Assembly: GCA_029856145.1 (NCBI GenBank)
Contig: JAHQWK010000004.1
Location: forward strand, 160,001 to 224,000
DNA length: 64,000 nucleotides
Reading direction: 5' to 3'
DNA from: Promethearchaeia archaeon
GTDB lineage: Archaea; Asgardarchaeota; Lokiarchaeia; Sigyniarchaeales; SOKP01
Below are positions 1 through 64,000 of the stretch, piece by piece. Made by a program: the position numbers and the translations under genes. A model generated the notes under the pieces. That model saw only the letters and a list, made by a program, of their open reading frames with translations, was not told the origin of the DNA and searched no databases. Within the stretch, counting starts at the first letter, position 1. Each line of letters opens with the position of its first letter.

Positions 1-874
1 AATTAAATGTGTCTCTATCGTTTCCCCAATTATCTTCACAGTATATATCTATTCCCAATGTTATAGTGAAATTAGAATGAGAAGGATCTTTCTCAAATGC
101 TGAATTTAATGCTGTTATTAACACACTTTCTCCATATATATATAGGAGACTATTATTTATTATCGAAGTAAGTCCATCTGAATCTACTCCTAAATCAACA
201 GTTCGATTGAAAGCTACTATATAAGGATTTATAAAATCAATATCTGAAATAAGAACGTAAAAAGTTACAAAATCTCCAATACCAAATTGATTAAGAGCAC
301 TTTCACCCAAAACATCCACACCCCCAGCAGAATCATCTCCCTGACCAACCACAGAAGCATTAAATACCACATCTAAGTCTGCAGAAGTAATTTCATATTT
401 TGACATATCTACTGGCATACTAATATTTTTCCTCCAGTGAACTCCAGGAAATTGATTGGAACGTTCATTCCATGAATGAGAAACATAACAACCAAATGAA
501 TCAATACTTGTAGTGTCTGGTAGGTAGTAATCAGGTTTTGCATATTCATACCAATTTGGTGAATCTGTTGAATTTGGAACGCCATATAATTGAAAAACGC
601 TCCTTTCTCCTAAAACATGAAAATTTCCCATACCACTGCTAATATTTGCATCTACAGATGAATTATCCCCTTGATCACCTTTTGTATAAAACCAGTTCTG
701 CTGAGTTGAAAAATCATTATTTTCTAACCATTGGGTTTGAGCAGAAAGATGAATCTCTTTTTGATCATTGTTTTCTAATGAATTCAATATATGATTAGAA
801 ATATTAGTTTGAGTTAAAAATATGAGAAAAACTATTGACACCAATAAATATTTTGTATTTTTCGTCTTTCTCAT
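1..874 (-). CDS. Secreted/membrane-anchored protein, paralog of 871..2502; 3' end runs off the window
   Basis: Not in ORF track. ATG at 874 overlaps the TGA of the upstream gene (ATGA). Reads MRKTKNTKYLLVSIVFLIFL (signal/TM) and shares NISMPVDMS, VxFNASV and NFTITLGxDIYCEDN with 871..2502. Confidence 0.85.
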   Translation of the reverse strand, partial: MRKTKNTKYLLVSIVFLIFLTQTNISNHILNSLENNDQKEIHLSAQTQWLENNDFSTQQNWFYTKGDQGDNSSVDANISSGMGNFHVLGERSVFQLYGVPNSTDSPNWYEYAKPDYYLPDTTSIDSFGCYVSHSWNERSNQFPGVHWRKNISMPVDMSKYEITSADLDVVFNASVVGQGDDSAGGVDVLGESALNQFGIGDFVTFYVLISDIDFINPYIVAFNRTVDLGVDSDGLTSIINNSLLYIYGESVLITALNSAFEKDPSHSNFTITLGIDIYCEDNWGNDRDTFN

Positions 875-2502
875 TGAATTACCCCTCCGTTATTGTATAT
901 ATTGCCTGGTTTTTCTTGATTAGGCTTTTCAATACTTAAATCTTTTTTCACTATAGCTTCGGACTCTAAATCTAAGATTTGTAACTTATTCTGTAAACTA
1001 CTATTTACAATTAAATCTCTTTGGTATAGCATTATAGGTTTAAGTTTCCTCCCTTTCCTAACCTTTTTCTTTAATTTTCTTATTTTTCTAACCATTGGAG
1101 GAAACTGAAAAATTTTAAAATACAATCCAAGAGCCGTAGCAAGGATAATGATTCCTGCACTTAATCCAATTATTACTGGAGTCCAATCCCCACCAACATG
1201 TATGATTGTGATATAGAGATATACATCATCAATAGAAATTTCAATCTCTTTATCTAAATTGAAATTATCAGCAAGAAATAACTGAATTGAGAGATTTACT
1301 CCTGAATTTAAGTCAATAAAATCAGTAATGTCAAGTCCTCCTAATTTCACCTCTTGAAATGATGCATTAGCAGAACTTAATTTTAAAGTTTGCCTATCAT
1401 AAAAAATATCATTCAAATAGATTCTAAATTCAGAAAGGGGAGCCGTTGTTGGCCAAGTATCATTTATCTTATATTTGAAATTTAAATTACCATCTGTTAT
1501 TCGAATATTTCTACCACTTACCTCTTCCCCTATTTGATTTAATGATAATGATGTAAAATAATCTATTTTCTTTTCATAAGTTATGGTAAGATTACAGGTT
1601 TTAAAGATCAAATAATTCCATAAATCTTGATCTCCTCCACCAGCAGCTTTATTATCTTCACAATATATATCTAAACCTAAAGTAATAGTAAAATTTTGAT
1701 TATCTGTCTGCAGAGCAGTATTTAAAGCGGCAATTAAGTCTGGCTCATTAACATAATTTAATTCTGTGTCATTAATTTCTAAAATATCTGGAAATCCAAC
1801 CCGATCACCTTGTCCTAAAGCAACATCACGAGTTTCGAAGCTAGCAACAGGAAACGGATAGGTATAATTTGTATCTGATAATTGAACATAAAAATTTGCT
1901 GAATCACCAATAAGGAATTTGTCCGCATCAATATAGAACGTATTTGAAGTATTATCCCAATCATTATAACTATCTACATTAATGTCAACACTTGCATTAA
2001 AGATGACTTCTAATGATGCATCAGTAATAACATAGTCAGACATATCAACTGGCATACTTATATTCGTTCTAAAATGAACACTTGGAAAATTATGTACTTG
2101 TCCAGGGCCCGTACTTTCATCTAAATAATGATAAACCCAACAACCATAGGATCTTATTTCTGAATCATCTGGAAGCATAAAATTACTATTGTTATATATT
2201 CCCCACCCGGGAGAAGTTGAACTATTAGGCGTCCCAGAAATTAATGTAAATGTTCTTTTTTCTCCAAGAATCCTATAGTTTGCTTGATTTTGACTTGCTA
2301 TTAGCTCAAGATCTGAATTATCACCTTCTGATCCATATTCCCAAAACCAATCTGGAGTGATAGGAGAATCTAGAGTTGGATTTTCCACCCACAATTCCGG
2401 TTCGGAAGGTTTAGGAGTTAATAAAATAAAAGATCCATAAATTAATGCCCCTATTACTACTACGCCAAGTATACTCCCGATTAATACTTTTTTATTTACC
2501 AA
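871..2502 (-). CDS. Surface protein with N-terminal and C-terminal TM helices and a basic cytoplasmic tail
   Basis: 543 aa; hydrophobic N-terminus; acidic Asn/Asp/Thr-rich ectodomain with N-x-S/T sequons; TM followed by FPPMVRKIRKLKKKVRKG; GAGGT SD before the TTG start. Confidence 0.8.
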   Translation of the reverse strand: MVNKKVLIGSILGVVVIGALIYGSFILLTPKPSEPELWVENPTLDSPITPDWFWEYGSEGDNSDLELIASQNQANYRILGEKRTFTLISGTPNSSTSPGWGIYNNSNFMLPDDSEIRSYGCWVYHYLDESTGPGQVHNFPSVHFRTNISMPVDMSDYVITDASLEVIFNASVDINVDSYNDWDNTSNTFYIDADKFLIGDSANFYVQLSDTNYTYPFPVASFETRDVALGQGDRVGFPDILEINDTELNYVNEPDLIAALNTALQTDNQNFTITLGLDIYCEDNKAAGGGDQDLWNYLIFKTCNLTITYEKKIDYFTSLSLNQIGEEVSGRNIRITDGNLNFKYKINDTWPTTAPLSEFRIYLNDIFYDRQTLKLSSANASFQEVKLGGLDITDFIDLNSGVNLSIQLFLADNFNLDKEIEISIDDVYLYITIIHVGGDWTPVIIGLSAGIIILATALGLYFKIFQFPPMVRKIRKLKKKVRKGRKLKPIMLYQRDLIVNSSLQNKLQILDLESEAIVKKDLSIEKPNQEKPGNIYNNGGVIQ

Positions 2503-2687
2503 ATCTGTTTACCTCAATATCTACAATTTGGGATGCAATTATAAAATTGGAATCTTATTTAGATATCACTTTTATAATATCAAGATCTTGGTTGCTTATT
2601 CCAGTTTTTCACTACTTTTATAGGATAATAGTAGCAATATGCCATATAAAAATCTTCTTCTATTTAAATTTACATCTATCATTATTT

Positions 2688-3491
2688 TTATAAAGCACTT
2701 TTTACAAATCCGCCATCAACTTGTATTACCGTCCCAGTAATGTAACTTGCCTTTTCAGATGCTAAGAATACTACTAAATTTGCTAGTTCTTCAGGCTTTC
2801 CTAATCGTCCTAATGGTATAGGATCTATCCACGTTTTCTCAACTTCTTCATAAGATTTACCTGTCTCTTTAACTGTTTTACGTATCAATTCTTTCATACG
2901 ATCTGTTAAGGTCGGACCAGGACATACAACATTCACTAATATATTATGATCACCATACTCATTAGCAAGTGTTTTCGCAAAGCCTACAATGCCTAAACGT
3001 GTTGTGTTAGATAAAACAAGATTGTTTAAAGGTTGTTTAACTGAGACCGATGTAATCGCAATAATCCTTCCGGACTTTTGTTTCCGCATAATAGGAATTA
3101 TTAAATCAGTTATACGAACTATTGAAAGGAGATTTAAATCAATTGAATTTTTCCAGTCTTCTTTCGTAATGTTCTCTATAGTCCCAGAAGGAGGTCCTCC
3201 AGCATTATGGACTAGAATATCAATCTTACCAAATTCATTTAATGTTTTTTCTACAAGATTATTTAGTTGATATTCATGCCTTAAATCAGCCACAATAGGA
3301 AAGACTTTATTATTTGAATTCTTTGAATCTATCTTTTCTATTTTTTCTTTTGCGATTTTAAGGTTTTCTTCAGAACGACTACATATTACAACATTAGCTC
3401 CCTCTTTATAAAGTCCACTTGCGCAAGCAAGCCCTAAACCTTTACTGGATGCTAGTACTAAAGCAACTTTATTTTCTAATCCTAAATTCAT
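2688..3491 (-). CDS. Short-chain dehydrogenase/reductase (FabG-like SDR)
   Basis: ASSKGLG Rossmann variant, HNAGG, NVVCPG, PLGRLGKPEE, YITGTVIQVDGG. The catalytic YxxxK position reads SNTTR, an atypical variant. Confidence 0.9.
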   Translation of the reverse strand: MNLGLENKVALVLASSKGLGLACASGLYKEGANVVICSRSEENLKIAKEKIEKIDSKNSNNKVFPIVADLRHEYQLNNLVEKTLNEFGKIDILVHNAGGPPSGTIENITKEDWKNSIDLNLLSIVRITDLIIPIMRKQKSGRIIAITSVSVKQPLNNLVLSNTTRLGIVGFAKTLANEYGDHNILVNVVCPGPTLTDRMKELIRKTVKETGKSYEEVEKTWIDPIPLGRLGKPEELANLVVFLASEKASYITGTVIQVDGGFVKSAL

Positions 3492-3509
3492 TCTTAATAA
3501 TCATCCTCA

Positions 3510-3722
3510 TTATTTCGAATCTGAAATGAAACCTGTGAATTTAGCACATTTTCGGAAAAATTTATTACACCTACTACAATTTTCAGCACTTATACACTCA
3601 ATAGCATAAGGACAAGTGATTTGTTTTTTGTCTAATTTTATCATGACTCTATGTAATCTGTTCTGTATTTCATTTCTCACAGCATTACACCACATATCCC
3701 CGGTTTTCACATCTAATTTCAT
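3510..3722 (-). CDS. Small Cys-rich protein, possibly metal-binding
   Basis: 70 aa with CPYAIEC-x5-CSRC-x6-C; co-oriented 18 bp upstream of the SDR. Confidence 0.6.
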   Translation of the reverse strand: MKLDVKTGDMWCNAVRNEIQNRLHRVMIKLDKKQITCPYAIECISAENCSRCNKFFRKCAKFTGFISDSK

Positions 3723-3947
3723 TTCTAATTATACTATCTCTTTAATAATATAAGAAAAATATCTTTCATTAAAATTATTAGCTTTTTAATATAATACTTC
3801 TAAAATCTACCTCTTAAAAACGAGTTTTCCTAAATTTCCTATGAAAGATTTTAAAAAGATAGTTTTATAAATTCAAATAATTATAATAGTTTTAAAGATT
3901 GAAGAATATATTATTAAATATCTAAACATAATTTGTATAAAAGGTGT

Positions 3948-4409
3948 ATGAGTATTAGTATTGACACGAAAAGTTTCGATAACATTCTCAGCAAGATTAT
4001 AAAGAGTGAAAGTGGCATTAAAAAAGTAATTTTGGTCGATAGAACGGGATTAACTATTGCAAGTGTCTCGAAATTCTCCTATTTCCCAGCTGATGTTGAT
4101 GGGATTGGTGCTATTGCGAGTGCAGTTTTTTGCGCCTCTGAAGAACAAGGTAAAAATCTAGAGCTTGGTAATCTTGAAATTGTCACTTCAGAATTTATCG
4201 GAGGTAAAATCTTTGCATCGTCGTGTGGTCCTAAAGGTGTATTAACACTTATATCTGATCCGGAGATCAACATTGGATTAATTAGGCTTATTTTGAAACG
4301 ATCCGGAGATGAGTTAAAGGATATTCTAGATGAATTTTTATCAGAAACCGTTGATGTTATGGATAGTGGCTTAGATTTATCAGATCTTGACTCACTTACA
4401 CCAGATTAA
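3948..4409 (+). CDS. Roadblock/LC7 (MglB/LAMTOR-like) protein
   Basis: IKKVILVDRTGLTIAS...GAIASAVF...NIGLIRLILKR roadblock pattern. ATG at 3948 preferred over TTG at 3933. Confidence 0.85.
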   Translation: MSISIDTKSFDNILSKIIKSESGIKKVILVDRTGLTIASVSKFSYFPADVDGIGAIASAVFCASEEQGKNLELGNLEIVTSEFIGGKIFASSCGPKGVLTLISDPEINIGLIRLILKRSGDELKDILDEFLSETVDVMDSGLDLSDLDSLTPD

Positions 4410-4548
4410 AAAATATCGTTTTTAATCTAAATTTATTTTATTTGAAATAAACTTAATCTCTCAAATTTCTATAAATTGAATTTGTTGTCTGAAGTTCATT
4501 TATTTAAGTTTACAATGAAAATTAAAAAAAAAAAAAGTAAATTTCTAC

Positions 4549-5052
4549 CTAATTATATAACATTATTAAGAGAGAGCATGATTCTATACGATTTCCACCT
4601 GGAGCACCCAGAGTCCCTGCACCATAAGATCGTACTGATATGGTATACGTGTTTGCAGCCAAATTTAATAGATTATCCTGTGTTGTGAGAGAAAGCCTTG
4701 TATTTACTATTGAAGGTATATCGGCAACGGTTCTAACAGAACTTGTTATTTGAAGTCCATTGTAATATAAACTTACAGTAAGTTGCTCAGGTGTTGCTGA
4801 ATTTCTTAAAATTACTTCACATTCAAATAATATGTGTAAATTTTGACCTTCTCGTACATCAACGTCTATTGATGTTACTTCTGTATATGTCCCTGTGGGA
4901 TACCAGGGGACAGATCTCTCAGTATAATATATATTTTCTATTTTCGAGTATGGTGTTGTTATTATATCTTTTATAACAGTATAAGATCCAAGGCTCACTG
5001 CGATTAGACTTATTAATAATGTAACTATAGTTAAACCTTTTCTATTTCCCAA
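4549..5052 (-). CDS. Small membrane-anchored beta-rich protein
   Basis: N-terminal TM (LTIVTLLISLIAVSLG), beta-strand-rich remainder, GGTG SD before TTG. Confidence 0.65.
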   Translation of the reverse strand: MGNRKGLTIVTLLISLIAVSLGSYTVIKDIITTPYSKIENIYYTERSVPWYPTGTYTEVTSIDVDVREGQNLHILFECEVILRNSATPEQLTVSLYYNGLQITSSVRTVADIPSIVNTRLSLTTQDNLLNLAANTYTISVRSYGAGTLGAPGGNRIESCSLLIMLYN

Positions 5053-5396
5053 ATTTAATTCACCTTTTATGGTAAATTTTCTATTATTTTATAATTAAAA
5101 ATTAATTAATGGATAAGACAACCTTTATATAAATAATTAGCTATAAGGTAAATTTTACTTTTTGTTCTTTAGATCTTTATATACCTTTAATTGTTAAGAT
5201 TCAAAAATCGCGAGTTTCGATACTTTTATCGAGAGTTTGTTGAATTAATTCCCTTCTAGCTTTTATTACAGCTTCACTTTTCTAAACCATTATAAAAAAA
5301 AATAATTTTTGTAGGATTTAAAATAGAGGAGAGTTATATATTATTCTGTTAGAAATTGAGAAAAAAAATTAAAATAAAAAAAAAGAAAAAAGAATT

Positions 5397-6887
5397 TTAT
5401 GTTTTAGGTTTTCGTTTTCTAATGAAATAAATTCCAATAATCGCTCCAAGAGCAGCGCTTTCAATAATAACAAAAACTAATAAGACAATACTCAAGGTCA
5501 CCGTGTCTATTCCTGGGAGTCCCGCAGTACATATATTATTTTCAAATAAATTTCCGGTACTTCCTCCTGTTTCATTGTAACATACCAAATTCCCTAACAA
5601 AATATTATTGGCAATTATATTATTATCGCTATTATCTAAATATGTACCGTTCCTGTTATTATTCGCTGTGTTAGATATAATCGAATTTGAGTTACTATCT
5701 AATAAATGGATTCCATTCTTTTCATTATTATTAGCTGTATTTTCTACTAATGCGATATTATTGCTTGTTTCTAACAAGATTCCATGTTCTTCATTATTTG
5801 TTGCTAAATTATTCATTAGCAAATTATTATGACTATTAAAAACTACATGAATTCCACTTAAGTTATTGTATTGTATAGTGTTAGATTTTAAAATGCTTCT
5901 TAGACTAGAATATAATCTTATCCCATCTAAACCATTATGATGAGCGTTATTATTCTCTATTACACAATCGTCTGGATTGTTCACGAATATTCCATTTTGT
6001 TTATTTTCATAAACTGTGTTTTGAGAGCATATAAGACTATTTCCGCCATCAAGAATAATTCCATGTAATACATTTCCGTAAACTAAATTATTGGAAATAG
6101 TTGTTTCATCACAGGAATCAATTTCAATTCCATTTTGACCATTAAGATTAGCTGTATTACCTGAGATAGTATTATAATCACTATTTGAAGTTAAAGAAAT
6201 TCCATTTATATTTTCATTCTCGTTTGCTTGATTATAAGAAATGGTATTAGAAGTACTCTGGGTGAGAAATATTCCGTGGTTAAAATTTGCAGAGGCGTTA
6301 TTATTTGAAATGGTGTTATGATGAGAATTTGATAGGCGTAAACCTTCATTATTTCCATATATATGATTGCCACTAACTTCTGTGTTATTCACAAACGATA
6401 ACTCAATACCTCTTAAACAATTGTATACGAAGCTATTAATAATTTCACCATTGGTTACATTGTTTAGATATAATCCAGATTCCAGAGAGTCTGAATTTCT
6501 AAATATACAATCTCTAATAATAAAATAATCTCTTGAATTAAATATTCTTAAGCAGTCATCAAATGCAACACCATTATCAAAAATATGATTTCGAATTAAA
6601 TAAGGACTTGCAGGTGTACCATATCCTGTACAAATTCCAATATCTTTTGCCCAAGTCCAATTGCCAGAACTTGTAGTGTTAGTGGTGGCTAACGCATCAA
6701 TTTCAATATCAACAAATGTAGAAGCAATCTTTGGTAATATTGTATCGTAATCATTTTCATATTTAATCGTAGTATTTGAAACATGGAAATTGAAACCTAT
6801 TGAAAACCCCAAAATTGAACATGCTAAAAAAATTGTAAATAAAACCGCAATTTTTTGTTTTTTTCTATTGATCATTAGTTTAACCAT
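5397..6887 (-). CDS. Right-handed parallel beta-helix (NosD/CASH-like) surface protein with C-terminal TM
   Basis: Many GIxLxxSxxNxIxxNxAxxN repeats, GTPASPYLI motif, signal peptide, TM plus RKRKPKT tail. Confidence 0.9.
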   Translation of the reverse strand: MVKLMINRKKQKIAVLFTIFLACSILGFSIGFNFHVSNTTIKYENDYDTILPKIASTFVDIEIDALATTNTTSSGNWTWAKDIGICTGYGTPASPYLIRNHIFDNGVAFDDCLRIFNSRDYFIIRDCIFRNSDSLESGLYLNNVTNGEIINSFVYNCLRGIELSFVNNTEVSGNHIYGNNEGLRLSNSHHNTISNNNASANFNHGIFLTQSTSNTISYNQANENENINGISLTSNSDYNTISGNTANLNGQNGIEIDSCDETTISNNLVYGNVLHGIILDGGNSLICSQNTVYENKQNGIFVNNPDDCVIENNNAHHNGLDGIRLYSSLRSILKSNTIQYNNLSGIHVVFNSHNNLLMNNLATNNEEHGILLETSNNIALVENTANNNEKNGIHLLDSNSNSIISNTANNNRNGTYLDNSDNNIIANNILLGNLVCYNETGGSTGNLFENNICTAGLPGIDTVTLSIVLLVFVIIESAALGAIIGIYFIRKRKPKT

Positions 6888-7010
6888 TTTTTAGTAAATA
6901 GTATGTAATTGAATATAGATATGATATAAAAAGGATTTAGGAATGATTCTTCCCAATTAAACTAAAAATGCCCTAAAATTATATTTAGAAAAAAAATAAA
7001 AAGAAGAAGT

Positions 7011-8756
7011 TTAGGTTTTAGGTTTTCGTTTTCTGACAAAATATACAGCAATTATTACTCCGATAAAAGCACCTTCAATAATACAAAGAATCAATAACAC
7101 TGTACTCAAATCTATTGCTGGGCCGCCAATTGCTCCAGTACAAATATTACCCTCAAAGATATTTCCTGAGCTTCCTGTTTCGTTATAACATACGATATTA
7201 CCTAATAAGATATTGTTAATGATTTTATTGTTATTACTCGTGTCCAGAAATGTACCGTTTTTATTATTATTAGCAGTATTTGTAATAATAGTATTATCAT
7301 TGCTTGTGAGTAAATGAATCCCATTCTCACCATTATTACTCGCTGTGTTACCTGAAATAATATTGTTATCACTATTCATCAGAAATACTCCATGTTCAAC
7401 ATTATTAGATGCTAAATTATTTAATAATAGGTTATCATCACTATTTGTATGAATGTATATTCCACTTAAATTATTATACTGGAAAGTATTAGATTTTATG
7501 AGATTTCTTAGAGATCCACCATCTAGAAGAAAACCATTCATACCATTATGATGCGCATTATTATCTTCGATTATACTATCAGTTATAAGAGAATAATAGA
7601 TTCCAGAATTTTTATTTTCATAAACTGTATTCATAGTACAACTCATATTAATCCCGAGGCCTGTAAAAATTCCATAACCGCTATTATTATAAGCTGTATT
7701 TTTATATATAATAGAGTCAATACAAAACGCTGCATAAAGTCCTGTCCCTGTGTTATGCTTCACTAAATTCTGAATATACTCATTATTATCAGCGAAACCA
7801 GCACTTATTCCATTATTACCATTAGATTTTGCTGTGTTTTTAGAAACAGTATTGAAATCACTTCCCGAAGTCAATGATATACCATTAACATCATTCTTAT
7901 TAGCAGTATTAGATATTATCGTATTCCTATCTCCATCACCAATAAGAATTCCATTATCTGTATTATCATTAGCTTCATTATAAGAAATGGTGTTGTAACT
8001 AGCTGTATCAATACTAATCCCGCTTTGACCATTACGATTGGCTGTATTGTGCAAAATATCATTGTTATCGCTATTTAAAACAATCCAGATTCCGGGAAAA
8101 TTTTGATTATCGTTTAGAAGATTATAGGAGATGGTGTTAAAAGTACTCTGAGTGAGGTATAATCCAATATCTATATTTGCCGATATATTATTATTAGAAA
8201 TAGTGTTAAAATGAGAATTATCTACTGTTAATCCAGCAGTAGTAATGTAAATATGATTTCCATCTAAAACAGTATTATTTACAAATTCCATCTCAATTCC
8301 TATATAGTTATCATAAGAAAAACTGTCAATGACCCTTCCATTAGTAACATTGCTTAAATAAAGTCCGGCCGACATGAAACCAGCGTTTATAAAGGTACAA
8401 TCTTGAATGATAAAATATTCTCTTGAATTTAAGATCCTTAAACAATCATCCATTGCTAAAGCATTATCAAAAGTATGCCCTTGAATTCTGTAAGGATTTC
8501 CAAGTGTGCCCAATCCTGTACACAGTCCAATATCTTTTGCCCATGTCCAATTACCATTGGTTGAAGTATTTGTAGTTAATAGTGCATCAATTGTAATATC
8601 ACCAAAAGTAGCTGCAATTCTCAACGAATCATTATCATAATCCCCATTAATTTCTCTAGAAGTATAAAAATTAGTGCTTACAGTGAGCGCCATGATTGTG
8701 CTTGTTAAAAAAATTGTTACAAAAAATGCAAGTTTTTGGTTTTTTCTATTTAACAT
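7011..8756 (-). CDS. Right-handed parallel beta-helix surface protein, tandem paralog of 5397..6887
   Basis: Same WTWAKDIGxCTGxGT, DDCLRIxNSR and CYNETG motifs and RKRKPKT end, with extra beta-helix coils. Confidence 0.9.
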   Translation of the reverse strand: MLNRKNQKLAFFVTIFLTSTIMALTVSTNFYTSREINGDYDNDSLRIAATFGDITIDALLTTNTSTNGNWTWAKDIGLCTGLGTLGNPYRIQGHTFDNALAMDDCLRILNSREYFIIQDCTFINAGFMSAGLYLSNVTNGRVIDSFSYDNYIGIEMEFVNNTVLDGNHIYITTAGLTVDNSHFNTISNNNISANIDIGLYLTQSTFNTISYNLLNDNQNFPGIWIVLNSDNNDILHNTANRNGQSGISIDTASYNTISYNEANDNTDNGILIGDGDRNTIISNTANKNDVNGISLTSGSDFNTVSKNTAKSNGNNGISAGFADNNEYIQNLVKHNTGTGLYAAFCIDSIIYKNTAYNNSGYGIFTGLGINMSCTMNTVYENKNSGIYYSLITDSIIEDNNAHHNGMNGFLLDGGSLRNLIKSNTFQYNNLSGIYIHTNSDDNLLLNNLASNNVEHGVFLMNSDNNIISGNTASNNGENGIHLLTSNDNTIITNTANNNKNGTFLDTSNNNKIINNILLGNIVCYNETGSSGNIFEGNICTGAIGGPAIDLSTVLLILCIIEGAFIGVIIAVYFVRKRKPKT

Positions 8757-8933
8757 TAAATTAACCCTTTTTATGTAAAGACAGTATGTAAATTAACACC
8801 ATTCAAATATATAAATCTATTACATAAGATTCTTCATTTATCAAAGCATCAAAATCAGAATTCTTGTAAGAATTTGAAGGTGTAAGTCAGAAAAATCACA
8901 AAAGTTTTTCAAGAGTATATCCTAAAAAAATTT

Positions 8934-9881
8934 ATGTCATTTGATTTTGTGAAAAAATTAGATTTTGAATCAGAATTCTTTGATCTCTATAAACTTTCAG
9001 AAAGTGCTTATGGCGCGATTGGTAAAGAAAATTCTGGTATGGGTGGAAATGCTGGGTTCATTGATATTGAAGACTATTTGATAATTATCGATACTACTGC
9101 AAATGTAGACGCTGCTAAAGATTTAAAAAAAGCAGCTATCCAATACACTCAAAAAGAGCCTAATTTTATTGTAATTACCCATTATCATATGGATCATCTT
9201 ATGGGAACATCATTGTTTGATAAATCAACTCAAATAATGACATCTGATCGAACCCTTAAAAATATTCAAACAGATGGTAAGAAAAGAATTGAAGAGTATA
9301 AGAATATGGATCTAACCGAAATGGAAGATACTCTTAAAAATGAAACAGATGAGGCGAAGAAGAAAGATATTGAAAATGATCTTAAATTTCTTAAGGCTGT
9401 TCGTTCAGATGATTTTTCTCTTCGAGAACCTAATCTTACATTTAAGGAAGGTTGTGTCATATATGGAAAAGGAGAGTCTGTTCAGTTGAGAACTTTTAAA
9501 AAAGCTCATACTGATGGAGATGTAATAGTATATATCCCTGAGGAAAAAGTATTATTTGCCGGAGATCTTTTATTTGCACGTGAAGATCCCTGGCTAGGTT
9601 CTGGAGATCCTGAAGGATGGATTTCTGTAAATGATGAAATAATGACATTAGATTTTAAAGTTGTAGTTCCTGGACACGGTGAATTAGCTTCTAAAGAACA
9701 ATTTTCCCTTGAAAATAAATATATTAAAGAAATTCTCGATTTAGTTAAAAAACGTATTGATGCTGGAGAAGATCCAACACAATTAAAAAGAGAGGATTTT
9801 TCAGACGAGTTACAATCCTTTGATAGCCAACTTTTAGAATGGAATCTTAATTTTCTCGCCGAATTCTTAAAAAAGTCCTAA
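8934..9881 (+). CDS. Metallo-beta-lactamase-fold hydrolase (cyclase-like)
   Basis: THYHMDH, AHTDGD, FAGDL, VPGHG motifs. Confidence 0.9.
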   Translation: MSFDFVKKLDFESEFFDLYKLSESAYGAIGKENSGMGGNAGFIDIEDYLIIIDTTANVDAAKDLKKAAIQYTQKEPNFIVITHYHMDHLMGTSLFDKSTQIMTSDRTLKNIQTDGKKRIEEYKNMDLTEMEDTLKNETDEAKKKDIENDLKFLKAVRSDDFSLREPNLTFKEGCVIYGKGESVQLRTFKKAHTDGDVIVYIPEEKVLFAGDLLFAREDPWLGSGDPEGWISVNDEIMTLDFKVVVPGHGELASKEQFSLENKYIKEILDLVKKRIDAGEDPTQLKREDFSDELQSFDSQLLEWNLNFLAEFLKKS

Positions 9882-10101
9882 TTATATTTTTAATTTTTTT
9901 TGAAGAAAGTTATGTTCTTTTATAATCGTTGAATATTATTTGTAAATACGATAATTTAACCATACTCTTTTCTAAATAAGAAAAAATTAGTTCAAATATT
10001 ATGTAAAGTTCATGTGAAGTTTATCAAATTAATCTATAAATAAATGTATTACATTTTATCATTTATTTACACAATTCTGATAAATTTAAAGGAAATATAA
10101 A

Positions 10102-10941
10102 ATGAATTATAAAAAAATAGATTTTAAATCAAATTATTTTGATCTTTTTGAATTAGTAGAAGGAATTTATGCCGCAATATCCAAAAATGATTCTGGAGCA
10201 AGCGTAAGTGCCGGATTCTTTGATTTAGGTAATTATCTAATTGTATTTGATACTCATATATATCCAGGTGCTACTCACGATTTATATAAAGCAATAAAAG
10301 AATTATATGATAAAGATCCCTCATTTATTATTAATAGCCATTATCACAGTGATCATATGTTTGGTAATTACCTCTTTCCAGAGAACATTCCAATTATGAG
10401 TACCCCTCTTACATTGGAAAAAATCAAAGAAGTATGCTGTGATCAGCTTAAACATTTTAGGGAAACCGCAGATGAAGAAATACTAAAACGTAAGGAAATG
10501 TTAAAATCTGAAGATGCTCCTTTTGGCGAGATTGAAATTTATAATGACTTAGAATTCTATAAATATGTAAAAGATCCAAATTTCAACATCAGATTACCAG
10601 ATTTCTTGATTAAAGATGAAATAATAATAAATGGAACCAAAAAGACTGTTCATTTGATTCCTTACGGTGTTGGACATACAGAATCTGACATTATCGCTTA
10701 TTTTCCAAATGAAAAAATCTGTTTTATGGGGGATTTATTATTTGCTGATTTGGACGAGAGCTGGGCACCAAACGAAACTGGAAGATTTAATGCCGTTAAT
10801 CCATCAAATTTATACAAAATTCTGAAATCTATAATAGAGAAAGATATTGAGATTTATGTGCCGGGACACGGAGAGCTATCAAAAAAAGATGCTGTTCAAA
10901 TGAATATAGACTTTATAAAAAAATATTTTATTGAACAATGA
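10102..10941 (+). CDS. Metallo-beta-lactamase-fold hydrolase, tandem paralog
   Basis: SHYHSDH, GHTESD, FMGDL, VPGHG motifs; N-terminus similar to 8934..9881. Confidence 0.9.
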   Translation: MNYKKIDFKSNYFDLFELVEGIYAAISKNDSGASVSAGFFDLGNYLIVFDTHIYPGATHDLYKAIKELYDKDPSFIINSHYHSDHMFGNYLFPENIPIMSTPLTLEKIKEVCCDQLKHFRETADEEILKRKEMLKSEDAPFGEIEIYNDLEFYKYVKDPNFNIRLPDFLIKDEIIINGTKKTVHLIPYGVGHTESDIIAYFPNEKICFMGDLLFADLDESWAPNETGRFNAVNPSNLYKILKSIIEKDIEIYVPGHGELSKKDAVQMNIDFIKKYFIEQ

Positions 10942-11073
10942 ATGGATTAGATAGCTATATTCCCTTTTAGTATGAATAATAAGTGGTTAAGTTTCAATTT
11001 TAAGTATTAGACATTTTTGATCAATCCGCTATGTTGATGCTTAATTTTATTTCTCTCTAAACCTAAAAACAAG

Positions 11074-12120
11074 CTAAATAAGATTCTTTTTTTTTATAAT
11101 TTTATAATACTTATCACGTTCTTGGCGTATAAGTTTTATTTCTTCTCTTAAATCTGTTAATTCTCGTTTAATATTCTCCTTTTCATTATTTACACCCAAG
11201 ATCCTATCGTTCAATTTCTTAATTTCGATTTCTAAATTCGGAACTGATTCACTGTCTCTTTTTGCTTTTAGTACTTGAAATTTTAACTTTTTATTAGTTT
11301 CATTCAATTTTTCAATTTCATGATTTAAGGTATCGTTTTCCATCTTAATTTTTTTAATTTCTGTTAGTAGTTGTTCAGCACCTTTTTCGATTTCATCTGT
11401 ATCACCTAATTTTGCTTTTAAGTTATTAATTCGTTCATCTTTCTGGTCCAATGCTAATTTTTGTACATTTAATAATCTAGTTGATTCTCTATTTTTTGAT
11501 GTTAAAGTGGCGTTATATTCATTTAAATCTGCCATTTGGTTACTCCAATTTTCTAATTTTGAATATAATCCAGTTACCTCATTTTTTAAAGCTTCAACGT
11601 TTCTTAAATGTTCAGATCTGTCAGAAACTAACATAGAAACTTTTTGAGCAAGATCATTAATTTTTCCTTTCTTTTCTCCTATTTCTTGTTCAAATCCTCG
11701 TCTCTCTTGCCAATAGGCATCGAGTTCACCTTTTTCTAACAACTCGTAGGATTTTGCAAATAGTTCTTTAAACTTTTTTTCCTTTCTTTGAGGTAATAAT
11801 TCAAAAGCAATTCTTCGTACTTGACCCTCAAAATTTTTTGGAAGTATATCCTCATCAGAAAGGAATACTGTAATTACATGATCTCCCTTCCCAATAAAAT
11901 GCTTGGAAGAATGACCCGTAAAAAAACTAGCTACACTAAGATCACGCTTTATTTGCATTTCTAAATAATTGGAACCTGTCCTCACCCTCTTATGTTCCTC
12001 AAAAACAGTCGAAAGCATTGAATCTGTTACTCCTAATTCTTCACAGATATTTTGCGGATATTCAACATCTTTAGTTAATTCTGATTTCTTATCTAGATTT
12101 AAAATCACAATTCCTTTCAA
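11074..12120 (-). CDS. Putative longin/uDENN-like N-terminal domain plus long coiled coil
   Basis: KGIVILNLDKK...VEYP start parallels GLAFFSWDTKMG...KYP of 14333..15658; C-terminal ~200 aa is heptad-rich. Confidence 0.55.
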   Translation of the reverse strand: MKGIVILNLDKKSELTKDVEYPQNICEELGVTDSMLSTVFEEHKRVRTGSNYLEMQIKRDLSVASFFTGHSSKHFIGKGDHVITVFLSDEDILPKNFEGQVRRIAFELLPQRKEKKFKELFAKSYELLEKGELDAYWQERRGFEQEIGEKKGKINDLAQKVSMLVSDRSEHLRNVEALKNEVTGLYSKLENWSNQMADLNEYNATLTSKNRESTRLLNVQKLALDQKDERINNLKAKLGDTDEIEKGAEQLLTEIKKIKMENDTLNHEIEKLNETNKKLKFQVLKAKRDSESVPNLEIEIKKLNDRILGVNNEKENIKRELTDLREEIKLIRQERDKYYKIIKKKNLI

Positions 12121-12265
12121 TTTATATCCCTAATAAGTAATAAATTAGCTAATTCCAAATATGCAAATATAATGTTCACTCTAATATTAATTAAGATTAT
12201 CAAATTTTTTAAAATTGCTATATATCATTAATGCATTTCAAAAAAAAACCACAAACTATTAATCC

Positions 12266-12634
12266 TTACTTTAAGTATGTGTTCACCAATTCTCTAAATT
12301 CATTAACTTTAATTGGTTTAGAGATATATTCATTAAATCCTGCTGATAAAATTCTATCTTTATCACCTTTCATTGCAAAGGAGGTTACTGCAATTATTGG
12401 TATTTCCCTAAATTTCTCAATATTTCGTAGTTCGGTACATATATCAATTCCACTCATTTCTGGAAGTTGGATATCTAAAATAACTAAATCAGGATTCCCA
12501 GTTTTTATTAGTTCTAATCCTAAATCTCCACGTGTTTCTTCAAAAATTTCAACATTCGGTATTAATTTTAAAATTGCTCTAAACAACTTCATGTTTTTTT
12601 CATTATCCTCAATAACATACACATTTCTAGTCAT
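12266..12634 (-). CDS. Single-domain response regulator (CheY/DivK-like)
   Basis: IEDN, LDIQLP (phospho-Asp), AVTS, SKP motifs all intact. Confidence 0.93.
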   Translation of the reverse strand: MTRNVYVIEDNEKNMKLFRAILKLIPNVEIFEETRGDLGLELIKTGNPDLVILDIQLPEMSGIDICTELRNIEKFREIPIIAVTSFAMKGDKDRILSAGFNEYISKPIKVNEFRELVNTYLK

Positions 12635-12798
12635 AAATAATAACCCCGATTCTCTTCTATTGAAATTATTAAATATTTTTTTTTCTAATTTTATTTTAAA
12701 ACCATTTTCTTGAAACGGTTATATAAATCATTTTTGATTTATTATTTAAATCTATTTTTAAAAATATCAAATTGAAGTAGCAAAATCAAAAATAATAA

Positions 12799-14340
12799 TC
12801 ATGATATAAATTTTGCTTTTAATTCTTGAGCAACCTTAGCAATTTTTTTCAGTTCTTCAAAATCTTTCTCTATCATTGATTTCATTATGTCAATCTTGAG
12901 TTTTTTAACTTTTTCAAGGGTTACAGAAAATTCCTTGTTGATATCATCATAGAGTTCATCGATGTTGTTATAAAGAATCTGAGCATGTTCTTTATCCATA
13001 ATCTCAGAGTTAATAATCATGTTTTGATATGAATTATTTAATTCATCTAACCAATTCCTTCCGAGTTCCTTTATTGGGAAAAGATCATCGAGTTTACCCG
13101 TTCTAATCGCTATTTCAAACTTATCTCTATAGTTTTCAAATAACTTCTTAAAATAATTATTGATTTTATTTTCAATAGCTTTTAAGTTAATATTTGGGTT
13201 CATAAAAAGAGTCACTGTATAATTGTCATAACCAAATATATTCATTTTCAAATTACTCCCTTTTAAGCCAAAACCTGTTAAGTTTTGAATGTTTAATTCT
13301 AAGGAAAACTTTTCAAGTGCGCTAATAAACATTGGAATTAATTCAAGATCAACTGGAATTATTGTATCGTCATTTGGCATACTTTGAGAAATAAAGTCTT
13401 TAAGAGCATCATCAAATAATTCAAGCTTTATTAAAGATTTTCCATCCTTATCTGCTATTATTGCTCCTATAATTGACGGTACTACTTCCTTTATTGCTAA
13501 TTTAGTAGGGACTAAACGCCTTTCAGATTTATTAAAAGGAGCAGATGAAAAACTGCTTAATATCTTATTGTATATAACTTTACCTTTATTTGTCAAGCTA
13601 AGAAGGTCTTTATTCTCAACGTGCTTTATTTCAATATGCCCTTTGTTAGCGAGGCTTTCAACAAGATAATTAGTTAATTTTTTAGGATGGTTTAATTTTT
13701 CATGAAGATTTTCTTTAGTAATTACAACTTCTTTATCAATTTGATGTATAAGTTTAATTGATTCATCAACAATATTTAATAGTAAACCTTCATCATCGGG
13801 TATAATATCTTGAAGACAGATTTTCATAATATCAATCAAATTTGAAAAAGTCTGGGTAAAATAATCCCTTTTTAAACTTGTAAATAAAAAATTTATTAAA
13901 TTTTCATTTGGAAATTCAGTTTTGACAAGTGATTTGATTTCCCTAACTTTTTTTTCACTCACTAGATCTATTTTATGTAATAAAACAAAGATATATGTTG
14001 AAGGTGTTATGGTATTCCTTAAATCTATTATTTTTCTTACGAATTTAAAAATTTCATCATAACTAGACACAATATCTATTACAACTAAAATCAGTTTAGT
14101 GCCAATGAAAATTCTTTTTTCATCTGTATCAAGCCATCGCTTATTTTCTTGTCCTGCAAGATCAAATATACCAACGTCTTGATTTAAACTAGGCAATCTC
14201 ATTATTAATGATTCTTCACCGTAGGTTGGTTCTAATGCATATTCTAATAATTTTGTTGAACTTTCACCTTCAAAAAAGACCTTACGGAGCGTTGTTTTTC
14301 CTGCACCGGGAGGTCCTACAAAGATAATTTTTTCACTCAT
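12799..14340 (-). CDS. Rag/Gtr-like GTPase + winged helix + roadblock/longin-like domain
   Basis: GPPGAGKTT, LEPT, DLAGQ, HKID, TSL; wHTH-like LVESLANKGHIE...LSLTNKG; AIIADKDG...LIPMFISALEKFS. ATG at 14340 overlaps the upstream stop (ATGAGTGA). Confidence 0.8.
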   Translation of the reverse strand: MSEKIIFVGPPGAGKTTLRKVFFEGESSTKLLEYALEPTYGEESLIMRLPSLNQDVGIFDLAGQENKRWLDTDEKRIFIGTKLILVVIDIVSSYDEIFKFVRKIIDLRNTITPSTYIFVLLHKIDLVSEKKVREIKSLVKTEFPNENLINFLFTSLKRDYFTQTFSNLIDIMKICLQDIIPDDEGLLLNIVDESIKLIHQIDKEVVITKENLHEKLNHPKKLTNYLVESLANKGHIEIKHVENKDLLSLTNKGKVIYNKILSSFSSAPFNKSERRLVPTKLAIKEVVPSIIGAIIADKDGKSLIKLELFDDALKDFISQSMPNDDTIIPVDLELIPMFISALEKFSLELNIQNLTGFGLKGSNLKMNIFGYDNYTVTLFMNPNINLKAIENKINNYFKKLFENYRDKFEIAIRTGKLDDLFPIKELGRNWLDELNNSYQNMIINSEIMDKEHAQILYNNIDELYDDINKEFSVTLEKVKKLKIDIMKSMIEKDFEELKKIAKVAQELKAKFIS

Positions 14341-15658
14341 TTTTATCAAGCAGTTTTTTTTTCAAATAGTAAACATTTTTTAGTTTTAATCTAATTTGAC
14401 CAATTATCCATATTAGTTTATTTGCACTAAGGGTCTCAGAAAGGCAAATTAAATTTTTAAGACTAAATTTTTTGTAATTCAAGCTATTCATAATGATATT
14501 AAAATTAGAACTTGAGAGGATTAAATGCTCAATTTTATCATTCATAGCCATGTTTTCAAAAGTTTTATTCAACTGTGTTATAAGTCTATGCGAATGATTA
14601 ATAATCACTGTATTAAAATCTTTAGACATCGATTGTACTATTATATTATCATTTAAGTTAGTTATAAAAAACATTGTTTTAGAAAAATCTCCAATTATAT
14701 CATCCAATATCTTTTTTAGATATATATTTTCTTTAGAAAAACCACTTAATAGTTCATAAAATGCGTTGTATAGGCTGTATATTAATTTTGGATAAATGCT
14801 TGTGTAATAAATAGAAATGTCAAATTTTCTTTTTATTTCATTAGTAATTTCCTTTAGAATCTTTCGTCTAGACTCCTTTCCAATCAGATCTATTTTATGA
14901 ATAAAAAGGATTACCTTGGCACTATAGGATTTATTAGTCATAATATCTCTAACTTTTTGGATATCATCTACAATTTGTTGGGAGTTAGAAACCCAAGTTG
15001 GATAATCGAATAGATATATAATAATATCAGTATTTTCAAATGCTAAGATATGATCACTATCATTTTCATTTTCCAGTAAATAACTTAACTCTTGTCCAGA
15101 AGAATCAAATAATCCTAATTTTAAATCCAACCATGAGTAGACAGATGGTGATATTCCACGTGTTGGTTCTAAAGGATTATATAATAAATCCTTGGGATTA
15201 TATCCTTCAAAAACAATTTTCTTAATACTTGTTTTTCCCGTACTAGCTCTTCCTATTAATAAGAATTTTTTTGTTGACGATTCTTCAAAAAAGGTGCCAA
15301 TTCTTTCCATAAAATATTTTTTTCTGTCATCCCTGGTTTTTTGTAAAGCTTTTTTTGAAAAATCAATAAATTTAGCTTTCAATGTATAAAGGTTAATCTT
15401 TTCCTTTTCATCAAGAATAATTACAAATATTTCATATCCTACATCCGTAACTTTAGATTTATCACAAAAACTCAGAATGGTTTGATCTTCATATGTAATC
15501 TCAATAATTTCGTCTTTAGTAAAATCTTCTTCATATGAATGAGTCATATATATTTTATTAATTAATTCATCTGTTAATTTTAAATCTAAAGGATATTTCA
15601 TCTCAAGTGTAGCACCCATCTTTGTATCCCAACTGAAGAATGCTAATCCTATAATCAT
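14333..15658 (-). CDS. uDENN/longin domain + Rag/Gtr-like GTPase + roadblock-like C-terminal domain
   Basis: MIIGLAFFSWDTKMGATLEMKYP N-terminus; GRASTGKTS, LEPTRG, DSSGQ, HKID, TSIY. ATG at 15658 follows a GGTGAT SD. Confidence 0.8.
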   Translation of the reverse strand: MIIGLAFFSWDTKMGATLEMKYPLDLKLTDELINKIYMTHSYEEDFTKDEIIEITYEDQTILSFCDKSKVTDVGYEIFVIILDEKEKINLYTLKAKFIDFSKKALQKTRDDRKKYFMERIGTFFEESSTKKFLLIGRASTGKTSIKKIVFEGYNPKDLLYNPLEPTRGISPSVYSWLDLKLGLFDSSGQELSYLLENENDSDHILAFENTDIIIYLFDYPTWVSNSQQIVDDIQKVRDIMTNKSYSAKVILFIHKIDLIGKESRRKILKEITNEIKRKFDISIYYTSIYPKLIYSLYNAFYELLSGFSKENIYLKKILDDIIGDFSKTMFFITNLNDNIIVQSMSKDFNTVIINHSHRLITQLNKTFENMAMNDKIEHLILSSSNFNIIMNSLNYKKFSLKNLICLSETLSANKLIWIIGQIRLKLKNVYYLKKKLLDKNE

Positions 15659-15668
15659 GTTTAAATTA

Positions 15669-17804
15669 TCACCTATTTTTTTCCTCAAATTTTTTAGATA
15701 TACTAAAAGTAAATGTAGATCCCATACCTAAAACACTTGTGAAGGTAATTTCACCACTATGTAATTCAATAAGCCTTTTAGTTAATGACAATCCGAGTCC
15801 AGTTCCAGGCACAGATCGTACATATGTGGAATTAACTCTTTTAAATTCTTTAAAGATTAAAGGAAAATCTTTGCGTGCTATTCCTATCCCTGTGTCTCTT
15901 ACTTTAAAAACCCATTGATTATACCCTTCTTTAACTATTAATTCAACTTGCCCTTCAATCGTAAATTTAATAGCATTACTTACCAAATTCAATAAAATTT
16001 CCTTAAATCTAATAGGATCAGCAAATATAAATTTTTCTTCTTTTAATCCTTTAATCTTGAATTTTAAATCTTTTTTACTATATAAAGGTTTTAGACTGGA
16101 TTTAATTTGATCTATCATAGGGTTCAAAGGAAACTTCTGAATATTTAAGGAGATCTGTCCAGATTCAATTTTAGAGATATCCAATATATGTTTGATCATA
16201 TCAAATTGATGTTCAGCCGAACTTTTAATATCTGTTATAAATTCCTTTTGTTCCTCATTCAATTGCCCATAAACTCCTTCTAAAAGCAAATCAGCGAATC
16301 CAATTATAGCATTCAACGGAGTTCTTAATTCATGCGACATAGTAGCCATAAATTCTGTTTTGAACTGTGATGATTTTACAATTTGATCTAAATAATATTT
16401 CTGTTGTTCAAGGGCTTCATTTAATTCTCTTGTTCGAATTTGAACTTCGGTTTCTAATTCATCTTTAAATTTATGTTCTAAAAGCTCTACCTTCTTTTTT
16501 TCAGTAATGTCTTCAAAAATCAGTTGAATTAAAGTTTTAGCATCCTGCTTTATGACAGATGCTTGAATTTCAACCCACAATAAATCTCCTTTAAAAGTTT
16601 TAACTTTGACTTCTATAGGTTCAGGAAAATCTTTTAAAAAAGAGGTTTTGAAAATTTGTTTAAAATATTTTTTAATTTCTATATGAAAAATATTATTATA
16701 AGCATCAATGGATTTTCCAATGATATCACTTCGATCCAAACCGAATAAAACTTCTGTTGTAGGATTAGAATCTACAATAATACCATTCAAATCAATAATA
16801 AATATTGCATTAGGAGAATTATCAAATAAAGCCTTATATCTCTCTTCAGCTAATTTGCGCTCATTAATATTCCTTGAAATTATCAAGCCTTTCAATTCTT
16901 TATCTCTATCAATAATAATCTGTCCACTACACTCAAACCAGAGCCAATATCCCTCCTTATGCTTAAATCGTAATTCAATCACAGATTCTCCTGGTTGAAA
17001 TCCTTTCTTAAAAGTATTAACGGCTCGTTCAACATCCTCCGGATGAATATATTCTAGAGCAGAGTTTCCTATAACATCCTTCTTTCGATATCCTAATAAT
17101 CTGAAGACAGTTTCTTCATTTAAATATTCGAATTTAATTTTACGGTCAATTATAACTATGAGATCATTAATGTTTTCAATAATAAGACGATATTTTTCTT
17201 CAGATTCTTTTAACAGATTTTCCATTTTACTTCGTTCTAAGGCATTTCCAATAATTTGTGATGATATGCGTAAAGGTGACAAATCACTCTCTTTCCATTC
17301 TTTTTGTATTGAATCATTTGCATACCCTATAAATCCAGCTAAATCTGTTTTAATATAAAGTGGGAATACTAATAAAGATCTAATATTATTAAGGTTCAAT
17401 AATCTTTTTGTAGCTTTAGCTTCATCTGGTAAACTTGAAGCATCATAAACATTAATTATATTTCCCCTTCTAAGTTGCTCGTTCCACCATGGAAAACTAT
17501 GAACCCATGAATTTTCAAAGTATTGAAATAGTGGATTTATTCCTTCTGTACACCATTCATATGTGTGATTTAAATTAATTCTGTTATCATTAAAAATACA
17601 CAAAACAACACGACTAGCTCCACTTAAAATTCCTATATCACGTAGTGTAGCATTAATTGCATCATTAATTTCTATATTTCCAAGAAAACGGGAGGATATT
17701 GTATAGGCTAAAACCTCTAAACTTGACCAGTTCTTAAATATTCTATCTGCTTCTTTAACTAAATTTTTTTCAGTCCCTGAAATTTCTTTTTCTCCTAAAA
17801 ACAC
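15669..17804 (-). CDS. Cytoplasmic sensor histidine kinase GAF-PAS-PAS-HisKA-HATPase
   Basis: HTYEWC GAF, IHPED PAS, MSHELRTPLN, NLVSNAIKF, DTGIGI, GTGLGL. Confidence 0.93.
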   Translation of the reverse strand: MFLGEKEISGTEKNLVKEADRIFKNWSSLEVLAYTISSRFLGNIEINDAINATLRDIGILSGASRVVLCIFNDNRINLNHTYEWCTEGINPLFQYFENSWVHSFPWWNEQLRRGNIINVYDASSLPDEAKATKRLLNLNNIRSLLVFPLYIKTDLAGFIGYANDSIQKEWKESDLSPLRISSQIIGNALERSKMENLLKESEEKYRLIIENINDLIVIIDRKIKFEYLNEETVFRLLGYRKKDVIGNSALEYIHPEDVERAVNTFKKGFQPGESVIELRFKHKEGYWLWFECSGQIIIDRDKELKGLIISRNINERKLAEERYKALFDNSPNAIFIIDLNGIIVDSNPTTEVLFGLDRSDIIGKSIDAYNNIFHIEIKKYFKQIFKTSFLKDFPEPIEVKVKTFKGDLLWVEIQASVIKQDAKTLIQLIFEDITEKKKVELLEHKFKDELETEVQIRTRELNEALEQQKYYLDQIVKSSQFKTEFMATMSHELRTPLNAIIGFADLLLEGVYGQLNEEQKEFITDIKSSAEHQFDMIKHILDISKIESGQISLNIQKFPLNPMIDQIKSSLKPLYSKKDLKFKIKGLKEEKFIFADPIRFKEILLNLVSNAIKFTIEGQVELIVKEGYNQWVFKVRDTGIGIARKDFPLIFKEFKRVNSTYVRSVPGTGLGLSLTKRLIELHSGEITFTSVLGMGSTFTFSISKKFEEKNR

Positions 17805-17840
17805 GTTTTTAATTTTTCCTCATTTAATTTTCATTTTATA

Positions 17841-20768
17841 TCATAAATATTTTAATAATTCTTCTACTCTAAGACTGTTTGTTATCTTTTTAGGGATATA
17901 AAAAGAAAATGTTGATCCCATCCCTAATTTACTTGTAAAAGAAATATTTCCACCATGTAAATTAATAATTCTCTTGGTTAGAGACAATCCTAAGCCTGAA
18001 CCTGGCATAGAATCAACATATGGAAATTTTACCCTTTTAAAATCTTTAAATATAATGTTAAGATCTTCTTTAGCAATTCCTATTCCTGTATCTTTTACAT
18101 TAAATTCCCAATTATCTTTTTTATCTATAAATTCAAATGTAACAGTCCCCCTTTCAGTAAACTTTATGGCATTACTTAGTAGATTATAAATAATTTGTTT
18201 AAATTTAAGTCGATCAGCTAATATAATCTGTTTTTTTTTCACATCTTTTAATTCAATCTTTAAATCCTTTTTGCTATATAGGGATTTTAAAGTTGAGATT
18301 ACTTGATTAACTAGATCATATAATTGGATATTGTCAATTTTTACAGAAACTTGCCCCGATTCAATCTTTGATATATCTAGGATATTTGATATCATATCCA
18401 ATAAATGTTTTGATGATTCTTCAATATCTTTAATGAATTCTAATTGTTCTGAATTTAATTGACCGTAAACTCCTTCCAGGAGCAAATCCGTAAAACCAAT
18501 AATGGCATTTAATGGGGTTCTTAATTCGTGAGACATAGTTGCTAAAAATTCTGTTTTAAAATGAGATGCTTTTAAAATCTGATCTAAATACAGTTTTTGT
18601 TGGTCAAGCGCAACTTTCAATTCTTTGGTTCTCAGTTTAACTTCCCTTTCTAATTCTTGACTAAACTTCTTTCTTAAAGCTTCTGCTCTCTTTCTTTCGC
18701 TGACATCCCGGAAAAAACCTTTAAAACCAATTATTTCTCCATTAGAATTATATCTTAAATATACAGAAGTTTCTTGATATATTCTGTCCCCATCTTTTCT
18801 TATAACTTGAGAATTAATTAATTTGAATCCTTCTCCTTTCTTATATAAATCATTATATACACGAAATACTCTCTCTTTGGTTTCTTCATCAAACACCATG
18901 CTATAACTCTTATTTAATAATTCTTCACGTGAATACCCGCTACTCTTACATAACGCATCATTGAAAAATGTGAAATTCCCTTCAAGATCAACTTCAAAAT
19001 ATCCTTCATTAATATTTTCAAGCACACTTCTATATTTTTCTTCTGACTCACTTAATTTTTGTTCAGCTTTCTTACGTTCGGTAACATCTACAAGTGCAGC
19101 CAAAATTGCGTCTTTTCCTTGATATTGGATAGTTTTAGAATAGGTGTCCATCCATTTTATTTCACCATTTTTAGTAAAAATCCTATACATTCTGTCGAAT
19201 TTCTCATCAATCAATCCTTTTTGTCTATGGCTCAATCGTTTTATAATAAGACCTCTATCCTCAGGATGAACAACATTGAGAAATTCTTTCATGGACCATT
19301 CTTTTATTTCTTTTTCAGAATATCCCAACATTTTCGTAATGGTTTTATTTATATATTGGATACTAGAATCCTTTATTATACAAATCCCCATAAAAGATTG
19401 TTCGGTGATCTCTCTAAAGTTTTCTTCAGATTCTTTTAAGCGTTGTTCTGATAATTTTCGCTCGGTTATATCTCTTGAGACTGTTATTGCTCTTAATTGA
19501 TCATCAGACCCCTTAAAGACTGATCCCGTTGTATCTACCCAGATATAATTTCCATTTCTGTGTCGAAGTCTTAATTCACCCCTTCCTCTGCCCCTTTTAA
19601 AACTCTCTCTTATTATTTTTAAAGCTCGCTTAATATCATCTGGATGGATAATATCATGTCGGGTCTTTCCTAACATATCTTTATTATTATATCCTAAAAT
19701 TCTTTGATATGTATTTTCATTTATATATTCATGTTCATATTTACTATTTAGAACCACAATTAAGTCATTGGCATTTTCAGTAATTAAACGATACTTCTCT
19801 TCTGATTCTTTTAACTTTTTTTCGATTTCAGCTTTTTCTGTAAGATCATTATAAATGGCAACAATCTCCCCAGAAGGAAGTTTATATACGTAGTTTTCCC
19901 TCCAACCAGCGATTCTCTCGTCCTGGTAAAGAGAAATAGGGTGATATAATGGTTCTCCTGTCTTCCACACCCTTTGAAAAACTTCAAAAAGACCAAATTC
20001 TTTTATACTTGGAAAGATTTTTGTGACTTTTTTACCAATAACCTCTTTTTTCTTAATCTTTTCTATTTTTTGAGCTGCTAAATTTAAATCTTTAAAAATA
20101 AAGGCTTCACCATTATGAATCGCCTTATATACTGCTACACCACTACTCATTGTGTTAAAAAGTTCTCGATATCTTTTTTCAGATTCTTTTAATATATCTT
20201 CAGTTAGTTTTCTCTCAATTGCGTTTCCAATTATTCGTGAAGAAATTTGCAATAGATTTAAATCCTCTTCTACCCAATTTCTCAACTCTAAATCATCATC
20301 GAATCCTATAAATCCTCCAATTTCACCATTGATATACAAAGGAATAGTTATGTTAGCTTTTACTCCATGATTTTTCAATAAATTTTTAATATTTTTAGCT
20401 TCTGGTGGAAGTCTTGAAACATCTTCAATAATTAGTGGGTTTCCTTTAAGAAGTTGTTTTATTACCCATGGAACTTCGTTCAATTGCAAGTGTTTATAAT
20501 CATTAATATGAGATTCTGCATTCACATTACACCATTCATGAGTATTTATCATATATGGTTTTTCTTTATTAAAGAGGAAAATGAAAACCCTACTGGCATG
20601 TATAAATTCCCCCATATCAGCAAGCGATTTATTTATAACTTTATCAAGTTCATAATTTCCAACAAATCGGGAAGAAATCGATGAAACTAGTTTCTCAAAC
20701 CTTAGTTTTCTTGTAATTGATATATCTTCTTTCACTTGTGTAGTTTTATCTCTCAAATTAGACACCAT
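17841..20768 (-). CDS. Cytoplasmic sensor histidine kinase GAF-(PAS)x4-HisKA-HATPase
   Basis: NTHEWC GAF, four ESEEKYR/DITE-bounded PAS units, MSHELRTPLN, NLLSNAIKF, DTGIGI, GSGLGL. Confidence 0.93.
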   Translation of the reverse strand: MVSNLRDKTTQVKEDISITRKLRFEKLVSSISSRFVGNYELDKVINKSLADMGEFIHASRVFIFLFNKEKPYMINTHEWCNVNAESHINDYKHLQLNEVPWVIKQLLKGNPLIIEDVSRLPPEAKNIKNLLKNHGVKANITIPLYINGEIGGFIGFDDDLELRNWVEEDLNLLQISSRIIGNAIERKLTEDILKESEKRYRELFNTMSSGVAVYKAIHNGEAFIFKDLNLAAQKIEKIKKKEVIGKKVTKIFPSIKEFGLFEVFQRVWKTGEPLYHPISLYQDERIAGWRENYVYKLPSGEIVAIYNDLTEKAEIEKKLKESEEKYRLITENANDLIVVLNSKYEHEYINENTYQRILGYNNKDMLGKTRHDIIHPDDIKRALKIIRESFKRGRGRGELRLRHRNGNYIWVDTTGSVFKGSDDQLRAITVSRDITERKLSEQRLKESEENFREITEQSFMGICIIKDSSIQYINKTITKMLGYSEKEIKEWSMKEFLNVVHPEDRGLIIKRLSHRQKGLIDEKFDRMYRIFTKNGEIKWMDTYSKTIQYQGKDAILAALVDVTERKKAEQKLSESEEKYRSVLENINEGYFEVDLEGNFTFFNDALCKSSGYSREELLNKSYSMVFDEETKERVFRVYNDLYKKGEGFKLINSQVIRKDGDRIYQETSVYLRYNSNGEIIGFKGFFRDVSERKRAEALRKKFSQELEREVKLRTKELKVALDQQKLYLDQILKASHFKTEFLATMSHELRTPLNAIIGFTDLLLEGVYGQLNSEQLEFIKDIEESSKHLLDMISNILDISKIESGQVSVKIDNIQLYDLVNQVISTLKSLYSKKDLKIELKDVKKKQIILADRLKFKQIIYNLLSNAIKFTERGTVTFEFIDKKDNWEFNVKDTGIGIAKEDLNIIFKDFKRVKFPYVDSMPGSGLGLSLTKRIINLHGGNISFTSKLGMGSTFSFYIPKKITNSLRVEELLKYL

Positions 20769-20823
20769 TTTATCTCCTCAATCTTCAACCCAAATTTGAT
20801 GAAATGATTAATTTTTATTTAAC

Positions 20824-21705
20824 TTAATCTTCTTTCTCCTTAAGATAGAGAAAAATATTAAAAAATTCAATCTCTTTATTGAAATGTGAATTTTCCATAT
20901 TAATACAATCTCTTTCTAATCCAATTTTAAAATAATATGCTCTATTAGTTAATTTAAAGAAGTCGTATTCATCAAAACTTTCTACAACACCTAATTTCTC
21001 TAACTCTTCTATATAGAGTTTGGCCTTTTTAGAATTGATTTTAAATTTTTGAGATACATCATCGATACTATACTTTACATTAATATCGGATTTTAATATC
21101 ATAGATAATTGGTTTTTCAGCTTTTGAAATTCTTCACTCTTGATTGGAATTTTATTTCTTTTAATAATTAAATTTAAAATTTCTGAAATTATACAAAAGG
21201 TATTATAAAAGTTGTCTTTTGTAATAGATGTTTGATATATCTCAAAATCCTTACCTTGTGGATGTTGAATTGTAATGAACTCTTGGATAGTCTTTAATTT
21301 ACTACATACATAGGCATTACTCCTAAGATCTATTTTATGTAAAAAAGCAATAATATTACATGAATGAAGGTGAAGATCTTTTTTCACTTTATATATATTG
21401 ATTAAAAATTTAATTATAGATTCTAATGAATTTCCAATGTCAAAAACACAAATTATGATATTACTTTCACTAAATACATCTTTCCCTTTATCTGAAAACC
21501 AAGTTTCATTTTCTTGTCCTGCTAAATCAAAGACTCCTAAATCAGTATTAGATGTTGTATAAATTCTAGAGCTAATCCCTCTTGATGGTTGCAAAGGTTC
21601 TTCTAAAAGTGAAATTGGGCTCACTTGATCGAAATAGACTTTCTGGAGTGTTGTTTTTCCTACTCCAGATGGACCAACAAGAACAATTTTTTTTCTACTT
21701 ATCAA
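20824..21705 (-). CDS. Rag/Gtr-like GTPase with C-terminal winged helix
   Basis: GPSGVGKTT, DLAGQ, HKID, TSI; C-terminal SIDDVSQKFKIN...YIEELEKLGVV...FKLTNRA. Confidence 0.8.
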   Translation of the reverse strand: MISRKKIVLVGPSGVGKTTLQKVYFDQVSPISLLEEPLQPSRGISSRIYTTSNTDLGVFDLAGQENETWFSDKGKDVFSESNIIICVFDIGNSLESIIKFLINIYKVKKDLHLHSCNIIAFLHKIDLRSNAYVCSKLKTIQEFITIQHPQGKDFEIYQTSITKDNFYNTFCIISEILNLIIKRNKIPIKSEEFQKLKNQLSMILKSDINVKYSIDDVSQKFKINSKKAKLYIEELEKLGVVESFDEYDFFKLTNRAYYFKIGLERDCINMENSHFNKEIEFFNIFLYLKEKED

Positions 21706-21740
21706 AGGTATTAACCGATTTTTAAATAAATTTGTATTAT

Positions 21741-22424
21741 TTATTGCATGGAATTTTTTAGATATTTTTCTAGAGATATAATTATATCTTTACATGATTC
21801 TAACATCATTTCTATAAAATTTATTAAATTCTCATTTGATAGACTTTTATTTTCCTTTTTATCTTCTAAAATTAAATCACAAAATCCTTGAATTGTATTA
21901 ATACCACTACGAATTTGTAGATTAAATCTTTCTAATGGAAGAATTTCATTTTTTTTTATATAGATATAGCTTAATTCTTTAAAAAAACTCTCAAATACAT
22001 TTTTATCATCTGATAATATTTTATCTTCACCAATTTTACGAAACATCATTTCAATTTTTCTAAAATGTATTATAGGAATTAAAGGATATTCGATATCACG
22101 AAGTAAAATGATAGAATATAATTGCTTTCCACCTCGAGCATTATTATCTTCGACTTCGATTTTATAGATTTGAGAATAGAAATAATTAAAATCTAAAATT
22201 ACAAATTGATTTTTTGTATTTAAAGCATCTCTTAGAAGATTTCTAATAAAATGTTTCTGTCTTTCAATATTGACTGACGTGTATATAGCTCTTGGTCCTA
22301 GGGTATGATCATATTTACCAATAATTATTATGAAAGGATTTTTTTCTAAAATTGATTGAAAATTCTTATAAGTATCCGAAATTTCATTTTCTATGGATTC
22401 TTTTGTTAAATTTTTTTCTATCAT
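21741..22424 (-). CDS. uDENN/longin-like domain fused to a degenerate His-less HisKA/DHp helix pair
   Basis: IIIGKYDHTLGPRAIY; ARGGKQLYSIILL; C-terminal LQIRSGINTIQGFCDLILE aligns to SHELRTPLNAIIGFADLLLE of the neighbouring kinase. Confidence 0.65.
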   Translation of the reverse strand: MIEKNLTKESIENEISDTYKNFQSILEKNPFIIIIGKYDHTLGPRAIYTSVNIERQKHFIRNLLRDALNTKNQFVILDFNYFYSQIYKIEVEDNNARGGKQLYSIILLRDIEYPLIPIIHFRKIEMMFRKIGEDKILSDDKNVFESFFKELSYIYIKKNEILPLERFNLQIRSGINTIQGFCDLILEDKKENKSLSNENLINFIEMMLESCKDIIISLEKYLKNSMQ

Positions 22425-22658
22425 AAAATTTCCTCATTTCTGAATAAATATTTCTTATCTATATCATTTTCAGAATAATACAATAGAGATTTTTGAATTA
22501 AAATTTTAAATTAATATACACTAAAATAGATACTAATTTGGTATAATAGTAACAAATTTTATTTATTAATTTATTTATTTTACTAAATAATTATTATTCA
22601 GTACAAAAAAATGATAATTTAGTAAAAATTTATAAAACAATAAAATTATTAGTAAAAT

Positions 22659-24158
22659 ATGTCAGAATCTGCAAAAACAATCATAAAATATTTCTGTGAT
22701 CGATTTCTTGACTTAGATTATTATCCAACTAATTTAAAAACCATATTAGATTTGGAATTAGATAAATTACGAAGTATAAAAGATGATGAAATAGAGAAAT
22801 TTAAAAAAATCGATATCGTGAGTCTACGCGACCTTACTAAACTAGAGGATTATGGATTTGAAAATTTGATTGAAAAACTGCATATTGAAAAATCAACTAT
22901 AAAAAATGCTCTTATCGCATCAACTCTTATATCTAACGCTTGGAATAAAAGGAATTTATATCTGAAAAAACAAAAATTGAAGGTTGTAGTGGCTGGTCTT
23001 GATTTCGCGGGTAAAACATCTCTCATAAATAGATTGATTAATGATTATAATTATAATGATATGGCTAATCTAGAACCCACAATAGGAGCAAATGTAGAGG
23101 AATATCAATCTGATAAATTAGATTTAATTCTCTGGGACCTTGGAGGACAGAAAGATCATGTAGACGAATATCTTGCTTCTCCAGAAAGTTTTTTTATAAA
23201 CGTAGATATCATGATATTTGTAATTGATTCACAAGATGATGTTAGATATTTAGAAGCTGTAAACTTTTTGAATGATATAATTGATATTCTCAAATTCTTG
23301 AAAGAGAATCCTTTTATTGTAGTTTTATTGAATAAAGCAGATTTAGATATCAGAAAAGATCCTGATTTTCAAATTAAGCTTGAATATCTAGCAGATAAAA
23401 TTTCAGAGATTTTTAAAAAATCTGAAAATCCTTGGAATTTTGAGATCATTCCCACAAGTATTTATAATTATTATTCTAATCAACCAGAAATAGTTAAAAG
23501 TATTAAAAATATCTTTTCAAAAGGAAAAGAGGAGACAGATAAAGAGATTGTGATACCTGACATTGAAGAAAAATTTCAGAAAATTTTAGATCTTAATCTG
23601 AAATTGATGGATAAATTCGTATCTGAGCTTGCGGAAATTAAACGAGCTTTACTACGATTAAATCCATCAGATATAACTCAATCTCTTTTTTCAGTTCCTT
23701 TCAAAAAAGTACAACCAGATTATATATCTCCAGACTTAAAATCAAATGGAAAAAGTAAAAAAAAGAAGAAGAAAGCTAAAATTGATGAATTTCAAAAAAA
23801 GAAAAAAACTAAAAAAGGTTCAGGACCTCCAAAACCACTGCCAACACACCCTTCTTTAAAAATAGAAGAAGAAAAAATAGTTAAAAACGAAAAACTCACA
23901 ACTAAGAAATTAGAAAAAGTTAAATCTTCTTTAAAATCAAAATCTCAATTATCTAAGATGTCATCTAGTCCACCAACAGCTCCACTAACAACACCTAAAC
24001 AGGATGAAATCAACTTAAATTCGCTTAAACCTCCACCTCCCCCTCCAAGAATTTCAACAAGTGGCAATATTAGATCAACCTCACCTAGAGGTGAAGTCCT
24101 TTCAGAATTAAAAGAAATGTTCTTGAAGCGAGGCTTAGTCAATCGTTATGACTTCTAA
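22659..24158 (+). CDS. Arf-like small GTPase with N-terminal helical domain and C-terminal basic, proline-rich and WH2-like tail
   Basis: GLDFAGKTS, EPTIG, WDLGGQ, NKAD; tail KSKKKKKK...PPPPPP...RGEVLSELKEMFLKRG. Confidence 0.8.
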   Translation: MSESAKTIIKYFCDRFLDLDYYPTNLKTILDLELDKLRSIKDDEIEKFKKIDIVSLRDLTKLEDYGFENLIEKLHIEKSTIKNALIASTLISNAWNKRNLYLKKQKLKVVVAGLDFAGKTSLINRLINDYNYNDMANLEPTIGANVEEYQSDKLDLILWDLGGQKDHVDEYLASPESFFINVDIMIFVIDSQDDVRYLEAVNFLNDIIDILKFLKENPFIVVLLNKADLDIRKDPDFQIKLEYLADKISEIFKKSENPWNFEIIPTSIYNYYSNQPEIVKSIKNIFSKGKEETDKEIVIPDIEEKFQKILDLNLKLMDKFVSELAEIKRALLRLNPSDITQSLFSVPFKKVQPDYISPDLKSNGKSKKKKKKAKIDEFQKKKKTKKGSGPPKPLPTHPSLKIEEEKIVKNEKLTTKKLEKVKSSLKSKSQLSKMSSSPPTAPLTTPKQDEINLNSLKPPPPPPRISTSGNIRSTSPRGEVLSELKEMFLKRGLVNRYDF

Positions 24159-24363
24159 TTAAGTTTATTGATTAAAATAGCTGTATAAGATTTATGTCTT
24201 ATCTTAATACTAACAATGAAATTTCTCACAATCAGAGATATGATATTTATAATTCTTTAGAATTATTTGATCAATTTTAAATATTTATTAGTGTAAAATT
24301 CAACTAAAGAATAGAATAAAAAAATGAATTATTGGATAATTTTCTAATCAAAGGTGAAAGTTC

Positions 24364-25227
24364 ATGTCGAATAGTGACAAAAAAACAAAGGAAATGGAAC
24401 AATATGAGCAAGAGACTGGAAAACAAGCAATTTGGCAGGGAAAAACCACTAAGGGATTCCTAAGATGGAAAAAAGGTGAAAAAAATTATTATGCTGATAA
24501 AAAAAGAATTTCCGTTTATGTATCAAGTGAAACTGAAAGGAATTGGAAGGAATATATTAACACACATAAAATTACTTCATTTTCTAAACTAATTAGAGAA
24601 AGCGTTAATTATTATATTAAAGAAAGATCTAAATTTGGTGGAAATTTATTTCCGGATTTAGAAACTAGTACTAAATCTAAAATGACTCACACTTTGAAAG
24701 AAAAGCTAACAACGATAAAAGGATTTTCGCAATTATTACTTGAAAAATATAGTGGGAATTTAAATGATGAAATAAAAACGATTATTAATAATGTCTTGAA
24801 GGAAACTAAACAATTGGAAAATAAATTCATAGTTCAATTAGAAGAAAAAGAATTTAAACCTTCACAATATGATATTTTACTCATTGAAGATAATTTGTCT
24901 ACTATAGATTTATTGAAAAATTATTTTGAAAGCAAGGGGTATTCTTTTAAAGGAGTATTAACAGGTTTGGAAGGAATTGAAGAACTATCCTCGTCTACTC
25001 CAAAATTAATATTGCTGGATATAATTTTACCAGATGTTAGTGGATATGATATTTGTAAGGACATAAAATCTAATATGAATTTAAAAGAAATACCTGTATT
25101 TTACTTAACTGCTTTACCCGGTATTAACGTAGAGAATAAAATAGAAGAAACAATGGCAGATGGTTTTATTTTAAAACCTTTTGATTTACTAGATTTAGAA
25201 TTTTTATTTGATTATCTCCAAACTTAG
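24364..25227 (+). CDS. Ribbon-helix-helix + HisKA/DHp (no ATPase domain) + receiver protein
   Basis: KKRISVYVS...FSKLIRESVNYYI (RHH-like); THTLKEKLTTIKGFSQLL (H-box-like); IEDN, LDIILPD, LTA, KPF (REC). Confidence 0.75.
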   Translation: MSNSDKKTKEMEQYEQETGKQAIWQGKTTKGFLRWKKGEKNYYADKKRISVYVSSETERNWKEYINTHKITSFSKLIRESVNYYIKERSKFGGNLFPDLETSTKSKMTHTLKEKLTTIKGFSQLLLEKYSGNLNDEIKTIINNVLKETKQLENKFIVQLEEKEFKPSQYDILLIEDNLSTIDLLKNYFESKGYSFKGVLTGLEGIEELSSSTPKLILLDIILPDVSGYDICKDIKSNMNLKEIPVFYLTALPGINVENKIEETMADGFILKPFDLLDLEFLFDYLQT

Positions 25228-25763
25228 CACAAATAGCATTTAAGTCAATTAATTACTTGTTTTAAACATAGTTGTCATTACTTATAATTGGAAGTGAAAT
25301 TTAAATCTAATTCTCCAACCACATTTGAGATATTATTTATTATATATTGATATCTCATTTCGGAATCATGTAATACATTTTCAATTTCAGTCAATTTTTA
25401 TACAACCCTTTTAATTTTTAAGAAGATTAGTAAATTAAGAATTAAATCGTCTTTTTTTTAGTAATTTACGTTATTTTTAATCCTAATCTTTTACCCAATT
25501 TTGAAGTAAGTTAACTTTTTATTTAATAAATTCGATGATAATGTTGAAACTAGATCATAGGCATATTTTTTTGCACTACTAAACTTGATTTAGGTAACCT
25601 TAAAAATAAAAAATTTTATCTCTAGTGTAAATATTAAAAAATTTTGCATCTGATTCAACTTGATAATAATCACTATAATTTCGAGAATTTCAAAGTGTAA
25701 TCGATCATACTTTATTATGTAAAGTGTTACGCAATTATTAAAAGAAAAGAGTATGAATTTAAC

Positions 25764-26714
25764 ATGCCGGAAAAAATAACTTTGATAGGAAGAGCGGGGG
25801 TTGGAAAAACAAGTATACTTAGAGTATTATTCGAAGGAGAATATTCTAAAGATCTTATGATTAATCCGCTTGAACCTACACGTGGTATAATACCTAAGAT
25901 TTATTCATGGATGGACATAGAATTAAGTATTTTTGACACTTCCGGACAAGAATTACCATTTCTGTTAGAGGATGAGAATGAACAGATGATCGCCTTTGAT
26001 AAGGTTGCTATTGTTATCTACATCTTTGATTATCCAAATTGGATAAATCAATCTCAAGATATTGTTAATGAAATAAACATGGTATTCAAAATATTAAAAC
26101 TTAAAAATATTGAAAATAATCTTGTATTAATCTTTCATAAGATTGATTTAATAAAACAAAAAGCTAGTGTTAATTACCAGTTAATGAAAAGTGGAATTAA
26201 AGAACGATTAAATCTCCCAAAAAATATACCTCTTTACCTTACAAGTATATCTCCAGAATTAGATTTCACATCATATAATGCTTTTTCTGAGATATTGAGT
26301 AGTTTATCACAAGATTCCAATAATTTAAAGTTAATTGTTGATGAAAAGATCAGGTTTCTCTCAGAATCGATCTGTTTTATTACTAATAAAGAGAATTTTA
26401 TAATAGTTCAATCAATTACACAAGATTTCAATACAGATTTAATTTATAAATTATATATTTTGGTTTCCTATTATGTAAAATCTATTTCTACAAATAGTGA
26501 TTTTGAAAATGTTATTCATTCAATTGATTCAACGACCCTTACTTTAAGCTTAATTGTTAGTAATCTTGAAAATTTAAATCCAAATCTTAAAAACTTAGTT
26601 TTAATATCGGATACTAATAACAAAGATGATTTATTCAAGGTAAAGGAAAATATAAAGTTAGAGATTGAAAAATATTATGATTCTGCTGATAATAAAAATA
26701 TCAAAAAGAAATAA
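25764..26714 (+). CDS. Rag/Gtr-like GTPase with roadblock-like C-terminal domain
   Basis: GRAGVGKTS, LEPTRG, DTSGQ, HKID, TSI; collinear with the GTPase part of 14333..15658. Confidence 0.82.
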   Translation: MPEKITLIGRAGVGKTSILRVLFEGEYSKDLMINPLEPTRGIIPKIYSWMDIELSIFDTSGQELPFLLEDENEQMIAFDKVAIVIYIFDYPNWINQSQDIVNEINMVFKILKLKNIENNLVLIFHKIDLIKQKASVNYQLMKSGIKERLNLPKNIPLYLTSISPELDFTSYNAFSEILSSLSQDSNNLKLIVDEKIRFLSESICFITNKENFIIVQSITQDFNTDLIYKLYILVSYYVKSISTNSDFENVIHSIDSTTLTLSLIVSNLENLNPNLKNLVLISDTNNKDDLFKVKENIKLEIEKYYDSADNKNIKKK

Positions 26715-26813
26715 CAACTGAAAATCACTATATTTTCTTAGGTAATTTCTATTCTAATTCTGAAAATTGTTAAGGAATATTAAACATAATATATTTCTAT
26801 TAAGATCCTTCAT

Positions 26814-27103
26814 TTAAGTGTAAATATGTGAAAAAGTCTCTACAGTTTTTACAATATCTGTAGCTAAATAATTTTACTTAAACACTGAAGCAAAGAAAGC
26901 ACGATCTCTTGGGTTGAAATAATTATACCCAAACTTTTTCCATTCAATACTGACTTGTAAAGGGGCAAAAAGAGAAATCTGATCTTTCATTAAATTCATC
27001 AATAATAAGTTTCTCTCTTGCAGAGTATTATTAGATATAGTATTTAATAAAATACATTCACTAAAAAAATCCCAAGAATCCTTAAATTGAATACAGAATT
27101 TTT
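26814..27103 (-). pseudogene. Degenerate copy of the 3' end of the amidohydrolase gene (29574..29863)
   Basis: Ungapped nucleotide similarity at offset 2760 (taaatatgtgaaaaagt..., tagctaaataatt..., cattcaatact...); CAG>TAA premature stop at 26874-26876. Confidence 0.9.
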
Positions 27104-27105
27104 AT

Positions 27106-27201
27106 ATAGAAGGAAGGAGAAAAGGATTATTATTATATTGATAATAAAAGAAATTCTGGCTCTGTATCAAGTGAAACTGAAAAGAATTGGTAGAAATTTA
27201 T
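27106..27201 (+). pseudogene. Relic fragment of the RHH-DHp-REC gene (about 24463..24556)
   Basis: tgtatcaagtgaaactgaaaagaattgg versus tgtatcaagtgaaactgaaaggaattgg; the following AAG has become TAG. Confidence 0.75.
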
Positions 27202-27210
27202 GAATTATTT

Positions 27211-28764
27211 TTATTGTCCCTTTATATCATCATCTATATTCTTTATAATTGGTAGTGAAAAATGGAATATACTTCCTTTATTTTTACCTTTTGATTCAAC
27301 CCATATCTTCCCTCCATGTAAATCTATAATCTCTTTTGAGAAATATAGCCCTAATCCAATCCCATCAGAAATTATGTCCCAACCTTTTCCATATCTCTCA
27401 ATCTTTCCAAACGGTCTAAATAATTGTTCTATTTCTTTTTTCTGTAAACCTATTCCATTATCTTTAATAGAGATTATTATAGATTTTTTATTGATTCGAG
27501 ATTGAATAGTAATATTACCTTCTTTAGGTGTAAATTTAATTGCATTCTGTAAGAGATTTATAAATACGCTATAAATTTTATTTTTATCAAAATCTATAAA
27601 TAGTTTATCATGAATATCTATAATTAATGTGTGTTTTCTTAATTTAATCAATCCCTCCATCTCTGCTATACTCTCTTTAATTAAATCATGTAGATTTTCC
27701 CGATTTAAATTTAATTCTATTAACTGCCTATCTAACATTATACATTCTATGAAATGATCTATAAGTAATTTCAGCTTATCTGCTCCTTTATCGATCTTCT
27801 TCAAAGATGATATTGTATCATTATCTAGATTTTTCCTAGTCTCTGTTAGTAAAAATTTAGAAAATCCCTTAATAGATATGAGAGGTGTTTTGAACTCATG
27901 TGAAAACCTTGTTAATAAATTTGATTTCATTTCTTCCATCTCTTTTCTTTCAGTAATATCTTGCACCCATAATCTTAGAGTCGCCAAAGATCCATCATCT
28001 TGATAATGAGGTAAGATTTTTCCTGATAACCAAATAATTCTCCCTTCTTTGTTAATTATTTTAAACTCTATATTTCTTTCATCAAATAATTTTTTAATAT
28101 TATGAATATCTTCTGGATATACCGCTTTATAAAAAACTCCTTCATTTTTTAGTTCTTCTTGGGTATAACCAATAATCTCTAACAATCTAGGATTAATATA
28201 AATAACTCCTCCTTTTGTAGAATCAATCTCCAATAACCCCATTGAAGATGTTTCGATTAAATTCCGATATTTTTTTTCCGATTCTTTTAATTTTTGCTCG
28301 GCTTTCTTATGTTCGGTAATGTCTCTTAAGAATCCTTTATATCCGATTTTTTCTCCCTTAATATTGTATCTTAAATAATCAGAGGAATCAACAAATAATT
28401 TTTTCCCATTCTTTGTGATAATTTCATATTCACCTGAATTAAATCCTTTTCCTGCTTTATATAGGTTGTTAAACCCACTTAATACTTTCTTTCTAGTTTC
28501 TTCATCGTATAATTGACTATATTTCATATTCATTAAGTCTTCATTTGTATAACCAGTACACTCTCGTATTACGTTATTGCAATAAGTAAAATTACCTTTA
28601 AGATCAAGTTCAAAATAACCATCCTTAAGAATTTCTATTATATTCTTATATTTTTCTTCTAATTTTTTAATGGATTCTTCTAATTCTTTTATTTGTATAA
28701 GTAAATAATTGCTATCCCTTTCATATTCGTTCTTATTTTTTTCTAAATCTTGTTTAAAATGAAT
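27211..28764 (-). CDS. PAS-PAS-HisKA-HATPase histidine kinase with probable ATT start
   Basis: FSHEFKTPL, NLLQNAIKF, DNGIGL, GIGLGL. The frame stays open 77 codons upstream of ATG 28533 and encodes the first half of PAS1 (LEEKYKNIIEILKDGYFELDLKGNFTYCN), back to ATT 28764 placed 8 nt after GAGGT. Confidence 0.85.
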   Translation of the reverse strand: MHFKQDLEKNKNEYERDSNYLLIQIKELEESIKKLEEKYKNIIEILKDGYFELDLKGNFTYCNNVIRECTGYTNEDLMNMKYSQLYDEETRKKVLSGFNNLYKAGKGFNSGEYEIITKNGKKLFVDSSDYLRYNIKGEKIGYKGFLRDITEHKKAEQKLKESEKKYRNLIETSSMGLLEIDSTKGGVIYINPRLLEIIGYTQEELKNEGVFYKAVYPEDIHNIKKLFDERNIEFKIINKEGRIIWLSGKILPHYQDDGSLATLRLWVQDITERKEMEEMKSNLLTRFSHEFKTPLISIKGFSKFLLTETRKNLDNDTISSLKKIDKGADKLKLLIDHFIECIMLDRQLIELNLNRENLHDLIKESIAEMEGLIKLRKHTLIIDIHDKLFIDFDKNKIYSVFINLLQNAIKFTPKEGNITIQSRINKKSIIISIKDNGIGLQKKEIEQLFRPFGKIERYGKGWDIISDGIGLGLYFSKEIIDLHGGKIWVESKGKNKGSIFHFSLPIIKNIDDDIKGQ

Positions 28765-29228
28765 TTTTTTTTACCTCTTTAGATTCTAATTAAATAGGAT
28801 TCATATGAATTTTTATAAAGAATCCAATTCATAACTAATATATTTAGATTTCCATGTTTTGAAAATCCAAGATTTTTCTCAGTGAAATTTAAGTAAGGAA
28901 CTTGTAAAACAATTAAAACCATTTTTAATTATTAGAGTAATCATTTATCCTGCCTAACTCTATTTTTTTACTGCTTCAGCTAATTGTTATAAGCTACCCT
29001 ATTTTGAGAACTTTTATTGTAATATCAAAACTTTGAGATAAATACGTTACCAGTTTCACTTATAAATATTTCCATTAAAGAGTAAAACAATGAGTAGAAG
29101 CTTTCTTTTCAACAAATTCAAATTATGGATAGTATAAAAAACCACGATTTTTTAATTTTGCTTGTCATTGACAAAAAAGTCAATCGAGGAAAAAGATATT
29201 ATAATTTAAAGACTAGTAAATCTATAAC

Positions 29229-29399
29229 TCATTTATCCAGGGGTAAAATCTTATTAAAGATTTTTATAAATAGAAGGGATAATTCAGAAAATATATAACT
29301 ATACCATTTAGTAAATAATCGTTTCACCTTTGAAGACTGCTTCTCCTTTAAACTCTTGGCTTCTATTTTATTTTTATGATTCCGCTTATTTATTTTCAT
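29229..29399 (-). CDS. Possible 56-aa small protein with basic N-terminus and amphipathic C-terminus
   Basis: MKINKRNHKNKIEAKSLKEKQSSKVKRLFTKWYSYIFSELSLLFIKIFNKILPLDK; below the track cut-off; no homology recognised. Confidence 0.3.
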   Translation of the reverse strand: MKINKRNHKNKIEAKSLKEKQSSKVKRLFTKWYSYIFSELSLLFIKIFNKILPLDK

Positions 29400-29573
29400 A
29401 TTACTGTCTTTCTGTTAATCTATTGATCTTTAAAGGCGTTAAGGAATACAAAATCCTTTTAAAAGTTCTTCTATAATACTAATTTTTGCCTATTGCTTGT
29501 AGAAAGCTCAATTAAAGGATTAGACTTAGAAATAATTCTGATTTTTTATAGATTTACTGTGAGTATTTACAGA

Positions 29574-31121
29574 TTATGTATAAATATGTGAAAAAGTATC
29601 TACTGTTTTTAAAACATCTGTAGCTAAATAATTCTGCTTAAACACCGAAGCAAAAAAAGCGCGATCTTCAGGGTTGAAGTAATTATAACCAAATTTTTTC
29701 CATTCAATACTAGAATGTAAGGGAGCAAAAAGAGTTATTTGATCTTTCACCAGATTCATTAATAATAAATTTCTTTCTTGTTTGGTTTTATTTGTCAACG
29801 TAGTTAATAAGATATCCTCATTAAAAGTGTCCCAAGTATCTTTAAATTGTAAACAAAACCTTTTAATGTCGATTTTATTTTCAACAATTAACCTTGCTAA
29901 AGCCATTATAGATGTCTCATAAGTACTCATCTTATTTTGATGAAATTGAGGGTTTGAAATAATTATGCTTGGTACAGACTTTGCTTCTTTTTGATTTTGA
30001 GACACATTATACTCTGGTAAAATTCTTAACTGGTTTAATCCAAGTATATTTCTAACATCTGCAATTTTTCCCCCTGTATCAAAGAACTGCTTATTAATAA
30101 TATATACCATTAATTTTTGAGCATGAACATCACCAAAATATGGGTAATCTGAAGCATAGAGGAGATATTCAGACCAATCTCGATTATCTACACTCTTTTT
30201 GTTATTAGATTGAAACCATTTGCGAAAACTTTCAAAAAAATTCCCAGCACCCGCACCATGCAACATTGAAAGATCTCCATATGTGTTTGGCTGGACAATA
30301 GTATTGTATACTTCGTAATCATCAATGTTTCCTTGAGCAAAATGGGCAATTATCACTTTAAAATGAGGTAATAAATCAGGATATTTAGATTGAATTACAT
30401 TTCTTGCAGATCTAATTAATTTTCCAATTTCTAAAATCGAACCCCGACCTCTTGTATCAAAAATAACTGGTAAGGAATAGCTAGCAGCTTCAATAAGAAC
30501 ATTTATTACCTTTTCAGAAGTCATTTTGTCAATATATCCCTCTGACCTAGGATGCAATTTTAAACCTCGAAGTCCTAGTGTCTCTCTTATATATTTCACT
30601 TCATTTACAGCTTTTTGTCCTTCCATTGGATCACAGCGACCATAACCAATTAATTTCATAGAAAATGGAAATCTAGTTGTAAAACGTGAAACATTTATGT
30701 TACTTGCTCTATACAATGCTTCTGGCATTTTCGCCCTAAAAATGTCTTGAAAGGGGAAACACACCCCCATATCTATGAAAGAATAAAATTTGGATTTCTC
30801 TTTTAAATCGGAAAATCTTTTTCCTAACTTTTCAAGCTCACTATAGAGCCTGATTGTAAAAGGAAAGGGTGTAAAAGACCACGAAATTTTTGTAAATTTT
30901 CCATCCATCGTAGTTGTAAAAGACTGTTCTCCAGTCTTTTCCCAATCACTTTTTATTCTACCTTGTACATTACCCCAAAAATCGAACGTCCCAACTCCTG
31001 GAGCTAAAGGGTTCATCATCGTTGCCCCATCTACATCTTGACCAAGATGAGAATGAGCATCAATTACAAGTAAATGTTCTACTCTTTTTTTTCCATCTTG
31101 TTCTATAGTACATGTTAACAT
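29574..31121 (-). CDS. Amidohydrolase family (TIM-barrel metal-dependent hydrolase) with C-terminal extension
   Basis: IDAHSHLG, GLKLHP, IIAHF, YASDYPY. Confidence 0.85.
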   Translation of the reverse strand: MLTCTIEQDGKKRVEHLLVIDAHSHLGQDVDGATMMNPLAPGVGTFDFWGNVQGRIKSDWEKTGEQSFTTTMDGKFTKISWSFTPFPFTIRLYSELEKLGKRFSDLKEKSKFYSFIDMGVCFPFQDIFRAKMPEALYRASNINVSRFTTRFPFSMKLIGYGRCDPMEGQKAVNEVKYIRETLGLRGLKLHPRSEGYIDKMTSEKVINVLIEAASYSLPVIFDTRGRGSILEIGKLIRSARNVIQSKYPDLLPHFKVIIAHFAQGNIDDYEVYNTIVQPNTYGDLSMLHGAGAGNFFESFRKWFQSNNKKSVDNRDWSEYLLYASDYPYFGDVHAQKLMVYIINKQFFDTGGKIADVRNILGLNQLRILPEYNVSQNQKEAKSVPSIIISNPQFHQNKMSTYETSIMALARLIVENKIDIKRFCLQFKDTWDTFNEDILLTTLTNKTKQERNLLLMNLVKDQITLFAPLHSSIEWKKFGYNYFNPEDRAFFASVFKQNYLATDVLKTVDTFSHIYT

Positions 31122-31152
31122 TAATTTATCCTCCAGTTTTTAATAATGGTAA

Positions 31153-32835
31153 CTAATCCCTCATTTCTTTTGGAAGGGTTAAAACACCTGTAAGTGGATT
31201 ATTTAAAGGATCCTGGCAATATTGAATTGTAAAATATATCAAATCATATAAGATGCTTGGATCCTCTCCGTTTTTTAATTTGTAATCATAAAGTGAAAGC
31301 TGATATTCTGCCTCTGTTATTGGCGGTTCGGCATAGCTTACACTTCCAAATACGGACTGGAGCACTGGTTTTAAAAAGGGACTGTAGAGAAATCCTAACT
31401 CTTTCAATTCATCTTTTAAGTAGAAAAACATTCTCTGAACTGCTTGCATCATATAACGTATCGGTTGATCTTTTGGTCCTAAATATTGCACTGCAAATTC
31501 TGGATCATATTGAGCAAGCTTCTCGTGACTAATATTAGGAGCAGGCCTAAATAAAGAAATCAACCCCCTCTCAATTGCTCCTTGACGATTTATTGCAATT
31601 GTTTCACTACCCGCATCAGGCACCCAAACTCCTTTTTCTAGCAATTTTCTTGCTTTATAGCACATAGCTTGAATCAGCATTCCGACTCCGATACGGCGAC
31701 AAATAGAAATCTGCGCATCACTAATTCTAACTTCGATTGTCCCCCAATCCGTTAGTGGGAACACATCTTGAAATCTTCCGTCTTCTAAACTTGCTTTCTG
31801 GACAGTTTGAAGAAAGAAATTAACAGAATTCTCACTAAGATCAGTTAAATAGGGAATATAATATTTTGGGTCATTCCCACTTAACATGGTAGTGTTATAT
31901 TTTAAACGCAAAGATCTAGTGCAGTTTGGTGCAGTAATTCTTCTATTAATAATTTTTACCACATCAGTCGGTTTATTATTCAAAATCGGAGAATTACATG
32001 TAAGAGCAATAAGATGAGGTATAAAATTTCGAATCATACAATATGCTTGAATTTTCTCTAATTCTGAATTAAAAGTACCTAAGTGCGAATGGTCAGCCTG
32101 GGAGACTCCGCGCATGTATTCCTTCGTCGCTGGATTAATTGCAGAAGCGATGATGTGCAGATCCTTGGGTAGTGTGGTTTTAGCTAATAAAAACAGAGTA
32201 CTCGCCCAGTATGCTAACTCTTCAACATAAACACATGGAGGTGTTACAAGTTCTAATATATACGTAATTGCTGTGACATTTCCATCTCTAGCAAAAGTAT
32301 CTATATCAACAGAACTATCTCCTAAAGCGTAACGTATATCCATAGCATACCCTTTTTCAAGATCATCTCGTCCCCAAGGTCTAGCTAAAACTTTTTGTCT
32401 AATATAGTCAGGTACTGGTAAAAAATCACTTCTCCCTTCATATAATATGTCATCCATAATTTTAATGGCATCTTTTACAATTTCTTTCATTCGATAAACC
32501 ATTTCTTCGCCGGGAGGATAATTACCATTGTCATCTGCTATTATTAATTCCATTTCGATACCATGTGTAAATGGTAAAGGTGTCCAATGTTCTGTATCAG
32601 CAAGCATTTCCGCCCATGGTCTTTCAGGGATATAAACCTCTCGATAATCTGACCCGAGAAATAATTTATCACCAGATCTATCTATGTTATTTCCCAATGA
32701 AACCGCTTGTGCTGCTGCTTTACCTTTTTTAGTATATAGCTGGGAAAAAGTATCTACTTTCTGTCCAGATTTTTGTTTCTTCTTTTTCTCTTTCTTTTTC
32801 TCTTTCTTTTGCTTCTTTTTTTTGTCTTTTGCCAT
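31153..32835 (-). CDS. Glutamate-cysteine ligase family 2 (GCS2/YbdK-like) carboxylate-amine ligase
   Basis: GIEMELIIAD, LELVTPPC, HSHLG, PHLIALTCNSP, GTIEVRISD; Lys-rich N-terminus. Confidence 0.8.
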   Translation of the reverse strand: MAKDKKKKQKKEKKKEKKKKQKSGQKVDTFSQLYTKKGKAAAQAVSLGNNIDRSGDKLFLGSDYREVYIPERPWAEMLADTEHWTPLPFTHGIEMELIIADDNGNYPPGEEMVYRMKEIVKDAIKIMDDILYEGRSDFLPVPDYIRQKVLARPWGRDDLEKGYAMDIRYALGDSSVDIDTFARDGNVTAITYILELVTPPCVYVEELAYWASTLFLLAKTTLPKDLHIIASAINPATKEYMRGVSQADHSHLGTFNSELEKIQAYCMIRNFIPHLIALTCNSPILNNKPTDVVKIINRRITAPNCTRSLRLKYNTTMLSGNDPKYYIPYLTDLSENSVNFFLQTVQKASLEDGRFQDVFPLTDWGTIEVRISDAQISICRRIGVGMLIQAMCYKARKLLEKGVWVPDAGSETIAINRQGAIERGLISLFRPAPNISHEKLAQYDPEFAVQYLGPKDQPIRYMMQAVQRMFFYLKDELKELGFLYSPFLKPVLQSVFGSVSYAEPPITEAEYQLSLYDYKLKNGEDPSILYDLIYFTIQYCQDPLNNPLTGVLTLPKEMRD

Positions 32836-32949
32836 AAAACCCTTCCCTTTTGATTGCTTTACACTATTTTCTAATTTAAAGATATCTTTTTATCTTTTAC
32901 AATATATATAAAAAATTTTAATTTTAAATTTTAGGTAAATCTCTTCATT

Positions 32950-34827
32950 TTAAAATAAAGATTGGATAAAAGTTTTAAAAATATTATAATCGTTGATAAA
33001 TTCGTAGGAAAGGACTAAGTTGATGATTTTTGATTTGGCTGTTGGAAATATCTGTGAAAGCTCATTAGAGATTTTACCCCCTTTAAAAATAGAATCGTCT
33101 ATTATCAAATTAATAGTATCTCCAACTTTTTTAATTTTTGAATAAAATCGATCGCTTAAATCGTGTTCAGACGATATTATAATTGTTGGTTTTCCTAAAT
33201 ATGGAATAAAGTCTAAATTAAAAATTAATACTTGACCGGGGACACTGCTGAGATTTTTAAAAAATTGTTTCAATGAAGCATTAAGGGTGTTTAACTCATT
33301 TTGGTTATAAATCTCTTTTGATGGAAAGACATAATACGCTATTGATTTTTTTAGAGAATATTTCAAATCATTATATACACGATCTAATATTGGAAAAATG
33401 CTAAAATCAAAACTAAATAAAGATAAAAACGCAATTGGAAAATTGAAATCATTTACAAGAATATTACTGCTTACATTTCCACCAATTAAACTAAAATTTG
33501 TAATTTCCCTATTAACTTGAGAGATAAACGTATTCAATAAGAAATATTGAGAAAAAGCTAATGTAGCTTCAACTTTAGTTTGAATTTCATCTACCATTAC
33601 ATAAATAATATCGAATAGATTTTTTGTTAATTTTTCTTTAAGCTCTTGAATAGCAATAGTTTCAATAATAGAATGAGCTACTGTAGGACTATCAAATTCA
33701 GCAAGAGCATTAATTGCGTCCTTTATAAACTCATAAGATTGTTTTCTTAATTTTCTATTTTCTAGGTTGTTGCTATATGAATTATGGCTTAATTGAATGA
33801 TTAAATTAAAAATTTTAATTACTTCAGATTGAGAATTCTGACCATATAACTTTTTCGCTATATTAAACAAAACTCTTGTCTTTAGAAAATCATTATCTAT
33901 TTGCTCTACTAATTTCTGAGCTGATAAGGGATTAGATTCAATTACTTTACTAAATATAATGCTTATAAGATCTTCTTTAATAGAAGGATTTTGAATTAAA
34001 GATCCAGTTCTAATTGCTTGTTCAGGATTCACTAAAACTTGATCTAAAGCTAATAATTTCAATATCTTTTGTTGGAGATCTAAATCTTGTAAATTTCGAG
34101 CTACTTGGACCATTTGATTAAAATCTTTTGAGGCATAAGCTCGAATTAAATTTGTATATAAATTAATTTGTTCAGTCTTGTTGGATAGCATTAATGCGAA
34201 CTCTAAAGCTTTTAGAGGATTATTAATTGAAAGATAACCTTTTGCTAACTGCTTTATATAAGCATCTATTTTTTCAAGCAGTTGAGAAGTCGACGAACCC
34301 ATAGATCGTGCCGAATTGAATTCCTCTCTCAAAATTTTTAACTGTTGTTCTGCCTTTTTTATTGCATTTTGATCCATATTAATGAAATAATCTTCTGAAT
34401 TAAACATTTCAACCTTTTCTGTAATGGTAAAAGCATAATTTTTTAAAATTGCGTTCATTTTGCTAACTGGGACAACCCCTCTGACTTTTTGTACTTTTAC
34501 CTTATATTCAGTAATCTTAAGCCAATTTACATTAATAATTAATTTACCAAAACCATCAGCAGTTGGCTCTAACTTTAATGTTATATCCTTGGTTTCTCCC
34601 GGACCAAATTCTATATGGGTGTTAAATTCTTCGGGTTGTAATCTAATGTTTAAGTTTTCTCCCTCAAAATCGAATTTAAATGTCTCTTTTTTGCTTGAAG
34701 TGTTTACCGTCTGAATTTTGATCTCATTATCAATACCGGTAATTAATAAATTTTGCGGGAATTTTGTTATATTTAAAGAGATGATTTTATCTGCGTTTGA
34801 CATAATTCGAAGGTTCTTCTTGTTCAC
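32950..34827 (-). CDS. Hypothetical protein: beta-sandwich N-terminus, alpha-solenoid repeats, alpha/beta C-terminus
   Basis: FGPGETKDITLKL Ig-like motif; repeated helical units (A..A..I.....K..L..I). Confidence 0.55.
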   Translation of the reverse strand: MNKKNLRIMSNADKIISLNITKFPQNLLITGIDNEIKIQTVNTSSKKETFKFDFEGENLNIRLQPEEFNTHIEFGPGETKDITLKLEPTADGFGKLIINVNWLKITEYKVKVQKVRGVVPVSKMNAILKNYAFTITEKVEMFNSEDYFINMDQNAIKKAEQQLKILREEFNSARSMGSSTSQLLEKIDAYIKQLAKGYLSINNPLKALEFALMLSNKTEQINLYTNLIRAYASKDFNQMVQVARNLQDLDLQQKILKLLALDQVLVNPEQAIRTGSLIQNPSIKEDLISIIFSKVIESNPLSAQKLVEQIDNDFLKTRVLFNIAKKLYGQNSQSEVIKIFNLIIQLSHNSYSNNLENRKLRKQSYEFIKDAINALAEFDSPTVAHSIIETIAIQELKEKLTKNLFDIIYVMVDEIQTKVEATLAFSQYFLLNTFISQVNREITNFSLIGGNVSSNILVNDFNFPIAFLSLFSFDFSIFPILDRVYNDLKYSLKKSIAYYVFPSKEIYNQNELNTLNASLKQFFKNLSSVPGQVLIFNLDFIPYLGKPTIIISSEHDLSDRFYSKIKKVGDTINLIIDDSIFKGGKISNELSQIFPTAKSKIINLVLSYEFINDYNIFKTFIQSLF

Positions 34828-34926
34828 TTTATTAATACTAATCCAAAATATCTCATTATTTTTTAGGTTTAATAATTAATAATGGATTAACTAGTTTAGG
34901 TTTAATTAACAAAAAGCAATGAAGTT

Positions 34927-35694
34927 TTATTTTCCCATTCTTCGATTTCTTCTTAAATAATCTTCTATATCTTCAATTACCATTTCTTTATTATAATCAG
35001 GCCATAAATCCTCTCTAAATTTAAATTCAGCATAAGAAGAATCCCATAACAAAAATCCTGAGATTCTTGCTCCATCATCCATTCCAGTTCTAATGATGTA
35101 ATCTACTGGAGGGAAATTTTTCGTATAAAGATATTTTTTAATTAAATCCGTATTTACATCTTCTGGATTAACACCATCACTGATTATTTCCTTTACAGCG
35201 TCGACTATTTCTTCATGACCATCATACATAATACAAAGGTTTATGAAATTTTGGTCATGTTTCTTAGTAAATTCAATTAATTCTTCAATTTTTTTCTTTG
35301 CATTCTCTGGTAACATTGATATCCTACCAATAACATTGAATTTAACTTTTTCTTCTTTGACAATCGATTCATTTATTACCGTATCGACTGCTTTAATCAC
35401 TATCTTATAAATATACTCAAGTTCCTCAGGTTTACGTTTTTTCACATTTTCAAGTGATAAAATATACAAACTTAAATATTGGATCCCCGCATCAAAAAAA
35501 TCAAATAGCCTCTTTTTGAGGTTTTCATATCCGACTAGATGACCAAAATTGATATCAAGGTTTCTTTTTTTCGCCCATCGTCTGTTTTTGGTTAAAGGGG
35601 GAAATCCCTTTTAAATACCATCAATGATGAGCCCGATATGCTTAGGTAACCTATCTTTTCCAGTTTTTTTTAATTCTTCTAAAGTAGTGACCAT
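34927..35694 (-). CDS. uppS: cis-prenyltransferase (undecaprenyl/dolichyl-PP synthase) split by a 30-nt insertion; exons 35694-35616 and 35585-34927, 245 aa if spliced
   Basis: Removing 35586..35615 restores PKHIGLIIDGNRRWAK; also GH, LSLEN, YDG, DYIIRTG, RISGFLLW, YAEF, LWPDY, RNRRMGK. Confidence 0.9.
35586..35615 (-). other. Putative bulge-helix-bulge mRNA intron (30 nt) in uppS
   Basis: Sense strand TTG ATGG TA|T TTAAAAGGG ATTTC CCCCTTTAA CCAA AA|A CAG; contains an in-frame TAA. Confidence 0.75.
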
Positions 35695-35790
35695 CTAACC
35701 AATTAAAAAGTTGTATTATTTTTAATATTAATATTAAATATTAGAGTTATTAATTTTATCTAAAAATTTTTTATTATATAAATTTATGAT

Positions 35791-36095
35791 TTAAACTCTT
35801 ACCAACTTAACATCGTTGATTGGGTTTATTTTTTTAGAACAATCAGGAGGAATTTTAAATTTATAAGCGATTATCTCATCTTTCATTGACATGTCTAGCT
35901 TTTCCTCTGCCTCATAATAGATTCAATTTCATCAAAAGTGCTTATCTCATCGATGTTGATATTCAGCAATAAGAATGCATACTGAATGAACCTTGCACGA
36001 GAGATATAAATTACTGTCTCCTCATCTTCGAAGCGAAGTGATAAATATTCATTTACTATAAATTCTTGCATGTTTTCTTTGAGTAGGTTTTTCAA
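35791..36095 (-). pseudogene. Frameshifted, truncated N-terminal domain of a multicopy family I recall from Lokiarchaeal LRR proteins
   Basis: EFIVNEYLSLRFED...LLLNI...FDEIESI continues in another frame as (D)EAEEKLDMSM...IPPD and then decays. Family assignment is from recall. Confidence 0.6.
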
Positions 36096-36345
36096 TATTA
36101 TAATATTACCTATTTAAATTGAACGACTCCACAAATTTAAATCATTATCCTCATAATTAATGATAAGTGAGATAATCATATGACAAATCTTTAGATTATT
36201 ACTCTTCATACTCTTATTATTCGAAATTATCATTCATATCATTAATTTTAAATACTATTTTGCAATACTTTGGTTTAATTAGATAAGTTTTTGAATAAAT
36301 AAATATTACATTAAAGAAAAAAAAAGAAATTCAGAGATACGGTTA

Positions 36346-38022
36346 ATGCTTTCTAACGATTATTTATTTTCGAACATTGGAATTGATTCTCTATCGTTTT
36401 TTTCGCCCAGAACTTATGTTGATTTACGTGAACTTGCGAGAGAACGGAATGTAGATCCTAATAAATATACTAAGGGTCTTCTGTCTAAGGAGATTCGAAT
36501 ACCTGAAGTTGATGAAGATGTTGTTTCTTTAGGTTTAAAAGCAGGTTATAATACCTTACAAAGAGGTGGTATCTCTCCTAAGAGTATTGATGCTTTGTTT
36601 TTTGGAAACGAAACTATAACATATAGTGTCAAGTCGATCTCTAACATTTTTGCCGAAATGTTAGATATTTCTCCTAATTCGATTACTCAAGACATATATA
36701 ATGCTTGTGCAGGCGGAACAATAGCAATTCTTAACGCTATAGGTTTAATTGAAAACAATATTATTAATAAAGCCCTCATTATAAGTGCTGATATCTCATC
36801 ATATCGTATAGGTTCGCCCGGTGAGCCAACACAAGGTTCAGGAGCTATTGGATTGGTTATCTCGAAAAATCCTCGAATAGCTAAATTTAGTAAAAATTTT
36901 GGAAAGATATCAGGTAATGTTAATGACTTTTTCAGACTTCCAAATGATAAAAATGCACAAGCATATGGTAAATATTCTCAAGAGGCTTATTTTAAATTCC
37001 AGCTTGGTGCATATGATGATTTAATCAAACATATTGGGGATTTTCATGCAGATTTCTATACATTTCATGCACCATACTCGAAACTTCCGATAAAGATAAT
37101 GCAACAAATAATACTAAAGCGTTGGATTAAACATATATATGAACTACCTAAATTTGAGAGAAAAGCGATTAGATCATCCATACTTACGAAGCTTGATCAT
37201 TTTCTACATGATGTAACCGTATTACCAGAATATCTTTATTTAAAACTAAAAGAAAGAGGATATTCTTCCCCCACTTTAGAGAAATTTTCATATTGGGTGA
37301 ACACAAATGTAAAAGAACGAGTACTTCCTCAACTAAATGTTCCAATGCACTTTGGTAACATGTATAATGCTTCGCTTTGGGCTCAAGTCCTTTACCTTCT
37401 CGAAAACCATGCTCGTGTTGATGATACAATTTATTTTGGTTCATACGGCTCGGGAGCGACTTGTATTTCAGGGCTTCTAAAAGTTCAAGATGATTTTAAG
37501 AAAATTATTCAGAATGGTCCTCACATTGATGACTTTATAAATATGAAAAAGAGAAAAAGCGTTCAAGAATACGAATTAATAAAGAATGGTACTACTAAAC
37601 CAAAGATTTTATTGGGTTATATTGTTGAACATGAACAAAATAATGAAAGAGGCTTTACCCTTCATTACTGTGATGATGGGTGCCTTATCCCGAATATAAA
37701 AGGATTAGATCACTGTCCGAAAGGGCATTCAGGATATCATAAACGGTTTTTCCCTCTCTTTGCGAAGTTGAATAGCGATCCAATTGCTCAATCAGATATC
37801 AATGATCTCAAATATTTAAAAGAAGGGTTAGTAAGAGTAGCTAGTAATGTAAAAAAAGGCAGTGCTTTAGAGTATGAAATAAGAAGAGTTGAGAATGAAA
37901 ACGAGGGAAATCTAAACGCAAAAGGATTATTAAATTGGAGTCCTATATATTTGCCAATATCAGAAAAATATTTAATAAAAAGAGATAATCAAATCGAAGA
38001 TCTGCCTATTGTTCTTGAATAA
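36346..38022 (+). CDS. mvaS: Hydroxymethylglutaryl-CoA synthase with internal insertion and C-terminal Cys/His domain (DUF35-like)
   Basis: Catalytic E (GNET), NACAGGT, HAPY, GNMYNAS, SYGSG; EPTQGSGA; tail CDDGC-x10-CPKGH. Confidence 0.88.
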   Translation: MLSNDYLFSNIGIDSLSFFSPRTYVDLRELARERNVDPNKYTKGLLSKEIRIPEVDEDVVSLGLKAGYNTLQRGGISPKSIDALFFGNETITYSVKSISNIFAEMLDISPNSITQDIYNACAGGTIAILNAIGLIENNIINKALIISADISSYRIGSPGEPTQGSGAIGLVISKNPRIAKFSKNFGKISGNVNDFFRLPNDKNAQAYGKYSQEAYFKFQLGAYDDLIKHIGDFHADFYTFHAPYSKLPIKIMQQIILKRWIKHIYELPKFERKAIRSSILTKLDHFLHDVTVLPEYLYLKLKERGYSSPTLEKFSYWVNTNVKERVLPQLNVPMHFGNMYNASLWAQVLYLLENHARVDDTIYFGSYGSGATCISGLLKVQDDFKKIIQNGPHIDDFINMKKRKSVQEYELIKNGTTKPKILLGYIVEHEQNNERGFTLHYCDDGCLIPNIKGLDHCPKGHSGYHKRFFPLFAKLNSDPIAQSDINDLKYLKEGLVRVASNVKKGSALEYEIRRVENENEGNLNAKGLLNWSPIYLPISEKYLIKRDNQIEDLPIVLE

Positions 38023-38075
38023 TAAGATACTACTACTTTTTTATCCTCATAACTAATTTTACATCCGCATTCAAT

Positions 38076-38636
38076 TTATTCATCTCCCCACCTCTTAATG
38101 TCACTTTCCACCCCAATTTGGTCAAGAATCCTCCCTACAGTATGATCGATAAGTTCATCAACGGATTCTGGATTAATGTAATAAGAAGGAATTGGGGGTG
38201 CAATTACAACACCTAAATTTGCTAGTTTAAGCATATTCTCTAAATGTATTGGACTTAATGGACTTTCCCTTACAATAAGAATTAGTTTTCGTTTTTCTTT
38301 TATTGTTACATCCGCAGCTCTTGTAATTAAATTATCAGAATAACCATTAGCTATTGATGCTAAAGTTTTCATAGTACAAGGAACAATGATCATTCCATCA
38401 GTTTTATACGAACCACTAGCAGGTGGAGCAGTCAAATCATTTACATCATAATAAGTTGTAGCTAATTGTTGAATATCAGTAATTCTTATGTTAGCTTCAC
38501 TTAAAAGAACTAGTTCAGCTGCTTTAGATATGATTAATTCAGTTTCAATATTTTTTTCTTTTAAATAATTTAATAATTTCACTGCAATTGATATACCTGA
38601 GGCACCAGTTATCGCAATAAGAATCATAATTCTCAC
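38076..38636 (-). CDS. ubiX: Flavin prenyltransferase (prFMN synthase)
   Basis: AITGASG, ASGS, PCTMKTLA, RAADVTIKE, RESP, HLENM. Confidence 0.95.
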   Translation of the reverse strand: MRIMILIAITGASGISIAVKLLNYLKEKNIETELIISKAAELVLLSEANIRITDIQQLATTYYDVNDLTAPPASGSYKTDGMIIVPCTMKTLASIANGYSDNLITRAADVTIKEKRKLILIVRESPLSPIHLENMLKLANLGVVIAPPIPSYYINPESVDELIDHTVGRILDQIGVESDIKRWGDE

Positions 38637-38763
38637 AGATATTTGATTGTAAATTTAAATTTCTTCTAAGTATTAATTAATTAGGAATAATAATTATTTT
38701 TTGTATTAATTGTAAAAATGTATAATAAAAAATACTTTTCTAAGATAAAATCGATTGTTAATT

Positions 38764-40044
38764 ATGAGTGGATATAATTCTGAAATTTCTGGTTTTTATA
38801 AATTATCAATAAAAAAACGCAGAGAACTATTATCTGAACTTATTAATTTTAATGAAAATGATATAAAACTTCTGGAGAATTTAGGTTACTTTACAGAAAC
38901 TCAAATTGATACCTTTATAGAGAATGTAATTGGTTCTTATCAATTACCAATTGGAATTGCTTGTAATTTTAAAGTAAACAATAAGGACTATTTAATCCCT
39001 ATGGTTATTGAAGAACCTTCAGTTGTAGCAGCAGCCTCAAATGCAGCAAAAATAGCTAGAAAACATGGAGGTTTTCACTCTGAGAATGTTAAATCAGTAA
39101 TGATCTCTCAAATTCAAATAACTAACGTAAAAGATATTGAATCTGCTAAAAGGAAATTAGAAGAAAATAAGGAAAGCATTTTAAAATACGCAAATGAAAA
39201 AGATCCTCTCTTAATAAAATTAGGTGGCGGAGCTTTTGATTTTGAAATTCGAGAGTTAACAACGAGAAGAGGAGAGATGTTGATTGTTCATTTATTAGTT
39301 GATGTTTTAGATGCCATGGGGGCGAATGTGGTAAATACTATGGCTGAAACCATTAGTCCGTATATAGAAGAAATATCTGGAGGCAAGATATATCTTAGAA
39401 TTGTATCCAATTTGGCAACTCATCGAATAGCGAAAAGTAAAGCAACATTTGATAAGGATTTATTAGGTGGAGACGAAGTAGTAGAAGGGATCTTAAATGC
39501 ATATGAATTTGCACTAGCAGATCCTTATAGAGCTACAACCCATAATAAAGGAATAATGAATGGAATTATAGCTTTAACGATGGCTACAGGAAACGATACG
39601 CGAGCTATTGAATCTGGGGCACACGCATATGCTGCATTGAATGGACAATATTCTCCATTAACCAAATTTCAGATTGATTCTAATGGAAATTTAGTAGGAG
39701 AAATAGAAGTCCCTCTTGCTCTAGGCATTATTGGAGGGATGACTAAAATACATCCTATGGCTCGACTAACTTTAAAAATTTTAAATATCAAAAGTGCAAA
39801 TGAACTTTCTCAAGTAGCAGCTGCGCTTGGTTTAGCTCAAAATGTGGCCGCCTTAAGAGCCTTAGCTTCAGAAGGAATCCAAGAAGGTCACATGGTTCTC
39901 CATTCGAGAAATATTGCAAAACTTGCAGGCGTACCTGAAAAGTTAATAGAAAAAGTAGCAAGCAAATTAGTAGAAGATAAGAAAATTAGAGTTGACCATG
40001 CGAAAGAAATTTTAAAAAGAATACTTAATAATGAAAACCTTTAG
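38764..40044 (+). CDS. hmgA: HMG-CoA reductase, class II
   Basis: ENVIG, EEPSVVAA, DAMGAN, THNKGIMNG, GNDTRA, GIQEGHM. Confidence 0.95.
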   Translation: MSGYNSEISGFYKLSIKKRRELLSELINFNENDIKLLENLGYFTETQIDTFIENVIGSYQLPIGIACNFKVNNKDYLIPMVIEEPSVVAAASNAAKIARKHGGFHSENVKSVMISQIQITNVKDIESAKRKLEENKESILKYANEKDPLLIKLGGGAFDFEIRELTTRRGEMLIVHLLVDVLDAMGANVVNTMAETISPYIEEISGGKIYLRIVSNLATHRIAKSKATFDKDLLGGDEVVEGILNAYEFALADPYRATTHNKGIMNGIIALTMATGNDTRAIESGAHAYAALNGQYSPLTKFQIDSNGNLVGEIEVPLALGIIGGMTKIHPMARLTLKILNIKSANELSQVAAALGLAQNVAALRALASEGIQEGHMVLHSRNIAKLAGVPEKLIEKVASKLVEDKKIRVDHAKEILKRILNNENL

Positions 40045-40111
40045 TTTTATAAAATTTGTTTCTGTAACTCAAAATATTAGTCAATTAGATCGAAATAAGT
40101 TTATGAGATGA

Positions 40112-41422
40112 ATGAAATTTATGGGCTTTAGAGAATATATAAATCAAATTGATGAAGAAGGTCTTCTTCGAAAGGTTGAAATTGAAGTATCGAAAAATTT
40201 AGAGATTCCCGGAATTTTGAAAGAGATTGAACCAACTCCAGTTATGTTTAATCATGTTAGAGAATCGGAATTTCGTGTAATTGGTAATGTTTTCTGTACT
40301 AAAAATGTAATTGCTTCATATTTCGGTGTTACTCCTGCAGATCTCATACCAATGCTCTCAAAAGCGATTTCAGAACGTTCAGAACCAGAAGTTGTTTCTA
40401 GGGCTCCTTGTCAAGAAGTCATTGAATCAGGAGTTGATTTAGATAATCTTCCAATTTTATTCCATTGTGAAAAAGATGGTGGAAATTATATTAGTTCTGC
40501 TGTTGTTATTACTCGAGATCCTGATTATGGACAAAATATGGATTTTCATCGAGCAATGCAATTTTCAAAAGGAAAATTTTCAACTCGAATAGTAAGGGGT
40601 CGTCATTTTCACAAATTTTTAGAAAAAAATGGTGAATTAGACGTAGCTTTTTGTATAGGAAATACTCCAAACATTCTAATTGCTGGAGCAACTTCTGTAG
40701 ATATTGGAGTTGATGAATTACAAATAGCAAATGCATTAGAACCTATTAAAGTAGTTAAAGCAAGTTCAGTAGATCTTCTAATACCTGCAGAAGCAGAATT
40801 CATTTTAGAAGGACGTGTTTATTTAGAAGAAAAACATTCAGAAGGTCCTTTTGTTGATCTAACTGAGACCTATGACACGATTAGAGAAGAACCCGTCTTT
40901 GAAGTAAAAAAAATCACTCATAGAAAAGATGCGATTTGGCAAGCTTTATTACCAGGTGCACTTGAACATAAAATATTAATGGGGATGCCTCGAGAGCCAA
41001 CTATATTTAATAAAGTAAAGGAAGCAGGAGTAAAGTGTTTAGATGTAAATGTAAATCCTGGAGGTTGTTCATGGTTACATGCAATAGTCCAGATTGATAA
41101 AAAAACAGAAGAAGACGGGAAAAAAGCGATATTTGGTACCTTTACAGGGCATAGAAGTTGTAAACATGTTTTTATTGTTGATAAAGATATTAATATTTAT
41201 GATCCTCTCTCTGTAGAATGGGCGATGGCAACTCGCTTCCAAGGAGATACCAGAATGATAGTGAAAAATAAAGAACCAGGCAGTAGTTTGGACCCCAGTG
41301 CTGAACCAAGCAGTAAGTTAACTACCAAAATTGGGTTTGATTTAACTAAACCACTTGTCGTTAAAGGAAAGAGTTTTGATATTGCAGAATTTCCAAAAGT
41401 TGATCTGAACAAATATTTTTAA
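40112..41422 (+). CDS. ubiD: UbiD-family decarboxylase; by context anhydromevalonate-phosphate decarboxylase
   Basis: DGGNY, EGPFVD, VDKDINI, WAMATR, GSSLDPS, KIGFDLTKP; lies within the mevalonate operon next to ubiX. Confidence 0.88.
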   Translation: MKFMGFREYINQIDEEGLLRKVEIEVSKNLEIPGILKEIEPTPVMFNHVRESEFRVIGNVFCTKNVIASYFGVTPADLIPMLSKAISERSEPEVVSRAPCQEVIESGVDLDNLPILFHCEKDGGNYISSAVVITRDPDYGQNMDFHRAMQFSKGKFSTRIVRGRHFHKFLEKNGELDVAFCIGNTPNILIAGATSVDIGVDELQIANALEPIKVVKASSVDLLIPAEAEFILEGRVYLEEKHSEGPFVDLTETYDTIREEPVFEVKKITHRKDAIWQALLPGALEHKILMGMPREPTIFNKVKEAGVKCLDVNVNPGGCSWLHAIVQIDKKTEEDGKKAIFGTFTGHRSCKHVFIVDKDINIYDPLSVEWAMATRFQGDTRMIVKNKEPGSSLDPSAEPSSKLTTKIGFDLTKPLVVKGKSFDIAEFPKVDLNKYF

Positions 41423-41439
41423 GATGAGGAAAGGAAAAA

Positions 41440-42633
41440 ATGAAATTAACATCAGAAGAACAGGACACGCTGGATGGCAAGCACGGTAAAGCTGCCCAAA
41501 AATCAATGGAAATTTTAACCACATTGGGCGAAATATTTGATGCTGAATGCATGATCGATGTATATGGCGTTCAGATAGCTGGAGTATCGTACGCCAATCT
41601 AGGGGAAGCAGGTTTGGAATTCTTAAGCGAAATGGCAGAAGATGGAAAAGTTAGAGTTTTAGCGACATTAAATCCAGCAGGAATGGATCGTGAAAATTGG
41701 CAAGCTTTAGGAATAGATGAAGAATTTGCTAAAAATCAGAATCGAGCAATTGATGCATTTGCCAAAATGGGTATAATTACAACATGCTCTTGTACCCCAT
41801 ATTTAATTGGAAATGCTCCACACTACGGTCAACATCTTGCATGGGCTGAAAGTAGTGCTGTATGTTATGCAAACTCAGTTATAGGTGCTAGAACTAACCG
41901 TGAGGGTGGTCCAAGTGCTTTAGCTTCAGCTATAACCGGAAAAACGCCAAAATATGGTTATCATTTAGATGAACATCGTCATGGAGAGGTATTAGTTAAA
42001 ATAAATGCTCCAATTAAAGGTACTGATGGATTTGGTGTTTTGGGAAAAATAATTGGGGATAAATTAGTCGAGTTAGGAAAGAAAATTCCTTATATAACAG
42101 GAATTCCTTCTGCTACAGTTGAAGAACTCAAATCTTTTTGTGCATCAGTTGCGACTTACGGTGGAACAGCTTTATTCCATATGAAAGGTATAACTCCAGA
42201 ATATAATAATTATCAGAAACCTAGTGATATTGTTTTTGAAATTAATCAAGATGACTTAGATAGAACGCGATTGGAACTTATTGATGATGATATTGAGATA
42301 GATTTTGTTAGTATAGGGTGCCCTCATGCTTCAATTCACGAAATTGCAAAGATTGCGAGCTTATTGAAGGGAAAGAAAGTAAAAAAAGAATTTTGGATCA
42401 CGACTGCTCGACCTACAAAAAGAATTGCTGATGAAGCGGGTTATTCTAAAATAATTGAAAATGCAGGAGCGAAATTTGCAGCAGATACTTGTTGTGTTGT
42501 TGCTCCAATTAAAGAACGTTTTAAAGGAATTATGGTAGATTCAGCAAAAGCTTGTTATTATGGTCGTGCAAAGAACAAATTTAAAGTAAAAATTGGTTCA
42601 GTTGAAGAATGTGTTGAGGAGGCAATAAAATGA
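41440..42633 (+). CDS. Aconitase X large subunit; by context phosphomevalonate dehydratase large subunit
   Basis: TLNP, CSCTPY, WAESSA, GARTNREGG, GCPH, DTCCVVAP, DSAKACYY. Confidence 0.9.
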   Translation: MKLTSEEQDTLDGKHGKAAQKSMEILTTLGEIFDAECMIDVYGVQIAGVSYANLGEAGLEFLSEMAEDGKVRVLATLNPAGMDRENWQALGIDEEFAKNQNRAIDAFAKMGIITTCSCTPYLIGNAPHYGQHLAWAESSAVCYANSVIGARTNREGGPSALASAITGKTPKYGYHLDEHRHGEVLVKINAPIKGTDGFGVLGKIIGDKLVELGKKIPYITGIPSATVEELKSFCASVATYGGTALFHMKGITPEYNNYQKPSDIVFEINQDDLDRTRLELIDDDIEIDFVSIGCPHASIHEIAKIASLLKGKKVKKEFWITTARPTKRIADEAGYSKIIENAGAKFAADTCCVVAPIKERFKGIMVDSAKACYYGRAKNKFKVKIGSVEECVEEAIK

Positions 42634-43019
42634 AATTAGCTGGTAGAAAAATCTTTAAAGGTACTGCTGAGGCAGAAGCAATTGTTACACAAGATGGAAT
42701 TTCTTTTTATGGTGGTATTGACCCTGATACAGGAAAAGTAGTTGAAGTTGGCCATGAGCTTGAAGGACAATCGATATCAGGAAAAGTGTTGGTTTTTCCA
42801 ACCGGTAAAGGATCAACAGTGGGATCTTATACCATGTATAGAATGAAAAAGAATAACACTGCTCCTGTTGCAATCGTTAATAAAGAAATCGATACAATTG
42901 TTGCAGTAGGGTGTATAATCAGCGAAATTCCTTGTGTGGATAAAATTGATATAAGTAATATCAAAACAGGACAAAAAATTATTGTTAATGGTTCTGAAGG
43001 AACTGTGGAGGTAAAATAA
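42630..43019 (+). CDS. Aconitase X swivel domain (DUF126); phosphomevalonate dehydratase small subunit
   Basis: ISFYGGIDPDTG, GKVLVFPTGKGSTVGSY; overlaps the large-subunit stop. Confidence 0.9.
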   Translation: MKLAGRKIFKGTAEAEAIVTQDGISFYGGIDPDTGKVVEVGHELEGQSISGKVLVFPTGKGSTVGSYTMYRMKKNNTAPVAIVNKEIDTIVAVGCIISEIPCVDKIDISNIKTGQKIIVNGSEGTVEVK

Positions 43020-43986
43020 ATGGGAGTCGGAAAAGGATATGGAAAGACCATACTTTTTGGTGAAATTATTTTCCTATTTCAGGAATAAACACTATCATTT
43101 TGTTGTGTATGGTCTTCCAGCAATCGCATCAGCTTTAGGATCCTCTACGACTGCTGAAGTTAAAGTAGTCAAGGGTAATGGTTGGACAGTTAATGATCAA
43201 AGACTTGCAACACCAGGTTACAAAAAGAAGAAATTCAATGAGGCAATACAATCAATTAAAAATGTAATTGAACATTTGAGAGTGGATACCGAGAATAAAA
43301 AACTTGAAATAAAATTTGCGGGGGATCTGATTGCCGCTAGCGGAGTAGGTGCTTCAGCTGCTCAATGTACATCACTTTCCCGAGCTTTAAATGACACGTT
43401 TAATCTCAAATTAACTGAAAAAAAGATAAATGAGGCAGCTTATGAAGGAGAGAAAGCCTATCATGGTACTCCTTCAGGTATTGATAACACAGCCTCTACT
43501 TATGGTGGTTTAATTTGGTTTGTTAAAAACTTGAGAGGGGGGGAAAATACGATGGAACTTCTACAGTCACCAAAGAAAATGCCCTTAGTAATAATAAATT
43601 CAGGAATAACAGCTTCTACAACAGAAGTAGTAGCTGATGTTCGACGTTTAAAAGAGGAATCTCCTTTAAAATTTGAAAAAATCTTTAATAATTATGAAAA
43701 ATTAGCATTAGCAGCAAAAAAAGCCTTACTTGAAGGAAATATTAACACTGTTGGTGACCTAATGAATCAAAACCACAAATTACTACAAGATATAACGGTA
43801 TCTGGAGAGATTAATGATAAATTAGTCGAAATCTCCTTACGAAATGGGGCTAAAGGTGCTAAAATGACAGGAACAGGGCGAGGTGGTTTGGTCATAGCAT
43901 TAGCTGAAAATGAAGAAATTCAAGATGAAATCGCCAAAACTATTGAAAAAAAAGGATATAATGCCTGGAAAACCATGATTGGATGA
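43020..43986 (+). CDS. mvk: Mevalonate kinase split by a 31-nt insertion; exons 43020-43064 and 43096-43986, 311 aa if spliced
   Basis: ATG directly follows the upstream TAA. Removing 43065..43095 restores GKTILFGEHFVVYG; also SGVGASAA, HGTPSGIDN, GAKMTGTGRGG. Confidence 0.9.
43065..43095 (+). other. Putative bulge-helix-bulge mRNA intron (31 nt) in mvk
   Basis: T GGTG AA|A TTATTTTCCT ATTTC AGGAATAAA CACT AT|C A; GGTG pairs with CACT; frameshifts the gene and has TAA in the exon-1 frame. Confidence 0.78.
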
Positions 43987-45892
43987 GTGGGAGTTAAAAT
44001 TGAAAAGTGATAATGAGATATTTCTATTAAAGTTAGGAGGTAGTTTATTAACTGATAAGAATAAACCTTTTTCTCTTAGAGAAGAGGTTTTAGAGAACTG
44101 TCTTAATCAAATTATTGAAAGTAAAAAATCAATTATTTTAATTCATGGAGGCGGATCATTTGGGCATCCAATTGCTAAAAAATATCAAATTTCTGAAGGA
44201 CTAAATGATACTGTCAAGGATCAAATAATTGGACTTTCAAAAACCCATGAGGTTATGAATAAATTTAATTCTATAATAATAAACAAATTATTAGATAAAG
44301 GATATCCCGCAATTTCGATTCAGCCTTCTAGTATTTTTGTAAAAGATTTTAATCAAATAAAAATAAATACAATAGAACCTATTGAAAAATTACTTGAACT
44401 TGGAATAATCCCGGTTTTATATGGTGATATTGTTTTAAGTTGGGATTCTTATTTTTCAATTCTTTCAGGAGATCAAATTATTTTAAAACTATGTGAAAAA
44501 ATTCAAAATTTTAAGATTTCAAAAGTCATATTTGCAATTGAAAAGGATGGTATCTTCATAAAAGACAATGGAAACGAAAAACTGGCTTTAAAATTAAGTT
44601 CCAACGATTTAAATAATCTAAAATTGGCTGAATTAGATCAAAAAATAGATGTTACTGGGGGGATAAAAGGTAAACTAGAAACAATTAAAGAAATAATAAA
44701 ATTTAATATCCCTGTTCAAATTGTTAATGGGCTTAAGAATAAAAATATTCTAAAGGCATTACTTAATCAATCTATAGAATGTACTAATATTAAAGTGCCA
44801 TCTGATAAAAGATTTGAAAATAAATTATATAATAGGAAGATAGAACACATAGAAATCCCTTTAAAGTATAATGTGCAACATTCAAAGAACTATTTTGATG
44901 ATATAAATCTACTTCATCATCCCCTACCGGAGTATGAATTAGAGGATATTGATCTTTCTGTTGATTTTTTTAAAAAAGAAATTTCAGCTCCTATATGTAT
45001 TGCAGCAATTACAGGTGGCCATGAAATTTCTAAAGCAATTAATAATATCTTAGCAAATGCTGCAAGTTCAGAAAATATTATTATGAGTGTTGGATCTCAA
45101 AGAATAGGCTTGGAGGATCCTTCCACCATTGATTCATTTAAAGTTGTACGTGATGTTGCCCCTAATATTCCAATAATAGGAAATTTGGGAGTTGGACAGT
45201 TATGTGATCCTAATTTTAATTTAGATCATTTTAATAAATGCATTGAGATGATTAATGCTGATGTTATGGCTATACATTTGAACGCTTTACATGAACTTAC
45301 TCAAAGTGATGGTAATCTTTCTTATAAAAATTTTGAAGAAATATTTAAAGAAATAAGAAAAAATCTGAAAATTCCAATTATAGCTAAAGAAGTGGGATCA
45401 GGGTTTAATAAGGAATTAGCGTTAAAACTCGATTCATTAGGAATTGATGGATTTGACGTTGGAGGAATGGGGGGTACTAGTTTTGCTGCAATAGAGTCAA
45501 TACGCGATGATTCTAGCTATGAAGTATATACTCGAAAGATTGCAGACACTTTTCGAGAATGGGGCATTCCAACACCCGTAAGTATAATCAATGTTAGAAA
45601 AGCCACTAAAAAACTTATAATAGCAACAGGAGGCTTAAGAAATGGTCTAGATATAGCCAAAGCAATCTCAATTGGAGCAAATATCGGGGGATTTGCATTT
45701 AAGTTTTTAAAAACAGCATGGCAAGATTATAAAAATAATACTTTGTCAAATACAATCAAGGAGATAAAAACGCTGAAACAAGAATTAAGATCCTCACTAT
45801 GGTTAATGAATATAGATAATATTGATAAGCTAATAGGTAATGACGATAAAAGGGTTTTATTGGGCAAATTATATCAATGGATAAATCAATGA
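43979..45892 (+). CDS. fni: Fusion of isopentenyl-phosphate kinase and type 2 isopentenyl-diphosphate isomerase
   Basis: N-terminal LKLGGS, HGGGSFGH, YGD, SGD, DVTGGI; C-terminal RKIEH, ITGG, GSQR, HLN, KEVGSG, GGTSF, ATGGLRNGLD. The start could be TTG at 44000. Confidence 0.9.
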   Translation: MDEWELKLKSDNEIFLLKLGGSLLTDKNKPFSLREEVLENCLNQIIESKKSIILIHGGGSFGHPIAKKYQISEGLNDTVKDQIIGLSKTHEVMNKFNSIIINKLLDKGYPAISIQPSSIFVKDFNQIKINTIEPIEKLLELGIIPVLYGDIVLSWDSYFSILSGDQIILKLCEKIQNFKISKVIFAIEKDGIFIKDNGNEKLALKLSSNDLNNLKLAELDQKIDVTGGIKGKLETIKEIIKFNIPVQIVNGLKNKNILKALLNQSIECTNIKVPSDKRFENKLYNRKIEHIEIPLKYNVQHSKNYFDDINLLHHPLPEYELEDIDLSVDFFKKEISAPICIAAITGGHEISKAINNILANAASSENIIMSVGSQRIGLEDPSTIDSFKVVRDVAPNIPIIGNLGVGQLCDPNFNLDHFNKCIEMINADVMAIHLNALHELTQSDGNLSYKNFEEIFKEIRKNLKIPIIAKEVGSGFNKELALKLDSLGIDGFDVGGMGGTSFAAIESIRDDSSYEVYTRKIADTFREWGIPTPVSIINVRKATKKLIIATGGLRNGLDIAKAISIGANIGGFAFKFLKTAWQDYKNNTLSNTIKEIKTLKQELRSSLWLMNIDNIDKLIGNDDKRVLLGKLYQWINQ

Positions 45893-45915
45893 GATTTCTA
45901 CAAAAGATGCAATTT

Positions 45916-46137
45916 TTAATATCTTGTATCAAAAATTTTATTCACTAGCTGGTAGCCTCTATTATTTTCATCCGAAAAGATACATCTATGCCTAATATCA
46001 TTCTTTTTTTGGGAATATTTCATACATCCCCAACATTGTACTTTAGCAAAACTGAACTTCTTTTTTTTATTTTGTTCTCTTACCTCTTCGCATATCTTTA
46101 ATGCAATTTCTTCTGGAATAAGGTCCTTTTCTTTCAT
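45916..46137 (-). CDS. Small Cys-containing hypothetical protein
   Basis: 73 aa with C...CWGC...C pattern. Confidence 0.6.
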   Translation of the reverse strand: MKEKDLIPEEIALKICEEVREQNKKKKFSFAKVQCWGCMKYSQKKNDIRHRCIFSDENNRGYQLVNKIFDTRY

Positions 46138-46263
46138 ATTCTTTCACGATGTATTATTTAAGATAGAATTTACCTATTTAAGATAGACTTATATTTATAA
46201 TTATTAAAATCATCAATAGACCAAATATTGAATATTAATCCAAATTGGACTTTTTTCCTTTCG

Positions 46264-46650
46264 CTAAAGATTTTTTTCTTCCAATGAAGTTTCAATTTCA
46301 TTAATAAAATCATAAAAAGCACCTATTTTTCCCTTAAAGCTTTTTACTTCTTCATTGTAAAGTTTTAAGAATTTATTTGATATCTTTTCTAATTCTTTAT
46401 TTACTTTTTTCTGATTGTATTTTTTTGATGATGTCGCAACGAGTATTAGGTTCATCTTCTTTATTATAGTGAATCTCGTATCTTTTAAATCGAAATTTGA
46501 TAAACCTCCTTCAGTTAATTGTTCAGCAAACATATTTAGTGCGCTCAACATTGCCCCAAAAAGTTGAGGAGAAACCACATTATCAAACTCTCTATGAAAA
46601 ATCACTATCCCTGATTTTTCCAAAATCCAAATATCTTGGAGTATTTTCAA
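46264..46650 (-). CDS. Stand-alone longin-like protein
   Basis: IWILEKSGIVIFHREF, LFGAMLSALNMFAEQL, terminal helix KELEKISNKFLKLY; GGAG SD. Confidence 0.7.
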   Translation of the reverse strand: MKILQDIWILEKSGIVIFHREFDNVVSPQLFGAMLSALNMFAEQLTEGGLSNFDLKDTRFTIIKKMNLILVATSSKKYNQKKVNKELEKISNKFLKLYNEEVKSFKGKIGAFYDFINEIETSLEEKNL

Positions 46651-46811
46651 TTAGACTCCTCGTTAAATCTCTATTAATTTATTAAAGTCAATAAAATCAT
46701 ACAAAAGTATAGTCTTTTATAAACTATCCTTTTTCATATATTATGAAATAAATATGTTTTTAATCTATTTTTAAGTTTTTGAAGCTTTCATTTATTAATT
46801 TCTAAACAACA

Positions 46812-47198
46812 TTAAACAAGATTATATTTTTTAATATGTTCAAAAATCTCATTAAAATAAGACAAGTCAAAAGGTTTTTTCAAATATCCCTCTGCTTTTG
46901 TTTCAAGCGCTTTTACTGCAACCTCTGCCTCAGTAACTCCGGTAAAATAGTATACAAGTACTTTATTGAATTTCTCTGTTGATTTAAGCATTTTACAAAA
47001 ATCATATCCATTCGAACCCGGTAAATTCACATCTAAGAATATTAATTTAGGTAAGCAAGTATCTAATACTTCCATTGCTAAAGAGATATTTTCAACAGCT
47101 CTACATGTATAGCCTTTTGATTCTAAAATTTCTGTTAATAGCATTTTTATATATTTGCTATCATCTATAATTAGAATCTCATATTGAAGATCCTCCAT
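46812..47198 (-). CDS. Single-domain response regulator
   Basis: IIDDS, LDVNLP, FTG, KKPF. Confidence 0.9.
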   Translation of the reverse strand: MEDLQYEILIIDDSKYIKMLLTEILESKGYTCRAVENISLAMEVLDTCLPKLIFLDVNLPGSNGYDFCKMLKSTEKFNKVLVYYFTGVTEAEVAVKALETKAEGYLKKPFDLSYFNEIFEHIKKYNLV

Positions 47199-47363
47199 TC
47201 CATATCAACTGTCAAATTTTTATCTTCATTATTTGAATAATAAAATTATCTTTCTTACATATCTTCAACAAAGAAAGATTTATTTAAAGTTGAGTTTTTA
47301 GATAAAACTGTGTAACAATATCATAAAATCACTAAAAGGGGATAATTTACACACAAATCTTTT

Positions 47364-48431
47364 TTAGAATTTTCTCTCTCTCACAAAATTTAATAAATCT
47401 TCATAGAATTCCATTTCAGATTGTTTAGTCTCACTTTTTAACCTATTTAAAGATAATCTTGCTTCTTGAAAATACGAATTTGCTAAAGCTTTGCATGATT
47501 TAATGACATCTGCTTTAAGAAACAAATCTTTAACACTTTGAACATCTTTATTCGTCATATCTGGCTTTTCTATTAATTCCTCAAGTTTAATCTTTTCCCT
47601 ATCCTCTAATTTATTCAAAGCATCAATCAGTAGACAAGTTTTCTTACCCTCTCTGATATCTCCATCTATTGGTTTACCAGTTACTTTTTCATCACCAAAT
47701 GTTCCTAAGATATCATCAATTATCTGGAAAATAATACCAAGATTTATACCATAAATCGAAAGATTCTTTAATATCTTCTCATTAACTTTCGCATAAGTTG
47801 CACCAATTAAAATTGATTTTTCCAATAATGCTCCAGTTTTAAGTGAAATCATCCTAATATAATCTGAAATTGTAAGATCTTTCTGGTTCACCATATCAGT
47901 TTCAATTAGTACACCATTAGCAATATCAATAAATCCTTGTTCATAATATTTAATGGCATTTAAATTCAAATCATTATTAAAATTGTTAAAAAGATAAGCT
48001 TCTAATCCTAAAAAAAAAGCTGAATCCCCTCCAATAATTCCTATTGAATTACCAAAATCAATATCGTTCATTTTCTTCAAATTGTATCGTTGATGATAAT
48101 TGCGGAATCTAAAGTGAAATGCAGGTTTTCCCCTTCTAAAATTATCTTTATCGATAATGTCGTCATGGATCAATGAGGCATTATGAAGGAATTCCACCCC
48201 AACACTTGGTAAAACAATTTTTTCATCTATTTTCTCATTAAAAGCATTAAAGCTAGCAATACATAATAATGGCCTGATTCTCTTTCCACCTGATAGAAAG
48301 TAATCCTTTAATTCTGAGTAGTAATCCTTTAAAAATGGGTTTTTTTTACTATTCAGTTTCCTATCATAGATCGATTTTATCGCGTTATTTATCTTAGGAA
48401 TATATTTCTTTGAGTATTCGATAAATTTCAT
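47364..48431 (-). CDS. idsA: trans-polyprenyl (geranylgeranyl) diphosphate synthase
   Basis: GGKRIRP, LIHDDIIDKDNFRRG, KTG, FQIIDDILG, DIREGKKT. Confidence 0.92.
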   Translation of the reverse strand: MKFIEYSKKYIPKINNAIKSIYDRKLNSKKNPFLKDYYSELKDYFLSGGKRIRPLLCIASFNAFNEKIDEKIVLPSVGVEFLHNASLIHDDIIDKDNFRRGKPAFHFRFRNYHQRYNLKKMNDIDFGNSIGIIGGDSAFFLGLEAYLFNNFNNDLNLNAIKYYEQGFIDIANGVLIETDMVNQKDLTISDYIRMISLKTGALLEKSILIGATYAKVNEKILKNLSIYGINLGIIFQIIDDILGTFGDEKVTGKPIDGDIREGKKTCLLIDALNKLEDREKIKLEELIEKPDMTNKDVQSVKDLFLKADVIKSCKALANSYFQEARLSLNRLKSETKQSEMEFYEDLLNFVRERKF

Positions 48432-48591
48432 TGAGTATCACGATTTTTTTATTAATACTGTATTTTATAGTCAGTATACTACATTTAATTTGCTAAAATA
48501 AAAGGAATTTCAGATTTTCAATACTCTTAACCATTAGAGAAAAAATTAAGATCTAATTTTTCATTAATTTGAAGTTTTAAATTTAATTAAA

Positions 48592-49509
48592 TCACCAAAT
48601 TAATTCAAAAACAATTTTAAATGTAGCTATTATATGAGGTTGTAATGTAATTTCGAGCTTATTTTGTGCATAATTATTAACTTTTGCTTTAATATCATTT
48701 TTTGGTTTTTCTTCAAGAAAGTTTACAATTATAACATTTTTAATAGATATTTTCTCGTAAAATGTTAAAATCGCTTTTTGAGGAATAGAAGATATATTAT
48801 AAAATCTTATAATAAGAGAATCTCCTTCTTCAGCTTGTTTTAATGCACTTAAAACGACACTTTTATTATCAATTTCAAGAAATCTAAAAATCGGTGGAAG
48901 GTAAGATTCAAATTGGTTCTTATTAGGTTTAAAAAGATAGGATAACACTCCAGTTGGCTTTAATACAACTTTATTTGACATTCTAAAGGGACTTTGAGCC
49001 ATTGCTGGAAAGATTGGTTTAAGCGGATTGTTAAATTCCTTTCCTTTAAGGTGTACTTCTGAATCTAACCAGTTTGATTCTGATGAAGTAACTACTGCTA
49101 ATTCAAATGAATATTTGCTGAGACATTGCGCACCTGGAGTACTAAAACCTGGACCTGCATGAGACATTCTAGACGCAAAATCATCACGGGATAGCCACTC
49201 AATACATCGTAAAAGAGTTATTACAAATGTAATTGTATTATCCTCATTTATTTTAGCTTCATATTCTGGCAAGCCCTTATTTAATACTGCAAAAGTGCTT
49301 GAATCATTACTAATGGAGACTTCTAAATTATCCTCTAAAGGAATGGTTTGGCCATCTAATACAAAATTACTATATTCAGGATCAGTTTTTAGAATATCCA
49401 ATAATTTATCCATCATAATTACAAGCCTAGCTCGAAATTCTTGAAAAGTGAGATACCACTCTCTATCCCAATGAGTTTCTGGAACGATTATGATATTATT
49501 TGCTTTCAT
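48592..49509 (-). pseudogene. GH38 alpha-mannosidase with a large in-frame internal deletion
   Basis: N-terminal THWDREWY...LDGQ...LEDNLEV joins directly to the C-terminal domain (AVLNKGLPEYE, ITLLRC, TPGAQC, LSALKQAE, IIRFYN); most of the catalytic and middle domains is absent. Confidence 0.75.
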
Positions 49510-49590
49510 TCTTATTGTACTCGAAAATAATTTGTTCTTTTCTTTATTAATAATTATTTAATTTACTTCTATAAGAATTTAAAATCTCAA

Positions 49591-51117
49591 TTAATTGGCA
49601 TCTAATATAGATTTACCAATTACACTTGTGTTTGGTTTTATTCCTAATAAATCCAATAAAGTTGGAACCATATCTGTTGTTTTACAATATGATAATTCTT
49701 TTGATGGAATTTCTAGAGAACCACCAATAATAAAAGGGACAATCATCGACTCTCTTAGTCCATTATCATGAGAGTATGGTGAATCACCAACTGTTTTTCC
49801 ATGTTCATAGTTGAAGTAATAATCACCTAAAGTCGAGACTATAATATCACAAGATCGAGGATTTTTGAAATAACGTGGAATTTGATCAACTATCATTGGA
49901 AAATTAATCTGATTTGTAGCTTCTAACCATTCATCTATGGTATGAAATTTATTATCAAGAATCCTGGCTGACTTCTCAATCTCGCTGTATTTATAAAAAT
50001 CATCTCCATCAAAAGTAAATCTTGTTTTTTGTTCTTTACCAAAACCCTGGTATTCTATCATTCCATTCATTCTTTTTTCAGAGCTCTTTTCTCGATATTC
50101 AATGTGAATTATTCCCTTTTCTGGCTTATTATTATCTTCTCTATAATACATATATTTAACACCTGGAATTTCCCAAAGAGTATCAATAAGGTTCAATTCA
50201 TGCTTTCCAACACCATTAGGTTTGAATTTTTGCATCTGTTGAATCGAGGGATGATGATGCCAAGTATCTCCTGGAAAATTAAAAAAGCCAACTGAACCAA
50301 AATTGCAATCAAAATCTCCGATCCCTTTCTCAGGAACGTATGGTTTTAACCCTTTTTTTTGAAAAAATGGTTCGAGGTCAAATAATTTTTTTGCTTTAAA
50401 ATTACCATGGTCAGAAATTATCCCAATTGCCGTACTATCATAATATCCCGTTTTTTTTAAAGTATTCATTAAAAACCCTAGATATTTATCACACTCAATT
50501 ATTAGGTTGATATAATCTTGATGGTCAAAACCTTTTTTATGCATAATTTCATCTGTATGAGGGACATAACCTACAGTTATTAACGGAACTTCTTTATTTG
50601 CATAATAATTCCCAGGATTTTGAAAAACGTCAGAAATATTTTTAAAAATAGGCTCCACATCAAAAAAATTTTCTGCAAGTACAAAATAAGCTCCACGATA
50701 TAAAAAACATGTAGAACTCAACATGTTTCCTTCAGGTGGTTGTTCAAAAATAGTTTTGACATTTTTTCCAATATCTTTATTTACTTTAAGTACATATTTC
50801 CTATCTCCATAATTTCGAATGAAGGGAAACTTTTTACTCGTTGATGGAGGGTCCATTCTATTAACCCAATGATACATTGGAATTCCACTTCCTTCCTTAG
50901 GAAAATACCCTGAATAAGCACCTGTTACAATGTTTCCATAACAAGGAAATGTAATGGCAGGATAAGATGTAACACAATTAAAACATTTAATCCCATCTTC
51001 AGCAATTTTTGCTATATTTGGAAGCCTTCCTTCCTTCATCAAGTTAAATAAATGCTCAGCGCGAACATCATCAAGGATGATTAATATAACTTGATTAACT
51101 TTATTGCTTCGACTCAT
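49591..51117 (-). CDS. Alkaline phosphatase superfamily (nucleotide pyrophosphatase/phosphodiesterase-like)
   Basis: ILDDVR, PAITFP (Thr nucleophile), TDEIMH, SDHG, DMVPTLLDLLG. Confidence 0.85.
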   Translation of the reverse strand: MSRSNKVNQVILIILDDVRAEHLFNLMKEGRLPNIAKIAEDGIKCFNCVTSYPAITFPCYGNIVTGAYSGYFPKEGSGIPMYHWVNRMDPPSTSKKFPFIRNYGDRKYVLKVNKDIGKNVKTIFEQPPEGNMLSSTCFLYRGAYFVLAENFFDVEPIFKNISDVFQNPGNYYANKEVPLITVGYVPHTDEIMHKKGFDHQDYINLIIECDKYLGFLMNTLKKTGYYDSTAIGIISDHGNFKAKKLFDLEPFFQKKGLKPYVPEKGIGDFDCNFGSVGFFNFPGDTWHHHPSIQQMQKFKPNGVGKHELNLIDTLWEIPGVKYMYYREDNNKPEKGIIHIEYREKSSEKRMNGMIEYQGFGKEQKTRFTFDGDDFYKYSEIEKSARILDNKFHTIDEWLEATNQINFPMIVDQIPRYFKNPRSCDIIVSTLGDYYFNYEHGKTVGDSPYSHDNGLRESMIVPFIIGGSLEIPSKELSYCKTTDMVPTLLDLLGIKPNTSVIGKSILDAN

Positions 51118-51230
51118 CTTAATCTAAAATTTGATAATAATTTATATAAATTTAAAATAAAATATTGTTGTATAGAATTTGAATTTTTAATTATTAAATA
51201 TTAACAAGAAATAATAAGAAAAACAATAAA

Positions 51231-52301
51231 GTGATAATGGAAACAACTCATAAGGTATATTTTAAAGATTCTTCTAATTTGTCTGAGGTTGAATCAGATT
51301 CCATAGATTTAATGATAACCTCACCCCCATATCCAATGATTGAGATGTGGGATTCATTATTTTCTTCTTTAAATGGTGAGATTAAACAAACCCTTGAAGA
51401 TAAGGATGGTAAGAGAGCATTTAATTTAATGCATCAAGAGCTAGATAAAGTGTGGATTGAAGTTACACGGGTGTTAAAAATAGGAGGAATAGCTTGTGTA
51501 AATATTGGAGATGCCACAAGAAAAATCGGTAAGACTTTTCAATTATTTCCTAATCATGTTAAAATAACTAATTTTTTCCAAGAAAATGATTTTATTGAAT
51601 TACCGTGCATTTTATGGAGAAAACCAACAAATAGTCCAAATAAATTCATGGGTTCCGGCATGCTCCCTCCAAATGCATATGTTACTCTTGAACATGAATA
51701 TATTTTAATTTTTAGAAAAGGTTATATTAAACGAAAAATGCCACCGAAATCGGAAAATAGATATAATAGCGCTTTTTTCTGGGAAGAGAGGAACAAATGG
51801 TTTTCAGATGTGTGGGAGGACGTAAGAGGGATTTCTCAGAATTTAAATGAAAACAATATTAATCAAAAGAATATAAGGAAACGATCAGCAGCTTTCCCTT
51901 TAGAAATCCCTTATCGCTTAATTAATATGTTTTCATTATATGAAGATATGGTTTTAGACCCGTTCTGGGGAACAGGAACAACCTCATTAGCTGCCATGAT
52001 CTCTGCAAGAAATTCAATTGGGTATGAAATCAATTCTAAATTCATGGGATTGTTTAAAAAAAATATGGGTAAGCTTAGAAAATTAAATAATGAAATAAAT
52101 AATAATAGATTACATCAACATCTTGAATTTATTAAGCATTATAGGAATAAGGTTAAAGATATTAAATATAACTCAGCTCTCTATAAATTTCCAGTAATTA
52201 CGAAACAGGAAATAGATGTTTTATTATATTGTATAAAAAATTATAGTGAAGATGAGAATAAATTTATTCTAAACCATCAAAAATTTGAATTTGCACAATA
52301 A
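51231..52301 (+). CDS. Site-specific DNA methyltransferase (N4-C/N6-A, beta class), no adjacent nuclease
   Basis: TSPPY precedes DPFWGTGTT; HEYILIFRK, AFP, GYEIN. Confidence 0.9.
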   Translation: MIMETTHKVYFKDSSNLSEVESDSIDLMITSPPYPMIEMWDSLFSSLNGEIKQTLEDKDGKRAFNLMHQELDKVWIEVTRVLKIGGIACVNIGDATRKIGKTFQLFPNHVKITNFFQENDFIELPCILWRKPTNSPNKFMGSGMLPPNAYVTLEHEYILIFRKGYIKRKMPPKSENRYNSAFFWEERNKWFSDVWEDVRGISQNLNENNINQKNIRKRSAAFPLEIPYRLINMFSLYEDMVLDPFWGTGTTSLAAMISARNSIGYEINSKFMGLFKKNMGKLRKLNNEINNNRLHQHLEFIKHYRNKVKDIKYNSALYKFPVITKQEIDVLLYCIKNYSEDENKFILNHQKFEFAQ

Positions 52302-52338
52302 ATAGATAAATTGTTTAAATCCTTCCTCGAGCAGAGCA

Positions 52339-52383
52339 TTCATCAAATAACTTTCCTTAAAAGGGTTTTTTTATTTGAGTCAT
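52339..52383 (-). ncRNA. SECIS-like hairpin in the 3' UTR of 52399..53322
   Basis: AUGAC UCAAAUAA AAAAAC CCU UUUA AGG AAAG UUAUUUGA UGAA: AUGA/GA core, perfect 8-bp stem, unpaired A-run, apical mini-stem. Confidence 0.7.
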
Positions 52384-52398
52384 TATTTTGGATTTTTT

Positions 52399-53322
52399 TT
52401 ATTCACAATCTTCTTCGGCTTGCTGGAGATTAATCTTTATAAAACCTGCTTCCTGAAGATTCCTTTGTTCAGATTTCACTGATCTATTTACCTGATGTAA
52501 ATGTTTCATAGCATTTTTTTTTCCTTCTTTGATATTTTCAATTAGTTCTTCTTTGCTAAAACCACCAGAAATAACAAGAGCTGTTTGAAAAGAATGATCA
52601 GGTTCTAAAGTCATAAATTCAATTTGCATAGCAGATAATATTTCTCCTTGTCCTTTATATATAGTATTTGAAAGGTTCATAGTCTTTCTATCGATTTTGA
52701 AATCTTTTGTTAGACATGACTCGTAGTTTGTTGATTTTGATAGAGGAGAAAACCCACCATATAAACCCGTATTATCATATTGGTAAATAACGTCACTTTC
52801 TTCATCATAGTCGGATAGATCATTATCATAACCCATAAGTCCATTTATATCAAAATCAAAAACAAAATACATTGAAAAATCTTTCAATGCAAAATCTGAA
52901 ATGTTTTTAATCGTGAAAAAAGTACTAATGTAGGGTATGTGAGGTGGATTGAAAATGTCTTTGTACACACGAACGAATTGTTTTTTTTCTATTGGGATCG
53001 ATTTCAAATTTTGTTCTTGAGACAATTTCTTAAAATACTCTGTAATATTAAAATCTAAAGTAATTCTACTTATAGCAGTCCCCGTACGAGTATTTACCAT
53101 ATTGTATATCGGTGTTGGCTCGATATTTTTGAGAATCACTGGAATTGTTCCAATTTCTTTCCCTTCTAGTGTAAAGCTAAACCAAGGACCAGTTAATTCT
53201 TGTTCACTAAGATATACAAGATACTTTCCTTTGTATGTCAGTTCTTTAATTGAAAATCCCATTACATAGCCTTGAGCGTTTCAAGTTGCAACTACATCAT
53301 GCCAAATAATTTTAAGTACTAT
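52399..53322 (-). CDS. Hypothetical protein, candidate selenoprotein (ATA start, UGA at codon 14, 307 aa)
   Basis: GGAGGT SD (53336-53331), 8 nt, then ATA; reads (M)VLKIIWHDVVAT-U-NAQGYV in frame with the track ORF MGFSIK; TGA at 53283-53281. Confidence 0.7.
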
Positions 53323-53428
53323 TTTTTTTAACCTCCTTCAAATTATTTTAAATTATTATATTTTATATAGATAGTTTATCAATTATTAAAAAAAATAAGA
53401 ATTCATAAAAAAGTTTGTAATGAATGTA

Positions 53429-54412
53429 TTAAAGGTTTTCTACAACTCTATACGCAATATATAAGAAAGCATCATTAACATTCTCACCCGTTAAAGCTGA
53501 TGTAAGAATATAATGAAAACCAAATTCGTTAGCAACCTCCTTTATCTCTTCTTCACTTATTACAATTTCATCCACTAGATCTGATTTGTTTCCCACAATT
53601 ACTACAGGGATCGTTCTTTTAAGTGTTTTTTGAATCTCATTATACCATTTTTCAATACTTTTTAGATTATTTGGACGAGTTCTATCTACAACTATGAATG
53701 CGGCATTAGCTCCGTTATAGAATCTTGCTCTATTCAAGTCAAATTGACTTTGGCCTCCAATATCCCATATAATAAAATTCAATTTTGTCTTTTCGCTTAA
53801 AATTACCGTTTTTTTGCTTAATTGGACTCCGATTGTACTAATATAGTCTTTCTCGAATCTATTTTTGATAAATCGTCTAATTAATGATGTTTTACCAACC
53901 TGATAATCTCCCGTTAATATTAATTTATTTGAATATTCTCCTGCTAAATTTGGAAGTTGACCTCCTCGAGTTTTTGACAATGCTTTTATAATCTCAGGTA
54001 TCTTTGGTGATACAAATTGATTTCCAAGTAAAATAAGTTCAATTTTAGAAGCTATATGTTCAGAATAAACCTTTAATTCAATATCCGCTGTGGATTGATC
54101 TGCTACTGTTGATAAAATTGAATTTGGCCCCATTGAACTAAAAATAAACTTCTTATCCCCTGTCTCTGTGATATTAAAGAAACTATCTGTTGTTCCAAAC
54201 TCGGCTTTAATTCTATCTATGTAAGCCTGATCTAGCGTGGCTGATAATGCTCCAATTATTGCATCTGATTCCTCCTTATTTTCTTGCTTAGACTCTGAAG
54301 CGATAATAAATCCGTTTCTATCACATATAGCCACTCCTAAAATACCTTCCACTTCATTAAAATAATTTTTTAAAATTTCTTTTAACAGATTAGTACTTTG
54401 AAGCCGTTCCAT
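53429..54412 (-). CDS. Roadblock domain fused to a Rab-like small GTPase
   Basis: GVAICDRNGFIIAS roadblock; GDYQVGKTS, YISTIG, WDIGGQ, GNKSD, TSALTG. Confidence 0.88.
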   Translation of the reverse strand: MERLQSTNLLKEILKNYFNEVEGILGVAICDRNGFIIASESKQENKEESDAIIGALSATLDQAYIDRIKAEFGTTDSFFNITETGDKKFIFSSMGPNSILSTVADQSTADIELKVYSEHIASKIELILLGNQFVSPKIPEIIKALSKTRGGQLPNLAGEYSNKLILTGDYQVGKTSLIRRFIKNRFEKDYISTIGVQLSKKTVILSEKTKLNFIIWDIGGQSQFDLNRARFYNGANAAFIVVDRTRPNNLKSIEKWYNEIQKTLKRTIPVVIVGNKSDLVDEIVISEEEIKEVANEFGFHYILTSALTGENVNDAFLYIAYRVVENL

Positions 54413-54559
54413 TGGTATTCAACTTTTTTTTAAATTACTATATTCTTAGATAATATAAAAATAATATAAATATAGGTATTTGGATAATATTAAAGTCATA
54501 TCTAAGTCCAGTTCTACATACCATTCTATTTTAAATTCATTTATTATCTTTTTTCAATC

Positions 54560-54727
54560 ATGATAGACACATCATCTCGTGATTCTGATATCATAAAATA
54601 TGAAGAAAATATAGCCCAACTCTTAGACAGAGCAGTAAAACTCTTTAGAAGAACTAATTTAAATGAATTAGCGGATAAATGGGATAAAATATTAAAGACT
54701 TACGATTCCAAAAAGAGATCTCATTAA
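54560..54727 (+). CDS. Possible 55-aa helical small protein
   Basis: MIDTSSRDSDIIKYEENIAQLLDRAVKLFRRTNLNELADKWDKILKTYDSKKRSH; fills the gap between two genes. Confidence 0.4.
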   Translation: MIDTSSRDSDIIKYEENIAQLLDRAVKLFRRTNLNELADKWDKILKTYDSKKRSH

Positions 54728-54743
54728 ACCAAGCGATTAAATT

Positions 54744-56657
54744 TTAATTATTAAGAGTTTTCAAATAATTCAGGATGTATTTTCGGTTATTATCAGTAAT
54801 CTCATATAAATTAAAAACTAATAAATCGATGGTTTCTTGGAGATGTTCCAATTCATCAAAGTTTTCTAAAATGAGTTTAACATTTTCTATTATTTTTTTA
54901 GCATTCTCTTTTTCTTTATTAGAAATAGGAACTTTAATCGGAAAATCTTCTATTTTTTCTATTAAAATTCTTGGAAATAATTTTTTATAAGTTCCAAAGG
55001 ATTTAATGAAGAAATATGAGAAAAGCATTGAATTTAAAAGCCCTAATAAATAAAAATTATTAAATTCAGAAATAGGGGATTGTTTGATTCTTAAATTATA
55101 AAAAGATTGAGAAGTTAGTGATAAATTCTTATCATATGTAGCACAAATTTTACTATTTTGGCTTAATTGTCTTATTATTATGCGATCTTCATAAAGGCTA
55201 AACTCTTTATAATTTATTCCGACTTTAGAAGTATCAATATATTTGTATTGAGTTATCTGATAACGGATTATAGAATATAGAAATAATTGAAAATTATCTT
55301 TTGTCGCATTTGAAGGAATTGCTTCATAAACTATGTTTTCACTATTCTTTTCATTTAGAGGTGAGTTACATATATGACATTTTAATTTCTTTTGAGGAAT
55401 TGGCAAATATTTATTACATATTTTACAAAATATTATCTTTCCTTTTTTAGTTAGCTCAACTCCCCTACCTAATACTAGTTTAATATTATATTTCTTTGAT
55501 AAATCCTTTAATTTCAGAAATTTTGTGCTTAATTGCTCAAGAATTAATATATCAATTTCATTTAAATGGATTAAAAATTTATAATTCCACTTTTCTATAA
55601 TATTTTGGGGGATAGATTCTTCGTGTTGATTTAACACTTTTAATTTGATATAGTTACTTTTTCTTTCTGATATATCATCTTCCTTTTCTAAAATTATAAT
55701 AATATTTGAAACAACAGGATCACTGAATTTTGGGCCTGTATGATAAATTTCTTTAATTTTTGTAGAATTATATATATATTTCCTAAGAATTGACCGATTT
55801 GAAAGAGCTAAAAGTGAATCTGGGACGATATAACCTAACATGCCCCCTTTTTTCAAAATCTTTATTCCAAGTTCCATAAATATCTGATAATAATCGTATT
55901 GACCATCATTAGTTTCAAAATTAGATGTTTCAATAATTTGCCTTTGATCTAAGGGAATATCTCTTATAAATAAATAGGGAGGGTTTCCTACTACATAATC
56001 ATACTTTTTTTCACTGTCAATCATTAATGTGTTAAAATTTTTTATATTGAACCATGGTAGATGATAGTTTGGCTCAAAAGATAAAATCAAATTTAATAAT
56101 TCGAATAAAGTGAAATGAATATTAATCTGACATAAAATACAAGCAATTGGATTAATATCTATGCCAAAAATACTCTTTTTAACTATTGAAATTATACCTT
56201 TAGCTTCTTCAACTGTTAATTCAGAAATTATTTCTCGTTTATAAATTCTAAGACATCTTTCAATCAAAATTCTAATTGCCTGGATGATAAAACTTCCAGA
56301 ACCACAGCTAATATCAATTAATTTTTTTGTTTCAATCTGCTTAAGGTAATTATAATCTACAGCATCTAAGATATATTTAACTACAGGAGAGGGAGTATAA
56401 AATTCACCAAGTTTTTTTTTCTCTTTATGATTTCGCGTCTTTTCATATATCTTACTAAACACATCAAAAGTAATATCATATAAATCAAAGGAGATACTAT
56501 CTTTTATGGTATTTTCGGCATTATTAAATGAACCAAGACTTTCAATTATTCTATTTAGGAAAACATCGCCATTATGATTATTCAAGCTAACTTTATGAAA
56601 TTGTTTTAAATTTCCAATAACATTTTCCTTTTCCAGATAATCAATAAAATCTTGCAT
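54744..56657 (-). CDS. N6-adenine DNA methyltransferase (gamma class, TaqI/Eco57I-like) with Zn-ribbon insert and C-terminal target-recognition domain
   Basis: LGEFYTP, DISCGSGSF, GIDIN, GNPPY, CKIC...CHIC, RIIIRQ, YLLGLLNS. Confidence 0.88.
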   Translation of the reverse strand: MQDFIDYLEKENVIGNLKQFHKVSLNNHNGDVFLNRIIESLGSFNNAENTIKDSISFDLYDITFDVFSKIYEKTRNHKEKKKLGEFYTPSPVVKYILDAVDYNYLKQIETKKLIDISCGSGSFIIQAIRILIERCLRIYKREIISELTVEEAKGIISIVKKSIFGIDINPIACILCQINIHFTLFELLNLILSFEPNYHLPWFNIKNFNTLMIDSEKKYDYVVGNPPYLFIRDIPLDQRQIIETSNFETNDGQYDYYQIFMELGIKILKKGGMLGYIVPDSLLALSNRSILRKYIYNSTKIKEIYHTGPKFSDPVVSNIIIILEKEDDISERKSNYIKLKVLNQHEESIPQNIIEKWNYKFLIHLNEIDILILEQLSTKFLKLKDLSKKYNIKLVLGRGVELTKKGKIIFCKICNKYLPIPQKKLKCHICNSPLNEKNSENIVYEAIPSNATKDNFQLFLYSIIRYQITQYKYIDTSKVGINYKEFSLYEDRIIIRQLSQNSKICATYDKNLSLTSQSFYNLRIKQSPISEFNNFYLLGLLNSMLFSYFFIKSFGTYKKLFPRILIEKIEDFPIKVPISNKEKENAKKIIENVKLILENFDELEHLQETIDLLVFNLYEITDNNRKYILNYLKTLNN

Positions 56658-56872
56658 ATAGAATTGAAACTTGAGACCCTTTTTTTAAAATTAAATTATA
56701 AGAATATTTCTTTTTTATTATTTGTAATTTAATAGTAGAAATTAAATATTGAGACAATGTTATAAAATTGAATAAAATACAAATTGAGAAATAAGATTCT
56801 TAAATATATCAAATTTAAATAATATTAACCTATATGTTTTTTGTCTGAGTAAAAGGAATTCATAGATGAATT

Positions 56873-57973
56873 ATGATAATCGATATATTTCTGATCATAG
56901 TTTCAATAATCATTTCTATGATTGGGCTTTCTTTTCTTTATTTCAATCGCAGAAATTTCGGTAGTAAACTAAATGTCTTTTTAAACGGCTCAATTTATTT
57001 ATTTTTGGGGATGCTATTTTTCACATTTTTCTTTTTATCCGCAGAGACTTATTTTACAGAAGATATTGTACTCGCATTGTGGTATCTCTCAATATTTTTT
57101 TGGGTTTTTTCTTTAAGTATGTTGAGTCTTATTCATAGCTTTGTAATTATTTTCGAAAAGAAAGCAGTTTTTTCAATGCTTTTTTATTCACTAATGATCG
57201 GGATAATTTTGGGGTTGTTATTCATTCCCGATTCATTTACAATTAATTTAAATAATGGATTCTATAGTTTTATATTTCAGAACATGATACTCTTGTATTT
57301 TCTACTAAGTTATAATTCTATTATAATTGGTGTAATGTGCTATAATCTTATAAAAAATTATTTCCGTATTCGAGATAATAAATCAAGAAAAATGGTAATT
57401 ATTCTTACCTTTGAATTTTGTCTTATTACAATTTTATATTCTGTTTATATTATATCGCAAAACATCATAATCAGGTATTTTTATGGTGCTCTTTATTTAG
57501 TCGGTGCAATTTTTGCGTCCTATTATTTAATTAAAAAGCCTTTTCTATTCATTGAACTAACTAATAAGATCTATGATTTTATTATCTTTCATAGAAGTGG
57601 AATTCTTCTTTATTCATATAATTTCGAGACTGGAGAAGAAACAGACGAATCTCTCTTAAAAGGGTCTATACTTATAGGAATTAATCATATTCTTTCAAAT
57701 TTTATTAATAAAAAAGATCAATTAGGTCTCATTAAAATGCAGAATAGAGATATTATATTTGAATATGATATTAATCATGGTTACGCTCTATTATTAACTA
57801 CTAATCATAAAAATGCTTTTATCGATAAAGCCGTGAGCAATTTTATGAAAAAATTCACAGGCTTAAATAAAGAAAAATTGAAGAATCTGACTGGTCTTAT
57901 TGATGTCTCAGAATTTAGAAATGCAAAAGACATGATATTAGAATTTTTTGAGCCTTTTATAATAAAAGGTTAA
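56873..57973 (+). CDS. Multi-TM (about 7 helices) membrane protein with C-terminal longin-like domain
   Basis: Hydrophobic segments over ~220 aa, then IYDFIIFHRSGILLYSYNF...GSILIGINHILS. Confidence 0.7.
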   Translation: MIIDIFLIIVSIIISMIGLSFLYFNRRNFGSKLNVFLNGSIYLFLGMLFFTFFFLSAETYFTEDIVLALWYLSIFFWVFSLSMLSLIHSFVIIFEKKAVFSMLFYSLMIGIILGLLFIPDSFTINLNNGFYSFIFQNMILLYFLLSYNSIIIGVMCYNLIKNYFRIRDNKSRKMVIILTFEFCLITILYSVYIISQNIIIRYFYGALYLVGAIFASYYLIKKPFLFIELTNKIYDFIIFHRSGILLYSYNFETGEETDESLLKGSILIGINHILSNFINKKDQLGLIKMQNRDIIFEYDINHGYALLLTTNHKNAFIDKAVSNFMKKFTGLNKEKLKNLTGLIDVSEFRNAKDMILEFFEPFIIKG

Positions 57974-58178
57974 TCAGATTAGAAAAATAGGTTTTTTGAA
58001 AAAAGAAATCTAATATAACTGATTTTTTTAAATTAATGTTAGCTTTTATCAATAATAAAATAAAATTATATTTATGACTGTGCCTTCTATAATCAATAAT
58101 ATACTTGATATTAATATATTATTTATAGAAATCACATCGTAGGTAAAGATAAACAAATTATATTTGTGAATAAATTAT

Positions 58179-59321
58179 ATGTCCAGTGTATTCTTGATAA
58201 TAATAATAATTGGATTTGTTTTCACTTTATGTGTTAGTATATATACCCTGATTTTCATCTTCAAATATCATGGCAAATATGGTATAAGATTTACAGCAAT
58301 TTTAAATTTCTTAGCGATTTTCAATGCTGTTATAATTTATTCTACTCTTTATATGTTTTCGGTACTAATTTTATTTTCTGAAAGCATCAACATCTTATTA
58401 TGGAAACTTTCTTTAATATCTGGTTTTATATCGTTATTTATTACTTCATTAATCTACACATTTTTAAACGAATTCAAGAGGATTCCATATTTTCCTTTTT
58501 TAGTCTTTACTACACTTTTTGGGTTATTAATTGGATCGTTTTTTTCACCAAATTCGGTTCAGATTTCCATCAATTCTCTCAATTCTCCCCCATTTTTGGT
58601 TAATGATATTTCAATAATAAATTACATATTTAATCTTATGACTGGATTAATCATAGGAATATTTCAATTATCCTTTGTGCTTTATTATTTCTTACTTTCT
58701 TATGTGATATATACTAAAGCAAGGAATAAAGAACCGGTTAAGGGTTTAATTGTTAATACATTTATCTTTTTTGTCCCCATCTTAATGTATATTTTATATA
58801 TTACTTTTCAGGTCTCGATTTTTAGAGAATTACATATTCTTTCTTTATGGATTAATATCTTGTCGATTTGTTATATGTTAGTGAGAAAACCCGAAATGTT
58901 TTCAGAATTAACAAATAAAATTTATTACATCAATATTTACCATAAATCAGGTATTTTATTATATTCCTATCAATTTGGAACTGAAAATAATCAGGTTGAT
59001 TCAACTATATGGGGAAATATTCTTATAGGAATCAACCATATTCTCTCTGAATTTGTTGATCCAAAAGACCAAATCGAAGTAATCCAAACTGACAACTCAG
59101 ATATTATCGTAAATTATGATAGTCTTGGATTTGCTGTGATGTTAATAACTAATCGTAAAAATCCTATTTTAAAAAAACTAATGGATAAATTTGCTAAAGA
59201 ATTTAAAAATAAATATGAAAAAGAATTAACTGAAATTCAAGATCTAAATAAATTAATTAATGTTTCTGAATTCAAACAGACCAAAGGTGTTATTGAAAAA
59301 AATTTTCAAATGTACTTATAG
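58179..59321 (+). CDS. Multi-TM protein with C-terminal longin-like domain, tandem paralog
   Basis: Shares ELTNKIY, HxSGILLYSYxF, ILIGINHILS and LIxVSEF with 56873..57973. Confidence 0.7.
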   Translation: MSSVFLIIIIIGFVFTLCVSIYTLIFIFKYHGKYGIRFTAILNFLAIFNAVIIYSTLYMFSVLILFSESINILLWKLSLISGFISLFITSLIYTFLNEFKRIPYFPFLVFTTLFGLLIGSFFSPNSVQISINSLNSPPFLVNDISIINYIFNLMTGLIIGIFQLSFVLYYFLLSYVIYTKARNKEPVKGLIVNTFIFFVPILMYILYITFQVSIFRELHILSLWINILSICYMLVRKPEMFSELTNKIYYINIYHKSGILLYSYQFGTENNQVDSTIWGNILIGINHILSEFVDPKDQIEVIQTDNSDIIVNYDSLGFAVMLITNRKNPILKKLMDKFAKEFKNKYEKELTEIQDLNKLINVSEFKQTKGVIEKNFQMYL

Positions 59322-59409
59322 AGGTTTTTTCTATTAAAATTTATAACCTATAAATATAAATAAAATAACCAACATTTGAAATTAAAAAAAATTTTGGTGT
59401 AAGAACAGA

Positions 59410-59964
59410 TTGTCAATAAAATTTTGTTCCAAATGTGGAAATGAATTAGAACCAGAAGCAACTTTTTGTCCTTCTTGTGGAGCAGATTTAGGAGTAAAAG
59501 AGGAATTTGTTAAAACAGATTCAGCTAACGTAGAATACGCAGGTTTTGGAAGTAGATTAATTGCTCTCATTATTGATAGCATCATTATCGGTCTAATTGG
59601 TTCCACTCTTTCATTTGTCATCTTTATCTCGTGGATACCTTTTAATATTTTCGATCCTCTGGGTGGATGGTGGTATGTCGGCTTTCCCTTTGATTGGATG
59701 CTTGGATTTTTATATCACTGGGGCTTTGAAGCTGGTAAAAATGGCCAGACTGTAGGGAAAATGGCAATGAAAATTAAGACTGTAGATGAGAAGACTTTAA
59801 GTGCCGCAACAACAAAGAATTATGCTATTAATAATATTTTTAAGAGTTCTCCTTTTCTAATATTAGATTTTATCATTGGAATCATCAAAAACTCAGGAGA
59901 TTCTAAAAGAAGAATAAGAATCATGCAAAATACCTCTGAGACAGTAGTAATTAATGCAAAATAA
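59410..59964 (+). CDS. RDD-family membrane protein with N-terminal zinc ribbon
   Basis: FCSKCG...FCPSCG; YAGFGSRLIALIID; GQTVGKMAMKIK. Confidence 0.85.
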   Translation: MSIKFCSKCGNELEPEATFCPSCGADLGVKEEFVKTDSANVEYAGFGSRLIALIIDSIIIGLIGSTLSFVIFISWIPFNIFDPLGGWWYVGFPFDWMLGFLYHWGFEAGKNGQTVGKMAMKIKTVDEKTLSAATTKNYAINNIFKSSPFLILDFIIGIIKNSGDSKRRIRIMQNTSETVVINAK

Positions 59965-60102
59965 GTATGCCTAAAAATTTTTAATAATCTTTTTTTATTT
60001 GTTAGAAATTTATCAGTATCTAAATATTTATAAAGGCATGTTTGTATGAATATCCTCAGAGATTATATTTTCAATATCTCATTAATAGAGATGATTCTAT
60101 AA

Positions 60103-60303
60103 ATGGAACAAATTCAAGATTATGAGTGGGCTCATGACTGGAAAATTATTGTAGGTATATTTGAAAATATTGATAAATTAAAATCATTATTTACACAATT
60201 AGATGTGCCTTACCTAAGAGTAGTTCAGCAAAAAATCCTAATATTAAATCTTGAAAAATATGCTTGGTCTTTGCAGGAATACATTATTCAGAAATACAGT
60301 TAA
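60103..60303 (+). CDS. Small helical hypothetical protein
   Basis: 66 aa, protein-like composition, occupies an intergenic gap. Confidence 0.6.
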   Translation: MEQIQDYEWAHDWKIIVGIFENIDKLKSLFTQLDVPYLRVVQQKILILNLEKYAWSLQEYIIQKYS

Positions 60304-60352
60304 TTAAGGGAATTTTAGCTAATTTTTAAAAAATATATATTTGCGCTCCAAT

Positions 60353-61069
60353 CTATTTTCTTTTCTTTATTTTATTAAAGAGATCCACAATATTTACCTT
60401 TAACATGAGGTAAACTGTAATAACAGTAAAATACATAGTAATTATACTTAATATCCAATTTTCTGCCCCCAAGAAAATACATATATTAAATAAATTATAC
60501 GCAAAAATAAGCATTAATCCTAATTTTCCAAGCCATACCCAAAAAATTGTCTTTTTCACATCATATTTTATCAAACCCAATGGTATTGTAATCATATCAT
60601 CATTTAATGGGGTAAATCCAAAAAGAAATATTAGAAAGGGGGCAAGTTTTGGATGTTCCATTAGATATTGTTGATATTTTTTTAAGTTTTCTTTACGTTC
60701 AACTGAAATTACTTCTGAAGCTCCTCTACCAACAAGATAACCCCCCATCTCTCCTACCAAGCATCCTAATGACGCGATAAATCCTACTAAAAGGGGAATA
60801 AAAATATTCATTTGTCGAAAAGGTAGGGAACTAAAACAAACTACAAAAATATACGGAGTAGGGACAGGGAGTAAGTTTCCAATCATACACACCCAAAAAG
60901 TAATGAGAAGACCAGAGCCTAAATCTTGAAAGGGGGCATAAAGCGAAATATTTTCTATAAGTTCTCTATGAGATTCATTTAATAAAAGATCTATTACTAT
61001 TATAGCTAAGGCTATAAGTAAAATAATGAAAACAAAGTCAATCTTTTTAAGTTTCAATTTAATTTCCAT
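60353..61069 (-). CDS. VTT/DedA (SNARE-associated) family membrane protein
   Basis: LLPVPTPY, GCLVGEMGGYLVGRG, FTPLNDDMITIPLG, GKL. Confidence 0.8.
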   Translation of the reverse strand: MEIKLKLKKIDFVFIILLIALAIIVIDLLLNESHRELIENISLYAPFQDLGSGLLITFWVCMIGNLLPVPTPYIFVVCFSSLPFRQMNIFIPLLVGFIASLGCLVGEMGGYLVGRGASEVISVERKENLKKYQQYLMEHPKLAPFLIFLFGFTPLNDDMITIPLGLIKYDVKKTIFWVWLGKLGLMLIFAYNLFNICIFLGAENWILSIITMYFTVITVYLMLKVNIVDLFNKIKKRK

Positions 61070-61130
61070 ATTCTTTATGATAATTAAGGTAAACGAATTA
61101 GAATTATAAAATTAATGATTTAAGAGCATT

Positions 61131-61283
61131 TTAAGGCATTGAAAGACTTATAAAAATAATACTTAAGATTATGCTAATAAAAATAACTACTATAATAACT
61201 ATCCCAAGTATTTTTCTTTTCTTATGCCTTTTTCTTAATGATATCCTGTGAAGCTGAGAAGGGCCACGTCGAACATGAGACAA
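61131..61283 (-). CDS. 50-aa tail-anchored membrane microprotein
   Basis: TTG start; MSHVRRGPSQLHRISLRKRHKKRKILGIVIIVVIFISIILSIIFISLSMP; co-oriented between the gelsolin and VTT genes. Confidence 0.65.
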   Translation of the reverse strand: MSHVRRGPSQLHRISLRKRHKKRKILGIVIIVVIFISIILSIIFISLSMP

Positions 61284-61316
61284 TGTACTTTCTTTCAAAA
61301 AGAGATGATTTTAAAA

Positions 61317-62021
61317 TTAATTTTTTTCTTCATTTTCTTTCTTTTTTTTCTTATCTGTTTTTTGTAAAAGTTCAATTAATATCACGTTATTGAATGAAAA
61401 AAGTATCCTAGGAATGTAATTTTCTGCTAAGTAGGGACCATCATCGATATCTTCTTTTAAGGGAAAGATTTTCTTCTCTTTTATAACTGAATCCAAATAA
61501 TTTCTGTCGTATTCTTTGTACGCATATACTTTGTTATTTACAATAACAAGTTTTCTTTCATAACCTTCAGGTATGTCAGCTTTTTCAATAAGTAATAGAA
61601 TTTTTTCTTTTGATAGTTTTTCAAGCAATTCCAAATCTTGTTCAGTTCCCTCATATGTAGGCCCAGTCTGTGCTTCTACATACTCAGGTTCTTTTTCGAT
61701 ACCTGCGGCTACTTTGAAACCTAAAGTTTCATTACCCTCATCAACAGCACTTATTTTAAAACCAATCCCATACCTATCCCTAACGCTCGGTGCTAATTTA
61801 GCAGCAATAAATTTCATCCTTGTAGTAGTATTACTCCCATGCCAAATCCACACTCTATAATGAATAGGATCAACAAAAAGTAAAACGAAATCTGGATCTA
61901 AAAGTTCAGTTATTTGAATATCATCTGCCAATTCTAATTCTTGGAATTCACTTAATTCATCATTATATTGAAAAACAATAATTTTCTCTTTTTCTTGTTC
62001 TGGTAATTTATCATCTGACAT
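61317..62021 (-). CDS. Gelsolin-domain protein with C-terminal extension
   Basis: LLDPDFVLLFVD...VWIWHGSNTT...FIAAKLA...ISAVDEGNETLGF matches the gelsolin repeat consensus. Confidence 0.8.
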   Translation of the reverse strand: MSDDKLPEQEKEKIIVFQYNDELSEFQELELADDIQITELLDPDFVLLFVDPIHYRVWIWHGSNTTTRMKFIAAKLAPSVRDRYGIGFKISAVDEGNETLGFKVAAGIEKEPEYVEAQTGPTYEGTEQDLELLEKLSKEKILLLIEKADIPEGYERKLVIVNNKVYAYKEYDRNYLDSVIKEKKIFPLKEDIDDGPYLAENYIPRILFSFNNVILIELLQKTDKKKKKENEEKN

Positions 62022-62103
62022 AATCTTGGTTAATCAGTCTTCAATTTATATTACTATATAATTTTACTAATATATTACTATTTTGACTTTTAAAAATATC
62101 TAA

Positions 62104-62188
62104 TGCGGGAAGGGAGATTTGAACTCCCGAACTCCTTTGAGACTGGATTCTGAGTCCAGCACCGTTGACCAGGCTTGGCTATTCCCGC
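62104..62188 (-). tRNA. trnL: tRNA-Leu(CAG), intronless, CCA not encoded
   Basis: GCGGGAA/TTCCCGC acceptor stem, CTGGA-CTCAGAA-TCCAG anticodon arm, long variable arm, GGGAG-TTCAAAT-CTCCC T arm, discriminator A. Confidence 0.95.
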
Positions 62189-62729
62189 AAGCTTTTTTCA
62201 AAATCGAGAAACTCACCTATAACTCCTTTTAATTAAGAAATCTTGCATTCTATTTAGATTTTAATAATTCTTAACAATTTTTTTATTGTTATCATTAAAT
62301 GGATGAGTTATTATCGATTAATTCCTCGTTATATTCATACAACCGAATGGGTTTGATATGCTAACCCTTGTATATCAAATATGGTTAAAGAACGTGTTAT
62401 TTGCTTTCTCCCTCCTTAAGTTTTAGATTTGAGAAACTTTCAAGTCTTTGTAGTCGTCTTATTTCATTACGAATTTGAATTCCATTTATCTAACCTCCTT
62501 TTAATTTGATTTTTTTATTTTCTTCTCTAAAGTGTCTATTTCGGCAGATCTGACCAAATACGCGAAAAATCAAAAGATTAAGATCTTCAAGATGCCTTAT
62601 TTCATTGGTTAAGTGATATGTTTCTAATGTTCTGTGTGATTGCTTGAAACATTGAAACATCTTAGAATTAGATATCTAAATTAGAAGCAGAGAATATGAA
62701 TAGAAAAAAGATTATTTTAATTATTTTTA

Positions 62730-63224
62730 CTAATTACCGACCTGTAAAATTTCAAAACAAGAACCTATTTTATTTTTATTTCTTACCGTCTCAAGCGTTT
62801 CTTGAATTTTCTCAATTAAACGCACTCTATCATAATCCGTGGAGCCAAAATAAGCGAAATACTTAATTGATCTTCCATCAAACGTAGTAAATTTACGCAA
62901 ATGACCATCCTTGTCATGAGAAACCGCGGTGTAATACATAATATCAAAAAAAAGTGCAACTAACTCTAATACAACACGTTCATCTTTTAGAGGTTCTTTG
63001 GCAATCTCTTTCATCTTTTTTCGAATGCTAGTGATGATTTTTGGTCCAAATCGCTTCCTTCGCACTTCATGACATTTTTTGCATAACTTATACATACTAT
63101 CCCTAAAGAATTCAGACTCACTGATCACCACAAACCCAAAATCAGTATAAAAGACTTTTTGGTGATAGAAATTAAAATCGTCAGGATAGATAACCATTAT
63201 AAAAGATTTTCCAAGAAGTTCCAA
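62730..63224 (-). CDS. Hypothetical protein with CxxC
   Basis: 164-aa ORF containing CKKCH. Confidence 0.5.
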   Translation of the reverse strand: MELLGKSFIMVIYPDDFNFYHQKVFYTDFGFVVISESEFFRDSMYKLCKKCHEVRRKRFGPKIITSIRKKMKEIAKEPLKDERVVLELVALFFDIMYYTAVSHDKDGHLRKFTTFDGRSIKYFAYFGSTDYDRVRLIEKIQETLETVRNKNKIGSCFEILQVGN

Positions 63225-63352
63225 TTATATCATCTCAAAATTATGTTATAAAGATATTATAATAGAACTATTTAAAGGAAAATTCAATTCAATCTCAAGA
63301 ATTCAAAAAGATCAAGTTTTTTTTTTAAATAAAAAGATCTAAAGAACCATAT

Positions 63353-63892
63353 ATGGAAGATATAAAAAATAAATATATAGCCCAACCACTTAAAGTACTT
63401 CAAATCCATAAAATCTTAAAAAAAATAACTCAAAATTATGAAAAGGAGTTAATAGAAACATATGAACTGATAAATGAGACTTTAAATTTCCTAAAATCCA
63501 AAGCTAATAATATAGGAAGAAAACCTTTGATACTCTTCAATATGGCTGCGGTATATTTGATCATCTTATTTGAGGGATTCAATAAACAATTCTTCAAAGC
63601 CGCAGCAAATTTCGTATATTATGAAGATGAGATCAGTTTTGAAAAAAAATATAATAAGTCTTATAAACTTAAAGAAGAAATAATAGAAGGAGCATTTGGA
63701 ATTGATTTAAAAAGGGAATTTAAGCAATGGGAACATATAGAGAAATTACATGAAGCTCGAAATCAAGTTACTCATAATATAAAGGATATTCCAGAACATT
63801 CTATTATTGAAATTTCCTATCACGCTGTAAAAGAATATTTTCAATTCATTCAGGAGAAAGTAATAGCTTTTATTGAAACGACAAAAGAATAA
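63353..63892 (+). CDS. Putative HEPN-domain protein
   Basis: All-helical, N-terminal ILFEGF helix and RNQVTH (R-x4-H) motif. Confidence 0.6.
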   Translation: MEDIKNKYIAQPLKVLQIHKILKKITQNYEKELIETYELINETLNFLKSKANNIGRKPLILFNMAAVYLIILFEGFNKQFFKAAANFVYYEDEISFEKKYNKSYKLKEEIIEGAFGIDLKREFKQWEHIEKLHEARNQVTHNIKDIPEHSIIEISYHAVKEYFQFIQEKVIAFIETTKE

Positions 63893-64000
63893 AATAACAC
63901 TAGATTTCTTTATTCTTTTTCAAAAAATGGTTTATATACCTAAATCCAGCCTAAGTTCTTGATGATTTAGAGATCATATTCTCATTCAAGTCTTTTTCTT

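Follow-up and report, generated by a model that had tools for sequence, protein, structure and literature searches.

A lokiarchaeal gene cluster of histidine kinases, a receiver and Rag-like GTPases, with a longin protein bearing a His-less DHp hairpin as candidate coupling protein

Coupling of histidine kinases to small GTPases in prokaryotes is known from the actinobacterial conservons (AGPS, CvnA-D), clusters with a histidine kinase, a small GTPase and GAP/GEF-type regulators, in which each four-gene operon holds one Ras-like GTPase and an MglB-type roadblock protein, and no cognate receiver belongs to the core (PMC13343842, PMC13621833). The lokiarchaeal cluster described here shows a comparable grouping, but in place of these it has three to five multidomain Rag/ArfR GTPases, canonical HisKA kinases, a receiver and a longin protein, and neither a stand-alone roadblock nor a CvnC-type gene was found among its 12 open reading frames (ORFs). 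The conservon, whose Ras-like GTPase we take to be of the MglA group, is regarded as a functional (works-like) analogue only.

GAP-type longins are marked by a GP motif and an arginine finger (PMC12290439) and function as dimers (PMC8213707), e.g. FLCN:FNIP, NPRL2:NPRL3 and SMCR8:C9orf72 (PMC12290439, PMC9473554, PMC8213707). Protein H of the cluster shares with these its fold, the GP motif and the (Y/W)D-x-x-x-GP spacing, carries a conserved Arg on the loop that joins strand 4 to strand 5, and is adjoined by Rag- and Arf-type GTPases. Unlike the eukaryotic longin GAPs, it has a pseudo-DHp in place of a DENN or NPRL2 C-terminal domain, the longin proposed as its partner is part of a GTPase (protein D), and there is no lysosome and no TOR. 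The hairpin resembles that of Caulobacter DivL (PMC4211667), a DHp that lacks the phospho-His and senses a phosphorylated single-domain receiver via its docking surface. Unlike DivL, H is the hairpin only, joined to a longin. DivL itself retains its PAS and ATPase-like domains and has the kinase CckA as its target.

In the Asgard archaea, genome layout has reportedly not revealed the roles and partners of Rag/Arf-like GTPases and longins, and Tran et al. state that the GTPase genes of MK-D1 generally lack operon links to regulators (PMC10933270); the present cluster, which occurs in MK-D1, is an exception. The longin-GTPase-roadblock architecture was previously reported from MK-D1 (PMC10933270), and both the HKxD motif and the GTPase-roadblock fold of proteins D and K are shared with Rag/Gtr and with Asgard Rag-like GTPases (PMC10933270; PDB 8yl2 LokiRagO, 8zla LokiRagM), whereas the separate Loki clade and the wHTH fusions of the island GTPases set them apart from eukaryotic Rag/Gtr. 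The sections of Liu et al. 2020 (bioRxiv 10.1101/2020.10.19.343400) considered here describe Asgard NPRL2-like longin-two-component fusions as common, as well as an operon of a roadblock, a Rab-like (non-Rag) GTPase and a DENN protein, and surmise that two-component systems with eukaryote-like regulators are at the centre of growth regulation in Asgards. The idea itself is already surmised in print; those sections contain no kinase-receiver-Rag-like GTPase cluster, His-less DHp or co-occurrence analysis. No paper on this cluster or on the LokiRag structures was found in the literature searched, coverage of which was incomplete.

The window, i.e. the whole analysed stretch of 64,000 nucleotides, contains all 12 ORFs that a preliminary description had placed in it, at the same coordinates and on the same strands (Table 1). 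Its identification of three kinases (Pfam HisKA, HATPase and PAS in each), of an Arf-like GTPase (I; Arf is the top Pfam family with 82 bits vs 78 bits for Gtr1_RagA) and of Rag-type motifs in four Rag-like proteins (G4 reads HKID in each of them, and G5 reads TSL, TSI, TSI and TSI) holds as well. Gtr1_RagA is the best Pfam family for C, D, G and K (52-88 bits, cut-off 22), and the HKxD and TS[IL] motifs are also common to many other Asgard Rag/ArfR-like paralogues. Two domain labels had to be replaced: the third domain of C, called a roadblock, has a longin-type order and a profile that retrieves stand-alone Pfam Fuz_longin_1 proteins and no roadblocks, and the supposed uDENN N-terminus of D is a bare five-stranded longin without the DENN core. 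Between 22424 and 11074 the minus strand carries eight co-directional genes, with intergenic gaps of 35, 55, 36, 10, -8, 164 and 145 nt; this single run exists in the window and is lineage-specific, because the D-C pair points the opposite way to the kinases in most of the other genera, and the proposed co-transcription from one operon finds no backing in operon structure, which is not conserved across genomes. A sigma-70 promoter scan is uninformative, the host being an archaeon. For the third kinase, the start inferred earlier, an ATT at 28764, is possible and is preceded by GAGGT. In the decayed duplicates, 290 nt repeat the 3' end of ORF 29574-31121 (80%) and, on the + strand, 76 nt repeat part of J (83%).

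Table 1. Features of the cluster, with positions in the window and the basis of each assignment.
Feature	Positions	Strand	Basis
A: longin-like domain (1-138) and long coiled coil; accessory	11074..12120	-	hhalign, coiled-coil Pfam matches
B: single-domain receiver; core	12266..12634	-	Response_reg 86 bits; alignment
C: Rag-like GTPase-winged helix-longin-like domain-helical tail; core	12799..14349	-	Gtr1_RagA 53 bits
D: longin-Rag-like GTPase-roadblock-type C-terminal domain; core	14333..15688	-	AF2, structural and sequence matches
E (HK1): soluble GAF-PAS-PAS-HisKA-HATPase; core	15669..17804	-	Pfam
F (HK2): soluble GAF-multi-PAS-HisKA-HATPase; core	17841..20768	-	Pfam, synteny
G: Rag-like GTPase-winged helix	20824..21705	-	Gtr1_RagA 57 bits
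H: FLCN/NPRL2-type longin and His-less DHp hairpin	21741..22424	-	AF2, structure matches, conservation, hhalign
I: Arf/Rag-like (Asgard ArfR-type) GTPase; core, divergent from H	22659..24158	+	Pfam Arf
J: putative RHH-DHp-receiver; frequent accessory	24364..25227	+	REC 62 bits; HisKA weak
K: Rag-like GTPase-roadblock-type domain; lineage-specific neighbour	25764..26714	+	Gtr1_RagA 65 bits; tree
Decayed duplicates	26814..27204	-	repeat search, sequence
L (HK3): soluble PAS-PAS-HisKA-HATPase; accessory	27211..28764	-	Pfam; ATT start

The two-component proteins appear fully equipped: H-boxes and HATPase are intact in E, F and L, as are the receiver Asp and Lys in B and J, the two proteins in which Pfam finds REC. 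GAF lies above the Pfam cut-off in HK2 and is weak in HK1. HK1 has no transmembrane stretch, and its orthologues, 55-80% identical, adjoin H or D; the sensor part of HK2 differs between genomes. Asp54 and Lys106 of B are invariant in the alignment. J, whose RHH domain is assigned by eye only, keeps His109 in its DHp (hhalign probability 97), has paralogues elsewhere in the genome, and is the putative partner of the third kinase L, which has an H-box code different from that of HK1 and HK2 and a gene that is usually convergent with J. Signalling genes cluster elsewhere in the genome too.

Among the GTPases, D (probable start ATG 15658; AF2 model pLDDT 86) has the two-domain Rag fold expected of it, with RagA, Gtr1, RagD and LokiRagO as top structural matches, the C-terminal domain included, and alignment with RagA/Gtr1 through residue 430; its sequence matches are all Rag/Gtr, and its longin carries a W-D-x-x-x-G motif. 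K is a D paralogue without the longin, its C-terminal domain homologous to the roadblock-type one of D, and K-like genes also occur in genomes without the module. The winged helix of C (516 aa, probable start ATG 14340) is indicated by wHTH families in C orthologues and is common to G (hhalign probability 91), which lacks a roadblock domain and is the sister clade of C in the tree. The third domain of C looks longin-like by transitive matches to Fuz_longin_1 proteins; its alignment retrieved nothing from PDB and Pfam, and ESM Atlas searches with the C-terminal part of C, the I tail or H returned only their own cluster or low scores. I matches LokiRagO first and then Arl3 in the PDB, and consists of a helical N-terminal domain, the GTPase and a basic, polyproline tail with an amphipathic helix that is conserved down to MK-D1; a Pfam search for WH2 in nine I tails found none, so that a WASP-like reading remains only a lead. 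The longin-like domain of A matches the longin of D in hhalign (probability 63, E 7e-5); a 378-aa gene inside the MK-D1 cluster, considered as an A homologue, proved not to be homologous.

Comparison across Asgard genomes, which the preliminary description had called for, shows that a core of H, I, C/D/G, PAS/GAF kinases and the receiver B is retained, with order and orientation shuffled, at 32 loci in three families, and recurs in the cultured P. syntrophicum MK-D1 (H is WP_147663508.1). A Rag/ArfR-type GTPase adjoins H at all 32 loci and a kinase at 28, the other four being on short contigs or where a contig ends; at one locus (L027) the module lies in a ribosomal-protein region. G is found at 22/32 loci, usually directly behind H, and J at 13/32. 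A adjoins the core at just 4/32 loci, and K is beside it at none of the other retrieved loci. In most genomes D and C are direct neighbours. C is missing from one genus and G from several loci, and the D of MK-D1 is only ~25% identical.

H was found in 29 of 301 Asgard genomes, all from one Lokiarchaeia order. Among 68 family genomes, which are related and whose H-positive members were partly hand-picked, so that the counts overstate independence, D is present in 26/28 H-positive vs 1/40 other genomes, C in 24/28 vs 1/40 and I in 24/28 vs 0/40 (all 24 genomes with I are H-positive), and a B orthologue is present in 27/27 D-positive vs 1/41 D-negative genomes. One genome (G024) retains just head-to-head stubs of H and I of 70-74 aa and has no B, C or D, which fits loss of the module as a unit. 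A kinase is found within 5 kb of six of the 18 strong Rag-like loci in the genome, where 0.97 would be expected (P=0.0003), and five of these six loci are this cluster; 5/18 within 18 kb never arose in 20,000 random placements, a null that ignores tandem duplication. The module has probably been inherited vertically and lost repeatedly within the one order. The shuffled synteny and the near all-or-none co-occurrence bear out the earlier view of the two-component and GTPase genes as a single functional unit, and kinases, receiver and GTPases very probably have a joint function.

H, the candidate coupling protein, is most likely what physically links phosphorelay and GTPases. Its longin half (AF2 model pLDDT 85) is NPRL2/FLCN-like, as had been proposed, the closest structural matches being NPRL2 (Z 12.5, rmsd 3.0 over 131) and FLCN (Z 11.8, rmsd 2.9 over 129). 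Of the key residues Y38-D39, G43-P44 and Arg97, D39, G43 and P44, together with G98, are found in 96/96 homologues and R97 in 95/96, and the RG pair is kept in 12/15 distinct H-family members, down to ~20% identity. In the model G43-P44 precedes strand E43-49, i.e. a GP motif before strand 2, and Arg97 lies on the loop that joins strand 82-92 to strand 100-110, within the Folliculin-matched segment. Pfam Folliculin scores 20.5 bits on H, below the curated cut-off of 23.3, and matches 95/96 H-family members at E<=0.05 (best 3.8e-5). The loop position in the model, the Pfam segment and the FLCN motif make Arg97 a candidate equivalent of FLCN Arg164 and SMCR8 R147; an FLCN or NPRL2 alignment for H sought in the PDB by sequence, with the profile or the Arg loop alone, was not found. 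No hhalign link joins the H longin to the longins of D or A, which are thus distant longin types.

The second half of H matches the HK853 hairpin in the AF2 model (Z 8.7, rmsd 1.4) and HK DHp domains by hhalign (probability 83), with Leu169 at the phospho-His position; Leu, Met or Val stands there in 94/96 homologues, and distant H-family members retain the His. R172, T177, G180 and F181 are invariant, the last three at the surface positions +8, +11 and +12. Positions +7/+11/+12/+15 read N, G, F and L in H, HK1 and HK2 alike, a code that is absent from the other 13 H-boxes listed in the genome and shared by the three proteins at most loci; since an N-x-I-I-G-F H-box is common among soluble kinases, the code could reflect inheritance instead of selection for docking.

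A model of the H dimer with D and GTP scored 0.43 vs 0.00 for the best control. The complex-score mark was reached by 58/80 solved pairs and 2/110 mismatched pairs, and scores at the mark but <=0.60 came from just 7 solved pairs and both mismatches. At least 85% of contacts are the same between runs, and partner pLDDT is at least 81; the pass is weak, no interface was obtained, and the model thus lends an H-D complex weak support.

We tentatively favour, at somewhat less than an even chance, a reading in which H makes GTPase activity depend on the state of the receiver or of a kinase, as a DivL-like sensor and longin GAP in one, within a PAS/GAF two-component-GTPase module. HK1 and HK2, with the sensor domains seen in them, would sense cytoplasmic cues and phosphorylate B. 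The hairpin of H would dimerise and, by its conserved surface, dock B or pair with a kinase hairpin, on the model of the DivL pseudokinase sensing DivK~P. The H longin, with its GP motif and Arg97, may homodimerise or pair with the longin of D, which bears the WD motif, and, given its motifs and fold, could act on one of the GTPases encoded here as an FLCN/SMCR8-like GAP or scaffold. The state of that GTPase might, speculatively, be read out by C and G through their winged helices and/or by I through its proline-rich tail. That H binds both sides is nearly an even bet; that it is a real arginine-finger GAP is rather doubtful. The whole chain, with phosphorylation controlling GAP activity, is unlikely, and equally so is its specific form, a folliculin-like arginine-finger GAP on a co-encoded Rag/ArfR GTPase switched by the phosphorylated receiver at the His-less hairpin. 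We infer the direction from kinase to GTPase.

The genes might instead be co-regulated for one physiological state and not physically wired, the hairpin being a mere dimeriser of a longin GAP or scaffold, an account to which we give perhaps one chance in a few. GAP longins are dimeric (PMC8213707), for which a DHp hairpin is a ready device, other signalling-gene clusters exist in the genome and operon structure is unconserved; yet the invariance of the hairpin surface goes beyond the needs of dimerisation, B tracks D almost perfectly, and the His survives in distant relatives of H. Reverse flow seems improbable: nucleotide-dependent binding of a GTPase to the H longin would let H regulate HK1 and HK2 through a hairpin heterodimer, or sequester B, with the phosphorelay as output. 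A hairpin that lacks the His is able to poison or buffer dimers of a kinase, H shares its docking code with HK1 and HK2, B has no output domain, and Liu et al. 2020, in the sections considered, proposed that eukaryote-like sensors feed Asgard two-component growth control; set against this, the kinases have GAF/PAS sensors of their own, the Arg and GP motifs speak for an action of H on a GTPase that goes beyond just reading it, and putative output domains (wHTH, polyproline tail) sit on the GTPases.

The "proto-Rag module" of the preliminary description stands as regards the Rag fold of D and is poorly supported as a direct precursor of RagA/C-Ragulator-TORC1. That the cluster is orthologous to the source of the eukaryotic Rag-Ragulator-GATOR1/FLCN pathway, with C and D as a RagA/RagC-like heterodimer, is very unlikely, even though D and K have the Rag GTPase-plus-roadblock fold with Rag/Gtr as best PDB matches, the D and C genes are mostly neighbours and H is closest to NPRL2/FLCN. 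In the best tree the island GTPases form a separate Loki clade (98/87) and eukaryotic RagA/Gtr1 groups with other Asgard paralogues (97/90); an AU test does not reject monophyly of island and RagA (p=0.064), in a tree without RagC/Gtr2 and eukaryotic Arf and with RagA/Gtr1 sequences taken from a metagenome motif scan. Yeast Gtr1 has four matches at E<=1e-12 in the genome, all outside the island, no PI3K/TOR-type kinase was found in the 97%-complete genome, the third domain of C is longin-like, and the island lacks a stand-alone roadblock gene. A proto-Rag/TORC1 label is thus overstated, and restriction to one Loki order makes parallel elaboration of shared parts likelier than ancestry to the eukaryotic pathway. 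That unrelated signalling genes came together by chance or form a mobile island, to which the patchy distribution (9/40 genomes of the genus), the duplication scars at the right edge and the peripheral place of K, A and probably J/L might point, is largely refuted by synteny and co-occurrence and hardly credible, a mobile island being rejected on the same set of flanking genes in three genera and the lack of a GC anomaly, with retention despite rearrangement in three families.

The joint retention and loss of bacterial-type kinases and a receiver with eukaryote-like GTPases and H points to a putative phosphorelay-to-GTPase circuit. The cluster names candidate cognate sets, i.e. kinase and receiver, longin GAP and GTPase, and one protein joining both. 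As an orthologous cluster exists in cultured MK-D1, two ideas surmised in print, a GAP role for Asgard longins and two-component systems in the place that TOR has in eukaryotes, become directly testable with small soluble proteins. If H were a GAP switched by a receiver, this would be a direct relay from a His-Asp phosphorelay to a Rag-family GTPase and an input to longin GAPs that predates TOR, possibly with an actin-related output via the polyproline tail of I.

The island (genes A-L) holds a real, conserved and unpublished module. Close homologs carry the labels Promethearchaeota or Lokiarchaeota. All twelve open reading frames claimed in the preliminary description are found as described in the window (G000:C3:160001-224000 of a 3.55 Mb source genome, 97% complete), and none of them contains a clear transmembrane segment. 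In Pfam, Gtr1_RagA is the top family for the GTPases C, D, G and K and Arf, by a narrow margin, for I; E, F and L (the kinases HK1, HK2 and HK3) are HisKA-HATPase-PAS proteins and B and J are receivers. Genes of the minus-strand run are spaced by 35, 55, 36, 10, -8, 164 and 145 nt. Two domain assignments are revised: the N-terminus of D, taken for a uDENN, is a plain longin with the DENN core absent, and the third domain of C, taken for a roadblock, does not align with the roadblock of D (prob 0.1) and appears longin-like instead. This domain of C aligns weakly with the D longin (E 0.002), and the small proteins retrieved by its profile are Fuz_longin_1 per Pfam, one above the cut-off. C and G share a homologous winged helix (prob 91), which in orthologs matches wHTH families.

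Neighborhoods of H, a longin protein with a His-less DHp hairpin, were compared at 32 loci of three families, among them cultured P. syntrophicum MK-D1 (its H is WP_147663508.1). A Rag/ArfR-type GTPase lies beside H at all 32 and a kinase at 28, the other four being short contigs or contig ends; I is present at 27, G at 22, D at 21, B at 18, C at 16, J at 13, A at 4 and K at 0. Gene order is reshuffled, yet the set remains clustered; e.g. the D-C pair points the same way as the kinases in only part of the source genus, and in most other genera it is inverted and divergent from B. Three genera share the flanking genes; other genera carry the set at unrelated sites. Among 68 genomes of the family, D occurs in 26/28 with intact H vs 1/40 without, C in 24/28 vs 1/40, I in 24/28 vs 0/40, and receiver B in 27/27 D-positive vs 1/41 D-negative genomes, all counts from related, incomplete genomes partly picked for H, whose Fisher values are therefore not usable as probabilities. 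The module is patchy inside genera, with 9/40 in one and 9/15 in a second, and survives in one genome (G024) only as stubs of H and I, a pattern suggesting that it has repeatedly been lost as a unit. A survey of 301 Asgard genomes found H in 29, every one from a single order, and GC content at the island is ordinary, with no anomaly.

In the AF2 model of H (pLDDT 85) a longin at 29-160 is joined to a helical hairpin at 162-226. Among solved structures the model scores best against NPRL2 (Z 12.5), followed by a Loki longin (12.2), FLCN (11.8) and chain S of the yeast SEA complex (11.5); the Folliculin Pfam score of H is under the cut-off. D39, G43, P44 and G98 are present in 96/96 homologs and R97 in 95/96, the RG being retained in 12 of 15 distinct family members with identity as low as ~20%. 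R97 may be the counterpart of FLCN R164, judged by position and motif. A GP motif and an Arg finger are named as hallmarks of longins with GAP function (PMC12290439). The C9orf72 spacing W33-D34...G38-P39 is mirrored in H by Y38-D39...G43-P44, and the longin of D has W-D-x-x-x-G with the proline absent.

Structurally the hairpin resembles the DHp of HK853 (Z 8.7, rmsd 1.4 over 65), amid many generic hairpin matches, and by profile comparison it matches the DHp of the neighboring kinases (prob 83). Leu, Met or Val occupies the H-box His position of the hairpin; since some distant relatives keep the His, the H hairpin is derived from a true DHp, and their sequences suggest that some of these relatives are phosphorylatable longin-DHp proteins. 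In HisKA kinases the +7, +11, +12 and +15 residues face the receiver. These are N, G, F and L in H as in HK1 and HK2, a pattern seen in none of the genome's 13 remaining listed H-boxes and repeated at most loci.

Locations of island features and related genes (unprefixed positions are those of the window; G000 is the source genome)
Feature	Location	Description
Border genes	8934-10941	two tandem metallo-beta-lactamase-fold genes at island border
Tail of I	23740-24158	basic patch, polyproline runs, conserved helix
Duplication scars	26814-27204 and 29574-29863	old duplication/insertion scars at island edge, flanking HK3; 290-nt copy (80%) of 515-aa ORF 3' end and 76-nt J remnant (83%), both in 26814-27204
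Receiver, longin	46264-47198	stand-alone receiver gene, then directly a stand-alone Fuz-type longin gene
Rab-like GTPase	53429-54412	fused to roadblock-like domain
C29 GTPase	G000:C29:71279-73371	most RagA-like of genome (144 bits); adjoins gene with D-type longin
L153	G000:C26:66244-67026	260 aa; homolog of C-terminal longin-like half of C, GTPase missing
L154	G000:C9:42774-43934	H-like longin, degenerate receiver, zinc ribbon; another longin/two-component fusion in source genome
P0252, P0253	L116:683-1849	PAS-like domain N-terminal to H-type longin-hairpin; divergent from C-like GTPase; adjoins apparent CRISPR-associated genes
His-bearing H relatives	L042:1902-2528	also P0249, P0264, P0265, P0270; Arg missing in L042, P0249; His and Arg both in P0270 group
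DRG/Obg-type GTPase by appearance	L038:10984-12120 (MK-D1), L043:6119-7288	378-389 aa, within cluster of MK-D1 family

Observation supplies the parts, their co-inheritance and two conserved surfaces of H, and a signaling path can be proposed. HK1 and HK2 would phosphorylate B, and B or B~P would dock on H by analogy with DivK~P, which docks on DivL (PMC4211667). The H longin, as a homodimer or paired with the D longin, would then be the GAP or scaffold of a co-encoded GTPase, on the model of the longin dimers FLCN:FNIP2 and SMCR8:C9orf72. The H dimer modeled together with D, GTP and Mg scored 0.43 (best control 0.00), which is weak support, with no interface in the output; the mark for such scores is reached by 58/80 solved and 2/110 mismatched pairs, and above it scores of 0.60 or less comprise just 7 solved pairs and both mismatched pairs. 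Contact agreement is at least 85% and partner pLDDT at least 81, and the score may come partly from resemblance to solved FLCN/GATOR1-Rag complexes. Output would pass through the C and G winged helices or through the tail of I, whose helix (R-x-x-[VI]-x-x-E-L-[KR]-x-x-F-x-x-[RK]) is kept as far as MK-D1; WH2 has no Pfam match in nine I tails, the WASP/WH2-like resemblance being by eye alone. Rival readings include reverse flow through the same parts and co-regulation of the clustered genes with no physical wiring.

True proto-Rag orthology of the island fares less well. D and K, described earlier as Rags, are indeed Rag-like through the roadblock domain (profile, PDB matches and fold), but by descent the island GTPases are probably not the nearest relatives among Asgards. 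In a tree of 89 sequences with a Rab-like root, a comparison set of best Gtr1 matches and RagA/Gtr1 as its eukaryotic Rags, C, G, D and K form a single clade (98/87), I groups with other Arf-like Loki paralogs, and nine eukaryotic RagA/Gtr1 cluster with other Asgard proteins, including one on source-genome contig C29 (97/90). Constraining the island with RagA is 25 log units worse, yet is not rejected (AU p=0.064). The four best yeast Gtr1 matches in the source genome all lie outside the island, and no PI3K/TOR domain was found in this 97% complete genome. The C29 GTPase is a better candidate than those of the island for studies of Rag ancestry, and the island is unlikely to be a direct ancestor of the Rag-TORC1 pathway. 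Chance clustering is the weakest rival: in a genome with ~18 strong Rag/Arf-like loci, ~23 kinases and 19 receivers, 6 of the 18 have a kinase no more than 5 kb away where 0.97 would be expected (P=0.0003), and five of the six belong to the island.

Liu et al. 2020 (bioRxiv 10.1101/2020.10.19.343400) describe two-component domains fused to NPRL2-like longins and surmise two-component growth control in Asgards. Tran et al. 2024 (PMC10933270) describe MK-D1 Rag-like architectures, operon links to regulators being said to be generally absent. Actinobacterial conservons (PMC13343842, PMC13621833) also couple a kinase, roadblock and small GTPase, but their parts differ from those of the island, and no paper on this kinase-GTPase cluster was found in the literature. 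The module is a new form of kinase-GTPase coupling with eukaryote-like parts and putative wiring, and its kinases and GTPases likely function jointly.

Follow-up and report, generated by a model that had tools for sequence, protein, structure and literature searches.

Asgard archaea move and reshape themselves by means of a dynamic actin cytoskeleton, the known regulators of which are profilins and gelsolins only; no filament nucleator or elongator is known from them, and signalling has not been traced through to actin. The locus described here raises the question of what a small GTPase does with a tail laid out like those of eukaryotic actin-assembly proteins and carried in the same chain. 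It lies in a window of 64,000 nucleotides (the whole stretch of DNA analysed) from a Promethearchaeia archaeon. The first-pass annotation described the product as an Arf-like GTPase whose tail consists of a basic region, a polyproline and a terminal WH2-like motif, encoded within a two-component island. The layout proves to be real, and the question is what the terminal helix is for. Here we argue that the protein acts as a docking device carried on a GTPase, a reading that names no particular partner and to which we give a probability of about 0.6.

Anatomy of the tailed GTPase and its locus

The gene (22659..24158, on the forward strand, as are all features below unless stated otherwise) is an open reading frame for a protein of 499 residues (57.5 kDa, pI 9.0). 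Its product has five parts. A helical N-terminal domain and a G domain are followed by a long helix, and the chain then continues as a disordered tail of some 145 residues before closing with a terminal helix. Conservation was assessed using an alignment of 32 orthologues, down to 48% identity. The start codon is correct, because M1 and S2 are invariant in orthologues. A scan for promoters and terminators found nothing above shuffled sequences.

The N-terminal domain (residues 1-102, 22659..22964) is conserved. It is modelled by AlphaFold2 with a pLDDT of 84.5 and a pTM of 0.73 when taken alone, and with a pLDDT of about 85 in the model of the whole protein built with the 32 orthologues. A Pfam search of this domain gave no match. 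The Foldseek matches, to helix-hairpin-helix (HhH) segments of Dpo4, BAF and RadA/RAD51 paralogues, are only weak (E about 0.2, probability 0.9-0.99), and we therefore label the domain HhH-like at low confidence.

The G domain (residues 105-290, 22971..23528) has all of its motifs intact. The P-loop GLDFAGKTS (G1, 22995-23021), the switch I Thr141 (23073-23093), WDLGGQ (23133-23150), NKAD (23331-23342) and TSI (23451-23468) are invariant in the 32 orthologues and, since G1-G5 are all preserved in this way, the GTPase should be active. Pfam matches are restricted to residues 99-270, with the rest of the protein unmatched: Arf (PF00025) scores 82 bits, against a cut-off of 22.3 bits (E = 4.5e-23), and Gtr1_RagA scores 78 bits (E = 9e-22). 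On its profile score and its G1-G5 motifs, including WDxGGQ, the domain qualifies for PF00025, in keeping with the 'Arf-like' of the first-pass annotation. The name Arf-like nevertheless holds only approximately, because the nearest solved structures in Foldseek are the Lokiarchaeal RagA-like protein LokiRagO (8yl2) and Gtr1, followed by Arl1, Arl3 and Arf6; the protein is better described as a member of the Arf/Rag superfamily. The membrane switch of true Arf proteins, an N-terminal amphipathic helix or myristoylated glycine, is missing, the N-terminal sequence MSESAK... being part of the folded helical domain of approximately 100 residues.

A long helix follows the G domain (residues 301-334, 23559..23660; 301-333 in the AlphaFold2 model) and is kept both in the orthologues and in a paralogue of 412 residues described below. 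From here AlphaFold2 predicts a disordered stretch, and then a last helix at residues 476-490 with a pLDDT of about 74. The final 144 residues have a pI of 10.3 and contain 31 Lys, 19 Ser and 17 Pro. Within linkers that vary freely, the orthologue alignment (32 sequences, at least 48% identity) identifies a series of conserved elements. The first is a linear motif QSLFSVPF[EK]KV (23679..23711), in which P347 is invariant and F348 nearly so. It is followed by two lysine runs, KSKKKKKKAK (residues 365-374) and KKKKTKK (380-386), together spanning 23751..23816, whose basic character is kept in most orthologues although the exact letters are not. Next come a GPPK[RP]L motif, here GPPKPLP (residues 389-395, 23823..23843), with P391 nearly invariant, and a PPxAP motif, here PPTAP (residues 438-442, 23970..23984), with P442 nearly invariant. 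There is then a run LKPPPPPP (residues 456-463, 24024..24047), for which mixed CCN codons are used although the surrounding G+C content is only about 25%, and of which L456, P458, P459 and P462 are invariant or nearly so. The run is conserved and lies 13 residues upstream of R477.

The terminal helix, SPRGEVLSELKEMFLKRGLV (24081..24140), is the putative docking helix, and matches its own profile in the genome at 41 bits (E = 6e-10). Its core, RGEVLSELKEMFLKRG, corresponds to residues 477-492. R477, E483, L484 and K485 are invariant, and F488, R491 and G492 nearly so. The consensus in orthologues is R-x-x-[IV][IL]-S-E-L-K-[ED]-[LM]-F-x-K-R-G-[LI], and across the more than 160 homologues described below the motif can be written R-x-x-[IV][IL]-S-E-L-K-x-[LM]-F-x-K-R-G. 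By contrast, position 489, the Leu of 'LKRG', is L, V, I, K, Q or M in orthologues; the paralogue, and a small protein that shares the helix, have S or A there. All of the strings originally quoted from the tail (the two lysine runs, GPPKPLP, PPTAP, the polyproline and the terminal RGEVLSELKEMFLKRG) are thus present in the gene; their order, from G domain through helix, basic runs and proline motifs to terminal helix, is conserved in the 32 orthologues; and the check on motif conservation suggested at that stage shows that the tail motifs are retained down to 48% identity.

The surroundings of the gene are also conserved. In most orthologous loci the synteny around it takes in four Rag/Gtr1-like GTPases and three PAS histidine kinases, as well as a DHp-receiver protein, and the two-component island in which the first-pass annotation placed it is for this reason real and conserved. 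The divergent neighbour (21741..22424, reverse strand) encodes a longin/folliculin-like protein of 227 residues with a weak Pfam Folliculin match (4.7e-4). In the majority of the orthologous loci that were compared it adjoins the GTPase divergently, and in three further ones, including that of Promethearchaeum syntrophicum MK-D1, it lies within a few kb. It is probably a regulator of the GTPase.

A portable polyproline-helix module

Full-length homologues of the GTPase number more than 160, with lengths of 445-526 residues, and all are from Loki-type (Promethearchaeota) MAGs. The orthologue in MK-D1, P0122, is shorter (383 residues), and its tail is reduced to seven prolines, a basic linker of 11 residues, and RNDVMSELRKVFKLRN. 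Polyproline, basic linker and helix are thus the minimal conserved unit. Some of the orthologues carry an acidic extension, which lacks Trp.

A profile of the helix (A2, 22 columns) was used to search the genome from which the window is taken. At E<1e-7 it matches three loci and no more, and the match that follows them has E = 1.9. The three encode the 499-residue GTPase, a paralogous GTPase of 412 residues (G000:C9:503512-504750) that shares 29% identity with it from the N-domain through the G domain to the long helix, and a protein of 149 residues (G000:C18:40581-41030). The last of these has an N-terminal helix, a coiled coil and a Gly/Pro region with PPPPPP, and ends in ...SLRGAIMGELKSLFAKRK. 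Runs of at least five prolines occur in only three of the 5235 ORFs of at least 50 residues in the whole genome, and two of these three end in the same helix. The polyproline and helix end is a portable module.

Comparison of 20 of the small proteins reveals one common plan, with repeats of the GGPPPPPG type; in the family of MK-D1 they have poly-Asp ends, again without Trp. In the copy from L. ossiferum (16.1 kDa), PPPPPGR occurs twice and PPPPGR once, followed by the helix and then by DDDDDD.

Among 301 Asgard genomes, the helix profile finds a match in 66 of the 68 from the family of the window and in six of the seven from the family of MK-D1, with a single marginal match in the 226 others. 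Wider searches gave 47 matches in 1.84 billion representative sequences, and 472 matches at E<=1 in 5.8 billion proteins. The matches listed are Arf-like GTPases of 396-502 residues, proteins of about 45-250 residues without a Pfam domain (fragments of the long GTPase among them), and a single fusion to a Zn-ribbon; in nearly all of them the motif is at the C-terminus. There are no eukaryotic proteins and no gelsolin fusions among the 47 matches to the representatives or the best 120 of the 472. In the ESM Atlas the only matches were to unnamed clusters from Asgard archaea and to coiled coils of a generic kind. A search of the literature found no description of the GTPase tail or of the polyproline-helix module, and an Asgard GTPase of Arf/Rag type with an effector-like tail in the same chain appears to be new.

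What the terminal helix may bind

We propose that the 499-residue protein is a GTPase with a signalling role, confined to Asgard archaea of the Loki type, in which the HhH-like N-domain, the intact G domain and the long helix would hold out a terminal helix of the form R-x-x-I-I-S-E-L-K-x-L-F-x-K-R-G on a disordered, basic and proline-rich tether of about 145 residues. The helix would be a docking peptide for one conserved partner protein, and the GTPase would set where and when this partner is engaged, its nucleotide state providing the control. Control over the GTPase itself would probably lie with its longin-type neighbour, together with the histidine kinases and receiver proteins encoded around it. 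A single docking partner is suggested because R, E-L-K and F are invariant across three architectures, and because the helix is terminal and on a flexible tether. The preservation of these same residues across three architectures and two GTDB families is likewise what a stereospecific protein contact would be expected to produce. Several observations count against docking. The helix in its present form is almost confined to one order, whereas Lokiactin is pan-Asgard; the long form of the GTPase is patchy, being found at a strict cut-off in 32 of the 135 genomes of its GTDB family; the L. ossiferum genome contains no orthologue of the tailed GTPase; and there are no actin genes in the neighbourhood of the GTPase.

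If a single partner is to be named, we would tentatively choose Lokiactin, though at less than even odds, with the helix lying in its hydrophobic groove in the manner of arcadin-2, WH2 and gelsolin. It is the best single candidate because of the coupling of polyproline to helix, because of the arcadin-2 precedent, and because Asgard archaea lack any known filament nucleator or elongator, as well as an established path by which signals reach actin. In arcadin-2 a C-terminal helix of 17 residues binds to the groove of crenactin, with a Kd of 31 nM (PMC5173319), and both the terminal position and the length of the helix studied here would suit a groove binder of this type. The annotation had also pointed to actin and profilin in Asgard archaea, and for this genome it is borne out: the gene complement includes Lokiactin (G000:C7:58279-59391) and three ARPs, along with three proteins that have gelsolin domains and two that are weakly profilin-like (G000:C4:5958-6332 and G000:C18:81846-82085), none of which carries the helix motif.

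A more ambitious version of this idea, which we regard as speculative, is that the polyproline-helix module is an archaeal element for actin assembly or tethering, and that on the GTPase it makes a single-chain, signal-gated actin regulator with the logic of Cdc42-WASP or Rac-WAVE, whether it arose convergently or from a shared ancestor. On this view the Lokiactin groove would receive the helix, the proline run would attract a profilin or some other factor that loads actin, and the histidine kinases together with a longin-type GAP would set the nucleotide state.

The rival that survives best builds on the single-chain, GTPase-controlled actin regulator of the first-pass annotation and takes the resemblance to eukaryotic proteins at face value: the tail would be an actin-assembly tail of the WASP/VASP type, in which the helix binds G-actin as a WH2 does, with the polyproline as a loading site for profilin-actin, the lysine runs as contacts to acidic lipid or F-actin, and the GTPase as the gate. 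We consider it doubtful. The order of elements is indeed that of the eukaryotic factors, with a basic region, a polyproline and, 11-20 residues further on, an amphipathic basic helix; a proline-rich region lies immediately upstream of the helix as in WASP and WAVE; and the rarity of polyproline in the proteome, with two of its three occurrences coupled to the helix, also favours it. So do the GGPPPPPG-type repeats and poly-Asp ends of the small proteins, the acidic extension of some GTPase orthologues, and the actin system encoded in the genome. In addition, gelsolins and profilins are the only Asgard actin regulators named in the Nature 2026 paper on Asgard crawling, which places filament polymerases (formins, Ena/VASP) among the metazoan and amoebozoan machinery (PMC13716822).

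The details argue otherwise. Pfam WH2 (PF02205) has no match to the tail at E<=10; in the whole genome it leaves all three motif loci unmatched, its best match elsewhere having E = 1.7; and it matches none of 45 motif peptides. The helix profile, compared with 177,635 PDB sequences at E<=10, had a designed protein (E = 10) as its sole match, and WH2 chains were absent (this set has a minimum length of 20 residues, and presumably therefore leaves out the 17-residue arcadin-2 peptide of 5LY3). The hydrophobic spacing of WH2 (i, i+1, i+4) is present, since [IV][ILM]xxL is conserved and falls within the predicted helix 476-490. The LKK[TV]-type motif is not: although K490, R491 and G492 are all kept, position 489 varies, and its Leu is absent from the paralogue and the small protein. 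The Pfam model, the profile search of the PDB and the unconserved Leu of 'LKRG' all speak against a WH2 identity, towards which the first-pass annotation had pointed with its 'WH2-like', and it is rejected. What is left is a likeness to WH2 in layout and in the first nine residues (R-G-x-Φ-Φ-x-x-Φ-K), and not membership of the family. In Asgard archaea, WH2-like motifs of the LKKT type have been reported solely inside gelsolins (PMC9433394).

Nor is the tail a VCA, because the C helix and the Trp-bearing acidic region are absent: it has a single helix, and the acidic extensions and poly-Asp ends are without Trp. An EVH1 domain as in Ena/VASP is also lacking, there being no Pfam match outside the G domain. 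The likeness to the GAB and FAB of human VASP (residues 223-239 and 259-278, taken as printed in PMC10340426) is good by eye, but was rejected, with scores against the motif profile of -2.4 bits for GAB and -1.7 bits for FAB that are equalled by 1146 and 1130 of 2000 shuffles, in each case over half. The absence of eukaryotic WH2 and VASP proteins from the profile matches in the 1.84 billion representatives counts against the same reading. Finally, a profilin-binding role for the polyproline is opposed by published data: Loki profilin-1 and -2 are reported not to bind the VASP polyproline, while the Heimdall and Thor profilins do so weakly (PMC8410842).

A Lokiactin pull-down from L. ossiferum contains an 'Arf GTPase' together with BAR-domain proteins (bioRxiv 10.1101/2025.11.30.690169; Nature 2026, PMC13716822). 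We considered whether this could be a member of the tailed family. Its tag, 04696 (38.1 kDa), was matched to an Arf-like protein of 329 residues and 38.12 kDa (G382:C1:5471999-5472988), which has no tail. Because the 'Arf' is this tail-less protein, the pull-down result does not transfer to the tailed family, and the identification was rejected, L. ossiferum having no tailed GTPase. One of the top tags of the pull-down, 04085 (56.4 kDa), was promising by its size but was also dropped as a family member, the sole GTPase match near its estimated position being of 344 residues. The L. ossiferum small protein would be expected at a tag of about 02239, and tags 02234-02245 are absent among the pull-down rows listed, which is a weak negative.

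A different function for the tail would be as a membrane anchor, with the lysine runs and the terminal amphipathic helix tethering the GTPase to acidic membrane in the style of the K-Ras polybasic tail or the MinD and FtsA helices, and the prolines forming a stiff spacer. The lack of the N-terminal amphipathic helix of true Arf proteins speaks for this, as does the composition of the tail, with its pI of 10.3 and 31 Lys in 144 residues. The helix of the small protein, with a HeliQuest-type index D of 1.3-1.6, is also in favour. That of the 499-residue GTPase, however, has a hydrophobic moment of only 0.18-0.27, a D of 0.5-0.6 and a net charge of +1, and by the HeliQuest thresholds is thus not a strongly amphipathic helix of the MinD/FtsA type. 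Because it is so weakly amphipathic, membrane anchoring is less likely for this protein. Moreover, an invariant Glu, followed at the next-but-two position by Glu, Asp or another polar residue, is unusual in lipid-binding helices, as is identity at the level of residues across three architectures. We regard this function as improbable.

We also compared the helix with the MIT-binding MIM1 helix of ESCRT-III, the consensus of which is (D/E)xxLxxRLxxL(K/R). The hydrophobic positions align, but the site of the Arg is occupied by the invariant Glu and that of the final K/R by Phe, and MIM1 was rejected.

Least likely of all, and in our view very unlikely, is an autoinhibitory latch, in which the helix folds back onto its own G domain or N-domain until freed by GTP, with the identical helix of the small protein competing in trans: WASP does use an intramolecular latch between helix and domain, and the motif is almost confined to GTPases of the tailed family and one small protein, but L. 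ossiferum keeps the small protein without any of these GTPases, so that there the helix must have another receptor.

We return, then, to the docking helix. The tailed family places a conserved and portable peptide module, with the layout of a eukaryotic actin-assembly tail, directly on a GTPase amid kinases, a receiver protein and a longin-type regulator. A 25-residue helix peptide offers a ready bait for the partner, whatever this is, and cultured strains are available for both forms of the module, the GTPase orthologue P0122 being in Promethearchaeum syntrophicum MK-D1 and the small-protein form in L. ossiferum. Should actin prove to be the partner, the family would provide the first link from a GTPase to actin in archaea; should it prove to be something else, the tailed family would still be an undescribed effector arm of the Asgard small GTPases.

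Comparison with known systems

The G domain has its closest relatives in the Asgard ArfL/ArfR and RagGtr proteins (bioRxiv 10.1101/2024.02.28.582541; LokiRagO, 8yl2), with which it shares WDxGGQ, NKxD and TSx. It differs from them in having an N-terminal helical domain of approximately 100 residues in place of the amphipathic helix, in lacking the roadblock C-terminal domain, and in its 200-residue extension of helix plus tail, of which no mention was found in the literature consulted.

In arcadin-2 from Pyrobaculum (5LY3; PMC5173319) there is likewise a helix at the end of an archaeal chain, and its last 17 residues alone bind the actin groove. The two have no detectable sequence relation, and the Trp needed for arcadin-2 binding is absent from the GTPase helix. 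The arcadin-2 gene is beside that of crenactin, whereas the GTPase gene is not beside actin, and arcadin-2 has neither a GTPase nor a polyproline.

The EVH2 region of Ena/VASP resembles the module in having a proline-rich region followed by a short basic helix, and a coiled coil, which the module has in its small-protein form. The VASP FAB pattern Φ-M-x-E-Φ-x-x-Φ-Φ-x-R-R-K resembles the helix motif by eye (PMC10340426). The module has no EVH1, and its coiled coil and helix follow one another in the opposite order.

With the WH2 and proline-rich regions of WASP, WAVE and WIP (PF02205), the module has in common a short helix opening R-G-x-Φ-Φ-x-x-Φ-[KR] and continuing into basic residues, which is placed 11-20 residues past a polyproline and ends the disordered basic region of a GTPase-linked protein. 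Compared with WH2, the GTPase helix is longer, with four turns; it runs straight into K-R-G without a linker, and the Leu of LKKT is not conserved. Compared with WASP and WAVE as a whole, the module is without the C helix or the Trp-bearing acidic end, and its GTPase is part of the same chain rather than a separate activator.

Small protein and paralogous GTPase carrying the terminal helix

The module of polyproline run and terminal helix is found in stand-alone form in a small protein of 149 aa, encoded on the forward strand of the window's own genome (G000:C18:40581-41030; locus L083:6582-7031), and this small-protein form is the most widespread carrier of the module. In this protein an N-terminal helix is followed by a coiled coil and then by a Gly/Pro region that includes PPPPPP, and the chain ends in the same helix as the tailed GTPase. 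The DNA coding for the Gly/Pro region is GC-rich, in an AT-rich genome. Both here and in L. ossiferum, the small-protein gene is adjoined by a gene for an Elf1-like zinc ribbon.

A paralogous GTPase of 412 aa (G000:C9:503512-504750, forward strand; locus L084:6513-7751) shares the N-domain, G domain and long helix of the tailed GTPase, and its terminal helix too. The proline run is absent from the paralogue in this genus, and is present in its relatives from other lineages (proteins P0246 and P0253). Upstream of the gene lie those for a 1242-aa protein and a TFB-like protein.

Tail variants and gene neighbourhood of the tailed GTPase

In some orthologues of the tailed GTPase from other genomes (loci L032, L033, L057, L058 and L065) the chain continues for 35-45 residues beyond the terminal helix, these being partly acidic, as in EEELEEGEEIEEEIENEDSNS. 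Small proteins in the family of the cultured MK-D1 close their C-terminus with 2-11 Asp. Neither the acidic extensions of the orthologues nor these poly-Asp ends contain Trp. In three genomes (G091, G120 and G060; loci L010, L025 and L029) the orthologue is split, and a distinct short reading frame, 40-136 aa long, carries the tail and helix; an error in the assembly, decay, or interruption of the gene could account for this.

The most constant neighbour across genomes, MK-D1 included, is a longin/folliculin-like gene of 227 aa (window 21741-22424, reverse strand), whose product is the obvious candidate for a GAP or GEF of the tailed GTPase. The surrounding conserved island (window 12799-21705 and 24364-28533) encodes Rag/Gtr1-like GTPases (516, 451, 293 and 316 aa), PAS histidine kinases (711, 975 and 440 aa) and a DHp-receiver protein (287 aa), and its gene order is largely kept at orthologous loci.

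The Lokiactin pull-down of L. ossiferum

In the published pull-down, Lokiactin has an enrichment of log2 4.44 (bioRxiv 10.1101/2025.11.30.690169, supplementary table 2, pull-down sheet). Listed beside it are GNAMCCOK_04250 (20.6 kDa, log2 5.1) and GNAMCCOK_04085 (56.4 kDa, log2 4.5), both above Lokiactin, and thirdly GNAMCCOK_02875 (9.5 kDa). Neither of the first two appears in that preprint's identifier table or in the passages of its text that were consulted. The 'Arf GTPase' of the pull-down (GNAMCCOK_04696, 38.1 kDa) fits a 329-aa protein (G382:C1:5471999-5472988, reverse strand; locus L129:1237-2226), which has an Arf-like G domain followed by a C-terminal domain of ~130 residues, and whose gene adjoins a Ras-like gene.

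What the first reader, a model, noticed from the sequence alone, without database searches (positions are those of the whole stretch)
35586..35615. Second candidate BHB micro-intron, in the DGNRRW motif of uppS
Seen: the gene starts at ATG 35694 (MVTTLEELKKTGKDRLPKHIGLIIDG), then 30 nt containing an in-frame TAA, then NRRWAKK. On the sense strand the outer helix is TTG/CAG, the central helix is ATGG/CCAA (3 of 4 pairs), the bulges are TA|T and AA|A, and the intron stem is TTAAAAGGG/CCCCTTTAA with loop ATTTC. Canonical BHB cuts restore GAT GGT A|AC AGA CGA TGG. Known: DGNxRW binds the allylic diphosphate and Mg in cis-prenyltransferases, so the 180-aa track ORF alone should be inactive. There is no target-site duplication.
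Basis: partly seen in the sequence, partly recalled or inferred. Interest (0 to 1): 0.93.

Follow-up and report, generated by a model that had tools for sequence, protein, structure and literature searches.

The report
tRNA-type mini-intron in Asgard uppS
The only gene for a lipid-carrier enzyme (uppS) in this Asgard archaeon is broken inside its catalytic motif by a 30-base hairpin that relatives keep in the shape cut by the tRNA-splicing enzyme, so the message very probably has to be spliced; in the papers searched, this was reported inside an archaeal coding sequence only for the cbf5 gene.

Summary
Observation confirmed, reading supported. Removing 35586-35615 restores a 245-aa cis-prenyltransferase with DGNRRW, the genome's only PF01255 gene. 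The same 30-nt insert sits at the same site in 24 loci (23 genomes) of this Promethearchaeota family. Its stem, central helix and exon-exon helix covary: six pairs change on both sides, partly through synonymous codons. The exon-exon helix is intact in 24/24 carriers against 6/56 intronless alleles. Both exons are under purifying selection (dN/dS 0.04-0.14). The genome encodes a two-subunit EndA with the Aeropyrum-type specificity loop, plus RtcB. Eight more genes here carry 28-32-nt inserts of like build (mvk, rnhB, rpl11, rps3, aIF2-gamma, cspA, nifU, an FAD oxidase), as does tRNA-His. Aenigmatarchaeota carry unrelated perfect BHB introns at the same phosphodiester, several beside LAGLIDADG-like genes. 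Caveats: no RNA data; the BHB is relaxed; in this allele the frameshifting 28-nt register folds slightly better. Most likely an obligate EndA/RtcB-spliced mRNA intron (about 0.9). This scan had already noted this uppS intron and the class in other genomes.

The parts
35616..35694 (-). uppS exon 1 (ATG to D-G plus the first base of Asn27)
   Evidence: dN/dS 0.14 among carriers
35586..35615 (-). 30-nt intron: 1 bulge nt + 9-bp stem + 5-nt loop + central-helix strand + 2 bulge nt; in-frame TAA at 35613-35611
34927..35585 (-). uppS exon 2 (rest of Asn27 to stop); spliced product 245 aa, PF01255
35622..35624 (-). 5' strand of the exon-exon outer helix (TTG), pairs with 35584-35582 (CAG)
   Evidence: intact in 24/24 carriers vs 6/56 intronless alleles; U-A to G-C double change
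35618..35621 (-). exon strand of the central helix (ATGG)
   Evidence: middle two pairs kept in all carriers; U-A to C-G double change through a synonymous Asp codon
35588..35591 (-). intron strand of the central helix (CCAA)
35592..35614 (-). intron hairpin: 9-bp stem (one A-C mismatch) closed by the ATTTC pentaloop at 35605-35601
   Evidence: 92% of cells paired, 4 pairs with double changes; recovered by RNAalifold
35582..35584 (-). 3' strand of the exon-exon outer helix (CAG)
43065..43095 (+). sister 31-nt frameshifting BHB-type intron in the GE|H motif of mevalonate kinase, same ATTTC loop
   Evidence: present in 22 of 30 congeneric loci, central helix covaries (GGTG/CACT vs GGCG/CGCA)

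Best explanation
The 30 nt are an intron of the archaeal tRNA type inside the uppS mRNA. Shown: the pre-mRNA can fold into a relaxed bulge-helix-bulge whose pairings are conserved by compensatory change, and cutting after the second nucleotide of each bulge removes exactly the 30 nt that restore D-G-N-R-R-W. Inferred: the two-subunit splicing endonuclease EndA, whose Aeropyrum-type loop lets it cut imperfect motifs, makes both cuts, and RtcB joins the exons. The 245-aa cis-prenyltransferase can then be made only after splicing, which must happen before a ribosome reaches codon 28. Inferred, less certain: the intron is one of a set of 28-32-nt introns of shared build (stem of about 9 bp, 5-nt loop, BHB ends) in several core mRNAs and in tRNA genes of this family. 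It persists because it lies in an invariant motif where only exact loss is tolerated, and it has been precisely lost and/or gained at least five times. I read it as a tolerated passenger, not a regulatory switch.
For: Only 30-nt deletions restore the motif. Single PF01255 gene. 24 loci in 23 genomes carry a 30-nt insert at the same phosphodiester, with varying stops (TAA, TAG, TGA, two, or none). 86.9% of cells paired against 29-55% for slid controls; 6 of 16 pairs with double changes. Exon-exon helix intact in 24/24 carriers vs 6/56 intronless. dN/dS 0.14, 0.036 and 0.12 for exon 1, proximal exon 2 and the rest; 0.06-0.12 for this allele against five relatives. Intron p-distance 0.24 against about 0.55-0.59 at synonymous sites. 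EndA alpha's best PDB match is A. pernix EndA with K44/R46 conserved (role of the loop in PMC3241643); beta subunit and RtcB present. Motif-free census: 42 of 48 coding insertions of 28-33 nt have a BHB at the protein-restoring register, 1.8 expected. Perfect BHB introns at the same site in 7 Aenigmatarchaeota loci. tRNA-His here carries two 30-nt introns, one with the identical build.
Against: No transcript, proteome or cleavage data; a search of metagenome contigs for spliced or unspliced junctions returned nothing. The central helix has only 2-3 of 4 standard pairs in 23 of 24 alleles, and its predicted pairing probability is often low. In this allele the 28-nt frameshifting register is 0.8 kcal/mol more stable. 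Carriers share ancestry: only 5 independent carrier/non-carrier pairs, all concordant or tied, sign test p about 0.13. The 48 census events come from a handful of distinct sites.
Confidence: 0.9

Rival explanations
1. Translational recoding: ribosomes read through the stop or hop over the 30 nt, helped by the hairpin, with no RNA cutting.
For: The insert is a multiple of three, carries a stable hairpin, and one allele (L042) has no stop. Nine alleles of the second clade have a Gly codon at the landing position.
Against: No matched take-off and landing codon in this allele or in any of the 10 congeneric carriers. Stops vary in type, number and place. Readthrough would add 10 residues between the catalytic D-G and N-x-R. 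Sister introns of 28, 29, 31 and 32 nt shift the frame. Recoding does not explain the conserved exon-exon helix.
Confidence: 0.04
2. The gene is a pseudogene or is split, with the 180-aa downstream ORF (TTG 35469) doing some job alone.
For: As written in the DNA, the frame stops at codon 28. The genome is 97% complete, so a second copy cannot be fully excluded.
Against: No other PF01255 hit. Codons 4-65, which the 180-aa ORF lacks, are under purifying selection equal to intronless alleles. No further lesion in this allele. The insert itself is conserved.
Confidence: 0.02
3. The intron is real but serves as a regulatory gate: splicing efficiency, including the competing 28-nt register, tunes isoprenoid synthesis together with the mvk intron.
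For: Two genes of one cluster carry such introns near their 5' ends. This allele has two near-isoenergetic registers.
Against: Like introns occur in unrelated genes (rnhB, rpl11, rps3, aIF2-gamma, cspA, nifU). 38 of 48 congeners lack the uppS intron. uppS and mvk introns do not co-occur consistently (G009 has uppS only; G051 and G014 have mvk only). The 28-nt register cannot form in 17 of 24 alleles.
Confidence: 0.1
4. Assembly or sequencing artefact.
For: The genome is a metagenome-type assembly; reads could not be inspected.
Against: Homologous but diverged inserts at the same site in 22 other independently assembled genomes.
Confidence: 0.005

Closest known systems
cbf5 pre-mRNA intron of Desulfurococcales and Sulfolobales (Watanabe 2002; Yokobori 2009, PMC2738675)
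   Same: Short intron in a coding sequence, relaxed BHB, cuts between bulge positions 2 and 3, border between the first and second base of a catalytic-motif codon, hetero-oligomeric EndA, patchy gain and loss.
   Different: Different host gene (cis-prenyltransferase) and phylum (Promethearchaeota). Fixed 30-nt length and stem-pentaloop build. One of at least nine such genes in a single genome rather than a lone case. cbf5 splicing is shown by cDNA; this one is not.
Non-canonical tRNA introns of Asgard archaea (bioRxiv 10.64898/2026.10.13.758758)
   Same: BHB boundaries, repeated independent change, two-subunit EndA in most Asgard genomes. A tRNA-His intron of this genome has the identical 30-nt build.
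   Different: That study covers tRNA genes only ('mRNA' does not occur in its text). Here the host is an mRNA, and the exon strands are built from synonymous codon positions.
EndA-processed BHB in the 5' UTR of Haloferax HVO_1309 (PMC7714728)
   Same: An mRNA substrate of the splicing endonuclease.
   Different: Lies in a 5' UTR and does not interrupt a reading frame.
T4 gene 60 translational bypassing (own knowledge)
   Same: A short non-coding gap with a stop codon and a hairpin.
   Different: Needs matched take-off and landing codons and a stop directly after take-off; neither is present in this allele.

Membership tests
Archaeal EndA-spliced (BHB) intron | Two 3-nt bulges on opposite strands, 4 positions apart, flanked by helices | tested here: met
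   Geometry met in relaxed form: outer helix 100% paired, intron stem 92%, central helix 66% with the middle two pairs kept in all alleles
Archaeal EndA-spliced (BHB) intron | Strict canonical BHB with four standard central pairs | tested here: not met
   3 of 4 in this allele, 4 of 4 in only 1 of 24; relaxed motifs are the rule for cbf5 introns too
Archaeal EndA-spliced (BHB) intron | Cuts after bulge position 2 restore the functional product | tested here: met
   Gives DGNRRW and 245 aa here and an open NRRW frame in all 24 carriers
Archaeal EndA-spliced (BHB) intron | Structure, not sequence, is conserved | tested here: met
   6 pairs with double changes; 0/500 shuffles reach the covariation score; slid controls far lower. 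Relatedness inflates the shuffle test.
Archaeal EndA-spliced (BHB) intron | Host encodes a broad-specificity EndA and a ligase | tested here: met
   Two EndA subunits, alpha with the K44/R46 loop; RtcB. Specificity is inferred from sequence.
Archaeal EndA-spliced (BHB) intron | Spliced RNA and EndA cleavage observed | not testable with these tools
   No RNA data; junction search in metagenome contigs found nothing
Homing (mobile) intron | Own or adjacent homing endonuclease | tested here: not met
   No PF14528 or PF00961 in this genome; no similarity to the Aenigmatarchaeota endonuclease-like ORFs near any Loki carrier. Other endonuclease families were not searched.
Translational bypass element | Matched take-off and landing codons with an adjacent stop | tested here: not met
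Transposon or MITE footprint | Target-site duplication or further copies in the genome | tested here: not met
   No duplication in this allele; no second copy closer than 8 mismatches in 3.55 Mb
Group I/II self-splicing intron or intein | Catalytic RNA core or protein-splicing domain, over 100 nt | tested here: not met
   The insert is 30 nt and is a single hairpin

The most novel reading that the evidence does not exclude
One family of Asgard archaea runs routine, protein-only mRNA splicing: a population of stereotyped introns of about 30 nt, shared in build with its tRNA introns, interrupts core genes (uppS, mvk, rnhB, rpl11, rps3, aIF2-gamma and others; some mRNAs twice), is removed by EndA and RtcB, and keeps being gained and precisely lost. 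The uppS Asn codon is a recurrent landing site, also used by unrelated introns in DPANN archaea.
Probability: 0.65. Interest if true: 0.92.

Novelty: new variant of a known kind. Interest (0 to 1): 0.82.

Why it matters
In the papers I could search, an EndA-type intron inside an archaeal coding sequence is reported only for cbf5, and the recent Asgard intron census treats tRNA genes only. If spliced, this intron makes the lipid-carrier synthase, and at least eight other proteins of one Asgard genome, dependent on mRNA splicing in close prokaryotic relatives of eukaryotes. That bears on how splicing coexists with coupled transcription and translation without a nucleus. It also means such genes are mis-called as truncated or absent in Asgard annotations. 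The substrate is small and the enzymes are named, so the claim is directly testable in vitro.

Tried and rejected
A loose genome-wide BHB-plus-ORF scan gave as many hits with shifted control geometry as with the canonical one (about 1,700 each) and was dropped. A tighter scan (28-33 nt) was usable: 99 loci against 53-57, and 16 against 2-4 when the loop ends in C; about half of those 16 are probably still chance. No sequence donor of the intron was found in the genome. No homing endonuclease was found in this genome or beside Loki carriers. Transfer of the intron with its flanks from the second clade into G009 was considered because both use ACGG/CCG flanks; the rest of the G009 flank follows its intronless sister, so parallel compensation is the simpler reading. 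A search for spliced junctions in metagenome contigs found nothing, which is uninformative. Three single-contig genomes of the sister family (G032, G038, G078) lack the uppS and rnhB introns, and G032 and G038 lack the mvk intron; from memory two of them match the cultured Lokiarchaeia in size, so their transcriptomes would not test these sites. Bacterial and chance hits of the GTDB pattern scan gave no long frame after deletion and mostly no central helix. The rpl11 pattern parse gave some false 15-nt and 62-nt calls, which I ignored. No structure prediction was run; the active-site role of D-G-N-x-R rests on the PDB alignment and my own knowledge.

Full report
Observation. The gene lies on the minus strand from ATG 35694 to TAA 34927. 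Read through, it gives ...HIGLIIDG, ten extra codons with TAA as the second, then NRRWAKK and an otherwise intact protein. Of all deletions of 10-59 nt, only 30-nt deletions in three neighbouring registers give an open frame with DGNRRW (245 aa); the BHB geometry picks 35615-35586. The product is a cis-prenyltransferase (PF01255), the only one in this 97%-complete genome. An intronless orthologue aligns with solved UppS structures straight across DGNxRW. The 180-aa ORF from TTG 35469 lacks that motif and the following histidine; by established knowledge of the family it cannot be active. The gene is divergent from an isoprenoid cluster: HMG-CoA synthase, UbiX, AcnX, mevalonate kinase and IPK-IDI2 by Pfam.

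Relatives. In the genus, 10 of the 48 genomes that cover the site have a 30-nt insert at the same phosphodiester. Fourteen more loci in 13 genomes, a clade almost all from a second genus of the family, have it too. Most records of these carriers are titled Promethearchaeota or Promethearchaeia; a few carry other labels. All 24 inserts are 30 nt. The stop is TAA, TAG, TGA, doubled, or absent (L042), so the encoded peptide is not what is kept. On the uppS gene tree the trait needs at least five changes; among the first 43 sequences a single carrier clade is rejected (AU p about 1e-9). Intronless alleles show no scar. Gain and loss cannot be told apart by these counts.

Structure is what is conserved. 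Against the drawn BHB, 86.9% of cells pair (29-55% for slid controls) and 6 of 16 pairs change on both sides. Two of those changes use synonymous exon positions: the Asp codon GAT/GAC with its intron partner (U-A to C-G), and the outer helix TTG/CAG to TGG/CCG. Both occur in G009 and in the second clade. The exon-exon helix is intact in 24 of 24 carriers and in 6 of 56 intronless alleles. Over five phylogenetically independent pairs it goes with the intron or ties, never against; that is too few for significance (p about 0.13). RNAalifold recovers the outer helix and the intron stem unaided, but not the central helix. The first intron base and the first base of each bulge vary freely, as unpaired positions should; the last intron base is A in all 24. 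The intron diverges about half as fast as synonymous sites (0.24 against 0.55-0.59).

The gene is alive. Among carriers dN/dS is 0.14 for exon 1, 0.036 for codons 27-65 and 0.12 for the rest, close to intronless alleles (0.09, 0.03, 0.09). This allele gives 0.06-0.12 against five relatives. Both halves must therefore end up in one protein.

Machinery. The genome has two EndA genes and RtcB. The alpha subunit's best solved relative is A. pernix EndA, including the loop with K44 and R46, which confers cleavage of relaxed motifs (PMC3241643). This fits a central helix with only 2-3 standard pairs. Substrate range is inferred from sequence, not measured.

Register caveat. In this allele the intron base at 35592 can pair with the exon U instead of the intron U, giving a perfect TGGT/ACCA helix and a 28-nt cut. 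That fold is 0.8 kcal/mol lower and yields a 43-residue dead end. The extra pair can form in 7 of 24 alleles, and the full four-pair helix in only two. Its outer helix would begin with an A-A mismatch in all 24. The conserved register is the 30-nt one, but this allele may splice less efficiently or partly wrongly.

Not alone. Leads from earlier scan notes were checked. A fixed-architecture scan (1+9+5+9+4+2 nt) found uppS, aIF2-gamma, cspA, nifU, rps3 and RNase HII. A flexible scan added mvk (31 nt), an FAD oxidase (32 nt) and rpl11 (28 nt, perfect central helix), with 16 loci against 2-4 in shifted-geometry controls. In congeners the mvk intron occurs in 22 of 30 loci, rnhB in 29 of 30, aIF2-gamma in 4 of 30, and the 28-nt rpl11 intron in 4 of 30. 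A census that finds insertions by protein alignment alone gave 48 of 28-33 nt; 42 have a BHB at the protein-restoring register (1.8 expected), against 2 of 17 for other lengths. These events come from a handful of sites and are not independent. rps3 carries two such inserts in G017 and G021. tRNA-His of this genome becomes a high-scoring cloverleaf after two 30-nt introns are removed, one of them with the identical stem and pentaloop layout. A common origin with tRNA introns is plausible; no sequence donor was found.

Same site elsewhere. A GTDB-wide pattern scan found seven Aenigmatarchaeota uppS loci with 16-33-nt inserts at the identical phosphodiester. All have perfect four-pair central helices, and their stems do not resemble the Loki intron. 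Five lie beside LAGLIDADG-like ORFs. No such gene was found in this genome or beside Loki carriers. Homing is a possible past route of arrival, not a present one.

Rivals. Bypassing lacks matched codons in this allele and in all 10 congeneric carriers. Readthrough would put 10 residues into the active site and cannot handle the frameshifting sister introns. Pseudogene and artefact are excluded by selection and by the relatives. A regulatory gate on isoprenoid synthesis is not excluded, but the introns sit in unrelated genes and the uppS and mvk introns do not co-occur consistently.

Known work. cbf5 of Crenarchaeota is the precedent (PMC2738675). PMC7714728 calls it the only earlier mRNA example and adds a 5' UTR case. 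The 2026 Asgard census deals with tRNA genes only. Searches for Asgard or DPANN mRNA BHB introns found no report; the library lacks most subscription papers. Within this scan, the same uppS intron was noted in two other Lokiarchaeia genomes and the class in at least 17 genomes. Those are AI notes and I do not count them as support.

Verdict. It works like the cbf5 intron and meets every testable feature of a relaxed BHB intron; it fails the strict four-pair definition, and splicing is unobserved. Probability of a spliced EndA/RtcB intron about 0.9. New variant of a known kind. Interest 0.82.

Noticed in passing
window 43065-43095 (+): 31-nt frameshifting BHB-type intron in the GE|H motif of mevalonate kinase; in 22 of 30 congeneric loci; outer helix has only one pair.
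   Followed up: yes
G000:C18:61155-61184 (+); L120:206-235: 30-nt BHB-type intron in the DEAG|RG motif of RNase HII, present in 29 of 30 congeneric loci (29 nt in G023); absent from five more distant genomes checked.
   Followed up: yes
G000:C28:14768-14741 (-); L125:1242-1269: 28-nt intron with a perfect central helix in ribosomal protein L11; also in G004, G006 and G021. Other congeners have inserts at two further sites near the start of rpl11, exact lengths unresolved.
   Followed up: partly
G000:C5:34200-34229 (+); C8:31453-31424 (-): 30-nt inserts in the P-loop of aIF2-gamma (4 of 30 congeners) and in rps3; G017 and G021 carry two inserts in rps3.
   Followed up: yes
G000:C6:11627-11598 (-); C10:33334-33363 (+); C2:161153-161184 (+): BHB-type inserts in cspA, a NifU-domain gene and an FAD-linked oxidase; recovered by my scans, relatives not checked. 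An intronless cspA paralogue lies on C12.
   Followed up: partly
L127 (G000:C2:140150-140450); L128, L129, L130: tRNA-His with two 30-nt BHB introns that ARAGORN misses; other tRNA-like loci with 30-nt introns of the same build. ARAGORN finds only 27 tRNAs in the genome.
   Followed up: partly
L221, L230, L242, L254, L255, L258, L259: Aenigmatarchaeota uppS genes with perfect 16-33-nt BHB introns at the same site; five beside LAGLIDADG-like ORFs; L230, L255 and L259 have a second frame break about 20 codons downstream.
   Followed up: partly
L042 (G044): uppS intron allele with no stop codon; the unspliced message would give a 255-aa protein with 10 extra residues in the active site.
   Followed up: no
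L084 and L114 (G084); L079 and L087 (G130): Two uppS copies in one genome. G084 has an intronless copy plus an intron-bearing one at a contig end that groups with another genus (contamination or transfer).
   Followed up: no
window 35791-36233 (-): Between uppS and HMG-CoA synthase lie short broken ORFs; the 66-aa one has six paralogous stretches in the genome. G013 and G015 have an intact 316-aa ORF with a similar start here, so this looks like a decayed gene.
   Followed up: partly
L126 (G000:C32:34945-34974 +): Strong 30-nt BHB hairpin (perfect central helix, GATTC loop) that neither rescues an ORF in my scan nor yields a tRNA; unexplained.
   Followed up: partly
L096 (G139), L097 (G099), L098 (G110): uppS split or degraded in its 3' half in three family members; not examined for BHB.
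   Followed up: no

What the first reader, a model, noticed from the sequence alone, without database searches (positions are those of the whole stretch)
34927..43986. A shared micro-intron family in isoprenoid genes: possible splicing-gated lipid synthesis
Seen: both inserts are 30-31 nt, lie within the first 27 codons, interrupt a strongly conserved motif, carry TAA in the exon-1 frame, end in a 4-mer complementary to the exon just upstream, and share the pentaloop ATTTC although their stems differ. Both genes belong to one pathway cluster. Inference: a family of EndA-dependent mRNA micro-introns, with a loop that may be recognised by a protein or reflect common origin. They could act as a post-transcriptional switch, conceptually like non-spliceosomal HAC1/XBP1 splicing, or be tolerated mobile RNA elements. 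Pipelines would label such genes truncated, so the system could be widespread and overlooked. I cannot verify novelty without a literature search.
Basis: inference. Interest (0 to 1): 0.92.

Follow-up and report, generated by a model that had tools for sequence, protein, structure and literature searches.

The report
Genome-wide tRNA-type mini-intron family in Asgard
Two lipid-pathway genes of this Asgard archaeon are split by 30-base inserts shaped like tRNA introns, but they are two of at least ten look-alike mini-introns in unrelated, mostly housekeeping genes, so this is a genome-wide family of probably spliced mRNA introns rather than a lipid-specific switch.

Summary
Both inserts are real: uppS (30 nt, 35586-35615, minus strand) and mevalonate kinase (31 nt, 43065-43095). 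Each breaks a catalytic motif and forms a bulge-helix-bulge (BHB) whose predicted cuts restore the frame. Congeners keep them at the same sites (mvk 18/27, uppS 7/30) with compensatory changes. The genome encodes two EndA subunits and RtcB. Splicing by the tRNA machinery is very likely, but I found no RNA data.

The isoprenoid switch is not supported. The genome holds at least eight more 28-32 nt introns (pyrG, rps3, rpl11, aIF2-gamma, Elf1, cspA, an FAD oxidase, a hexapeptide-repeat gene). The other eight pathway genes are intact, and the two introns do not co-occur significantly (Fisher p=0.35). The ATTTC loop is family-wide: 5 of 10 introns here, consensus R-(A/U)-U-U-C, as conserved as or more conserved than the upper stem. 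Close intron-plus/minus allele pairs have mosaic flanks, pointing to gain or loss by homologous recombination.

In the papers searched, only cbf5 and one Haloferax 5' UTR are known archaeal mRNA BHB introns.

The parts
35616..35694 (-). uppS exon 1 (26 codons + 1 nt; ends in the IIDG of the catalytic motif)
35586..35615 (-). uppS BHB mini-intron, 30 nt, in-frame TAA; central helix ATGG/CCAA, bulges TA|T and AA|A, 9-bp stem, loop ATTTC
34927..35585 (-). uppS exon 2 (cis-prenyltransferase, PF01255 positions 6-219); only copy of the family found in the genome
43020..43064 (+). mvk exon 1 (15 codons, ends GKTILFGE)
43065..43095 (+). mvk BHB mini-intron, 31 nt, frameshift plus TAA; central helix GGTG/CACT, bulges AA|A and AT|C, loop ATTTC
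43096..43986 (+). mvk exon 2 (GHMP kinase N and C domains)
36346..38022 (+). HMG-CoA synthase, intact
38076..38636 (-). UbiX-type flavin prenyltransferase (by sequence), intact
38755..40044 (+). HMG-CoA reductase (by sequence), intact
40112..41422 (+). UbiD-type decarboxylase (by sequence), intact
41440..43019 (+). Aconitase X large and small subunits, intact
43979..45892 (+). Isopentenyl phosphate kinase / type 2 IPP isomerase fusion, intact
47364..48431 (-). Geranylgeranyl diphosphate synthase (by sequence), intact

Best explanation
The two inserts belong to a family of 28-32 nt bulge-helix-bulge introns in protein-coding genes of a Lokiarchaeia-type (Promethearchaeota) Asgard genus. Shown: each intron plus its flanks can fold into an exon-exon helix, a 4-bp central helix between two 3-nt bulges, and a roughly 9-bp AU-rich stem capped by an R-(A/U)-U-U-C loop; cuts after the second base of each bulge restore the reading frame exactly; unspliced RNA stops within 7 codons. 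Inferred: the two-subunit EndA cuts, RtcB joins, and only then can UppS, Mvk and at least eight other proteins be made. The introns are most likely tolerated, constitutively spliced passengers in conserved motifs, where only precise removal is viable; they are not a pathway switch. Inferred, weaker: the loop is under selection as a recognition or folding element, and intron-bearing and intron-less alleles replace one another between lineages by homologous recombination that carries flanking exon DNA along. How an intron first reaches a new site is not shown.
For: Frame repair in the BHB register. Same site and length in congeners: mvk 18/27, uppS 7/30, pyrG 7 of 29, Elf1 11 of 29, aIF2-gamma 3 of 27. 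Compensatory pairs, including the central helix (mvk C-G to U-A in this genome; uppS U-A to C-G in L046). Exon-exon pairing is stronger in intron-bearing than intron-less alleles at all five sites (mvk -15.1 vs -6.2, uppS -12.6 vs -6.4 kcal/mol). 0 of 103 control indels are BHB-like. Two EndA paralogues, one with the catalytic Y-H-K pattern and one lacking the His, plus RtcB. uppS is the only PF01255 gene found. Ten introns in the genome; five share the exact apex ATTTC. Close discordant allele pairs diverge 0.18 at the junction against 0.10 further on; concordant pairs do not; three individual mosaics.
Against: No spliced RNA seen: no contig with the spliced mvk junction in intron-type context in JGI metagenomes, and the intron-less look-alikes traced were other alleles or of unknown source. 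Several central helices are weak (2-3 of 4 pairs in uppS and Elf1 orthologues) and the mvk outer helix has one pair next to the bulge, so cleavage needs a relaxed-specificity EndA, which was not assayed. Allele pairs are not independent, and low-coverage metagenome contigs can be chimeric. The census is a lower bound.
Confidence: 0.85

Rival explanations
1. The introns are real and act as a dedicated splicing switch on isoprenoid synthesis.
For: Two of ten introns lie in one ten-gene cluster (P=4e-4 if the set had been fixed in advance). Both sit near the 5' end and both enzymes are single-copy. A regulatory role was proposed, not shown, for the cbf5 intron (PMC2738675).
Against: The set was chosen after the fact; genome-wide P=0.17 for any such pair. 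Eight others are in translation, transcription, nucleotide and other genes. Eight pathway genes are intact. Presence is patchy and uncoupled: both 6, mvk only 10, uppS only 1, neither 8 (two uppS states inferred from open-frame length). Close relatives live without either intron.
Confidence: 0.06
2. The family is a shared regulatory layer: one factor reading the common loop sets the splicing rate of all ten mRNAs and so tunes growth genes together.
For: Uniform length and apex loop at unrelated sites; the last three loop positions are about 90% conserved in mvk orthologues while upper-stem positions are 50-80%. Targets are growth-related, and 8 of 10 sites lie within about the first 45 codons. 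This genome's tRNA introns vary in length and do not obviously share the loop.
Against: Each site is present in only about 10-65% of congeners and in different combinations, which fits turnover better than a maintained regulon. No binding factor identified. The loop could aid folding or cleavage without regulating anything. This reading is an add-on to the best explanation, not an alternative to splicing.
Confidence: 0.15
3. The inserts are skipped during translation (ribosome hopping or frameshifting), or an upstream ATG reading through the insert gives a working 315-aa Mvk.
For: A hairpin and an early stop are features of T4 gene 60 hopping (own knowledge). An ATG-started frame runs through the mvk insert in this genome.
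Against: Take-off and landing codons match in none of 26 alleles. The read-through frame is closed by stops in 8 of 19 mvk alleles, varies freely and lacks the GKxILFGE motif shared with solved mevalonate kinases. Hopping does not explain the conserved bulge and central-helix geometry.
Confidence: 0.04
4. The genes are pseudogenes broken by a MITE-like hairpin, or the inserts are assembly errors.
For: The genome is a metagenome assembly with 5% contamination; one gene nearby is internally deleted.
Against: Same inserts in many independent assemblies with compensatory changes. Exon 1 motifs stay conserved in all intron-bearing alleles. Single-copy essential genes. No target-site duplication seen, and the best-scoring hairpins genome-wide are all frame-restoring.
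Confidence: 0.02

Closest known systems
cbf5 pre-mRNA intron of Desulfurococcales and Sulfolobales (Watanabe 2002; Yokobori 2009, PMC2738675)
   Same: Short BHB intron (16-44 nt there) inside a catalytic motif of a protein-coding gene, often with a relaxed motif, cut by hetero-oligomeric EndA, lost in some lineages, missed by annotation.
   Different: One gene and one site, with splicing shown by cDNA. Here at least ten genes in one genome, a narrow 28-32 nt range, a shared apex loop, patchy presence within one genus, an Asgard lineage, and no RNA proof.
HVO_1309 5' UTR BHB intron of Haloferax volcanii (Schwarz 2020, PMC7714728)
   Same: mRNA substrate of the tRNA splicing endonuclease.
   Different: Lies in the untranslated leader and does not break a reading frame; single case.
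Non-canonical tRNA introns of Asgard archaea (bioRxiv 10.64898/2026.10.13.758758)
   Same: Same group, BHB boundaries, repeated gains, two-subunit EndA, unknown route of arrival, none yet shown spliced in an Asgard cell.
   Different: tRNA hosts only; the preprint never mentions mRNA, gives a median length of 22-23 nt, and says Asgard tRNA introns almost never form shared families, whereas these mRNA introns share one architecture.
HAC1/XBP1 non-spliceosomal splicing (Ire1 plus tRNA ligase; own knowledge)
   Same: Short intron removed by a protein endonuclease and joined by a tRNA ligase (RtcB in animals), changing the reading frame.
   Different: Ire1 cuts two separate stem-loops on a stress signal. 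Here the motif is BHB, the enzyme would be the housekeeping EndA, and there is no evidence of a signal.

Membership tests
Archaeal BHB (EndA-spliced) introns | Two 3-nt bulges on opposite strands of a 4-bp helix, partly exon and partly intron | tested here: met
   mvk 4/4 pairs, uppS 3/4 (relaxed form); inner stem starts right after bulge 1
Archaeal BHB (EndA-spliced) introns | Cuts after the second base of each bulge give the mature sequence | tested here: met
   This register restores FGE-HFVVY and DG-NRRW, and the motifs at eight more genes
Archaeal BHB (EndA-spliced) introns | Structure kept by compensatory change | tested here: met
   mvk 6 pairs with two-sided change, covariation 0/500 shuffles; uppS 4 pairs, 0/500 for the score but 29/500 for the pair count
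Archaeal BHB (EndA-spliced) introns | Host encodes EndA and an RNA ligase | tested here: met
   Two PF01974 genes (one with, one without the catalytic His) and one RtcB
Archaeal BHB (EndA-spliced) introns | Excision and ligation shown in RNA or in vitro | not testable with these tools
   Indirect searches for spliced contigs gave nothing usable
Pathway-specific splicing switch (HAC1/XBP1-like) | Introns concentrated in, and co-inherited across, one pathway | tested here: not met
   8 of 10 introns lie elsewhere; P=0.17 for proximity; Fisher p=0.35 for co-occurrence
Pathway-specific splicing switch (HAC1/XBP1-like) | Splicing ratio changes with a signal | not testable with these tools
   No expression data
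MITE or repeat-type hairpin insertion | Copies at arbitrary or intergenic sites without exon pairing | tested here: not met
   Top five structure-only hits are all frame-restoring introns with exon pairing; stems differ in sequence between sites
Translational bypassing (T4 gene 60 type) | Matching take-off and landing codons | tested here: not met
   0 of 26 alleles
Curated RNA families (Rfam 15) | Covariance-model match | tested here: not met
   No match above chance in 34000-46000

The most novel reading that the evidence does not exclude
This Asgard genus carries a self-propagating family of uniform mini-introns in protein-coding genes, recognised through a shared loop by a dedicated factor on top of EndA and RtcB, so that expression of many core genes depends on one mRNA-splicing step: a small, non-spliceosomal forerunner of genome-wide mRNA splicing in close archaeal relatives of eukaryotes.
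Probability: 0.2. Interest if true: 0.92.

Novelty: new variant of a known kind. Interest (0 to 1): 0.74.

Why it matters
The papers I could search know one archaeal coding-region BHB intron (cbf5) and one in a 5' UTR. At least ten in one Asgard genome, in essential genes and with a common build, would make mRNA splicing by the tRNA machinery a routine step in this lineage. It would also explain truncated or mis-started database entries for core proteins, some of them marker genes (rps3, rpl11, pyrG). Close relatives that differ by one intron, with mosaic flanks, give a handle on the open question of how BHB introns spread and are lost.

Tried and rejected
Loose de novo BHB-plus-ORF scans did not beat their nulls in total counts; only the top-ranked hits stood out, and my first nulls (equal shifts) were not independent of true introns. 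A first script timed out. Spliced-junction scan of JGI metagenomes for mvk: 0 hits; the number of unspliced copies there is unknown, so this has no control. Elf1 scan: 8 contigs with the intron and 2 long DNA contigs without, which are intron-less alleles, not RNA. Full-length mvk and rpl11 proteins on short contigs turned out to be intron-less alleles, lacked DNA, or had an unknown sample type. The mvk gene tree is poorly resolved: 6 changes, only 2 forced by strong branches, so gains and losses cannot be counted. No covariance model was built because stems differ between sites; a position-weight plus folding score was used. tRNA intron listing was rough. Literature searches found no report of Asgard mRNA BHB introns; most subscription journals are not in the library. 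For the homology census I sampled 800 kb of G022 and 400 kb of G005 as regions, not whole genomes. Rejected: hopping, alternative start, MITE, pseudogene, isoprenoid-specific switch.
Full report
Setting. The window is C3:160001-224000 of a 3.55 Mb, 97% complete assembly. Homologues are named Promethearchaeota or Lokiarchaeota. The stretch is an archaeal mevalonate cluster: uppS on the minus strand, then HMG-CoA synthase, UbiX, HMG-CoA reductase, UbiD, two AcnX subunits, mevalonate kinase, an IPK-IDI fusion and, further on, GGPP synthase.

Observation. uppS starts at 35694 and stops two codons into a 30-nt insert; removing it restores DG-NRRW and 245 aa. mvk starts at 43020; 31 nt separate FGE from HFVVYG. 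In both, the frame-restoring cut points equal the canonical BHB cuts: exon 1 ends with a 4-nt helix strand plus 2 nt, the intron begins with one bulge base and a stem, and ends with the partner strand plus 2 nt. Both apex loops are ATTTC.

Comparative evidence. The mvk insert is at the same site in 18 of 27 congeneric orthologues (16 of 31 nt, 2 of 30 nt with stops) and cleanly absent in 9. The uppS insert is in 7 of 30, always 30 nt. The named structure is 87% paired in both alignments, against 31-52% when slid; the covariation score exceeds all 500 shuffles, though relatedness inflates that test. Synonymous exon sites follow the intron: exon-exon duplexes are about twice as stable in intron-bearing alleles at five genes (alleles are not independent). 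Every intron-bearing allele stops within 7 codons in the exon-1 frame, no allele has matching hop codons, and the alternative read-through frame of mvk is broken in 8 of 19 alleles. Exon 1 carries the GK-ILFGEH motif that aligns with solved mevalonate kinases. uppS is intact in all 17 genomes of two sister families where it was found.

Machinery. Two EndA paralogues and one RtcB are present. One EndA has the Y, H and K pattern of a catalytic subunit and the other lacks the His (residue roles from own knowledge). This fits the two-subunit type that cleaves relaxed motifs (PMC2738675; PMC5829648 abstract).

Genome census. A BHB-plus-ORF scan put pyrG, rps3, mvk, aIF2-gamma, an FAD oxidase and uppS as its six best hits and Elf1 ninth (identities by Pfam). 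A homology scan with 1189 ORFs sampled from relatives, covering 694 kb of this genome, added a hexapeptide-repeat membrane gene on C32. A motif scan added rpl11, and a model trained on other genomes added cspA (weaker score, no orthologue check). That model, using no ORF information, ranked five frame-restoring introns first among 495 candidates. The ten introns are 28-32 nt. pyrG, Elf1 and aIF2-gamma introns recur in 7, 11 and 3 congeners; rpl11 recurs in four other contigs. rps3, the FAD oxidase, cspA and the C32 gene were not checked for the intron in orthologues. In the same loci 0 of 103 ordinary in-frame indels were BHB-like. The reverse scan found one more such intron in G005 and none in 487 kb of G022, so the load differs between species. 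Ten is a lower bound: introns shared with the reference genomes or without a stop escape these methods.

The pathway idea. The other eight isoprenoid genes match intact orthologues end to end. Two of ten in a pre-chosen ten-gene set would be unlikely (4e-4), but the set was not pre-chosen: any two of ten random sites lie within 7.5 kb with P=0.17. Across 25 genomes the two introns occur as both 6, mvk only 10, uppS only 1, neither 8 (Fisher p=0.35). A lipid-specific switch is not supported.

The loop. ATTTC caps five of the ten introns (mvk, uppS, pyrG, Elf1, rpl11); others have GATTC, GGCTC, AATTA and AAATC-like loops. A rough binomial chance is 3e-9, if sites were independent. Among orthologues the loop varies around R-(A/U)-U-U-C, and in mvk its last three bases are more conserved than the adjoining stem. 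An unpaired loop that drifts no faster than its stem points to selection, so I favour a working element over mere common descent (about 60:40, inference). tRNA introns here range from about 16 to 43 nt and do not obviously share it.

Gain and loss. Among allele pairs under 12.5% distal divergence, those that differ in intron state diverge 0.18 within 27 nt of the junction against 0.10 distally; concordant pairs show 0.11/0.10 and 0.07/0.08. Selection on the exon helix explains part of this. It does not explain three mosaics: an mvk pair 5% apart overall with 11 mismatches in the 30 nt before the intron; an intron-less Elf1 allele identical to this genome's flanks over about 100 nt but about 15% different elsewhere; and an rpl11 pair that switches from over 20% to about 3% divergence 30 nt after the intron. 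Homologous recombination between lineages is the simplest reading; chimeric assembly is not excluded for single cases, and background mosaicism was only roughly controlled.

What is known. PMC7714728 states that cbf5 was the only other mRNA BHB intron reported before the Haloferax 5' UTR case. PMC2738675 notes predicted but unconfirmed introns in other genes. The 2026 preprint on Asgard tRNA introns does not treat mRNA and says none has been shown spliced in an Asgard cell. Earlier notes of this scan report the same mvk and uppS introns and several others in Asgard genomes; I used them as leads and tested rps3, aIF2-gamma, the FAD oxidase and rpl11 here. One note claims RNA evidence for a cdhA intron, which I did not check.

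Verdict. Observation confirmed. Works like, and by every feature testable here is, an archaeal BHB intron of the cbf5 kind (0.85). New in number, uniform build and lineage. The isoprenoid switch is unlikely (0.06). Interest 0.74.

Noticed in passing
window 48592-49509 (-): A 305-aa ORF whose ends match the start and end of a 930-aa protein in relatives (glycoside hydrolase 38-like by its N-terminal motif); the middle is missing here.
   Followed up: no
L261:1430-1530 (rpl11 of GCA_048938855.1): This rpl11 lacks this genome's intron but has two other inserts about 20 nt apart, so rpl11 has at least three intron sites.
   Followed up: partly
L224:1070-1100 (G005): A 30-nt BHB intron with loop AATCT next to a CxxC motif of a 140-aa protein that is intact in this genome.
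   Followed up: no
window 43020-43986: This mevalonate kinase type matches the trypanosomatid-like solved structure 2hfs (E=1e-76) far better than archaeal ones (E about 1e-30). Some congeners (G006, G028, G020) carry a 33-36% identical kinase near uppS instead, suggesting gene replacement.
   Followed up: no
G000 C2, C3, C7-C9, C17-C22 tRNA loci: Many tRNA genes carry non-canonical introns; ARAGORN finds only 19 tRNA genes in the genome.
   Followed up: partly
all ten intron sites: Eight of ten lie within about the first 45 codons, and most interrupt nucleotide-binding, metal-binding or RNA-binding motifs. Detection bias not excluded.
   Followed up: partly
window 35895-36095 (-): Short 66-aa ORF between uppS and HMG-CoA synthase that looks like a gene remnant.
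   Followed up: no

What the first reader, a model, noticed from the sequence alone, without database searches (positions are those of the whole stretch)
43065..43095. Candidate BHB micro-intron splitting the GEH motif of mevalonate kinase
Seen: ATG 43020 reads MGVGKGYGKTILFGE, then 31 extra nt, then HFVVYG in another frame. Unspliced, the reading stops at TAA after 22 codons. The insert folds as exon GGTG paired with intron CACT (4-bp helix), 3-nt bulges AA|A and AT|C, and an internal hairpin TTCCT-ATTTC-AGGAA. Cutting after the second base of each bulge gives exactly GKTILFGEHFVVYG. The outer exon-exon helix is only 1 bp, so this is a relaxed BHB. Known: archaeal tRNA splicing endonuclease cuts BHB motifs at these positions and RtcB ligates; mRNA introns in archaea are rare (crenarchaeal cbf5 is the classic case). 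Inference: a core enzyme of an otherwise intact operon needs splicing to be expressed.
Basis: partly seen in the sequence, partly recalled or inferred. Interest (0 to 1): 0.95.

Follow-up and report, generated by a model that had tools for sequence, protein, structure and literature searches.

The report
tRNA-type mini-intron in Asgard mevalonate kinase
The only mevalonate kinase gene found in this Asgard archaeon (a key lipid-pathway enzyme) is interrupted by a 31-base insert shaped like a tRNA intron and conserved in dozens of relatives, so its messenger RNA most likely has to be cut and rejoined by the tRNA-splicing enzymes, which in archaeal coding sequences has been shown only for cbf5.

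Summary
Observation confirmed; interpretation supported, but spliced RNA was not seen. A 31-nt insert (43065-43095) splits GE|H of mevalonate kinase in a Lokiarchaeia (Promethearchaeota) genome. Only one removal register restores the 311-aa protein, and that register gives a bulge-helix-bulge (BHB) with a 4-bp central helix. The insert is identical in 10 other assemblies examined. It recurs at the same site (28-31 nt) in 53 of 161 class genomes, all in one family, five genera; about half of the close orthologues lack it. Pairing covaries, and dN/dS is the same (0.12) with and without it. No second mvk was found. The genome encodes a two-subunit EndA with the crenarchaeal-type specificity loop, and RtcB. 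Frameshifting is disfavoured because 13 of 37 alleles have stops in both frames. This scan has noted the same mvk intron in other genomes before; I found no paper on it.

The parts
43007..43012 (+). Shine-Dalgarno-like GGAGGT inside the end of the upstream AcnX small-subunit gene, whose stop abuts the mvk ATG
43020..43064 (+). mvk exon 1, 15 codons ending GKTILFGE
43041..43052 (+). 5' arm of the distal exon-exon helix
   Evidence: 95% of cells paired in 33 intron-bearing alleles
43059..43065 (+). exon strand of the central helix (GGTG) and 5' bulge AA|A; predicted cut after 43064
43065..43095 (+). 31-nt BHB-type intron; in-frame TAA at 43086-43088; inner hairpin 43071-43085; intron-side pairs 43066-67 with 43088-89
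43090..43096 (+). intron strand of the central helix (CACT) and 3' bulge AT|C; predicted cut after 43095
43096..43986 (+). mvk exon 2, 296 codons (TIGR00549 mevalonate kinase from model position 11)
43108..43118 (+). 3' arm of the distal exon-exon helix
43039..43986 (+). mis-called 315-aa ORF that starts in the wrong frame (MERPY...) and lacks the GKxILFGE motif; many database entries have this false N-terminus
35586..35615 (-). second candidate 30-nt BHB-like intron, splitting DG|N of uppS in the same isoprenoid cluster; present in 7 of 30 genus loci
36346..48431 (.). intact mevalonate/isoprenoid cluster: HMG-CoA synthase, UbiX, HMG-CoA reductase, UbiD, AcnX large and small, mvk, IPK-IDI2 fusion, polyprenyl (GGPP-like) synthase

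Best explanation
The insert is an intron of the archaeal tRNA type in a protein-coding mRNA. The mvk transcript folds so that the two exons clamp together (11-bp distal helix) and the junctions form a bulge-helix-bulge. The heteromeric splicing endonuclease (EndA alpha/beta) cuts after the second base of each 3-nt bulge (43064/43065 and 43095/43096), RtcB joins the exons, and the mRNA then encodes a 311-aa mevalonate kinase. Unspliced mRNA gives a 22-aa peptide. Shown: sequence, geometry, conservation, covariation, purifying selection, presence of the enzymes. Inferred: cleavage, ligation and protein. The intron is probably a tolerated, nearly neutral passenger that is gained or lost by homologous recombination together with about 100 nt of flank, and it is one of several such introns in this genome.
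For: The boundaries are fixed by protein homology alone (single register) and fall exactly at BHB cut positions; background 0.16%. Same-site inserts occur in 18 of 27 same-genus loci, in 36 close orthologues of the genome collection with about as many lacking it, and in 53 of 161 class genomes. Lengths of 28, 30 and 31 nt all keep both junctions. Covariation: 7 pairs with changes on both sides, 90% of cells paired against 39-47% for slid controls. In one search the exon Gly codon GGT goes with intron CAC in 3 of 4 alleles, and none of the 49 GGC alleles has CAC. Synonymous sites that pair are nearly fixed in intron-bearing alleles (Phe13 TTT 36/36, against TTC in 72% of intron-less alleles). 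Exon-exon duplex mean -14.9 against -8.3 kcal/mol; -19.0 here is reached by 2 of 3000 synonymous shuffles. dN/dS 0.121 in both classes, 0.127 for this genome. The other two GHMP-family genes do not look like mvk. The EndA alpha subunit keeps Tyr/His/Lys and a loop like that of crenarchaeal catalytic subunits (best PDB hits 3p1z/3ajv); the second paralogue lacks the His; RtcB is present. Many tRNAs here appear to carry short introns.
Against: No spliced cDNA or RNA contig found: 0 exact junction matches in the JGI collection and no 311-aa member listed in ten clusters of intron-bearing alleles; these collections are mostly DNA, so the test is weak. The BHB is not the predicted minimum-energy fold (gap 4.3 kcal/mol here, median 2.0 across 37 alleles), and RNAalifold prefers another inner pairing. 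26 of 36 relatives have a G-A mismatch in the central helix, and relaxed motifs often arise by chance when placement is free (10.64898/2026.10.13.758758). Part of the flank conservation may be shared descent of a recombining block, not selection. Sequences are related, so the shuffle counts are not probabilities.
Confidence: 0.87

Rival explanations
1. Translational recoding: a programmed frameshift or a ribosomal hop over the insert (T4 gene 60 style) makes the enzyme without splicing.
For: The insert has a hairpin, U-runs and a stop in the exon-1 frame. In this genome the exon-2 frame is open through the insert.
Against: 13 of 37 alleles have a stop in the exon-2 frame inside the insert, several directly before His16, and all 37 have a stop in the exon-1 frame. 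Lengths of 28, 30 and 31 nt would need different shifts. No landing codon matches the take-off GAA. A shift would put about 10 residues into the GEH motif. Recoding does not predict exon-intron covariation.
Confidence: 0.05
2. A truncated or two-piece enzyme is made from unspliced mRNA by an internal start (ATG 43039, or GTG at Val19).
For: Gene callers annotate 293-315 aa products as mevalonate kinase.
Against: These products lack the GKxILFGE strand conserved in solved mevalonate kinases (its role in ATP and substrate binding is from general knowledge). The ATG is not conserved and is cut off by stops in many alleles. Exon 1 stays invariant at GKTILFGE.
Confidence: 0.03
3. An inactivating insertion (pseudogene) or an assembly artefact.
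For: Half of the orthologues lack the insert, and no RNA data support splicing.
Against: Identical in 10 assemblies; 53 species; dN/dS unchanged; no other mvk found and the operon is intact.
Confidence: 0.02
4. The insert is removed from RNA, but by a nuclease or fold other than EndA acting on a BHB.
For: The central helix is only 3 of 4 pairs in most alleles and competes with other folds.
Against: The cut sites match BHB geometry exactly. In six further inserts of this genome, one of the equivalent registers gives at least 3 of 4 central pairs. At 31 nt it is too short for group I or II introns, and it has no GU-AG ends.
Confidence: 0.03

Closest known systems
cbf5 pre-mRNA intron of Desulfurococcales and Sulfolobales (Watanabe 2002; Yoshinari 2006; Yokobori 2009, PMC2738675)
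   Same: Short intron in a coding sequence at a conserved motif; BHB-like junctions, often relaxed; heteromeric EndA; patchy presence across lineages; gene missed or mis-called by annotation.
   Different: Here a central metabolic enzyme of an Asgard lineage, not an RNA-modifying enzyme; one of several candidate mRNA introns in the same genome; presence flips between alleles that are 94-96% identical, with exchange of flanks; splicing not yet shown.
BHB intron in the 5' UTR of HVO_1309, Haloferax volcanii (PMC7714728)
   Same: An mRNA substrate of the archaeal splicing endonuclease.
   Different: That intron is 46 nt and untranslated; this one breaks the reading frame, so expression depends on its removal.
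Non-canonical tRNA introns of Asgard archaea (PMC11291895; bioRxiv 10.64898/2026.10.13.758758)
   Same: Same motif classes and repeated gains; the same EndA is expected to act; similar in size to the tRNA introns seen in this genome.
   Different: Those papers treat tRNA genes; the passages searched do not mention mRNA introns. No sequence match was found between this intron and any tRNA intron of the genome.
HAC1/XBP1 unconventional splicing in eukaryotes (from memory)
   Same: Short non-spliceosomal frame-shifting intron, joined by a tRNA-type ligase.
   Different: Cut by Ire1 at stem-loops and regulated; no regulation is shown here.

Membership tests
Archaeal BHB (EndA-spliced) intron | 4-bp central helix between exon and intron strands | tested here: met
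   4/4 in this genome (one G-U); 3/4 plus G-A in 26 of 36 relatives
Archaeal BHB (EndA-spliced) intron | Two 3-nt bulges with the splice sites after the second base of each | tested here: met
   The single register fixed by homology gives AA|A and AT|C; bulges conserved as AA(A/T/G) and A(T/A/G)C
Archaeal BHB (EndA-spliced) intron | At least one flanking helix of two or more contiguous pairs (canonical class as defined in 10.64898/2026.10.13.758758) | tested here: met
   Intron side: 2 U-A pairs here, 4 in most relatives. Exon side: only 1 contiguous pair, then an internal loop and an 11-bp helix, so HBh' rather than hBHBh'
Archaeal BHB (EndA-spliced) intron | Structure conserved by compensatory change | tested here: met
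   7 pairs with both sides changed, 2 of 500 shuffles; only one of them is in the central helix; sequences are related
Archaeal BHB (EndA-spliced) intron | BHB is the dominant predicted fold | tested here: inconclusive
   pair probability 0.39 here; above 0.5 in 11 of 37 alleles
Archaeal BHB (EndA-spliced) intron | Host encodes a broad-specificity EndA and RtcB | tested here: met
   two EndA paralogues, one with Tyr/His/Lys and a KPR loop aligned to crenarchaeal catalytic subunits; RtcB; specificity not assayed
Archaeal BHB (EndA-spliced) intron | Excision and exon ligation in vivo or in vitro | not testable with these tools
   no spliced contig; needs RNA or an enzyme assay
Mevalonate kinase (TIGR00549) | Score above the curated cut-off and intact N-terminal motif after splicing | tested here: met
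   exon 2 alone 207.9 bits against cut-off 163; an intron-less orthologue aligns from residue 2 with PDB 2hfs
Programmed frameshift or translational bypass | Open second frame across the site, or matched take-off and landing codons | tested here: not met
   stops in the exon-2 frame in 13 of 37 alleles; no matching codon before His16
Homing intron with endonuclease | Endonuclease gene in or beside the intron | tested here: not met
   the intron is 31 nt; upstream genes in 29 loci are AcnX small, a diphosphomevalonate decarboxylase-like gene or other non-nuclease frames; downstream is IPK-IDI2; a trans-acting nuclease elsewhere was not sought

The most novel reading that the evidence does not exclude
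In this Lokiarchaeia family, EndA/RtcB splicing of mRNA is routine: each genome carries a changing set of 28-32 nt BHB introns at conserved motifs of housekeeping genes (here mvk, uppS, rpl11, aIF2-gamma, and probably nifU, cspA, an FAD oxidoreductase and rps3), and the introns spread and vanish by recombination of flanking blocks. That would make multi-gene, non-spliceosomal mRNA splicing a standing feature of the archaeal group closest to eukaryotes, with many genes now mis-annotated.
Probability: 0.65. Interest if true: 0.92.

Novelty: new variant of a known kind. Interest (0 to 1): 0.8.

Why it matters
In the papers I could read, splicing of an archaeal coding sequence is confirmed only for cbf5, plus one 5' UTR intron in Haloferax (PMC2738675, PMC7714728). 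A frame-breaking intron in the only mevalonate kinase gene found would make membrane-lipid synthesis depend on the tRNA-splicing enzymes in Asgard archaea. With the other candidates in this genome it points to mRNA splicing on a multi-gene scale in the lineage closest to eukaryotes, and bears on how introns could be tolerated before the spliceosome. It is directly testable with a 90-nt transcript and two small recombinant proteins. It also explains a systematic annotation error: 51 of the 120 best database hits begin with insert-encoded residues in the wrong frame.

Tried and rejected
Search for spliced RNA: the exact junction pattern gave 0 hits in JGI contigs. Short contigs with intact 311-aa proteins (L064-L066, L077, L079) have intron-less-type flanks without the exon helix, so they are genomic intron-less alleles and not transcripts. 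Cluster look-up listed no 311-aa member among intron-bearing clusters. Profile scan for copies of this intron elsewhere in the genome or in its tRNAs: no convincing second copy. Ab initio genome-wide BHB scans (timed out) were dominated by false positives; they yielded only motif-recognisable cases, one of them new to me (rpl11), so no genome-wide count is claimed. A neighbouring homing endonuclease was not seen. Precise intron loss by reverse transcription is disfavoured: close intron-less partners have diverged flanks. The direction of change (gain or loss) is not resolved: the mvk tree needs 20 changes, at least 7 by well-supported branches, and recombination confounds it. For rps3 the homology-consistent register gave only 2 of 4 central pairs. 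Paper searches found no report of this intron; the library lacks most subscription papers, and the 2009 cbf5 paper notes that other archaeal mRNA introns had been predicted.

Full report
Observation. ATG 43020 abuts the stop of the AcnX small-subunit gene, follows a GGAGGT site, and reads 15 codons to ...LFGE. Thirty-one bases follow, with TAA at 43086-43088 in the exon-1 frame, and HFVVYG resumes at 43096 in another frame. Removal gives a 311-aa open frame, the same length as intron-less orthologues. Only one register gives this product. It places the cuts after the second base of two 3-nt bulges (AA|A, AT|C) around the helix GGTG/CACT. Arbitrary 31-nt segments of this genome give four central pairs in 2.5% of cases, and also two intron-side pairs and one outer pair in 0.16%. 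The same insert is in 10 independent contigs.

Organism and context. Close orthologues come mostly from records titled Promethearchaeota or Lokiarchaeota. The gene lies in an intact cluster: HMG-CoA synthase, UbiX, HMG-CoA reductase, UbiD, AcnX large and small, mvk, an IPK-IDI2 fusion and a polyprenyl synthase. From general knowledge this is the archaeal modified mevalonate pathway, which needs mevalonate kinase. The exon-2 query finds one match in the genome. The two other GHMP-family genes look by their motifs like a heptose-phosphate kinase and a beta-RFAP synthase (my reading, not scanned). The genome is 97% complete, so a missed copy is unlikely but possible.

Relatives. Eighteen of 27 same-genus loci carry an insert at exactly this site and nine read FGEHF without a break. 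In the genome collection 36 close orthologues have it (33 of 31 nt, two of 30, one of 28) and about as many do not. A junction pattern finds it in 53 of 161 class genomes, all in one family, five genera, with zero hits for the reversed control. The pattern fits this mvk subtype only; five sampled genes of the other subtype are uninterrupted. All 37 alleles have a stop in the exon-1 frame and 13 also in the exon-2 frame, which excludes a simple frameshift as the general route. dN/dS of exon 2 is 0.121 with the insert, 0.121 without, and 0.127 for this genome against other carriers.

Structure. On 33 ungapped alleles the proposed fold has 90% of cells paired, against 39-47% when partners are slid. 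Seven pairs show changes on both sides, six in the intron stem and one in the central helix. The central change is informative: the exon Gly codon GGT pairs with intron CAC in this genome, G068 and G073, and with CGC (U-G) in G077, while all 49 GGC alleles keep G. The first pair of the helix is G-U here but G-A in 26 of 36 relatives, so most alleles are relaxed motifs. Its duplex energy averages -14.9 kcal/mol in carriers and -8.3 in non-carriers, and the -19.0 of this genome is reached by 2 of 3000 synonymous shuffles. Two cautions apply. The BHB is not the minimum-energy fold (4.3 kcal/mol above it here). And the flanks may be alike partly through shared descent.

Machinery. The genome has two EndA paralogues and one RtcB. 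One paralogue matches crenarchaeal catalytic subunits best (PDB 3p1z/3ajv; from memory Aeropyrum), with Tyr, His and Lys in place and a GxPLGxxKPR loop aligned to the same loop there. The other lacks the His and is probably structural. Such loops are linked to cleavage of relaxed motifs (PMC12397907), and relaxed heteromeric EndA was proposed to allow the cbf5 intron (PMC2738675). Many tRNAs of this genome appear to have short introns, so the enzyme should be in use.

Evolution. Presence is interleaved on the mvk tree (20 changes; shuffled mean 42). Pairs that are 94-96% identical in distal exon 2 differ in intron state, and in most of them identity falls to 70-78% in exon 1 and the first 60 nt of exon 2. 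The intron therefore moves with a flanking block by homologous recombination, not by precise excision. No endonuclease gene was seen next to it. The direction is not resolved. This pattern argues for a tolerated passenger more than for a conserved regulatory switch; regulation is not excluded.

Other genes. Following earlier scan notes and my own scan, I checked more inserts in this genome. uppS in this window (30 nt, 35586-35615, minus strand) has one in 7 of 30 genus loci. rpl11 (28 nt, four central pairs) has one in 13 of 29, and aIF2-gamma (30 nt) in 4 of 30. nifU, cspA and an FAD oxidoreductase show 30-32 nt inserts where one of the equivalent registers gives three or four central pairs; rps3 is weaker; these four were not compared across genomes. 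The sets differ between genomes: G009 lacks the mvk intron but has the uppS one.

What is not shown. No spliced RNA was found. Cleavage, ligation and the protein are inferred.

Comparison and novelty. It works like the cbf5 pre-mRNA intron and meets every sequence-level criterion of a BHB intron that I could test; excision could not be tested. A 2020 paper names cbf5 as the only earlier archaeal mRNA case and adds a 5' UTR intron (PMC7714728). The 2009 paper says other cases were predicted but unconfirmed. Asgard intron papers cover tRNAs. Seven searches found nothing on this intron. This scan has noted the same mvk intron in at least eight other findings and similar introns in other archaea; these are unchecked AI notes and I count them as leads only.

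Verdict. Real, conserved and very probably spliced (0.87). New variant of a known kind. Interest 0.8; 0.92 if multi-gene mRNA splicing in this family is confirmed.

Noticed in passing
window 35586-35615 (-): 30-nt insert with an in-frame stop splits DG|NRRW of uppS; present in 7 of 30 genus loci, central helix 2-3 of 4 pairs.
   Followed up: yes
G000:C28, first base 14768 (-); L241, L247-L276: 28-nt insert in rpl11 (GI|NIK) with four central pairs and an 8-bp stem; present in 13 of 29 genus loci. Not among the earlier notes I saw.
   Followed up: yes
G000:C5:34200-34229 (+); L277-L306: 30-nt insert in the GHVDHG|KT P-loop of aIF2-gamma; in 4 of 30 genus loci; variants fix the register.
   Followed up: yes
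G000:C10:33334 (+), C6:11627 (-), C2:161153 (+), C8 about 31450 (-): 30-32 nt inserts in nifU, cspA, an FAD oxidoreductase and rps3; BHB-like registers for the first three, weak for rps3.
   Followed up: partly
L002-L006, L009, L011, L019, L023 upstream of mvk: A gene of about 335 codons with the motif HSNIALIKYWG (diphosphomevalonate decarboxylase-like) sits between AcnX small and mvk, which then starts with TTG. These genomes may encode two routes from mevalonate phosphate. All such loci seen carry the intron.
   Followed up: partly
window 43979-45892 (+): Isopentenyl phosphate kinase fused to type 2 IPP isomerase (637 aa); in L068 an in-frame stop splits it at residue 494.
   Followed up: partly
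window 43020-43986; L309 (G006), also G020, G028: This mvk subtype is closest to PDB 2hfs (E 1e-76, against 1e-30 for other solved mevalonate kinases); some genus members have the other subtype instead (about 35% identity).
   Followed up: partly
protein databases, P0005-P0120: 51 of the 120 best hits are annotated with a false, out-of-frame N-terminus that runs through the intron.
   Followed up: yes
window 48592-49509 (-): A 305-aa ORF that begins like a GH38 alpha-mannosidase (THWDREWY) and seems to lack most of the middle; possible internal deletion.
   Followed up: no
G000 tRNA genes (C2, C3, C8, C18, C20, C22): Many tRNAs carry one or more short introns at non-standard sites and are mis-called or missed by ARAGORN (27 called).
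   Followed up: partly
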